Notes under the pieces: generated by a model | Database searches by the model: none | What the model saw: the letters and a program-made list of their open reading frames with translations, nothing else | What the model was told of the DNA's origin: nothing | In this document: piece by piece, positions 1 to 32,000 of the stretch | Layout: every line of letters begins with the position of its first letter | Numbering within the stretch: the stretch's first letter is position 1 | Source of the DNA: Candidatus Absconditicoccus praedator | GTDB taxonomy: Bacteria; Patescibacteriota; Gracilibacteria; Absconditabacterales; Absconditicoccaceae | NCBI RefSeq assembly: GCF_021057185.1 | Contig: NZ_CP054059.1 | Coordinates: forward strand, 930,001 to 962,000 | Length of the DNA: 32,000 nucleotides | Reading direction: 5' to 3' | Translations under genes and position numbers: made by a program

Positions 1-1
1 T

Positions 2-382
2 AATTTGACTGATTTTGTTGCTAGACTCAAACAATACTATCAATTTACCAAAGAAGACGGAGATCTGCCAGATTGGATGTACTACAAACCACAAACAAAT
101 CAAACCGGACTAGAATTTTTGGAAGAACTTTTTGATAAAATTGATGAAGAATTATCCGAAGATTTCAAAACTTGATTTGATCAAGCTTCACCAATTACTA
201 TTTCACAAGCAAAAGATGATTTTGAAGAATGGAAACAATGACTTAGATGAGAAGATTGGGAAGTATATATGGAAAAAAGAAGAAATATGTCTAGATTGAT
301 CAATTATATGAAAAAGTCGTTGATGATGACAGGAATGACCGGCTTTGAAGTAAGAGTTAATCTGCACGAGGACGAAGACTAA
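2..382 (+). CDS. hypothetical protein, C-terminal part (5' end outside window)
   Basis: Frame open from the window edge to TAA 380-382 with TGA=Gly (3 in-frame TGA). Reads ...DLPDWMYYKPQTNQTGLEFLEELFDKIDEEL...GFEVRVNLHEDED*. Followed by a hairpin + T-run terminator. No family recognised. Confidence 0.55.
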
Positions 383-401
383 AAATTTCATCTATCAACT
401 C

Positions 402-437
402 AAAAACCAGCTTCTATAAACAGGAGCTGGTTTTTTT
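402..437 (+). terminator. Rho-independent terminator
   Basis: Stem CCAGCT (407-412) / AGCTGG (425-430), followed by T7 run 431-437, directly after the stop at 382. Confidence 0.7.
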
Positions 438-474
438 GATTCCCCAAAAAATTAATAAGTAATTGATAATGTCT

Positions 475-585
475 ACCCCTCCAAAAGATTGTAACAAAGT
501 TGAAGAGGGATACCCCTCCAAAAGATTGTAACAAAGTTGAAGAGGGTCACCCCTCCAAAAGATTGTAACAAAGTTGAAGAGGGTA
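475..585. repeat. three near-identical tandem 37-bp units (ACCCCTCCAAAAGATTGTAACAAAGTTGAAGAGGGTn)
   Basis: Units at 475-511, 512-548 and 549-585 differ only at the junction bases. Each has complementary outer arms (ACCC-C-TC / GAGGGT) around a core TTGT-A-ACAA palindrome. A possible degenerate unit lies at 441-474. Confidence 0.9.
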
Positions 586-586
586 G

Positions 587-1872
587 CCCTAGTCTTGTCC
601 GAAACATTGATTTTATTATAAAAAAAGCTATAAGTATAGCATTTAAAATAATAAAATATATTTAAATATGGAAGGAATTAATGTAAAACAGATATTAGAA
701 ATAATACCTGATGAATTTATAGAAAAATTAGAAAAAAACTGTAATATAAATCATCAAGTTAAAAAAATGAGTTGAAAGGTAATGTTTAAACTGTTATTAA
801 TGTGAATATTAGATTGAGATAATTTAACACAAAGAACATTAGCATCAATATATAACAGTCCTGAATTTACTCAATATGCAGATAAATGAGAACAACAAAC
901 AAGACATACAACTATAAGTGATAGACTTATAAACATGGATTATAAATTCTTTGAGAAATTGTTTGAAGAAATAAGTAAAAAGTTTGAAAAAGTATTAAAA
1001 ATATGAGCAACAAAAATGAAGGTGGTGCTAAAGAGATTTGATTCTACATTAGTTTGAATATCAGAAAAACTACTTAAGTTTTGAATAAAAGCATGAAGTC
1101 CAGATGAAAGACATATAAAATTTACAGTCTGATTAAAGTGATTGTTGCCAAATAAAGTTTCAGTTTATGAAGAGCAAAAAGCAAGTAGTGAAGATGTAGC
1201 ATTATGAGAAACTATTTTACAAGAGACAACATCTAAAAATCAAATATTATTATTTGATAGATGAGTTCAAAAAAGAGAAACTTATTCAAAGCTAATAGAT
1301 AAAAATACAAATTTTGTAAGTAGATTAAGACAAAATACTAAGTATCAAGTTATAAGACAAAATAAAGAAGTAGAATGAATAAAAGTATGAAATTTAGTGT
1401 TAGAATGTGATGAAATAGTAAAATTATATTGAAAATGATGAGATATATTAGAAAAAGAATTAAGATTAATAAAAGCAATAAATCAAAAAAATGAAGTATT
1501 TTTATTTATAACAAATATGTATAATTTCACAGCAGAAGAAATAACAGAATTTTATGCAAGGAGATGGGATATAGAAGTATTTTTTAGATTTATAAAACAA
1601 GAATTTTGATTTAGTCATTTTGTATCAAGATCAAAGAATTGAATAATGAATATGCTATATATGACACTAATAACATCAATACTTGTAATAGTATATAAAT
1701 CAAAAAACAGTATAAAATCCTACAAAGAAGCTAAAAGAAGATTTATTGCTGAATTAGATGAATTAATTTTAATTGAGCTAGCAATAGCAATCTGAGGAGA
1801 TGTTGATCTTCTTAAAAAGAAATATTTAAATTATTATAAATACTCTTAATAAGGTTTCGGACAAGACTGGGG
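587..1872 (+). mobile_element. IS4-family insertion sequence (single DDE transposase gene, 19-bp terminal inverted repeats)
   Basis: Left end CCCTAGTCTTGTCCGAAAC (587-605). Right end GTTTCGGACAAGACTGGGG (1854-1872) is its reverse complement with 1 mismatch. The ends enclose one transposase ORF and are flanked on both sides by the same 37-bp repeat family in the same orientation. No clear target-site duplication seen. Confidence 0.85.
668..1849 (+). CDS. IS4-family DDE transposase (393 aa)
   Basis: ATG 668 to TAA 1847-1849, length 1182 nt (a multiple of 3), roughly 20 in-frame TGA read as Gly. Contains the IS4 signature Y-x2-R-x3-E-x6-K in ...EEITEFYARRWDIEVFFRFIKQEFGFSHF.... Confidence 0.85.
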
Positions 1873-1873
1873 T

Positions 1874-2020
1874 CACCCCTCCAAAAGATTGTAACAAACT
1901 TGAAGAGTACCCCCACTCCTAAATATTGTAACAAAAGGGATGGAGTACCCCACTCCAAAAGTTAGTAACAAAAAGGATGGAGTATTCCATTATTATGGTT
2001 TGTTACCAAAAGAATGGAAT
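1874..2020. repeat. four diverged units of the same 37-bp repeat family
   Basis: Units at about 1874-1908, 1909-1946, 1947-1983 and 1984-2020. The core TTGTAACAA / TAGTAACAA is retained and is roughly inverted (TTGTTACC) in the last unit. Outer arms differ but stay complementary: CTC/GAG, ACTCC/GGAGT (twice), ATTCCATT/AATGGAAT. Confidence 0.8.
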
Positions 2021-2045
2021 CTTTTCGTGCCCGGGCGCGGAAAGG

Positions 2046-2073
2046 TTGATTTTTACTTTTCTAGAATTATACT
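2046..2073 (+). promoter_or_regulatory. sigma70-like promoter candidate for the 2111 operon
   Basis: TTGATT (2046-2051), 16-nt spacer, TATACT (2068-2073), about 40 nt upstream of ATG 2111. Confidence 0.4.
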
Positions 2074-2110
2074 TTAATTTATCTTTAAAAGTTAAATAAA
2101 TAAATAATTT

Positions 2111-2971
2111 ATGGTTAAATTTTTGTGACTTAGTTTTGCCTGGATTTGTAGTTTTATGATTTTCTATATTTCTTTTTTGTTTTGAGATGATCTATCAGAG
2201 GAAATTGTGTACGACTTTATTGATCAGGTAGATGATTATGAGTTTTTTTATGATATAGATTTCCAAGTTGATTATGATATTAGTTGAACTTTTTTTGAAA
2301 AATTTAGTAGTGATGGAGACTGATACTCATACGAGTTTGGTTTGAATATTGATCTGCCAGAGGAAGTTGATGATGGCTTGATACCATTTGATTCAAATAT
2401 GAACTGAACAGTTAATTTTTACAATAATGCCAAAATAGATAATTTTCATATTAATATTTGAGCAGGTGCCAATATCTCATGACAAACAGCAGTTTGATGA
2501 GAAGACCAAATTTTGATAACCTTTTTGCAAGATTGAGAAGAGGAGTTTAGAGAGATTTTTGATACTTCTGATATCAATTTGGATCTACTTTTTACAAGGT
2601 TTTTGCCCTATATGGAAATAGAAGAAGGTGAAGTATTGAATTTGTCTGTTTTTTCTCCTATGTCTTTGAGATCAAAAGAGTCTATGAAAAATAATGTTGC
2701 TATTGAAAAAAAAGAAGAATGAAAGTATTCTATATCTTCATGATTTATGGGGATAGATTATGAGACAGTAGTTCACTTTGAGGATAAAAATATGATTAAA
2801 AAAGAAACTCCTTTTTTTTCTTATACAAAATCTGATTGAGATGAGCTTGATGTTGATAATATCGATCAACCAGATGATACCAACGATACAGATGATATAG
2901 ATGACCAAGACCAAGATACTCAGGATTGAAGTGAAGATGATTTAGAATGTAAACTTATCTGACATGATTAG
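2111..2971 (+). CDS. hypothetical membrane-anchored/secreted acidic protein (286 aa)
   Basis: ATG 2111 to TAG 2969-2971 (861 nt) with TGA=Gly. N-terminal hydrophobic segment MVKFLGLSFAWICSFMIFYISFLF. Highly acidic C-terminus ...DQPDDTNDTDDIDDQDQDTQDGSEDD.... Overlaps the next gene by 8 nt. Confidence 0.6.
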
Positions 2972-3704
2972 ATTAGAAAATCTTACAAAAAAATATTCTT
3001 CTACAACAGCTGTAGATAATATAAACTTGGAAATACCTTCTTGAAAATGTTTTGCCTTGCTTTGAAGAAATTGAGCTGGTAAATCTACAACTATCAAAAT
3101 GATAGTTTGAATAACCAATCCAACAAGTTGAGATATTTTCTTTGATGGCAGGACTATGCAAGAAGATGCAGTACAGATAAAATCTGAGATTTCATATATT
3201 CCTGATATGCCTTATGTTTATGAAAAACTAACTTGAATAGATTTTTTGTATTTTGTAGGAGTTGCTTACTGAATGAGTAAACAAACCATTAGAAAAAAAG
3301 CCCAAGAATTTTATGAGATGTTTGATTTTTATGAGATGTTGGACAAAAAGGTAGAAGATTACTCTCATGGTATGAGACAAAAACTTGTTTTTACTGCAGC
3401 ATTGATGCACAATCCCAAGTATTTAATTTTGGATGAACCAATGGTAGGGTTGGATTATCAGTGAGCTTACATAGTAAAAAAAATAATTAAATCTATCACT
3501 GAAAAGCTATGATGTACTGTGATATTGACCACACATCAAATATATGTTGCTGCTGAAATATCAGATGAAGTAGGGATTATACATGATTGAAAACTTGTAA
3601 AAACATTAAAAGACAAAGATTATATAAAAGAAAATCTTGAAGACACATTCCTTGAGTCAACTTGAACTGTATCAGAAAAATTTGAACAAATAATCACACA
3701 ATAA
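2964..3704 (+). CDS. ABC transporter ATP-binding protein (246 aa)
   Basis: Walker A LLGRNGAGKST (two of its Gly are TGA, at 3063-3065 and 3072-3074). ABC signature YSHGMRQKL. Walker B YLILDEP. H-loop TTHQ. ATG 2964 to TAA 3702-3704. Confidence 0.9.
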
Positions 3705-3705
3705 A

Positions 3706-5355
3706 ATGGAAAATCTTTTAATGAAATATTATTTTAAAACTTTGTTCTCAAGTATAAAAACTTTTGCAAAAGAAAAGCTTTTTTTCTTCATAGGTTGAAT
3801 AATACTTTTGTGAAGTTTTTGGATAATAATCTGAACAATTTGTTATATTTTTTTCAGTTACTTAATCAATAATTTTCCTTGAGGACATATTTTTGCTCCC
3901 AACTTGATCTCGTTTGTTGTATATATAATGTTTTTGGTTTTTGTCTTTTCTGGGTTTGTGGCAAGTATATCTACTTTGTACAAATCTAGAGAGATAAATT
4001 TTTTGATTTCTATGCCTTTTGAAAGCTATGAAATTTTTAGATACTGATTTTTGAAGATAGTATTTTTCTTGTTATTACCTGCATTGTTTTTGCTGTTGCC
4101 TATATTTTTTTCATATTGAATTGTTTCTGGGTATAGCATATTTTATTATTTGTTATCGTTGTTTGTAATTTTTGCGATGGTATATTTGGCTGTTTTCTTT
4201 TCTGTTGTTTTGTTTTTGTTGTTGTCTGCATTTGTTTTTTCATTTAAAAGAATATATATAAATTGATTTTTGTTGAGTGTTTTGGTGTTTATGCTGTTTT
4301 CTGCTTTGTTGGTGTTTTTCTCTGCTTATGAGAATATGACTGACCAAGAGACCTTTTTGGAGCAGTATATCCTTACATTTGATTATGAAAATATATTTCT
4401 TCCTTGGAACTGGCTAAATGCTATGTTTGTAAATTTTGTGCAGTGAAATTATTCTTTGTTTTTTAGTTGATTTTTGTTTACAGCTGTAAGTATTGTATTT
4501 TTTTATGCTCTTATATGATTTTTGTCACAAAAGTATTATTATCAAAGCAAAGAGAATTTTGCTATGTATAGTATTTTTCCTAAAAAGAAAACTGTAAGTT
4601 TGATCTCATTTTTTTGAAAAAATCCTAAAATAAATTTACTAAAAAAAGATTTTCTTTTGTATATGAAAGATCCTTCGTGGCTAAGTCAGTTTATGATATT
4701 TTTTGTACTTATATGAATAAGTGTGGTTGTGATAAATTCTATTACCCTTGAAGAGATAGATACTCCTATGACAGCTTCTATTATTACTTTGTCTACTTTG
4801 GCTCTTACCTGATTTATGATTTCTGCAACTGCTTTGAAAATTGTTTATCCAAATATATCAATAGAATGAAAATCTTTTTGGATACTTAGAACTATTCCAG
4901 TATGATTGAATTATATATATTTTTTGAAATTTATTTTCTTTGTGGTGTTTTTTGTTTTAGTAGGTTTGCTTATTAGCCAAGCTTATGCAAGTATAATTTG
5001 ATTTATAGATGTTGTGTATATATTTATTTTGTTGATGTTGTTGCCTTTGATATTTGTGGTTGTTAGCCTGTATTTTACTTTGTGAAATATATATCCAGAC
5101 TTTAATGAGACTAATCCTTCTCAGATAGCTACTTCTATGCCTGCTTTTGGAGCAGTAATTATTTCAAATATTTTTATAATAATTGTTTGTTTGCTTATTT
5201 ATTCCAAAGTTTTTAGTTATTATGAAAATGTACAAGAATGTGAAATTCTTTGATTATATTATTTTTGGGATGTTTTAGTTATTTTTTATCCTGTTTTGAT
5301 TTTGCTTTGAGTATTTATATCATGGATAGGGTATAGGCAGTTTATCAAGCTTTAG
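3706..5355 (+). CDS. large polytopic membrane protein, putative ABC-exporter permease partner (549 aa)
   Basis: I checked the frame codon by codon from ATG 3706 to TAG 5353-5355 and found only TGA in frame. Very hydrophobic F/L/I-rich sequence with many predicted TM segments. Starts 2 nt after the ABC ATPase stop. Confidence 0.75.
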
Positions 5356-6010
5356 AAGATGATTTGTATATTTCTATCATATTATAACAGCTTTCTGAAA
5401 GCAAGAAAAGTTGGTGTATACTTACAATATCAAAAAAGTTATCACCTGGATTTAATTTTTTGAAGTTGATTTTTATTGAATATCAGTATGATTTGCTTCA
5501 TGTCCGGTATTTAGGAAACAGTTTGTGATAGTTGAAATTTAAGTGTATTTGGTGTTTTCATCTTTCAAGAAGGTATATTTTTTGGGATTTGTAGTCTTGT
5601 TGTTTCAGGTACATATTGAAATGAGTATTGTGGGATAGTATATTTCTTATAAAACTAACTGTTTGTTCAAAATGAAAGTATTGTCATTTGAGGTTTTCTT
5701 GTAAAAATTTTTTGAATTCGTTATTGGTTTCCAAAAGTTCTTTGACGGTAGCTGTAATTCACCTGAACATACTTATTTGTGTGAAATAACCAAAAATATT
5801 TTGTTTTTCTTGGTTTTGATAGATTTCTTTTAAAAGTTTTTTAATTGTTTGTTCTTTTAGCGTAAAGCTTGTATTTTTTCATGTTTGTATTTTTAGGTCT
5901 TTTGCAAACTCTGATAAATCATTTTCTTTTATTATATCTTCAAGAAAAAGTCAAAGATACAAAAATCTATAATAAGACTGTATAAGATCAAGTGAGGACT
6001 TAATTTCCAT
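5342..6010 (-). CDS. hypothetical protein with HEPN-like R-x4-H motif (222 aa)
   Basis: Reverse-strand ATG at 6010 to TAA (5342-5344), 669 nt, frame verified codon by codon. Reads MEIKSSLDLIQSYYRFLYLG...FEQTVSFIRNILSHNTHFNMYLKQ.... The RNILSH motif resembles the HEPN / Abi_2 catalytic motif. Convergent 14-nt overlap with the permease gene. Confidence 0.6.
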
Positions 6011-6064
6011 TTTGTTGGTTAAAGTTTGTATTTAAAAAAGAAATTTTTCAGGTTGTTTTGTTGG

Positions 6065-6379
6065 TTATTCAAACATTCTTTTTAGGTCTTCATCTTTTAT
6101 CATAGCAGGTGTTCGCATAGGGTCAAAAGTAAGCTCGACTTCTACATTAGATTCAGGAAATTCATCTTGTACTGCCTGCTTAGTCATTTCTATGATAAGA
6201 TCAGCAGAGGGGCATGCTGGTGTAGTCAATGTCATTAGTATAAAAACATTATTTTCTTGTATATCCACATTGTATATAAGTCACAAGTTATATATATCAA
6301 TTACTGGCATATCAGGATCGTATACTTCTTGTAGTAGTTCGATTACTTTTTCTTCTGTGATATTATTGCTCATTTTCAT
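6065..6379 (-). CDS. DUF59/MIP18-family Fe-S cluster assembly protein (about 104 aa)
   Basis: M(KM)SNNITEEKVIELLQEVYDPDMPVIDIYNLGLIYNVDIQENNVFILMTLTTPACPSADLIIEMTKQAV...EVELTFDPMRTPAMI matches the DUF59 pattern (D-P-E/D...I-D-I-x-x-L-G-L-I, T-x-x-x-C-P). Alternative start at 6373. Confidence 0.85.
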
Positions 6380-6731
6380 ATCATGTTATTATATGTAAAA
6401 TTAAAAATATCAAAAATATTATTCCTCATAAAATTTTATTTCGTTCTTCTAGTGAAATCAATGATAAATTTACAAGTACAAACAATCCAAAAAGTAATGA
6501 TAGCTTATAACTTCTAGATGCAATACTCAAAGCTCATTTTACAGCAAAAAGTTTTTGTCAAAGGAAGAACAGATAGAAGCTTCATCACCATACAATTAAA
6601 AATACAGCAAAAAAACCAAATCATAATCATATTATCGGGTCTTGATATATATTTATATAATTGAATAAAAGATAAGCTATGCTAACTCCTACAAAAATTT
6701 TTATGAGTGCTCATATATGATAAAATATCAT
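6363..6731 (-). CDS. small membrane protein (122 aa)
   Basis: Reverse ATG 6731 to TAA (6363-6365), 369 nt, verified codon by codon. Hydrophobic: MIFYHIGALIKIFVGVSIAYLLF...GFGFFAVFLIVWGG.... The 3' end overlaps the DUF59 start. Confidence 0.6.
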
Positions 6732-6765
6732 AGCTTTATAAAATGTTTATGTTTTAAAGTTATTA

Positions 6766-7521
6766 TTAGTTTTCTACATTTATTTCATCTGCCTCTGTCT
6801 CTTCTACAAGAACTTCTTCTATAGATGGTATATAAAGAAAGTTGTTTCACATTTCATAAAACTTGTAGTACAATTTTTCCCAAAGTCAGTGAATTAGAGG
6901 TGTCAAAGTATAAGTAAGTATACTTGGTAGTGTAAGTAGGAATTCAGTTCATTCTCAAGCAGTAAGATTTATATTTTTGTATACTGCAGAGAAAAGTAAT
7001 AGAGAAAGGCTAAAAGCAATAGTTGTTCATACTATGTGGACACCACTATAGTTTGGATTTGTAGAAAACTCTATTACAGATAATGTTATAAAAACAGAAA
7101 AAAATATATGAAACGCAAGTATAAAAAATACTGCTTCTATATTGTCAAAAAATAGTATATATATAGGTGCAGCTATAAAAAACAATATAACGTTGATTAT
7201 GCTTCAAAGTCATAGCATTTTACCAAGATCATAGTACTTTTCTCCAAAAATCATATTGTATACCATAGTTATAATGCTATTTCATACCATAGTTCAAACA
7301 AATGCAATTACTAACATCACTAATGATAATAGAGGATTTCCTCAGCCTCAAGAAATGGAGCCTTGTATTGTTTCTTCAAACATTCAGCTAAAAATCATTA
7401 GCATAACAAATATAAAAAATGATATCATAAGTCAAACTACCAGTCATATTCCTGTTTTTCATACAATTGAATATGGTGATGGATTGGAAGGTGCAATATT
7501 AAGTGATTTTGAGTTTTCCAT
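6766..7521 (-). CDS. polytopic membrane protein (251 aa)
   Basis: Reverse ATG 7521 to TAA (6766-6768), 756 nt, verified codon by codon. Multiple TM-like segments (GLVVGLMISFFIFVMLMIF, IINVILFFIAAPIYILFF, FFILAFHIFFSVFITL) and an acidic C-terminal tail. Confidence 0.65.
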
Positions 7522-7547
7522 TATGTCTTTTTATATTATAAATTATT

Positions 7548-8102
7548 TTAATCGCATCATATTGTTTTTATATATTCTTCAAACTTATCAAATTCTCTTT
7601 CCTGACTCATGAAAGATATTACATATCAGTATCTTTCATAAACAAAATAAAATTGTGTCATATAGTAACTAGGTTGACTATCAAAAACAGATTCAAATAC
7701 GCCAAAATTTCATATGAATCAATTGATTTCTTGTCATTTACATGAGAAAGTATGTTCATTAAGTCATCAAAAATTTGTTGCAGGCATTTGATTTAGCAGT
7801 ATAGATGAGTTTGCCCTTGCAAACTCATCTGGATCTTGATTTACATTTGTTTTGGTTCTGGTAGCTATAAAATTCTTGTTGAATTCATCAAAATTTCCTT
7901 TTCTGTATGAAGTAAGTACTTTATTTCTAATCTGTTTTCATTCAAATATACTACTTGCAACTCTATTGTAATCCTTATTAATCTGTATATAAAAATCTTC
8001 AAAACTTACTGTTTCAGCTTCTTCCTCTCCTCAAAACCCCAAGCATCAAGAAATAGTAATTGTAATGAAAATGATCAAAAAGACATTTAAAAACTTTTTC
8101 AT
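7548..8102 (-). CDS. putative lipoprotein (184 aa)
   Basis: Reverse ATG 8102 to TAA (7548-7550), 555 nt, verified codon by codon. Signal peptide + lipobox MKKFLNVFLIIFITITISGC, with the lipobox Gly encoded by TGA. Confidence 0.7.
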
Positions 8103-8407
8103 TAAATTATACTAAGAATATAAACTCAACTAAAAATCATACCAAATAATGTTCATATTGCAAGTCATTTTATATATGCTTTATCTTTGTCTTCTTTTTC
8201 CTTTAGATCATCTTTTGAAATTAAAATAAAAGATATAATATATCAAAGCATAATTCAGGTTAGAAGTAAGTATCAAGGCATAAGTATATTTCCAGATAGT
8301 TCAAATATACTATCTTCAAGTATATAATCTCATCTCAAAAAAAATATTCATACAATTATAGACATCAAGAAGAATATTCCTTTTAGTGTCTCAAGTAGTA
8401 TCACCAT
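8102..8407 (-). CDS. small membrane protein (101 aa)
   Basis: Reverse ATG 8407 to TAA (8102-8104), 306 nt. Reads MVILLETLKGIFFLMSIIVGIFFL.... TAATG stop/start overlap with the lipoprotein gene. Confidence 0.55.
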
Positions 8408-8430
8408 AATGGTTTATTTAGAAAATAAAA

Positions 8431-10545
8431 TTAACTTTCTTTTTTGAGCTGGATTTTTCAATCATTTTCATCAATTGATATTATTTTTACTCTAATTTTA
8501 TCGTTTTCTTTAAACATAACTTTTGGATCTGATATGAATCATTCTCATAAGTTTTTAACATGACAAAGTCATGTCTTATTCTTTCAAAGCTCTACAAATA
8601 CTCAATATGATTCTACTCTGGTTATTTTTCATTCAATTGTTTCTCAAACTGTTGGTTGCCAAGAAGACTGTTTTATCATATCAATTGCAAGTTTTTCTTC
8701 TTCTTGATTTTTGGATGTAACAATTGTAGTTCAGTCATCTTTAAAATCAATTTTTGCTCAAGTTTCTTTAACAATATTGTTTATATTTGTTCATCATGAT
8801 CAAATAACATCTCTTACTTGAGTAGGAGTTAGTTTTAGTGTAGTTATTCTAGGTGCATAAACACTTAAACTTTCTCTTGGTTGTGATATTGTTTTTATCA
8901 TATCCTCAAGAATTTCATTTCTTGCTTTATTAGCCTTTTCTATAGCTTTCTCTACTATATCTAGTTGTAGGCCTTTTATTTTCATGTCCATTTGTAGTGC
9001 AGTAATTCAATTTTTTGTTCCTGCAACTTTGAAATCCATATCTCCAGTAAAGTCTTCAACTCACTGAATATCTGTTAAAATTTTGAATTTATCTCAATCA
9101 GTAACCAATCCCATAGCAACTCAACTTACAGGTTGTTTTATTGGTACTCATGCATCCATAAGCGATAGTGTGGATGCACATACAGATGCCATTGATGTTG
9201 ATCAGTTACAGCTTAATACTTCAGAAACAATTCTTGTTGTATAAGGGAATTCTTCCTCTCAAGGAATTACTGATTCAAGTGCTTTTTCTACCAGTTTTCA
9301 GTGTCAGATTTCTCTTCTGCTTGCAGGTCATCACCTTTTTGCCTCATTTGTAGAAAATCATGGCATATTATAATGGTGCATAAATCTTTGTTCAACAGCA
9401 TCAGACTCCATATCATCTACTAGTAGGTAATCTCAAGGAGCTCCTAATGTGGTTGCAGAAAATACTTGTGTTTCTCATCTTTGAAAAAGTCCCGATCAAT
9501 GTATTCTTGGAATAAGTCAAACTTCATGATAAAGTGATCTGATTTCATCAAGTTTTCTTCAATCTACTCTTTTTTCTTCATTGAGGATTTTTTCTCTTAC
9601 AAACTCTTTTACTATATTAAATACTGCTGATTTTACTTTTGTAGTTGTAAAGTTTGTGTTGTTTTCGTCTTCAATCTTGTCTTTTGTTTTTTCTAGTGAT
9701 TCCTGCTCAAATCAACTAACTATTTCGTTAAATTCTTTTTTAGTTGTTGGTATCAAAGCTTCTAATTTATCTTTTGTTATAATTTTTTTCAAAACTCCTA
9801 CTAATTCTTCAGAAGGCTTATTTGTAGTGATTTCTTGAGGTTTTATTTCAAATTGGCTCAAAAATTCTTCTTGGAATTCACATATTTTTTTGATGTTTTC
9901 TTGTCATATTTCAAAAGCTTTCATTAAAGTGCCTGTATCAACTTCATCTCAATTGCATTCTACCATTGTTATTGTGTCTTTTGTTCAAGCAAGTAATAAT
10001 TCTAGTGTTCAATTATTTGTTTCTTCATATGTAGGATTTATTATAAAGTTGCCATCTTTATATCAAATTCTTACAGCTCCAATTGGTCATTGTATGGGAA
10101 TTCAAGCTAGCATACTAGCAAGAGATGCTCAAATTATGCTTGGTACTGCTGTGGTGTTCTCTTTGTCAACAGATAATGGTGTTATACTTATAACTGTGTC
10201 ATTGATCATTCCGTCTGGAAACATAGGTCTAAGTGGTCTATCTGTAAGTCTTGAGGTGAGTATTGTCTGTTCGGAAGGCTTTCATTCTCTTCTAATGTAT
10301 AATGCTCACCCAATTTTTCATCAAGCATAAAAAGACTCTCTGCAATCTATTGTAAGGGGTAGGAAATCCTTATTTTCATCTGGTTTTTTGTTCATTACTG
10401 ATGTGACTAATACAGCTGTTTCTTCTAATTTTATGTATACAGATCAATCTGCTTCAGGAGCTAGCTTTCAAGAACTAACTTCAAATTGTTTTCATTCCCA
10501 TAAAAAACTTTTCTTTGTGTCACTAACTTCTTTCTTTTTTATCAT
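8431..10545 (-). CDS. pnp: polyribonucleotide nucleotidyltransferase (PNPase, 704 aa)
   Basis: Reverse ATG 10545 to TAA (8431-8433), 2115 nt. N-terminus ...GKLAPEADGSVYIKLEETAVLVTSV...DFLPLTIDCRESFYAGGKIGG...RRE...TSRLTDRPLRPMFP. Internal ...MDMKIKGLQLDIVEKAIEKANKARNEIL...PR...YAPRI. C-terminal KH (VIGSGGTNIN) and S1 (GKITRVESYGVFVEL) domains. The track ORF 8800-8991 is in the same frame. Confidence 0.95.
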
Positions 10546-10715
10546 AAAAATTATTATATATATAAATATTTAGTCTTTTATATTTTTTTAAGCAAAAAAA
10601 TCAAGAAAAATACGGTTTTGTTTTTATGTTTATAAGTCAAATCCTTTAATTTTTCCTTGTTTTTTGGTAAAAAATATTTATATTATCTCAAATTTTACAT
10701 TGAAAAAATTTTTTT

Positions 10716-13193
10716 ATGAAAAGTTTATCACAGGTTAGTAAAGAGCTTAATCTTTCTAAGCAAGAGCTTCTAGAATTGATTTATAAAAAAACTTGAAAAT
10801 CTTATAGTCCAAAAACTTCAAAAATATCTGATAGTGTTTATGATAAAATAAAGTCAGATCTTTCAGAGGAAAGTGTGAAAAATTCTTCTGTCAAAGAAAA
10901 AATTGAGGATGAAAAATCAAAGGTTGCTACAGCAGAAGATATTTTTTCTGAGGAGTGATCTTTTCTTTCAGAGTTATGATTTTCTACAGAAGAAAAAATA
11001 GATGAAAAAAGTCAGAAAGAAGATTTGGAAGACGATGATTTATTTGCTTCTACAAAAAAGACTATTTCAAGTTGAAATAAAACTACTTTCACACAAAAAA
11101 AGTCTTTTAACGATAACAAGAAAACATCTCAAACACAGAAAGCAACTAATATAGAAAAGGATAAAAAAGAAATTTGATCTGATGATTCAAAAAAAACACA
11201 AATAACAGTTAGAAAAAAATCAGATAAACCTGCTTATGATAATAAGAATCAAAAAAGTTCTGGTTGAGGGCAATCATATAATGCAAAAACTTCATCTGCT
11301 TCAAAATCTTTGTCAGGTTGATCGGATGAAAAAAAGCTTACCAAAAAAGAAAAGAAAAAGCAGAAAATATCAAAAGATGAAAAAAAATCTGAAACAAATG
11401 TAAAAAAGGAAGAGGCTCCAAAAGTTTCAGAAACCCTAAAAAAGAAGGAAAAAATTGTAGTTTCTTCAACTATATCAATAAAGGAATTTTCTGAGAAGAT
11501 GGGTATTCCTTTGCAAGAGGTGATGAAAAAATTGTTGGCTAACAAGATTGTATTACCTGTAACTGCAAATATAGATTTTGATACAGCTAGTTTGATTTGA
11601 GAAGAATTATGAGTAAAAGTAGAAAATGAATGAACTGATGTATCAGTAGAAGAATTATTGAGTTGAGATTTGGATTCTATACTAGCTCCTGATAAAAAAA
11701 TAGAAGAAGCTGATGTTAGGCCTCCTGTGGTAGCTGTTATGTGACATGTAGATCACTGAAAAACTAAGCTTTTGGATTATATTAGAAAAACAGATAAAGT
11801 TGAATGAGAAGCTTGATGAATAACTCAAAGTATATGAGCGTCTCAAGTTCATCATAATGATCAAAAAATAACATTCATTGATACACCATGACATGAGCTT
11901 TTTACTTCATTAAGAGCTAGGGGTACTAAGATTACAGATGTGGCAGTAATCGTAGTAGCAGCAGATGATTGAATACAGCAACAAACAATAGAGGCAATAA
12001 ATCATGCAAAAGAAGCCTGAGTGCCAATAATTGTTGCTATTACAAAAATAGACTTACCAAATTCAAACATTGAAAATATTAAATGAAGGTTGGCTGAGTT
12101 TGACTTAATACCAGAAGATTGGTGATGAGATACTATTACTGTACCATTGTCTTCTATAACATGACAGTGAATATCTGATTTGATGGATATGATTTTGTTG
12201 CAGTCCGAAATGTTGGAATTGAAATACGATCCTCAAAGAAAGTGAGTTTGAGTTATTTTGGAGTCAGATAAAGACTCAAAAAAGTGAATAACTGCTTCTA
12301 CAATAGTTATGACTGGGAATCTTAATGTATGAGATGTTGTTGTTGTGTGAGAAACTTTTTGAAGAGTAAGAAAACTAACAAACTGGAAACATCAGGATGT
12401 TAAAACTGCTTATGCTTGAGATCCAGTACAGATTTTGTGAATACAGGATCTACCAAAGCCATGAAAAATCTTGGAGTCAGTGAGCTCAGAAAAAGATGCT
12501 CGTGCTAAAATACAAGCAATTCAAGAAAAGGCATCACAACAAACAAATCAATCTTGAATGCAAAATATATTGGATCAAATATGAAAGTGAGATAAAGTAC
12601 AATTAAAGTTGATTTTAAAAGCAGATAGTTTTTGAAGTCTTGAGGCTGTAAAATATGCAGTAGAAAAGCTGGAAATGCCTGAAAATATTGAGTTGAAGAT
12701 TATTCATAATGATGTGTGAGATGTTTCTGATTCTGATATTATATTGTGAAATGCTTCTGAGGCATTTGTAGTATGATTCAATGTAAAAGTATCTTGATCA
12801 ATAAAAAAGAAGGCAGAATCACAAAAGGTTGTAGTAAAGTCTTTTGATGTTATATATGAGCTTATAGATTATGTTGATAGACTTTCTAAATGACTGGTAA
12901 AACCAGAGGAAAAAGAAGTTTATATATGAAGGCTTGAAGTTTTGTGAGTATTTTTCAAAAGAGGTAAGGAGATGATCGTATGAGGAAAGGTGTTGGATTG
13001 AGAAGTTAGAAATTGAAGTTTTTTGAAGGCTTATAGATGAGAAGAACAGGTGTCTTGATGAAAAATAACATCACTTAAAAGAGAGCAAGAAAATGTAAAC
13101 ACAGTAACATCTGGTCATGAGTGCTGAATGAAAATTAAAGTATCCAAAAAAATTCAAGAATGAGATATCTTGGAGTTTCATGTGATAGAATAA
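10716..13193 (+). CDS. infB: translation initiation factor IF-2 (825 aa)
   Basis: ATG 10716 to TAA 13191-13193 (2478 nt). G domain [23 protein letters not shown], with both P-loop Gly encoded by TGA (11742-11744 and 11757-11759). Also DTPGHE-type region and NHAKEAGVPIIVAITKIDLP. Lys/Glu/Ser-rich N-terminal region. Confidence 0.95.
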
Positions 13194-13214
13194 TTTATAT
13201 TTTTTAGATTGTGT

Positions 13215-13754
13215 ATGAAGCTTGTAGTATGATTATGAAATCCTTGAGATAAGTATAAAAATACTAGGCATAATATAGGTTTTGATGCGATAGACTGGTT
13301 TTGTGATCAATATAACTTTCCTGTTTTCAATTATGAGTCAAAATTTGAGTCTTTTGTATCAAATTCTATTGTGAGTGATGAAAAAGTGTTGTTGGCTAAA
13401 CCACAAACATATATGAATCTTTCTTGAAAGGCGGTTTCTTCAATCTCTAATTTTTATAAAATTCCTTTTGAGGATATATTGATTGTGTATGATGATATTG
13501 ATATGCCGACTTGAAAAATTAGATTTAAGTTTGATTGAGCAGCCTGAGGTCATAACTGAATAAAAGATACAATAAAAAGATTGTGAACAGATAAGTTTTG
13601 AAGACTAAAAATATGAATTGATAGACCAGACAATAAAGAAATGATTACGCCCTGGGTTCTTTGAAGATTTACAGAAAAAGAGTATGAAGCAATTTACTCT
13701 CAAAAAGATGATATAGTTAAACTTATTGTTAACTGGCTGGATTGAAAACTCTAG
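13215..13754 (+). CDS. pth: peptidyl-tRNA hydrolase (179 aa)
   Basis: [29 protein letters not shown]...LAKPQTYMNLSGKAV...IVYDDIDMPTGKIRFK..GG.GGHNGIK. Canonical Pth motifs, several Gly encoded by TGA. Confidence 0.92.
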
Positions 13755-13828
13755 TTTGTTGAAATTTTTTATTGAAATAACAAATTTTTTTATTACATTT
13801 TAATAGATTTATACTTACAAATTTATTA

Positions 13829-14581
13829 ATGAAAATTTTAAAAAACTGGTTGTTTTACTTTTATTTTGTAATTTTTGTTGGGGTTTTTTATTTTATTAGT
13901 TATTGAACAACTTTTTCTTTTGGATGGTTAAGTTTTTGGTGATACCAACAAAATATAAAGCTTTCTAAAGAATATGTTAGACCAGAAACTTTCAATAGGA
14001 TTTCTTCATTGACAGCTCAAGCTAATATGAGAATATGACAAGAAAATCAGCCTCAACTTTATTATCTAGAAGAGTCTGTAAATAAAACTCACACGATAAA
14101 GGATCTTGTAAACACGGAGGTTATAGATTTGATGGAATGAGAAGCAAGAAAGCAGGATGTATTGGAATCATATATCAATCAGATAAGATTAACAATGCAT
14201 GAAGCTGAAGACTTAAAAAATGAATTATCATGGAGAAAGAATGAGAAAAGGACATATTCTACAGTTTGTGACAGTGAAAAAATGTCTGCAGATCAGCAGT
14301 TTTATCAACACTTAGATCAAAATGAGCCTCATTTGATGGTTGAAAATTTGAAAGATTCTTCTGAAAAGGCTATATGTTATATAGAAAATAGAGTTTATGC
14401 AAATGCATATGATAATGTATTTAGACAGTTAACTTTTTACTCGAACATTTTAAAACAAAAATTTCAAATTGTTGAAAATAATAAAGATATACTTTTATCA
14501 AATGCAGATATTTTTAGAGAAAATAAGCTTGAAAAACTATTACAATTAAGAAGACAACTTTCTCAATTTAATGTTCAATAA
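13829..14581 (+). CDS. hypothetical N-terminally membrane-anchored protein (250 aa)
   Basis: ATG 13829 to TAA 14579-14581 (753 nt). TM segment WLFYFYFVIFVGVFYFISYG, followed by a polar, helical-looking region. The track ORF 14162-14581 is its C-terminal part. Confidence 0.6.
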
Positions 14582-14586
14582 AAATA

Positions 14587-15825
14587 ATGAAAAAAAATAT
14601 ATTTGTTTTAATCTTTTTTGTGGTTTCCGGTTTTTTAGTTTGGATTTTTCAAACTTTTTTCTTTGATGCAGAAAATATAGATTTTATGTGATATGAAGTA
14701 AATAATTTTTTTTGAATTAGTTATAATGATTTATTTCATCTTTCGTATTTGGAACCTAAGTATATGCGAGAATGAGATGTGATTTTAGATTATTTTGAGT
14801 TTTGTAAAGATAATGATTCTTTATGTTCAGTCTTTCCTCATCAGTCTTTTTATGCAGATCTTACTTGGATAAATTCAGTCCAGTATATTGGTGGAAATGC
14901 TAGACTACATCCAAATATTAAGTTTAAGATGATAGATAATATTACAAACTTAGATCCGTATTGGAATTATGTTTACAATTTTTGACAGTTAACAATTCCT
15001 GAAAATGAGCTTCTTTCAAGATACGATGAAAATATTCAATATCAATCATGGAAAGATTCAATAAAGCTTTGAGAAAAGTGAATAAACTTCAACTGTGATA
15101 ATGATACTATAGAGTTTGTTGAGTCTTTATCTAATAAAGACTACTATTCAGTTTATTCTAGACTTGAAATGGAATATCCTCAATATGCAAATCCTTGTGT
15201 TGATCATAAGTTACCTTTTTATCAATGATTCAACTATTATAATTATCTTGATGAATATATTCCTGCTTCAAAAAACTTTATGTTGGCTTCGTTTAATGAT
15301 GATGTTCCTTGAATAGCTAGTTCTATGGTATCTATATTGCATGGAAGGTATTGAGAATATTTGCAAAGTATGCATCTTTGGTATACCTATTTTGTAAGTA
15401 TATTGGATCAATTAGATTGACAAGAGGAGGAGACTTTGGAAGAATCTGCTCAAAATGCTTTGGATAGAGCGGTATGACAACTTCAATTTCATATACTTTC
15501 TCAGTCTTCAGAAAAAACAGATGAAGATTGTGCAAAAGAATATGAATGTTTGAAGCAAGAATGATATATTAAAGATACTATAAGTTCAATTATTGGTGAG
15601 TGTGGTGATCAGTATGATATTTTAGATAATTATACAGATCCACAGGATGTTATTTCTGATAGTAAATGTTTTGTTTTATCTTATTGAATAGATAATGGTT
15701 ATATAGATAACAATACATGATATTTGATATCTCCAATGAATGAAGAATTTGAGTTTGTTCGAGATGAAGATGTAGGTTGATGGTGGACTCAGTCGGTAAT
15801 TTCAGATGCTTTTGAGCACCAATAA
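14587..15825 (+). CDS. hypothetical N-terminally membrane-anchored, Cys/aromatic-rich protein (412 aa)
   Basis: ATG 14587 to TAA 15823-15825 (1239 nt). Signal/anchor MKKNIFVLIFFVVSGFLVWIF. The track ORF 14779-14985 is in the same frame. No family recognised. Confidence 0.6.
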
Positions 15826-15876
15826 AAAAATAGTGCTATTTTCTCTTGAAATTTTTCTAAAATTTTTTATTATTAT

Positions 15877-15904
15877 GGCACCTAATAAATTCAGGTGCCT
15901 TTTA
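15877..15904 (+). terminator. Rho-independent terminator
   Basis: GGCACCT (15877-15883) / AGGTGCC (15893-15899), followed by a T-run. Confidence 0.7.
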
Positions 15905-15923
15905 TATTATAATAAAATAAAAA

Positions 15924-16229
15924 ATGACAAAACTAGTTCCAATAGAAGATCGTATAGTTGTTAAAACAATAAAAGAAGAAAGTAAGACAAAATGATGAAT
16001 AGTGCTTCCTGAGACAACCAAAGAAAAACCTGGTAGGTGAGAAGTTGTGGCAGTTGGAGAATGAAAAATACTTGATGACTGAAAAAGAGCACCAATGGAT
16101 ATAAAAGTGGGAGATGTAGTTCATTTTACTAAATTTAGTCCAGATGAGATAGAATTAGAAGAAAATTGAGAAAAGGTGAAATATTTGGTTGTAAAGCATG
16201 ATCAAGTATTAGCAAAAGAAAACTCATAA
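15924..16229 (+). CDS. groES: co-chaperonin GroES (101 aa)
   Basis: [65 protein letters not shown].F. Canonical GroES pattern, located immediately upstream of groEL. Confidence 0.95.
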
Positions 16230-16266
16230 ACAATTTGTAAAAATTTAAATCCTAAAAAAAACAAAT

Positions 16267-17928
16267 ATGGCAAAAACAATAAGATATGGGGATGATTCAA
16301 GAAAACAAGTTTATTCAGGTATCAAAAAAGTTGCAGATGCAGTTTCTGTAACAATGTGACCAAAGTGAAGAAATGTAATACTAGAAAAGTCTTATGGTGC
16401 ACCTACTGTAACTAACGATGGTGTTACTGTAGCAAAAGAAATAGAGCTTGAAGATCATTTAGAAAATATTTGAGCAGAGCTTTTGAAAGAAGCAGCAAAC
16501 AAAACTAATGATGCTGCAGGTGATGGTACTACTTCTACAGCAGTGCTTGTAGATGCTATAGTTAATGAGTGACTTAGATATGTGAGTTCTTGAGTAAATC
16601 CATTTGCTCTATGAAGAGGTCTTCACAAAGCAACTGAAAAAGTGGTAGAAGAACTTTGAAAACAATCTAAAGCAGTAGATACAAAAGAACAAATTAGACA
16701 GGTAGCTACCATATCTGCTCAAGATGAGGAAGTTTGAGAACATATTGCTGAGGTTATGGAAGAAGTTTGAAATGATTGAGTAATAACTGTGGAAGAATGA
16801 AGATCTTTGGGTCTTGAGAAAGATGTAGTAAAAGGTATGCAGTTTGATCAATGATATGTAAGTCCTTATTTTGTTACAGATACATGAAGAATGGAGTCTG
16901 TGGTTGAGAAACCATCAATCATAATCACAGACAAAAAAATCTCTTCTATCCAAGAAATACTTCCTTTGCTTGAACAAATATCCAATAAAGGTAAAAAAGA
17001 TATTGTTCTTATAGCAGAAGAAATAGAATGAGAAGCTTTGACAACATTGGTGTTGAATAAACTAAAATGAGTTTTGAATGTTCTTACAGTGAAGGCTCCT
17101 GGGTTTGGAGATAGAAAGAAAGAAATGCTTAAAGATATAGCTACAGTAACATGATGACAAGTAATTACAGAAGAAGTTGGTCTGTCTTTGGAAAATGCAA
17201 CTATGGATGTTGTTGGACAAGCAGAAAAGGTTATTTCTACTAAAGACAACACAACAATAGTATGAGGAAAAGGAAATGAAAATGATATAAATTCAAGAGT
17301 TCAAGAAATAAGAGTACAAATAGATGAAACTACTTCTGATTATGATAAAGAAAAACTTCAAGAAAGATTAGCAAGACTTGTATGAGGAGTAGCTGTGATA
17401 AGAGTTGGTGCTGCTACAGAAACAGAAATGAAAAACAAGAAATACAAAATTGAAGATGCATTGAATGCTACAAGAGCAGCTGTATCTGAATGAATAGTTG
17501 CTTGATGATGAACTGCATTGTTAAGTATTGGTAAAGTTTTGGATGGTTATCAACTTGATGATAAAGACGAACAAATTTGAGTAGAAATAATAAGAAAGGC
17601 AACTGAATATCCTGCAAGGCAAATTTCTAAAAATGCTTGATACAAAGGAGATTTAGTGATAGAAAAAGTTAAAGAAAAAAATCAAGCAAACTATTGATTT
17701 AATGCAAAAACTTGAGAATATGAAGATTTGTTGGATAAATGAGTAATAGATCCAGCTAAAGTAGTAAGAGAATCATTGCAGAACTCAACAAGTTCAGCTG
17801 CAATGCTTTTGACTACTGATGCTGTAATATCTGATATTCCAAAGAAAGATGATGATAAATGATGAGATGACATGTGAGGAATGTGAGGTATGTGAGGTAT
17901 GTGATGAGGAATGCCTGGAATGATGTAA
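16267..17928 (+). CDS. groEL: chaperonin GroEL (553 aa)
   Basis: [63 protein letters not shown]...[12 protein letters not shown].... C-terminal (GGM)n tail. Conserved Gly encoded by TGA (for example 16357-16359 and 16366-16368). Confidence 0.97.
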
Positions 17929-17949
17929 AAAACTAGTAAATAATTAATT

Positions 17950-17977
17950 AAAACACCCTTATATGGGTGTTTTTTTG
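17950..17977 (+). terminator. Rho-independent terminator of groESL
   Basis: AAAACACCC / GGGTGTTTT stem with loop TTATAT, followed by a T-run (17971-17976). Confidence 0.8.
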
Positions 17978-17981
17978 TTTG

Positions 17982-18156
17982 AAAAAATTAAAAATCTATT
18001 GACTTTAGAAATAAAACAATTAAAAGAATTTTCCTGGTGTTTTTAAATAAATTTTTTAGGGTAAAATTGACTTTTATTATTAAAAAATCTTGAAATGCTA
18101 ATTTAGGTAAAAAAAATTAAAAAATCTATTGACTTTAAAAATAAAATCATTATACA
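17982..18156 (+). promoter_or_regulatory. duplicated promoter-like module upstream of the surface-protein genes
   Basis: About 33-bp direct repeat AAAATTAAAAATCTATTGACTTTAGAAATAAAA (about 17983-18015), repeated at about 18114-18147. TTGACT boxes at 17999-18004, 18067-18072 and 18129-18134. The last is followed after 16 nt by TATACA (18151-18156), about 45 nt before ATG 18201. Confidence 0.5.
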
Positions 18157-18200
18157 CCAGGTCAGGAACAGGTAAAGAATTTATATATTAAGCCATAAAA

Positions 18201-20195
18201 ATGATTGGTAAAATGAATAAGCTTAAAGAAGGTGTGTCTGTTGCTTCAGTTAAGCAAGATTGAGTAAAAAAAGCAATATCACTTGCTGTTGCTGCTACAT
18301 TGACAGCTGGTGCAGCAAATGCCTTGGCAAATGGAGATAAAGATAATGTTAGTTGATATTCTGATACTGTTTCAGAAACAGCTAAAAGTATTAATTGGGA
18401 TAAAGATGGAAATATGATTCGTTTTTCTGATACGTTGTCTTCTATGATAGATGAGAATGATATCGATCTAACTCCTGATCAAATAAAAGAAGCTTTGTGA
18501 AGAGATATATGGAGATGAGATAAGTGGATTTATGAAGATTGAGTATTGTACTTGAAAAAAGAGTGAAGTTGACAAGTTGTGTCTATACAAGAAGATTTTG
18601 CTGATGATGAAGAATTAGAATATGCAAAAGGTGTAGAGGATGCTGATACTGATTCAGGTAGTGATGAGAGAGAAACTTTTGTTAGGGCTCATGCTACTGA
18701 TGATGATGTTACTGTTAGACAAAGATTTCAGGAGTTAAATATGGAAATTAGTGGATGATTAGGATTTGTTGATATGAATAATAATAGTCTTTTGACAGCA
18801 GATATATGAGCTGCATATTTGCATCCATCAGAAATGTGGGGAGTATATGGTGAATATCAAAATGTAGAAAGAGGTGAAGCTAATAGATGGATGTTTTGAT
18901 GAGCTTTTCAGGTGCTTGATAATTCTGTTACAAATGTTACAACTCAATTCCTTGAAAGAAATATTGAAGTTGATTGACATGTGGGTGAAACATCTAGATT
19001 CTCTATATGAGCAGAACATGAGCAGTATATAGGTGATGATATTTTTGATAGTGTAGGAGGAAGATTTGTATATAGAACTACTGATTCTGAAGAAGTATGA
19101 CAAGATTGAACTTATAAATATCACTGGGAAGGGGCTGATGTGAATAGACTAGAATGAACTACAGGTGTGTTTTATCCAGGAAGAGATGATATTAAATGAA
19201 CTTTATCTGCAGGTTATGAAAGAACTGAATATGATATAACAGGAGGTGCAGATGATTCATTGACATGATCTCTTGAATGAGTTTATCAACCAAGAGATGA
19301 TGTTAGAACTAGTTTTTCATATAGACATTCAAATACTGTAGATACAATGAATGTGTCTGCGTGATGGCATTTTGCTCCTGATCAGAGGTTGACAGCAGAT
19401 TATACTCATTATAATTATGATGATGCTGGTCCAGAAAATACAATAATGTTTAATTATACTATCTGACAGTGAGGCGGTTTTGGAGAGTTAAGAAATCCAT
19501 GAGGTGATGTTGGTTTGGATTTTGAAAATTTAAATGCTGTTCAGTGAGTAGATGGTTTTGATTTAGATGGTAGAAAGTATGTAGAAGAAATAGAAGAAAA
19601 GGAAGATCCAGAAGGTTTGAAGGCTGATGATTTTATTTTGTCGGATGATGTATGATCAGGTAGCGTTGAAGGTGATTGGAAAGAGCTATCAGATGTAAGA
19701 TGATGAAGTGGTGAGTACTCAGCAATGTTTGAAAATTGAGAAACAGAAATAAACACAGATAAATGAAATTGGAGAATAGATGGTGATAAGCTTACTTTCA
19801 ATCCAAATGACGATACTGAAGGTGATGATACTGTTTCCCTTGTTATAGAAAACTGAGAATGAAAAACTACTACAGTAGAGTCAACAGTTAGAAATATTGA
19901 TACTACTGAAGAATGAGTTCCAGAAATAATTGACCCTGAAGAAGATGGTTGAACATACTGGTTTGAACCTGGAGAAAGAACTCAAATTAAAGTAGAATTT
20001 GACAGAGATCCTTCGGATTTTGATGTAGATCTTGTTTGATGATTTGAATGAGCATATCAATGAACTGCAATAGATTGAAATACTATGAGAATAGAGATTA
20101 TTGCAACAGATACAGATCAAACTACTTGACAACTTATTCTTCAGAATAGTTCAGGAGATACTTTTGAGTTTAATTTGGCAACAAGAGAAAATTAA
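18201..20195 (+). CDS. secreted beta-rich surface protein, function unknown (664 aa)
   Basis: ATG 18201 to TAA 20193-20195 (1995 nt). Signal peptide ...KKAISLAVAATLTAGAANALA. The central region has amphipathic, aromatic-terminated strand-like segments (TSFSYRHSN, LTADYTHYNY, TIMFNYTI, LSAGYERTEYD). Acidic Ig-like C-terminal part. Confidence 0.7.
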
Positions 20196-20223
20196 AAATT
20201 TTACAACCTAAATTAATTAACAA

Positions 20224-22767
20224 ATGAAGAGGTTAATATTACTTATGTCATTATTTATTGGCTTTGCATCATCTTGATATGCATTAACTATAAATAATGT
20301 AAGTTTGGATGGGCACCCAACTACAAGTACAGAAAAATACCCATGAGAGTGTGTGACGATAGACATACAAGCAAATAATACTGGTGATGAAGATATAGAA
20401 CTTGGTGATCTAAATCATGTTTGAATGATGGATAGTTACGATTTCACATTTTGAACAGAGCCTGGTGATACTTTAGAGCCTTCTAGTGATGTATTTCAGG
20501 TGGTGGTAAGCTGAGAAAAATGTATTGATGAAGATCAAGAAGGTGATATATCTTTTGATGTAAGTATAAGTTATGATTGATGAACATCAAATCAGGAAAC
20601 TATAGAAATAGATGTTTTGCAATCAGATGATGTAGAAGATGATGAATGAGATCTTAGGATAAATAGAGATTGGTCGTATAAAAATGCAATTACAAAGGAT
20701 GATGATTATGCTTGGATAGAATTTTCTTGTAATAAATCTTCAACTGCTACTACTGATATGTGAGAGTTTGTAGCTCCAGGTAGTTGAACTGAGGTAGAAG
20801 TTTCTCCTGGTCAAGTAGCAGAAATACAAGTTTATTCTGGTGATTTGGATCTTTGAGAAAATCAAGTTTCTGTATCTTGTGAGACAGAAGATGAAACTGA
20901 TACAAGAAGTTTCAATATAGAAAAATATGTAAGTGAAGAAGAAGCAGAAGAAGCTAGAGAAGATTGAGATATTGATGATGATGAAATAGATAGATATACT
21001 TCTTCTTCTATAGAGATGTCAGGCAATCTTTCTGCAAAAACAGATCATTGACAGATAAGTTTGTCTTGGGATAAGGCTGAAACAGACAATGAACATAATT
21101 TCGACCAATATCGTATTTATGTTTTCGAATCTGGTGAAGATCCATCGTTTGCTTGATACAACTACTTGACTGCTATTGGTGATATTGATAATACAAGTTG
21201 GTGAGGTCCAAAAAGAAATAGACATTGAGTAAGACTTAGTGAATGAGATTATGATGTATATGTTGTAGCTTTTGATAGAAGATGAGAAAGATCTAACTCA
21301 ATCAGTGAAACTATAAGTATATGAGAACCAGAAGATGATGAAGATACTTGGGAAACTATAAGTTCTAGTGCACTTCTAAGGTCTTCTAGGTATAGTTCTT
21401 ATACAAATGGTGAAAGAGTTTTTGATCAATGAAAAGGTATTATCTTCAACAGAAGTTGAATAAGAACATTTTTTGAGGAAGATATTAGAATAGGTGGCAT
21501 AAATAGAGATGATAATATAACACAAAGAAAAGAATCTTGGGATGCAGATTTTGAAGAGGAATTGTGAGGAGAGGTTCAACAAAGAATATTTCTTGGTGTG
21601 GATGAAAGAAATCTAAGGTTTAATAATCCACTTAGAATAGATATACCAGTACCTGAAGATTGAACATATTCAGTAAAAGCTAAACATTACTGAGATGATG
21701 ACTGGTCAACAGATGGTTTGTCTACTGAATCAGGAAGTTGTAATAATGGAGTAGCTCAGGACTGAAAGGATACAGTTGTAGCAGAAGATAGAACAGCTAC
21801 AATATATACTTGTGCTGCATCTGAATTTGTAGTTTATGGCGAATCAGATGAAGAAGATGAAGATGATGATGTTGCTCCTACTAGAAGGTGATCTTGAGCA
21901 ATACGACAACCAAATCTTGATGAAATACCAGATGAAATAAGAGAAAGATCTGAAACAAAAGAATATGTAATAAATTGAAGAACAATAGAATTCAAAATAC
22001 CTAACTTTAGAAACTTTTCAGATATGCAAAGTGTTGAATTATTAATAGACTTGTTTATTGAAGAGATAGAGAAAAGATGAGTATTGGGAGATGATTTGTA
22101 TGATGCTGTAAGTTATTTCAATGAATTCTTGTTTTATTTGAAGATGTTTAAGGATTATGACTTGTCTGCTGAAGATCTTGAAGAGGCAAGAAGAAATGCA
22201 AGAACATCTGCAAACAAATTTATGGAAATCTTGTGAAAATATGATGAAATAACAATACCAGAAAGTATAGATGATGTAGAACTTGAAGATGCTTTAAAGT
22301 TTATGTATGAAAAATGACTTACCAAATACGATAATGCAGCAGAGTATTGATTGTATCGTAATTTGTTAAGAGAAGAATCATCAAGAATGTTCTCTCAATT
22401 TGCCAAGGAAGTGTTAGAAATGAGGCCAAATTATTCAAGAAATTGTAGTTTTAGTGATATTTGACAAGCAGACTGAACACTTGTTGAGTATATAAGACAG
22501 GTTTGTTATCTTTGAATAATGAGAGGTTCTCAAGAAAAGTTTTGGCCTAAAAATCAAATAACAAGAGCAGAATTTATAACAGTACTTATCAGGTCTACTA
22601 TAGGAGATATGAATGAAGATCATGATCCTTGGTGGATAGAATACTGGGCAGTAGCTGTTAGTGAATGAGTATCAGAAAATGAAAGTCAAGAGCAGATGGA
22701 AGAACCAATTACAAGGTATGAAGCTGCATTAATGTTTTATAGAACATATAATGAATTAGCAGACTAA
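20224..22767 (+). CDS. S-layer-type surface protein with FN3 domain and three C-terminal SLH-like repeats (847 aa)
   Basis: ATG 20224 to TAA 22765-22767 (2544 nt). Signal peptide MKRLILLMSLFIGFASSGYA. FN3-like segment LSAKTDHGQISLSWDKAE...YRIYVFE...GDYDVYVVAFDRRGERS. SLH-like repeats: ALKFMYEKGLTKY...YRNLLREESSRMF, FSDIGQADGTLVEYIRQVCYLGIMRGSQEKFWPKNQITRAEFITVLIRS, and WWIEYWAVAVSEGV....PITRYEAALMFYR. Confidence 0.8.
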
Positions 22768-22777
22768 TATTTGACTG

Positions 22778-22818
22778 AATTCGTCCTGGTTGTGTATACA
22801 ATCAGGACGAATTTTTTT
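22778..22818 (+). terminator. Rho-independent terminator
   Basis: Perfect 11-bp stem AATTCGTCCTG (22778-22788) / CAGGACGAATT (22803-22813), followed by a T7 run. Confidence 0.85.
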
Positions 22819-22913
22819 ATTGATTTTTTGGAGTTTTAAATTATAAACAAATATTAAAATGGCTTAATATTAATTTTTTAGTAAATGTTATTTAAATTCT
22901 AAAAGTCTGATGC

Positions 22914-24002
22914 ATGAATTATATAGAAGAAATTTTTGGTACTAGTATTGAAAATTATTTGTCTTTGTCTACAGTGTTTTTTTGAAATACAGTATTTGAG
23001 TATATATTTGCCTTTTTAATGTTTTTATTTGTATTTTTTGTGTTAAGAATTTTTAGAGCTGTGATACTAAAAAAACTTTCTAATATTTTTTATAATACAA
23101 AATCTGAGTTTGACAGTTTTATTATAGGTCTAATTCAAAATACTCCAAGGTATGTATATATTACAATTTCTATTTATATTCCACTCAAATACTTATTTTT
23201 ACCTGATGAGATTGATATAACAATAGATGCTATATTTCTTGTTGTGATTTTGTTGCAATTTATAAGAATAGCTACTGAGTTGGTGAAGTTCTTTTTGGCA
23301 AGGACATTATTAAATGAGGAAGATAAAGATTCTTTGACAACATACAATTTGCTTTTGGTAATAGCAAGAGTTGTTATATGGACTACTTCTTTGTTGTTTT
23401 TATTGATAAATCTTGGGTTTGAAATAACTCCACTTTTGGCAAGTTTGTGAGTGTGATGAATAGCAGTAGCATTTGCATTACAAAATATTCTGCAAGATAT
23501 ATTTTCTTCTATTTCTATATATTTAGACAAGCCATTTAAAATATGAGATTTTATAGCAGTTAACTGAAATTTTTGAACAGTAGAGAAAATATGAATCAAA
23601 ACAACTCGTATTAGAACACTACAGTGAGAACAGCTAGTTGTCTCAAATCAAGATATGACAACAGCCAGTGTAAATAACTTTGGGGAAATGGAAAAAAGAA
23701 GAGTTGTTTTTGAATTTGGTATAGTTTATGAAACTCCTGTAGAAAAAGTAAAAACAGCCAAAGAAATTGTAAAAAATATTTTTGAAGAAGATGATATAAA
23801 ATACTACACAGAGCTTAATAGAGTGCACTTTAAGGATTTTTGAGATTTTTCACTGAATTTTGAAGTTGTTCATACATTCAACACAAGTGATTTTGATATT
23901 AGAATGGATGTACAAGAAAATATAAATATTAGAATAATGGAAGAGTTCGAAAAAAATAATATAAATTTTGCTTATCCAACACAGGTTGTTTATAGAAAGT
24001 AG
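22914..24002 (+). CDS. MscS-family mechanosensitive ion channel (362 aa)
   Basis: ATG 22914 to TAG 24000-24002 (1089 nt). Pore-helix and beta-domain pattern ...LASLGVGGIAVAFALQNILQDIFSSISIYLDKPFKIGDFIAVNGNFGTVEKIGIKTTRIRTLQGEQLVVSNQ.... The track ORFs 23019-23450 and 23655-23843 are fragments of it. Confidence 0.9.
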
Positions 24003-24080
24003 TGCACAACTGGATTTAATGATGTTGATTTTGTGTGTGTTTTTTTTAAAATTACACATATTTAAAATTTATAAAAAATT

Positions 24081-26306
24081 ATGTGACAACAAAATAATAC
24101 TTCTCAAAAAGATCAAACTCAAAACAAAGTAAAACAATGATCTAAACTATCTATAAAAGCATTTGTAATTTGATGTGTTGGTTTTTTCTTTTTGTTTTTG
24201 CTTTTGGTGATTTTTGGTTTGTATTTTGCAATGCACAACCCTGAAGTTTTATCAAATATGGGGTTGGAAGTAGATACTGTTAGAAATATGTTGATGCTTT
24301 TTGCTGTTTTGTTTTTTTGATTGTTGTTTTTTGTGTTTTTTATTATGCTTGTTTTAAATGTTTATAGGCTTATTACTACAAAATACTGAAAGTTAAAATA
24401 TGCTTTTGGGAGTGGAATTTCTTGATTTATGTTTTTGATGGTTATTATACTTTGAGCTATAACACTTATTAATATTGGTGATATGACAGGTGAAAGGCAG
24501 GTTGTTACATCTAACTTAGTTAATCCTTACCTTGTAAGAGAATGATGAAATTTGGAACTTTTGGGCGATGAACCGAACATAGCTCCAGCTTATTTTAGGT
24601 TTGAATTGAATACGGTTGTTTTTGAGGAAAATTTTGGTTCTCAGGTTTGATCTATCCAAAATATTGAATCGTTTGAATTGGATTGTGGTAATTGACAAAC
24701 TTTGTCTGCTGGTGGTGAACTTTTTTCTGATGATGCGTTTTTTGATTGAATGTGTCTTTTTGAGGATGATACAAGTTATGATATTACTTTGACAACAAAT
24801 TATTATAGTCCAGAAACTCAAGAATGAGAATCCATATCTGATGATGTGATAAATCTAGATTTTGATTCCAAGGTAGACCTAACTGTGGATGGTGGTTCTT
24901 ATGATTTGAGTAGTGCTGGTGATCAAATAATAGCATGAGCTGTGCCAGCTAATTTAAGATTTGATGCAGGAGATGTTTTTACTGATCTAAATTTGCCTAA
25001 TATAAATATAGAATGGGACTTAAACTGAGACTGAGATATTGATGTTGAAGATACCAGTAGTGTAACCCATACAATATCAGATCCTTGAGTTTCAGAAATA
25101 AGGTATAGGCTTCCAGATGTGTCAGATAAATTTTATTCTATAAGACTAAGAACACAAGAGTCAAATGCTCCAGCATGTGATGTTGATTTTGAAGAAAGAT
25201 CAGGCTGACAGTATGATATAGATGTATCAGTGCCTTCAGCTGTTTCTGCAGATGCATATACCTATGTAATATACAACGAGGATGATTGAGAAGAACATGA
25301 AGTTGTTGAAACTTCAGATGATAGTATAACTGAAGAAATTCCTTGATGAAGCAATTATATAATTCAGGTAGAATATGAAACTTTTGATTGAGAGGTGGGA
25401 TTTTGTGAAACAGAATCTTTTCATGCTTGAGCAAGTGATTATGAACTTGATTATGATCTTTGAGCTATTTTATGATCTGATGATGAAATCTCTAATTTAG
25501 AGCAAAATGATGAGTGAGAATATACAGCTGGTAGACTGCCTGTAAGATTACAACTTCAAATAAATGGACTTGAACCAGAACCAACATGAGATTATAGAAA
25601 AATAGTAAGACTTGATTGAGATAGAATAATGTGAAGAGATTGAGAATTTCGTGAAGTAATAAGAGAAGAGTGAGAGTATACTATACAAGTGACTATTGAA
25701 GATGATAGAGGGAATGAAATTCAGCGTGATATTAATCTTGTTGTGGAAGAAGCTCCTTTGGAAGCAAGGCTTGATGTTAGTCCAGATAGTTGAGAAAGTC
25801 CTTTGGATGTTACTTTGGATGGATCAATTTCAAATTTAAATGTAGAAGATGATAGAATTGCTTACTTTCATTGGGATTTTGGTGATGGAGAAAGTATAGA
25901 TAGTACAAGTGATGGTGTAGTAGAGCACACTTATGAGTTTGATAATGAAACATGATGAAGATTTACACCTAGTGTAACTGTAGAAACTCATGAATGATTA
26001 GAAGATACTGCAGAACAAGATATTGTGGTTCAAAGAGAAAGAAGAGATTTAGATATATCTACACCAAATAATCCAACTCAATCTGCAAGTGTATGAGAGA
26101 GGGTTGAATTTGAAGTAGATGTTGATTGAATGATTGATTATGTAGAATGGGATTTTGATGATGGTAGTAGTATGAGTGGAGAGTGAAGACAATATACTGA
26201 AGTAGGAAATACTTTTGAAGAAGAGTGAACATATAGGGTGGAAGTTGAAGTTAGTTTTGAGGATTCACCATCTGTTAGTGGAAGAATAAGAATTGAAGTT
26301 GAGTAA
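24081..26306 (+). CDS. membrane-anchored protein with PKD-like repeats (741 aa)
   Basis: ATG 24081 to TAA 24304+2002 = 26304-26306 (2226 nt). Three to four N-terminal TM segments, then repeats with the PKD signature: IEWDLNGDGDID, SPLDVTLDGSIS...YFHWDFGDGES...HTYEF, and VEWDFDDGSS...GTYRVEVEV. Confidence 0.75.
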
Positions 26307-26330
26307 AAATTTAAAATTATATTGTATTGT

Positions 26331-27260
26331 ATGATTTGTGGAAATGATGCATCGTCTGAAATAGTGAAAAAAATTTTTAATCTTATTGAAAAAAATAAGG
26401 TTGATTCTAATTTTGTGTTGCTAAGTTGACCCTCAAATGTAGGGAAATCAACTCTTGTCAGAAAGCTTTCAAAAAATATATTGAAAGATTTTTATGATAA
26501 TGATTTTTTATTTGTTAAAGATTTATCTTATTATCTTTGAAAAAAACATTCTTTAAAAGTTGATGTTTGAGAAAAAGATAGAAAAATAGATATTCCAAAT
26601 GTTTGAAGTTTTTATGATATGTGATCAAGACAAATTATAGATTGGTGTCATAAATCAGCAAATTCTTGAAAGAAAATAATACTTTTGGAAAATATTGAAA
26701 GAATGAGTAATTCAGCTGCTAATTCACTGCTAAAGTTATTTGAAGAGCCTCCAAAGCAGACATTTATTTTTGCTACTACAGAAAACAAATTTTCAATAAT
26801 TTCTACTATTTATTCAAGGGCATTTATAGTGAATTTTTATAGTTTGAATTATGAGGAGGTAGTTTGTTATTTGGAGTCTGATTTTCCAGATACTGATAAG
26901 AGAAAGTTGGAGCTTGCTGCAAAATTTTCTTTGGGAAGATTTGGATTTGCCAAAAAACTTTTGAAATCTACTGCAGACTTAAATTTTGAGGATATTGAAT
27001 CTTATTTTGAAAGATTTGTTAATCTTTTGAATTATTCTTGAAATTATTCAGAAAAATATAAAATATTGGAAAATATTAAAAAATCTTGATGGATAATGAT
27101 TTTTTTTGATATTTTGGCATATCATTTTTCAATAAAAAAGCAATTTGATAGATTGGAACATATTTTTTATGCAAGAAGACTTATAGAATGAAATGTTTCT
27201 TATGAAAATGTTTTTTTAGATTTTTTGCTGAATATTGATAATGTTGAAAAAAAGGTATAA
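26331..27260 (+). CDS. holB: DNA polymerase III delta-prime subunit-like clamp-loader protein (309 aa)
   Basis: P-loop-like FVLLSGPSNVGKSTL, then ILLENIERMSNSAANSLLKLFEEPPKQTFIFATT....STIYSRA (clamp-loader box VII / SRC-like). The track ORF 26685-27041 is an internal fragment. Confidence 0.8.
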
Positions 27261-27642
27261 GCTGACTTGAAAAGATATAAATTTTTTGTTCAAAAAACAA
27301 AATATTGTACATTGAAAATATTTTTCCTTTTTTTGGTTTTATCAATATCCAAATAGAAAGTACAACCAGTTTGCTTTTCAGGTGCCTTTGAAGTTGTCAA
27401 AAAAAGCTACTACTAGGAATTTTATAAAAAGACAGCTTTTTGAATATATTAAAAAAAAACAATATGAGAAAAAAACCTTTAATTGATGATATTATAAAGT
27501 ATTTATAGTTTTCAACAAAAAAACTATTGCCTTTTTGAAAGAAAATGTTGAATCTGAACAAAAAAAACTTATAAAAGAACAAATACTTGATTTTTTTGCT
27601 TTCAGTTTTAATAATCTAAATAAATTTTTATGAAAGAGGTAA
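27241..27642 (+). CDS. rnpA: ribonuclease P protein component (133 aa)
   Basis: MLKKRYKLTGKDINFLFKKQNIVHGKYFSFFW...FAFQVPLKLSKKATTRNFIKRQLFEYIKK matches the RnpA pattern (basic RNR-type motif K-K-A-x-x-R-N-x-x-K-R). The ATG overlaps the holB 3' end by 20 nt. TAA at 27640-27642. Confidence 0.8.
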
Positions 27643-28895
27643 AGTCATATCTTCAACATATTGTTGATAAGGTGAAGTCTAAAACAAAGCAAATTAAAGA
27701 TAAAAATGAGAAAGAATTCAAAGAAATCGAAGAAATTGATAAAAAAGCAGATTGATCAACAAAAAAGTCAAAGACTCTAATTGAAAACGTTACTCAAAAA
27801 GCAGATTTAAGGTCGATACTAACATTTTGGCTTGTATGAATTTTTGTAGTATATCTGTGATATGTGCTTTTTGATTCTTTGGATCTTTTGTATTTGGTGT
27901 TGGCAGCATTTATAATTTCAATTGCAATGGAAGCAGTTATTGATATTTTCCAAAAAAAGCTTCCAAGAATACTTTCTATAGTGTTGGCATATTTGTTTTT
28001 GTTTATGTTGCTATTATCAGGTTTTTTGGTAATAGTACCTTTTGTGCTTGCTCAAAGTGCTGATATAGTTCAAATATTTTTGGATATGATAAATCAGCTT
28101 CAAAAAGATTTGAGAACCGAATGACTTAGATATGTGATAGAAACAAGTAATCTTATTCCTTGAATTATAAAACAATTTATACTTGAATGATTACAGGATA
28201 GAGAAGTTGTGATGGCAATACAATATGCTATCCAAGAAAATATATCTCAAATAGCATCTTTTGGTACGAACTTTATCAATAATATTTGAGGAATAGTGGT
28301 TTCAATAGTTGGTGGATTTTTTTCTGCTTTGTTTCAAATATTTTTGGTGTTGGTCTTGGCTATATTCTTTTCTGCACAAAAAGATTCTGTTATAAACTTC
28401 ATAGCTTGAGTAACAAACCACAAAGAATATATGATACTGAAAATACAAAAACTGTATAGAAAATTGTGATTCTGGTTGAAATGACAGTTTTTATTGAGTA
28501 TCTTTATATTTTTTACTGTATTGTTGGTGTTGAACACTATAGCAGTATTTGGTTTGGATTTGCCCAACAAATTTACGCTTGCTCTAATAGCATGAATTAC
28601 TGAGTTTATACCAATAATATGACCTATATTGTGAGCTATACCAGCAGTGCTTGTGGCAGTATCTGAGTACTGATTGATTTGATTTTTGGTGATAGTTATA
28701 GTTTATACTCTTATTCAGTGATTTGAAAATTATGTATTGGTGCCAATGGTGATGAATCATGCTCTTTGAGTTAATGCTCTTTTGATACTGATAGCAATGC
28801 TTATTTGAGGTTCTTTGATGTGATTTGTATGAATTGTACTATCAGTTCCAATTGCAGTGATTGCAAATTTGATATTTGAGGATATAGTAAAATAA
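27630..28895 (+). CDS. AI-2E/PerM (UPF0118) family transporter (421 aa)
   Basis: ATG 27630 to TAA 28893-28895 (1266 nt). Multi-TM protein with the family-typical ...LIAGITEFIPIIGPILGAIPAVLVAV...IVYTLIQGFENYVLVPMVMNHALGVNALLILIAML.... Overlaps rnpA by 13 nt. Confidence 0.85.
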
Positions 28896-28919
28896 AAAAT
28901 TTATACTTAATCTATTTTT

Positions 28920-29447
28920 ATGAATATTGAAAAATTCTTGTGAAGTAAAACAAGAGCAGGTATTATCAAATATCTACTTTTCAAAAGACAGGGGATCTCT
29001 ATGAGAGCATTGGAGACAGATTTGGCTTGGTCTTTTACTGCAATAAAGAAACAAGTAGATAGTTTACTAGAGGCAGATATTGTTACGATCAAAAAAGATC
29101 AAACTAAGTGGTCTATATATATAAATGATCAAGTGTATGATCTTGTAAGAAGAATATTTCTTTATAGTTTGGAGTTCGAGCTGCAAAAAACTTTTTCTTT
29201 GTATCCTTGAATTGTTGAAAAGTATTATCTTTGAAAAATTTTTTGAAATAATATAAATGCAGATATGGTAGTTGTATATAAAACAACAGATCCAGAATTT
29301 TTATCTGATATGAAAAATAAAATTTCTGAAATTTTTGTTGATTATTATATAGATAATGTGGGAGTAGTTTTTATGCAATCTTGAGACTTTCAAAGAAGAT
29401 ATAGACTTGCAGATAAGTTTGTTTTAAATCTAATAACAAACTCATAA
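28920..29447 (+). CDS. winged-helix (ArsR-like) DNA-binding protein (175 aa)
   Basis: MNIEKFLGSKTRAGIIKYLLFKRQGISMRALETDLAWSFTAIKKQVDSLLEADIVTIKKD resembles an ArsR/wHTH N-terminal domain. ATG 28920 to TAA 29445-29447. Confidence 0.6.
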
Positions 29448-30229
29448 TGGTGAAAGAGGTTTTTTATCCTACAAGTCCACAAATTTTGCATGAAATGGTG
29501 GTGAGTCTGACTGTATCTGTACAAAGTTTTGTGGATGAAAATTTATCAGTACATCCCAAAATAGCTTTGGTTCCAAATGATTATTATATATATTCTTGAG
29601 CTGTTATGGCTTCTGCTTATTCGGCTTTATCCAAAAACAAAGATATCAAAGAAATTATCGTAGTTTGAAGAAATAGTGATAAAAGTTTTACTTGATATTG
29701 AGTTCCAAGTTTCTGAAGTATTAAAAATATTTTGTGAGAGAAAAAGGTATCATCAAGAGTAAAACAATTATTGGATGAGTATAAAGACTTTCACTGATTT
29801 GATAACGATGAGATGTTTTCAAACATAGATTGTCAGATGCCTTTTGTGTTGTCAACATTTAATATCAATTCTTTATTGCCTGTGATTGTTGGAAGGACAA
29901 ATAAATATATAAAACTTGTAAATTTTTTATCAGAAGCAATAAAAGAAAAGCATGTGGCAGTAATAATAAGTAGCAATATATCTAATACACAGTGATCTTG
30001 AAAAATAATAAAAAAAGACAGTAAGCAAGCACAGGCAATTGTTCAAAATAACCTTAGAGATTTGCCATTTTCTTGAGATAGTTCAAATATTTTATTAAGA
30101 ATTTTTTCTTCTGTTTGTAAAAAAAGATGATATGATATAAATCCTTTGATTTATTCAAATTCTTCAGATTTTGATAAAGATTCCAATATTTCAAGGTGAT
30201 ATTTTAGTATGATTTGATGAATCTGATAA
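29447..30229 (+). CDS. Memo-like protein (AmmeMemoRadiSam system protein B family, 260 aa)
   Basis: MVKEVFYPTSPQILHEMV...HPKIALVPNDYYIYSGAVMASAYSAL resembles the Memo N-terminal pattern (FYP...P..GY.YSG..AA.AY). TAATG overlap with the upstream gene. TAA at 30227-30229. Confidence 0.7.
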
Positions 30230-30260
30230 GTTTTTGATATACTAATTAAACTAATATTTT

Positions 30261-30725
30261 ATGATGAGAAATATTGTAGTGTTGGAAAATATTCGTAGTT
30301 GTTATAATGTATGAAATATTATAAGAACTGCTGATGTTTTGTGATTTGATGTTATTTTGTCTTGATATACTCCTTCTCCTTATCAAAATTCTAGAGTTTC
30401 CAAGACTTCTTTGGGTGCAGAATATAGTATTGATATTTTGGAGTTTTATAATCCCACTAAGACGATTGATTATCTTCAAAAAAATAATTATAGTTTGATA
30501 GTAGCAGAAAGCTTTGGTTGAGAGAAGTTGTCAAAATTTTTTGATAAAAAAAATCTTGATAGATTTTGTATAATTTTTGGGAATGAAAAAAGTTGAGTGT
30601 TGGAAGAAACTATAGAAAAGTCTGATTATTTGGTGTGAATCCCAATGATTTGAAAAAAAGAGTCTTTAAATGTTTGACAGTCAGCAGCAATGTTTATGCG
30701 AGAATATTACAGATTTTTAACCTAA
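30261..30725 (+). CDS. SpoU/TrmH-family RNA 2'-O-methyltransferase (154 aa)
   Basis: MMRNIVVLENIRSCYNVGNIIRTADVLGFDVIL...IIFGNEKSGVLEE....D.LVGIPMIGKKESLNVGQSAAMFMRE shows SPOUT motifs 1-3. Confidence 0.85.
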
Positions 30726-30730
30726 AAGAA

Positions 30731-30790
30731 AACCGGCTTCTGGAATGCCAGGCCGGTTCATTTTATTTGTTTTTTTGTTTTTTTGGACTG
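30731..30790 (+). terminator. Rho-independent terminator
   Basis: AACCGGC-TT-CTGG-AATG-CCAG-GCCGGTT hairpin (30731-30758), followed by a T-rich tract. Confidence 0.8.
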
Positions 30791-30940
30791 TCAGTAGGAA
30801 TTTATCTTATCCCTAGTTTATCTGACTGTCCTGATAGGTTTTGTTGCTTGCAACATTTTGGTAAAGTTACTAAGCATAGAGGGAAATGCCCTTCTCAAAA
30901 CCCATAGAGTGGTGCTGGTGGAGGTGCGCCAACTCTTTAA
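30785..30940 (+). ncRNA. candidate structured RNA of unknown class (strand uncertain)
   Basis: GC-elevated stretch in an AT-rich genome with nested complementarity. GGACTGTCAG (30785-30794) / CTGACTGTCC (30822-30831). GGTTTTG (30837-30843) / CAAAACC (30896-30902) enclose AGAGGG-AAATG-CCCTTCT. AGAGTGGTGC (30906-30915) / GCGCCAACTCT (30926-30936). No convincing ORF. Confidence 0.3.
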
Positions 30941-31103
30941 GTTTTGATTATGTTAATATTATAGTAATTAAAAGAAAATTTACAAAAGAAGGGATTGTGT
31001 TTGTTGTTTTTTTGTGTTTGATATGTGACAACTTTCTAAAAAAATGTGTAGTATGCTATTTTGTGATTTATTTTGGTGAGCAAGATAGAAAAAATTAAAT
31101 ATA

Positions 31104-31131
31104 TTGAAATATTTAAAAAAATTATTATATT
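31104..31131 (+). promoter_or_regulatory. sigma70-like promoter candidate for ssrA
   Basis: TTGAAA (31104-31109), 16-nt spacer, TATATT (31126-31131), 8 nt upstream of the tmRNA 5' GGGG. Confidence 0.45.
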
Positions 31132-31139
31132 GAGGGTAT

Positions 31140-31522
31140 GGGGATGATATGGTTTCGATGAAGGTGTAGTACAGCGGATAGTGGCCTCTACTGGATGATA
31201 GTACCCCAGTATAAAATAATCTATCCCACAAAAAGTGCAGACAAAAACTTAAGATTGAGTGCAGCACAAAGCTATGCAGTAGCAGCATAGTTTTGTCCTA
31301 ATAAAGAGGCTTAGGCTGCCAAAAATCCCACAATTGACCCCTTCTATATTGTGGGACAGATAATAAGAAGGGATTTGTTTAACAAATTAATTAAAAGGAC
31401 TATATGCCTGCTTGTAGGCTGAAGTCGCCTTTCTTATGAGAGGAGTAAATATGCAAGCTATGGGGGTAGAAGCTATCTGTTGTAACCTTCAGACATGGGT
31501 TCAATTCCCATCATCTCCACCA
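31140..31522 (+). ncRNA. ssrA: transfer-messenger RNA (tmRNA, one-piece)
   Basis: 5' GGGGATGATATGGTTTCGATGAAGG. The 3' end GGGTTCAATTCCCATCATCTCCACCA gives a T-arm, an acceptor stem pairing with the 5' end, and CCA. Internal tag ORF GCA...TAG at 31237-31290 encodes ADKNLRLSAAQSYAVAA*. Confidence 0.93.
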
Positions 31523-31540
31523 TATAATAAAACTACAAGG

Positions 31541-31565
31541 CACTTAAACTACTTTAAGTGTTTTT
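31541..31565 (+). terminator. Rho-independent terminator of ssrA
   Basis: CACTTAAA (31541-31548) / TTTAAGTG (31553-31560), loop CTAC, followed by T5. Confidence 0.75.
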
Positions 31566-31713
31566 ATGTTTACAAAAATTTTTTAAAACTCTAAAAAATA
31601 AAAAATATAATTTGAGATGTAATGAAAGGAATATATGATGAACAATAGGGAGTGAAAGAAACCTTTTGCCGTTGGACTGATGACTTGCTGTCAGAAGATG
31701 AGTAACTAGATTG

Positions 31714-31986
31714 ATGCATGTGATTTCTGTAAAAGAAGCACTATCAGAAGAAAATTATCAAGAATATTTTAATACAGCCAAAGAAAATCTACTAGATCAT
31801 ATATGAGATGATAGGTACAATTATCGACAAGATCCTGTCACAAGAGAAGAACTGGATGCATACTTTCACTGATGAACTATAGAATATCCAAGATGAAATG
31901 AAATCCAAATTCCAGCTTGAACTATTTCAGAAGAACTATACGAACTAGCAATCCAGAAACTAGAAGAAGTAGAACAAGCAAGATAG
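31714..31986 (+). CDS. small hypothetical protein (90 aa)
   Basis: ATG 31714 to TAG 31984-31986 with 5 in-frame TGA=Gly. Reads MHVISVKEALSEENYQEYFNTAKENLLDHIGDDRYNYRQDPVTREELDAYFHGG.... Start uncertain. Lies directly downstream of ssrA. Confidence 0.4.
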
Positions 31987-32000
31987 GAAAGGAGAGAAAA

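Follow-up and report, generated by a model that had tools for sequence, protein, structure and literature searches.

Background

NCBI translation table 25 is the code of Candidate Division SR1 and Gracilibacteria, and is attributed to Campbell et al. 2013 and Rinke et al. 2013. It shares with the window, the whole 32-kb stretch of DNA that was analysed, UGA as glycine, UGG as tryptophan, UAA and UAG as the sole stop codons and a low-GC CPR genome. The two do not differ at UGA, but the likely use of CGA and CGG (CGR) as tryptophan in the window is not encoded in that table. A CGA/CGG to tryptophan change was predicted with Codetta for Absconditabacterales, as a second reassignment in the order, by Shulgina & Eddy 2021 (PMC8629427) and has been reiterated (PMC13092985). 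Their case resembles the window in its rare CGR codons, AGA-dominated arginine usage, CGR at conserved tryptophan positions and low GC content. CGR frequency is 8.2 per 10,000 codons in the window, compared with no more than 37 for CGA and, in most cases, below 7 for CGG in PMC8629427. The basis there was Pfam-column statistics and tRNA evidence, whereas here it is CGR/TGG exchange between orthologues from A. praedator, V. lugosii and two MAGs. The names praedator, Absconditicoccus and Vampirococcus were not found in the supplementary tables of PMC8629427 in their text form.

Candidatus Vampirococcus lugosii (Moreira et al. 2021, PMC8080830) belongs to a different genus and also has UGA as glycine. 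Its chromosome is syntenic with the window over polynucleotide phosphorylase, three small membrane or lipoprotein genes, a DUF59 gene and a 222-aa gene; the amino-acid identity is about 60%. The TGA share of glycine codons at the V. lugosii locus is very high (0.84), and locus GC content is 20% versus 29% in the window. Table 4, found in Mycoplasmatales, Hodgkinia, Zinderia and others, likewise reassigns the UGA stop in reduced AT-rich genomes and gives an identical ORF structure, but its UGA specifies tryptophan.

Results

An orphan protein of 412 aa (14587..15825, plus strand; 15 TGA, CGA at 14767-69 and 15760-62) matched NCBI entry P0032 from Candidatus Absconditicoccus praedator with 100% identity and coverage. 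The organism lies in the Absconditabacterales (SR1), GTDB class JAEDAM01, within the CPR/Patescibacteria, so that the SR1/CPR placement in the original prediction was upheld. P0032 lies on a contig of 1,129,696 bp; it carries glycine at the TGA positions and is translated with table 25. Because this entry already uses table 25, the UGA recoding of this genome, which is published, is known and not new.

Under table 11 the longest stop-to-stop frame in the whole window was 167 aa, just 12 ORFs reached at least 95 aa, and every gene was interrupted; the original claim that no conserved gene is intact under the standard code was confirmed. Reading TGA alone as sense gave frames of up to 848 aa, compared with maxima of 250 aa when TAG was removed as a stop and 244 aa when TAA was removed. 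The 29 resulting genes cover 91.8% of the window. Each contains in-frame TGA (1-54 per gene, 482 in total), none has an in-frame TAA or TAG or a frameshift, and they terminate in TAA (n = 24) or TAG (n = 5). It is true, as first reported, that frame lengths are divisible by three and that the frames close with TAA or TAG, but this is a by-product of ORF construction and carries no evidential weight. The TGA pattern is considered non-random because of homology, not because of frame length or terminators: Pfam domains span the TGAs as unbroken alignments, and GroEL residues 22-524 align to PF00118 positions 1-489 of 490 through 35 TGAs. No tRNA or release-factor genes were found within the 32-kb window.

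The left edge cuts a plus-strand CDS, whose 3' part (2..382; 126 aa shown, 3 TGA, stop TAA) had no Pfam match. It is followed on the same strand by an IS4-family insertion element (587..1873; Pfam DDE_Tnp_1, 3e-17; NCBIfam IS4, 1e-48) with a transposase CDS at 668-1849 (393 aa, 20 in-frame TGA) and 19-bp terminal inverted repeats, CCCTAGTCTTGTCCGAAAC and GTTTCGGACAAGACTGGGG; a 37-nt tandem-repeat array encloses the element. Further plus-strand genes encode an acidic hypothetical protein (2111..2971; 286 aa, 15 TGA), an ABC transporter ATPase (2964..3704; 246 aa, 11 TGA; PF00005, 1.4e-21) and an ABC_tran_2 membrane protein (3706..5355; 549 aa, 19 TGA; PF16949, 4.9e-36). The minus strand then carries the 222-aa hypothetical protein (5342..6010; 8 TGA, 1 CGG), a DUF59/FeS_assembly_P protein (6065..6379; 104 aa, 1 TGA; PF01883, 1.5e-16), membrane proteins of 122 aa (6363..6731; 9 TGA, CGA at 6441-6443) and 251 aa (6766..7521; 15 TGA), a lipoprotein (7548..8102; 184 aa, 10 TGA), a small membrane protein (8102..8407; 101 aa, 8 TGA) and polynucleotide phosphorylase (8431..10545; 704 aa, 46 TGA).

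All remaining features are on the plus strand. Translation initiation factor IF-2 (10716..13193; 825 aa, 53 TGA) is followed by peptidyl-tRNA hydrolase (13215..13754; 179 aa, 13 TGA; PF01195, 2.4e-49), a hypothetical protein (13829..14581; 250 aa, 4 TGA), the orphan protein, GroES (15924..16229; 101 aa, 6 TGA) and GroEL (16267..17928; 553 aa, 35 TGA). Two large acidic hypothetical proteins come next (18201..20195; 664 aa, 39 TGA; and 20224..22767; 847 aa, 36 TGA, 1 CGA, with a faint SLH match), then an MscS-type mechanosensitive channel (22914..24002; 362 aa, 10 TGA), a PKD-domain surface protein (24081..26306; 741 aa, 39 TGA), a HolB-like DNA polymerase III delta' (26331..27260; 309 aa, 9 TGA), the RNase P protein component (27241..27642; 133 aa, 5 TGA) and an AI-2E family transporter (27630..28895; 421 aa, 20 TGA). 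The right end holds a hypothetical protein (28920..29447; 175 aa, 5 TGA), a Memo/AmmeMemoRadiSam system protein B-like protein (29447..30229; 260 aa, 15 TGA), a SpoU-family RNA 2'-O-methyltransferase (30261..30725; 154 aa, 8 TGA, 1 CGA), a tmRNA (31140..31522; ARAGORN; Rfam RF00023, 105 bits) with the tag peptide ADKNLRLSAAQSYAVAA and a TAG terminator in the tag frame, and a hypothetical protein (31714..31986; 90 aa from the first ATG, 5 TGA, 1 CGA).

Pairwise alignment of five window proteins to their E. coli orthologues placed 145 TGAs opposite a residue, which was glycine at 106 (73%) and tryptophan at none. Glycine was found at 33 of 45 aligned TGAs in polynucleotide phosphorylase (Pnp), 31 of 49 in IF-2 (InfB), 10 of 12 in peptidyl-tRNA hydrolase and, in GroES, at 5 of its 6 TGAs. 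About 27% of aligned TGAs face a residue other than glycine, which is comparable to the 29% for GGN codons in the same alignments (glycine at 37/52, 71%), and these alignments gave no other codon with a well-sampled non-standard signal. TGA also encodes motif glycines. The six coordinates quoted in the original prediction are all TGA and all in frame, two each in the IF-2 P-loop GHVDHGKT (11742-44 and 11757-59), the GroEL motif VTMxPKxRN (x = TGA; 16357-59 and 16366-68) and the ABC ATPase Walker A motif GRNGAGKST (3063-65 and 3072-74). The peptidyl-tRNA hydrolase motif VVxLxNPx, in which all three glycines of GLGNPG are TGA, and the lipobox ITISxC (ITIS-G-C) were likewise present. The C-terminal GGM tail of GroEL is made of TGA and ATG codons, and the single TGA of the DUF59 protein is the invariant glycine of NLGLIY.

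When GroEL was aligned with 75 standard-code GroELs, 20 of its TGAs fell in columns that are 100% glycine; in the 36 columns with at least 90% glycine, the window codon was TGA in 21 and GGN in 15. No tryptophan occurred among the 75 in any window-TGA column. In codon alignments with orthologues from five relatives, TGA stood opposite TGA in 151 pairs and opposite GGN in 132. The window contains 482 TGA, 224 GGN and 64 TGG codons; TGA makes up 68% of glycine codons, within the range of the closest relatives' loci, and raises glycine content from 2.3% to 7.2%. TGG is still used at tryptophan positions, including those of HWDFGDG and EWDFDDG in the PKD-domain protein; WDFGDG had been noted originally. 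Three independent sequence comparisons, with E. coli, the 75 GroELs and the five relatives, agree and support the original reading of UGA as glycine, neither tryptophan nor selenocysteine.

Tryptophan at UGA, as in table 4 of the Mycoplasmatales and several insect endosymbionts, would produce the same long ORFs, and Logan/ENA entries for the organism and its relatives show W at TGA (P0001, P0002, P0005, P0007, P0008), evidently because the gene callers used table 4. However, the W placed in NLGLIY by these databases sits at an invariant glycine of standard-code homologues, conserved tryptophans keep TGG, and tryptophan content would reach 5.6% with glycine left at 2.3%; together with the E. 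coli and GroEL alignments, on which table 4 was rejected, this makes tryptophan very improbable. Genuine stops or special events without genome-wide reassignment (pseudogenes, sequencing errors, selenocysteine, programmed read-through) would fit the interruption of every gene under the standard code, but this is scarcely credible given the number of in-frame TGAs alongside intact frames and the full-length Pfam matches. Moreover, the TGAs align with glycine rather than cysteine or selenocysteine, an independent assembly, represented by a Logan contig of run SRR15691272, matches 14.5 kb with 100% identity, and four relatives have either TGA or GGN at the corresponding codons; this account was rejected. 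Some phages recode stop codons and the window does contain an IS element, yet origin from a recoded phage or mobile element was also discarded as extremely improbable: the housekeeping content (IF-2, PNPase, Pth, GroES/EL, HolB, RNase P protein and tmRNA), the presence of an identical protein on a 1.13-Mb Candidatus Absconditicoccus praedator contig and the synteny with the V. lugosii chromosome all point to a cellular genome.

CGA and CGG account for 8 of 9,764 window codons (7 CGA, 1 CGG), and homologues exist for four of these sites: one invariant tryptophan, one with a TGG orthologue, one aromatic and one conserved CGA. CGA 6113-6115 of the DUF59 gene corresponds to the invariant tryptophan of the (P)PW motif, which is W in 4/4 PDB homologues and in 19/21 database homologues; its codon is TGG in V. 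lugosii and the relative L089. The sole CGG (5504-5506, 222-aa gene) is TGG in relative L085; L089 and V. lugosii have CGA there. CGA 30699-30701 of the SpoU-family gene lies where PDB homologues have F, W or H, and the L008 orthologue has CGA there too. CGA 6441-6443 is CGA in 3/3 relatives and otherwise uninformative. The converse exchange was seen in the 251-aa membrane protein, where TGG at aa 214 corresponds to CGG in L089. No homologues exist for the other four CGA codons (14767-69, 15760-62, 21904-06 and 31825-27).

Arginine at CGA and CGG, with the CGR/TGG pattern a coincidence or true Arg/Trp substitution, is how NCBI renders these codons; there are only eight in the window, half of them without homologues, and rare-codon predictions are more error-prone, according to Shulgina and Eddy (PMC8629427). 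Against it, the only two sequences with arginine at the DUF59 tryptophan column both have a CGA codon there. Orthologue codons paired with CGR were TGG (5) or CGR (7) and never AGR/CGY, and none of 164 AGR/CGY pairs involved TGG or CGR. CGA is also kept at the same site across genomes although AGA dominates arginine (248 versus 7 CGA). Plain table 25 is accordingly thought unlikely, and CGA and CGG are most likely read as tryptophan in this organism, as judged from codon comparisons. Since they behave as tryptophan, table 25 probably still mistranslates them; the table proposed originally thus stands for UGA and is probably incomplete for CGA/CGG.

Conclusions

It is nearly certain that the window comes from the chromosome of Candidatus Absconditicoccus praedator, with UGA as glycine, only UAA and UAG as stops, and CGA/CGG most likely tryptophan. 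By analogy with the clade (Campbell et al. 2013, as outlined in PMC13293708 and PMC8629427), UGA would be read by a dedicated tRNA-Gly(UCA) that GlyRS charges; RF2 would have been lost, and RF1 would handle both UAA and UAG. AT-biased mutation in the 29%-GC genome may have driven GGN to UGA, which is plausible because one substitution turns GGA into TGA; lower GC accompanies a higher UGA share in most relatives' loci, consistent with this step. The real code of the organism would be table 25 with CGR as tryptophan, for which no NCBI table exists. If CGR is tryptophan, the peptide of the DUF59 protein would read ...ELTFDPMWTPAMIK; if arginine, the tryptic peptide would be ELTFDPMR.

Reading frames and termination codons

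The window has a GC content of 29.3%. Under the standard bacterial code (table 11) its longest stop-to-stop frame is 167 aa, and the 32 kb contain only 12 ORFs that are 95 aa or longer. Frames reach 848 aa when TGA alone is read as sense, and no more than 250 aa when TAG, or 244 aa when TAA, is taken out of the stop set in its place. The original prediction, that frames are broken under the standard code and intact with TGA as sense, is therefore confirmed. With TGA as sense, 29 non-overlapping genes span 91.8% of the window, and all 29 contain in-frame TGA codons (1–54 per gene, 482 in total). The genes end in TAA (24) or TAG (5), so that stops are restricted to UAA and UAG, as in organisms using table 25.

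The resulting proteins agree in length with their orthologues (GroEL, 553 versus 548 aa; PNPase, 704 versus 711 aa). Pfam domains of GroEL, IF-2, PNPase, Pth, GroES, the ABC ATPase and others cross the TGA codons as single full-length alignments, and the MscS, HolB, RnpA, SpoU and DUF59 domains are likewise unbroken and full-length. All six TGA codons quoted in the original prediction are TGA and in frame (marked x in AVMxHVDHxKT, VTMxPKxRN and LLxRNxAGKST), and its descriptions of the Pth motif, of the lipobox and of the TGG-coded Trp residues in the PKD repeats also hold.

Amino acid encoded by UGA

The four standard Gly codons (GGN) account for 2.3% of codons alone and for 7.2% together with TGA, whereas TGG and TGA read together as Trp would give an implausible Trp content of 5.6%; the codon counts thus favour Gly. 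In the closest database homologues, the residue at TGA reflects the code chosen by the depositor (W for Logan and ENA entries, G for NCBI entries). The comparison therefore drew on standard-code organisms and on codons aligned at the DNA level.

TGA was entered as X in five window proteins (GroES, GroEL, PNPase, IF-2 and Pth), and these were aligned with translations of the orthologous E. coli K-12 DNA. TGA fell on Gly at 106 of 145 positions and never opposite an E. coli Trp (0/145), and the GGN codons of the window fell on Gly at the same rate (37/52). GroEL was also compared with a panel of 75 standard-code sequences, comprising 73 loci among the matches listed (one genome per species), E. 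coli and the TGA-free locus L060. Twenty TGA codons of the window GroEL occupy columns with 100% Gly, and the 36 columns with at least 90% Gly all carry TGA (21) or GGN (15) in the window; Trp was found in none of the TGA columns of this alignment. Among the matches listed, the relatives in the genome-contig scan have GroEL identities of 77% or less. In a tally of all codons, TGA was the sole well-sampled codon with a non-standard top aligned residue, conservative swaps aside.

Codon alignments of orthologues from five relatives contain 151 TGA–TGA pairs and 132 TGA–GGN pairs. TGG was paired with TGG in 14 orthologue pairs, which together with the TGG-coded PKD residues indicates that UGG is kept for Trp. 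The Gly-Gly-Met tail at the C-terminus of GroEL (17872–17904) is encoded by a 9-nt repeat, ATG TGA GGT, in which TGA and GGT take turns as Gly codons within one repeat unit.

Conservation and codon exchange show the meaning of UGA, and the Gly reading made in the original prediction can be regarded as established in the window as firmly as sequence analysis allows. The prediction had named Trp-dominated columns under TGA as the result that would speak against Gly, and the absence of Trp from the E. coli alignments and the GroEL columns excludes table 4 (UGA = Trp). A signal for Trp can be obtained from databases: the Logan/ENA-derived entries P0001, P0002, P0005, P0007 and P0008 (loci L084–L087) have Trp at TGA positions and read NLWLIY where every standard-code homologue reads NLGLIY. 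The NCBI entries of the same proteins have Gly, and P0006 and P0007 differ only there. The gene callers of the Logan/ENA entries evidently fell back on table 4, and homology searches with these entries return a false 'UGA = Trp' signal. Selenocysteine would be expected as isolated UGA codons in a few genes at Cys/Sec active sites, and is excluded by 482 TGA codons distributed over all 29 genes and aligned to Gly. Pseudogenes and assembly error were excluded as well; an independent Logan assembly is 100% identical to the window over 14,505 bp.

Organism and clade

The 412-aa orphan protein (14587–15825, +) has a single match, with 100% identity and coverage, to an NCBI 'hypothetical protein [Candidatus Absconditicoccus praedator]' on a 1,129,696-bp contig. 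The deposited sequence has Gly at 15/15 TGA positions and Arg at 2/2 CGA positions, and is thus a table-25 translation. The DUF59 protein (6065–6379, -) is 70% identical to its counterpart in Candidatus Vampirococcus lugosii, and the block from PNPase to DUF59 has syntenic counterparts on V. lugosii contig JAEDAM010000005.1 and in two MAGs. These matches bear out the placement in the CPR that had been made from the genetic code.

The UGA = Gly code is textbook knowledge for this clade, and the genome at hand has already been published and correctly annotated with it. To our knowledge, only two Absconditabacteria have been cultivated, A. praedator being one of them. It is a predator of Halorhodospira that originates from a hypersaline alkaline lake (PMC11452946). 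GTDB assigns Absconditabacterales and BD1-5 to class JAEDAM01, and all of them are taken as table 25 users (gTranslate preprint).

TGA usage among relatives

TGA makes up 68% of Gly codons in the window (GC 29%). This share is not exceptional, since it reaches 0.84 in the V. lugosii locus (GC 20%), 0.70 in the relative's locus L085 (GC 24%) and 0.53 in L089 (GC 30%); in the more distant TGA-using relatives L005–L009 it is 0.14–0.38 (GC 30–42%). Lower GC broadly accompanies a higher TGA share, with L009 and L006 as exceptions. AT mutational pressure may shift GGA to TGA, and the trend is consistent with this.

Loci L004, L006, L008 and L009, labelled 'uncultured Candidatus Peribacteria bacterium' MAGs, and L005 and L007, labelled 'bacterium', contain 1–7 in-frame TGA codons per GroEL, and their position at invariant Gly columns indicates that L004–L009 use UGA = Gly. 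L060 carries the same Peribacteria label, has 59% GC and contains no in-frame TGA in GroEL. The NCBI Peribacteria label fails to separate recoded from standard-code lineages.

Other features of the window

An IS4-family element (about 587–1873) bounded by 19-bp terminal inverted repeats interrupts an array of tandemly repeated 37-nt units at 474–590 and 1879–1984. The units have the consensus TACCCCTCCAAAAGATTGTAACAAAGTTGAAGAGGG, and each contains a short internal inverted repeat; those on the right side of the element are more diverged (81% matches versus 95%). The independent Logan assembly has a break at precisely position 1869, adjoining the IS end. The transposase contains 20 in-frame TGA codons, which indicates that the element is adapted to the host code. 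Between the array and the gene at 2111–2971, a GC-rich island (2025–2045, GTGCCCGGGCGCGGAAAGG) lies in very AT-rich intergenic DNA.

Four large proteins (18201–20195, 20224–22767, 24081–26306 and 2111–2971) are very acidic, with 20–24% D+E and 6–9% K+R; PKD domains are present in one of them and a faint SLH match in another. Their composition is consistent with secretion or a surface location in a predator living under hypersaline conditions. The 412-aa orphan has a hydrophobic N-terminal segment and many Cys residues. It looks species-specific: a search of 5.8 billion clustered proteins recovered the protein alone, and neither Pfam nor NCBIfam gave a match.

CGA and CGG codons

Absconditabacteria have been predicted to read CGA and CGG as Trp (Shulgina & Eddy 2021, PMC8629427), and this was restated for Absconditabacterales (PMC13092985). 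Among the 9,764 codons of the window there are 7 CGA, 1 CGG, 248 AGA, 46 AGG and 9 CGT; rare CGA and CGG beside dominant AGA at 29% GC is the usage associated with that code.

The CGA at 6113–6115 encodes residue 89 of the DUF59 protein and lies on the invariant Trp of the family, which is W in 4/4 PDB homologues and 19/21 database homologues. R is found there only in P0001, the window's own Logan copy, and in P0002, which is 80% identical. At the P0002 locus (L085) this codon is also CGA, and in L089 and V. lugosii it is TGG. The single CGG (5504–5506) corresponds to TGG in L085 and to CGA in L089 and V. lugosii. Exchange also occurs in the other direction: the window TGG at residue 16 of PNPase is CGA in L089, and that at residue 214 of a 251-aa membrane protein is CGG in L089. 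In the SpoU-family methyltransferase (30261–30725, +), solved homologues have F, W or H at the site of the CGA at 30699–30701, and CGA is found again in L008.

In the pooled orthologue pairs, a CGR codon (CGA or CGG) faces another CGR in 7 cases and TGG in 5, and in no case one of the other Arg codons (AGR/CGY). The AGR/CGY codons, with 164 pairs, correspond to Arg in 74 cases, to Lys in 48 and to other residues in the rest; none of the 164 has TGG or CGR as its partner. The sample is small, with 8 CGR codons in the window, of which four CGA (two in the 412-aa orphan and one each in 20224–22767 and 31714–31986) are at sites without usable homologues and fall outside the comparison. At this scale, CGA and CGG occur at conserved Trp and not at conserved Arg, and comparison of orthologous codons shows CGR behaving like Trp codons. 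We consider it likely that CGR encodes Trp in A. praedator, alongside UGA = Gly. The table 25 assignment of the original prediction therefore holds for UGA and is probably incomplete, a probable second recoding, of CGA/CGG as Trp, having been missed.

Decoding machinery

The window contains a tmRNA gene (31140–31522; Rfam 105 bits) encoding the tag peptide ADKNLRLSAAQSYAVAA, with a tag frame ending in TAG. No tRNA genes were found in the window or in the 11 relatives' loci scanned, and no release-factor genes within the window. For the clade, the literature describes a tRNA-Gly(UCA) charged by GlyRS and the loss of RF2 (Campbell et al. 2013, via PMC13293708; PMC8629427). On the basis of this clade-level work, UGA would be read in A. 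praedator by a GlyRS-charged tRNA-Gly(UCA), and RF2 would have been lost. CGR may similarly be read by tRNA(UCG) and tRNA(CCG) with Trp identity elements, namely G73 and no A20 (PMC8629427).

Implications for annotation and for the genetic code

Annotation with table 11 fragments every gene, and falling back on table 4 introduces Trp at about 5% of residues. Users of public protein collections should be aware that these contain table-4 mistranslations of the clade, with W at Gly positions. Table 25, though correct, probably mistranslates the rare CGA and CGG codons as Arg.

The added value of this analysis is modest: orthologue-level DNA support for the predicted CGR = Trp assignment in a cultivable species. 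If this assignment is true, the code of A. praedator is absent from the NCBI tables, and the proteome deposited under table 25 has Arg at sites where the cell inserts Trp. The DUF59 protein would then yield the peptide ...VELTFDPMWTPAMIK, whereas the Arg reading predicts a tryptic peptide ...VELTFDPMR. A. praedator can be grown in co-culture and would therefore lend itself to such proof; the reassignment of a sense codon in a bacterium could here be demonstrated directly for the first time, by proteomics or by tRNA charging.

What the first reader, a model, noticed from the sequence alone, without database searches (positions are those of the whole stretch)
441..2020. Spacer-less array of 37-bp hairpin/palindrome units with differing but complementary arms, split by an IS
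Seven units keep a strict 37-bp phase (34 to 38 nt): three near-identical at 475-585 and four diverged at 1874-2020, with a possible degenerate one at 441-474. Each unit has a conserved core AAAAGATTGTAACAAAG containing the palindrome TTGT-A-ACAA. The core is flanked by outer arms that differ between units yet stay complementary: ACCC(C)TC/GAGGGT, ACTCC/GGAGT (twice), ATTCCATT/AATGGAAT. In the last unit the core appears approximately inverted (TTGTTACC). Arms that stay complementary despite sequence change suggest selection for a hairpin in RNA or ssDNA. The palindromic core at fixed spacing would instead fit an iteron-, centromere- or operator-like array bound by a dimeric protein. I do not recognise this as any described repeat family. 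It sits between a terminator (402-437) and a promoter-like site (2046-2073), so it could be an independent transcription unit.
Basis: seen in the sequence. Interest (0 to 1): 0.7.

Follow-up and report, generated by a model that had tools for sequence, protein, structure and literature searches.

The report
Hairpin-repeat array tied to unknown gene
The 37-base repeat array is real, and similar arrays sit next to the same small, uncharacterised gene family in every related bacterium examined, so it looks like one half of an undescribed protein-plus-repeat module rather than stray repetitive DNA.

Summary
Seven 37-bp units (475-589 and 1870-2020) are split by a 1280-bp IS4-family element (590-1869) that inserted into the tip of one hairpin and left a 9-bp duplication. 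The window is from Candidatus Absconditicoccus praedator (TGA is a sense codon).

The truncated gene at 2-382 belongs to a tiny family of ~200-aa helical proteins: 8 clusters among 1.84 billion, with no match in Pfam, NCBIfam, PADLOC, the PDB or BFVD. All six lineages of this family that I examined carry a 37-40-nt tandem array beside the gene, on the same strand. Unit sequences differ between lineages, but arm complementarity is kept (permutation p=0.003). Arrays end in terminators.

The layout resembles type III toxin-antitoxin and TIGR-Tas loci, but membership of both fails. The protein is neither Nop-like nor ToxN-like, and the array has no variable spacers. It is also not CRISPR, not in Rfam, and not a dispersed REP family.

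My best guess (about 0.35) is a transcribed hairpin-RNA array that works with the adjacent protein. A DNA binding-site (iteron/operator) array and a hairpin insulator remain live rivals. No transcription data were available.

The parts
2..382 (+). 3' part (126 codons) of a P0008-family gene (UFX83356.1, 202 aa in full). This is the candidate partner protein; the gene is cut by the window start.
   Evidence: Translation with code 25. Cluster look-up gives the full-length P0008. The family has 8 representatives in 1.84e9 clusters. No Pfam, NCBIfam or PADLOC hit. AlphaFold2 gives an all-alpha model, pLDDT 87.4. No Foldseek hit in the PDB or BFVD.
402..437 (.). T1, a bidirectional intrinsic terminator of the P0008-family gene (14-bp stem flanked by an A-run and a T-run).
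   Evidence: Fold z = -6.3 on the plus strand and -2.7 on the minus strand. Repeat I24. A related terminator follows family members in L147-L149, L153 and L154.
438..474 (+). Leader between T1 and the first unit. It contains a -10-like GATAAT (465-470) 4 nt before unit 1.
   Evidence: Identical in L087 and L150 although the arrays and outer flanks differ. In-phase identity to a unit is only 18/37 (sequence). No full sigma-70 match was found.
475..589 (+). Units U1 (475-511), U2 (512-548) and U3 (549-589, which ends in the left copy of the target duplication, 581-589). The three are near-identical: ACCCCTCCAAAAGATTGTAACAAAGTTGAAGAGGG.
   Evidence: TRF period 37, 95% matches. Fold z = -4.4 (plus strand) and -6.1 (minus strand) as RNA.
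590..1869 (+). IS4-family insertion sequence (1280 bp; transposase ORF 668-1849). A secondary insertion into the apex of hairpin 3, not part of the array.
   Evidence: NF033592 scores 166 bits against a cut-off of 115. DDE_Tnp_1 hit. Inverted repeats match 15/16, the duplication is 9 bp, and the phase arithmetic closes. The empty site is present in L087. The IS ends show no similarity to the units (p~0.4).
1870..2020 (+). Right copy of the target duplication (1870-1878), then diverged units U4 (1875-1908), U5 (1915-1946), U6 (1952-1983) and the terminal hairpin unit U7 (1984-2020).
   Evidence: TRF period 37, 81% matches. Arm pairs are CTC/GAG(T), ACTCC/GGAGT, ACTCCA/TGGAGT and ATTCCATT/AATGGAAT. 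Fold z = -2.5 (plus) and -3.9 (minus).
2018..2057 (+). T2, a plus-strand intrinsic terminator directly after the array: a GC-rich palindrome centred on CCCGGG, followed by GATTTTTAC.
   Evidence: Terminator scan finds 13 pairs. U7 plus T2 fold at z = -3.5. A comparable CCCCGGGC...GCCCGGGG-TTTT terminator follows the array in L154.

Best explanation
The array is the non-coding half of a conserved two-part module found in Absconditabacteria. The protein half is a ~200-aa helical protein of unknown function (the P0008 family, here the gene at 2-382). The non-coding half is a co-oriented tandem array of 37-40-nt dyad-symmetric units.

I think the array most likely acts as RNA, in these steps (all inferred):
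1. It is transcribed on the gene's strand, by read-through of T1 and/or from a weak promoter in the conserved leader.
2. Transcription ends at the terminal hairpin U7 and terminator T2.
3. Each unit folds into a short hairpin that presents a conserved A-rich core.
4. The unit-length hairpins act together with the adjacent protein, as in type III toxin-antitoxin loci or TIGR-Tas loci. They might neutralise the protein, regulate it or load onto it.

What is shown directly: the array anatomy; the IS as a later insertion; the gene-array linkage and co-orientation in six lineages; arm complementarity kept through sequence turnover; the terminators bracketing the array.

What is inferred: transcription, processing, and any protein-RNA contact.

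Copy number changes by unit duplication and loss (7 units here, 4 in L087, 3-7 elsewhere).
For: Linkage:
- Every P0008-family lineage examined has an adjacent array on the gene's strand. These are: the window; L153, 42% identical protein, gene then terminator then ~4 units with AACCTCCAAAACTTTGTAAC...GGAGGAT; L150; L147, 7 units, period 37, TRF score 245; L148/L149, 3 units; L154-L156, period 38, 94% matches.
- The shared 5' motif clusters only beside these genes, always on the gene strand. It is essentially absent (3 isolated minus-strand matches) from ~37 kb of control loci.
- No further units occur in the other 30 kb of the window.

Structure:
- Six different complementary arm pairs occupy equivalent positions. 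The mean longest Watson-Crick run is 5.3 for cognate arms and 4.1 for non-cognate arms (permutation p=0.003).
- Arrays fold better than shuffled sequence, with z of -3 to -6.

Transcription signals:
- T1 lies before the array and T2 after it.
- In L148/L149, L153 and L154 a terminal-unit hairpin with a U-run, or a GC-rich terminator, follows the array.

Architecture:
- Unit length and copy number fall within the type III antitoxin range: toxI repeats are 31-62 nt with a mean of 38, in 1.9-5.6 copies, next to a toxin averaging 168 aa. One documented locus has the array downstream of the gene (PMC3401426).
Against: - There are no transcription data.
- No convincing promoter precedes the array.
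- T1 is a strong terminator lying between the gene and the array.
- In L147-L150 and L154 a well-conserved promoter-like site (TTGAAA-N16/17-TATAAT or TATAAA) lies between the array and the gene. There the array is not co-transcribed with the gene as in canonical type III loci, and it sits where an upstream operator array would sit.
- The protein has no nuclease-like or known RNA-binding fold, and its only near-invariant polar residues are D136 and K154.
- In L150 the individual unit hairpins are weak (z of -0.8 to -1.6), and in L147 the arms barely pair.
- No strand is consistently favoured in folding.
- In this window the gene following the array and T2 is unrelated (g2111).
- Only about six lineages could be examined, and most are on short metagenomic contigs.
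Confidence: 0.35

Rival explanations
1. DNA-level binding-site array (iterons or operators). The P0008-family protein, or another factor, binds the double-stranded repeats as a dimer. This would autoregulate the adjacent promoter, or serve replication or partition of a small mobile cassette. The arrangement would be like the iterons that flank rep genes in P1- and F-type replicons.
For: In L147, L148/149, L150 and L154 the array ends 10-50 bp upstream of a conserved promoter-like site for the family gene. Units contain palindromic cores: TTGTAACAA, and CTYCGCGCGRAG with one compensatory change. In L150 the core is better conserved than the arms. Unit sequence differs between paralogues, as expected for cognate specificity. 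Arrays occur both upstream and downstream of family genes. Some family members are basic, with pI of 9.3-10.
Against: Variable flanks that stay complementary are not needed for dsDNA recognition. In L153 the array lies in a convergent intergenic region with no promoter, and in the window it follows the gene. No HTH, RHH, winged-helix or ParB-like fold was detected. A 37-38-bp period is about 3.5 helical turns, which puts successive sites on opposite faces of the helix (inference).
Confidence: 0.25
2. Hairpin insulator, or a REP/BIME-like cluster, that travels with the gene cassette. The units would act only as generic stem-loops (a multi-terminator or 3'-end barrier, or cruciforms) that shield a tightly controlled gene from read-through. 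There would be no specific protein partner.
For: On the minus strand each unit looks like an intrinsic terminator: 7 such sites were found against 0.3 expected. The array is flanked by T1 and T2. Family genes also carry a conserved 5'-UTR hairpin with a U-run, which suggests tight control. Sequence turns over fast while the hairpins are kept. An IS has inserted into a hairpin apex, as reported for REPs (PMC1525189). E. coli REP325 is a described tandem cluster of palindromic units (PMC4550694).
Against: The repeats are not dispersed: there is one locus in 32 kb and none in the control loci. The period is held at 37-40 nt, and the core is conserved within each array, neither of which a generic hairpin needs. 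The consistent link to one gene family is unexplained. No Y1 (RAYT) transposase was seen.
Confidence: 0.2
3. Neutral palindromic minisatellite. Hairpin complementarity would be maintained by the mutational mechanism (intrastrand template switching, gene conversion between units) rather than by selection, and the gene linkage would be hitch-hiking.
For: Copy number varies: 7 units here, 4 in L087. Units U1-U3 are nearly identical, which indicates recent amplification. An IS insertion is tolerated. Hairpins have decayed in L150. The apical stem is not in fixed register: the left/right spacers are 7/7, 6/5 and 5/9 nt.
Against: An array persists beside family members that share only 37-42% protein identity, with a conserved period and orientation. 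GC-rich arms are kept in a 29% GC genome.
Confidence: 0.08
4. A TIGR-Tas system: the array encodes tigRNAs that guide a Tas (Nop-domain) protein.
For: The period is ~36-37 nt, the organism is a CPR bacterium, the array ends with a terminator, and the adjacent protein is small and helical (PMC12045711; preprint 10.64898/2026.09.09.750476).
Against: There are no variable spacers: units within an array are near-identical. Box C/D-type motifs flanking two 8-12-nt spacers cannot be placed in a 22-23-nt interval. The confident protein model has no Foldseek match with E<=0.001, and no Nop, Tas, Prp31 or IS110 entry among the 50 best matches listed, in a PDB copy dated April 2026. No Nop domain was found by Pfam.
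Confidence: 0.03

Closest known systems
Type III toxin-antitoxin systems (ToxIN, CptIN, TenpIN)
   Same: Spacer-less tandem direct repeats of about 36-38 nt, in a few copies, next to a small (~170-200 aa) protein gene, with a palindromic terminator in the locus. The repeat sequence is specific to each lineage. One documented locus has the array downstream of the gene (PMC3401426).
   Different: The protein is all-alpha, with no similarity to the ToxN, CptN or TenpN endoribonucleases. A promoter-like site lies between the array and the gene in most loci. The units are hairpin palindromes rather than known pseudoknots. Toxicity is untested.
[quoted passage not shown]
   Same: Unit of about 36 nt. 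Found in CPR bacteria. Arrays sit upstream or downstream of a small helical protein gene and end with a terminator. In the stem-loop subtype the stems are variable but palindromic.
   Different: There are no dual variable spacers, no box C/D pattern, and no Nop-like fold in the protein.
E. coli BIME-2 / REP325 clusters
   Same: Intergenic tandem repeats of palindromic units capable of forming hairpins or cruciforms. They are transcribed, are targets for IS insertion, and vary in copy number (PMC4550694; PMC2817692 and PMC1525189).
   Different: REPs number in the hundreds per genome, alternate in orientation within BIMEs, and are linked to RAYT transposases. Here there is a single locus, the units are head-to-tail, the period is 37 bp, and the array is tied to one gene family.
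Iteron arrays flanking rep genes (P1 incC/incA, F incB/incC)
   Same: [quoted passage not shown]
   Different: Iterons are 17-22 bp and in helical phase. Rep proteins have winged-helix folds. No replicon features and no GC-skew change occur here.
Lachnospiraceae 37-nt tandem hairpin arrays (apparently undescribed; found)
   Same: Same period, the same TTGTAACAAA seam, and the same hairpin-between-seams architecture.
   Different: They are dispersed, with at least 10 loci per genome, and have GC-rich stems. A covariance model built from them does not recognise the window units (best hit 15.3 bits, E=0.24; others 9 bits). The period and the 10-mer were imposed by my search pattern, so homology is not shown.

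Membership tests
TIGR-Tas | Adjacent Tas protein containing a Nop domain | tested here: not met
TIGR-Tas | Units carry two variable 8-12-nt spacers flanked by box C/D-type motifs (dual-repeat or stem-loop form) | tested here: not met
   Units within an array are near-identical or are diverged copies of each other, and only 22-23 nt lie between the arms. Definition taken from PMC12045711.
TIGR-Tas | Period of about 36 nt, with the array ending in a rho-independent terminator | tested here: met
   Period 37. T2 at 2018-2047.
Type III toxin-antitoxin | Tandem array of short direct repeats (31-62 nt, at least 1.9 copies) beside a small protein gene | tested here: met
   Seen in the window, L147, L148/149, L150, L153 and L154. 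Criteria from PMC3401426.
Type III toxin-antitoxin | Order: promoter, then repeats, then palindromic terminator, then toxin gene | tested here: inconclusive
   L147-149 and L154 have repeats, then a hairpin with a U-run, then the gene, but a promoter-like site intervenes. The window and L153 have gene, terminator, then repeats, an order reported once for toxIN.
Type III toxin-antitoxin | The toxin is a ToxN-, CptN- or TenpN-type endoribonuclease | tested here: not met
   No PADLOC or Pfam hit. The fold is all-alpha with no PDB match.
Type III toxin-antitoxin | The protein is toxic and is neutralised by the repeat RNA | not testable with these tools
   Needs expression assays.
REP/BIME | Extragenic imperfect palindrome of about 20-40 nt | tested here: met
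REP/BIME | High copy number, dispersed through the genome | tested here: not met
   One locus in 32 kb. The motif is essentially absent from control loci (3 isolated minus-strand matches). The rest of the 1.13-Mb genome could not be scanned.
REP/BIME | Alternating orientation of units; associated RAYT (Y1 transposase) | tested here: not met
   All units are head-to-tail. No Y1 transposase in the window.
CRISPR | Repeats separated by unique spacers; cas genes nearby | tested here: not met
   Units abut each other directly. No Cas domains in the window.
Iteron / centromere / operator array | Adjacent gene encodes a recognisable DNA-binding protein (winged helix, RHH, HTH or ParB) | tested here: not met
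   Actual binding was not testable.
IS4 family (the interrupting element) | DDE transposase of the IS4 type, terminal inverted repeats, 9-12-bp target duplication | tested here: met
   NF033592 scores 166 bits against a cut-off of 115. Inverted repeats match 15/16 and the duplication is 9 bp with 7/9 identical.

The most novel reading that the evidence does not exclude
The P0008-family gene and its co-oriented 37-40-nt hairpin-repeat array form a previously undescribed protein-plus-repeat-RNA system. It would be restricted to Absconditabacteria, which are CPR predators using genetic code 25. It could be a fourth, structurally unrelated type III-like toxin-antitoxin or abortive-infection family, or a new ribonucleoprotein regulator. 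In this reading the array is processed into unit-length hairpin RNAs that bind the novel helical protein.
Probability: 0.3. Interest if true: 0.75.

Novelty: new variant of a known kind. Interest (0 to 1): 0.58.

Why it matters
Protein-plus-tandem-repeat-RNA modules have repeatedly turned out to be defence or RNA-guided systems with their own biochemistry: CRISPR, type III toxin-antitoxin and TIGR-Tas. This locus has that layout but a protein with no detectable relative or known fold, and it occurs in a cultivable CPR predator, so it can be tested directly. If the link is functional, it adds a new protein-RNA recognition pair and a handle on gene control or defence in a phylum where almost nothing is characterised. 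If the array proves to be a DNA iteron set or a plain insulator, it still shows how palindromic repeats persist and turn over beside one gene family.

Tried and rejected
1. TIGR-Tas, my first lead. Rejected: no variable spacers and no Nop-like protein.

2. 'Lineage-specific junk', my working conclusion up to about. It rested on the array being absent upstream of the g2111 homologue in L142 and downstream of the gene in L147-149. It was overturned when I looked upstream of those genes and at more distant family members.

3. Homology with the Lachnospiraceae 37-nt arrays. Not supported: their covariance model scores the window units at 9-15 bits, E of 0.24-5.8.

4. Units derived from the IS ends. 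Rejected by a shuffle test (p~0.4).

5. Replication origin or terminus. Rejected: no GC-skew inflection.

6. Coding repeat. Rejected: 37 is not a multiple of 3, and TAA falls in frame every third unit.

7. L141 as an independent strain. It is 100% identical over 11.1 kb, so it is the same genome. The apparent 95% protein identity came from TGA being read as W instead of G.

8. Metagenome and viral scans for further copies found only chance hits.

The NCBI genome itself is not indexed, so the region upstream of the window could not be read.

10. The first AF2 run, with 4 sequences, was unusable (pLDDT 47.5).

Full report
SOURCE AND CODE.
The window reads sensibly only if TGA is a sense codon. 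With table 25 or table 4 there are 76 ORFs of at least 100 aa (16,943 aa in total); with table 11 there are 18 (2,317 aa). GC content is 29%. The protein encoded at 2111-2971 is 100% identical to UFX83358.1 of Candidatus Absconditicoccus praedator, whose genome is 1.13 Mb. The local gene order is UFX83356 (the gene cut at 2-382), the IS transposase, then UFX83358.

THE OBSERVATION.
- Tandem Repeats Finder gives period 37 at 474-590 (3.2 copies, 95% matches) and at 1879-1984 (2.9 copies, 81%).
- The 17-mer core is strongly over-represented: 9 hits against 0.99 expected, 6 of them in the array.
- The interrupting element is an IS4-family IS. NF033592 scores 166 bits against a cut-off of 115, and DDE_Tnp_1 is present.
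- Its true limits are 590-1869. The inverted repeats are TAGTCTTGTCCGAAAC and CAGTCTTGTCCGAAAC. The 9-bp target duplication is GGGTAGCCC / GGGTCACCC.
- The spacing of cores across the IS is 1326 = 37 + 1280 + 9, so the array phase is exact.
- The duplicated 9-mer is the apex of one hairpin (GGG-TCA-CCC).
- An IS-free allele exists in L087.
- The read-based assembly of the same genome (L141, 100% identical over 11.1 kb) breaks exactly at the IS end, which suggests the IS is multicopy.
- The IS ends are unrelated to the units.

ANATOMY.
- The whole unit is dyad-symmetric: ACAA-AG-TT-GAA-GAGGG-TCAC-CCCTC-CAA-AA-GA-TTGT.
- A tandem array of such a unit has two dyad centres per period. In the junction reading, TTGT-A-ACAA is simply the seam between consecutive hairpins.
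- Both readings fold. For U1 the junction reading gives -9.9 kcal/mol and the within-unit reading -8.4 kcal/mol.
- The position of the apical stem drifts between units, so this is not a rigid conserved fold.
- The array folds far better than shuffled sequence on both strands. As RNA, z is -4.4 and -2.5 on the plus strand and -6.1 and -3.9 on the minus strand. As DNA, z is -2.8 to -3.6.
- A bidirectional terminator T1 (402-437, z = -6.3) precedes the array.
- Nothing in Rfam matches.

A WRONG TURN.
Up to about the evidence pointed to a lineage-specific palindromic minisatellite:
- No partner protein appeared in the window; the rest is housekeeping.
- No array lies upstream of the g2111 homologue in a relative (L142).
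- No array lies downstream of homologues of the upstream gene (L147-149).
- No further copies turned up in the metagenome or viral collections.

My permissive genome scan instead found a large Lachnospiraceae family of 37-nt arrays with the same TTGTAACAAA seam. That family has real hairpin covariation (score 0.143 against 0.109 for shuffles, 0 of 500 reaching it). Its distribution is REP-like: 11 and 12 arrays in the two co-directional contexts, 11 in convergent regions, and only 1 in a divergent region, and about half begin at a stop codon. A covariance model built from it does not recognise the window units. I therefore treat it as an analogue only.

THE PARTNER GENE.
The gene cut at 2-382 (full length 202 aa, P0008) belongs to a very small family: 8 representatives among 1.84 billion clusters. 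Looking at the flanks of its members changed the picture.
- L147 (87% identity): a LexA-like gene, then 7 units of 37 nt (TRF score 245), then a promoter-like site, a hairpin with a U-run, and the gene.
- L148/L149 (79%): 3 units upstream of the gene.
- L150: the last codons of a P0008-like gene, then T1, the leader, 4 diverged units in 37-nt phase, a promoter-like site scoring 11/12, and a P0008-like gene.
- L153 (42%): the gene, then a terminator, then ~4 units at 38-40 nt carrying AACCTCCAAAACTTTGTAAC...GGAGGAT. This is the same layout and motif as the window.
- L154-L156 (37%): at least 2.5 units of 38 nt at 94% identity, with arms CATACCT/AGGTATG. A GC-rich terminator follows, then one more unit, the promoter-like site, a hairpin with a U-run, and the gene.

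The shared 5' motif clusters only beside these genes and always on the gene's strand. It is essentially absent (3 isolated minus-strand matches) from ~37 kb of loci that lack the gene, and from the rest of the window.

Unit sequences fall into at least three types, but three features persist:
- the period is 37-40 nt;
- the array is co-oriented with the gene;
- the arms are complementary. The longest Watson-Crick run averages 5.3 for cognate arms and 4.1 for non-cognate arms (permutation p=0.003).

Most arrays fold significantly better than shuffled controls. L150 is an exception: its individual unit hairpins are weak.

THE PROTEIN.
- It has no Pfam, NCBIfam or PADLOC hit.
- With an 11-sequence alignment, AlphaFold2 gives a confident all-alpha model (pLDDT 87.4, pTM 0.61).
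- Foldseek finds nothing at E<=0.001 in the PDB (best E=0.44, TM 0.22) or in BFVD.
- The fold is therefore neither Nop/Tas-like nor ToxN-like.
- The only near-invariant polar residues are D136 and K154, which argues against an enzyme.
- The family pI ranges from 4.3 to 10.0.

INTERPRETATION.
The layout is a small protein gene, spacer-less ~37-nt direct repeats, and terminators. Type III toxin-antitoxin loci have this layout (PMC3401426), and it is close to TIGR-Tas (PMC12045711). Membership of both fails on the protein, and for TIGR also on the absence of variable spacers. Flanks that vary yet stay complementary around a conserved core favour a hairpin (RNA or single-stranded DNA) over a double-stranded operator. 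The terminators at the array ends imply plus-strand transcription. I therefore commit, at about 0.35, to a transcribed hairpin-RNA array that works with the adjacent protein.

The DNA iteron/operator reading (0.25) is kept alive by the conserved promoter-like site that directly follows most arrays. The generic insulator or REP-like reading (0.20) is kept alive by the terminator-like look of the units (7 sites against 0.3 expected) and by the weak hairpins in L150.

EVOLUTIONARY NOTES.
- L087 and L150 are 99.5% identical over 1,858 nt of left flank, which includes T1 and the leader. Within the array they are only 70.8% identical.
- T1 plus the leader are essentially identical in the window, L087 and L150, although the outer flanks are unrelated.
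- Two explanations fit: this ~118-nt block is a recombination junction, or L087 is a co-assembly chimera.
- In L087 and L150 the left flank is a D12 adenine methyltransferase with an unknown neighbouring ORF. The module therefore borders strain-variable, defence-type DNA.

LIMITS.

Noticed in passing
L001-L120 (e.g. L055 670-780, L116 7598-7790, L118, L066): Many Lachnospiraceae genomes (Parablautia, strain 1XD21-87, mouse-gut MAGs) carry dispersed arrays, at least 10 loci per genome, of 2-6 tandem 37-nt hairpin units (ACAAACGCYGNCRCGC-TT-CGCGAGNCRGCTTATTGTA). The hairpin shows covariation. Arrays avoid divergent intergenic regions, and about half begin within ~10 nt of the upstream stop codon. 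No Rfam match. Apparently an undescribed REP-like family.
   Followed up: partly
L147 697-752; L148 and L149 ~305-350; L153 2515-2565; L154 277-330: A conserved 5'-UTR element sits between the promoter-like site (TTGAAA-N17-TATAAT or TATAAA) and every P0008-family start codon. It is a stem (ACTACCT/AGGTAGT or ACTGC/GCAGT) whose loop often contains GCCGGCT, followed by a U-run. It looks like an attenuator or a small-RNA terminator. No Rfam hit.
   Followed up: partly
window 371-474 vs L087 1896-1998 vs L150 1755-1858: The last ~9 nt of the upstream ORF, T1 and the 37-nt leader are ~99-100% identical in three contexts whose outer flanks are unrelated. L150's other genes are only ~69-77% identical to the window. 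This is either a recombination junction (mobile cassette boundary) or, for L087, a co-assembly chimera.
   Followed up: partly
L087 1-1718; L150 2-1578: In these relatives the P0008 gene body is replaced by a D12-class N6-adenine DNA methyltransferase, an unknown 191-aa ORF (a possible restriction-modification pair) and a 61-aa membrane ORF. The left flank of the array is therefore a strain-variable, defence-type region.
   Followed up: partly
window 2-382 (paralogue elsewhere in the genome): A. praedator encodes a second family member, UFX82600.1. It is annotated at 101 aa and is 94% identical to the C-terminal half of the window gene. Its surroundings could not be fetched.
   Followed up: no
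window 581-589 and 1870-1878: The IS4-family element chose a near-palindromic, GC-rich 9-mer (GGGTCACCC) at a hairpin apex. This recalls the symmetric 9-bp targets of IS10 (my own knowledge). The two copies now differ at 2 of 9 positions, so the insertion is not very recent.
   Followed up: partly
window 2066-2095 (minus strand): The best promoter-like match near the array (TTAACT-18-TATAAT, 10/12) is on the minus strand and points into the array. The minus-strand RNA also folds best. Such matches are at chance level in this AT-rich DNA (8 found against 12.3 expected).
   Followed up: no
window 5342-6010 (minus strand): A 222-aa ORF with no Pfam or NCBIfam hit contains FIRNILSHNTH. By eye this resembles an R-x4-H (HEPN/Abi-like) motif.
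   Followed up: no
window 2111-2971: The gene after the array encodes a very acidic 286-aa protein with an N-terminal hydrophobic segment. It has no family hit and only 3 homologues in 5.8 billion proteins. It overlaps the start of an ABC transporter ATPase-permease pair.
   Followed up: partly
L147 2-334: The gene immediately upstream of the L147 array encodes a LexA/S24-peptidase-like C-terminal domain (identified by eye from the GDSM-type motif, not searched). Its stop codon is ~20 nt before the first unit, with no terminator in between.
   Followed up: no
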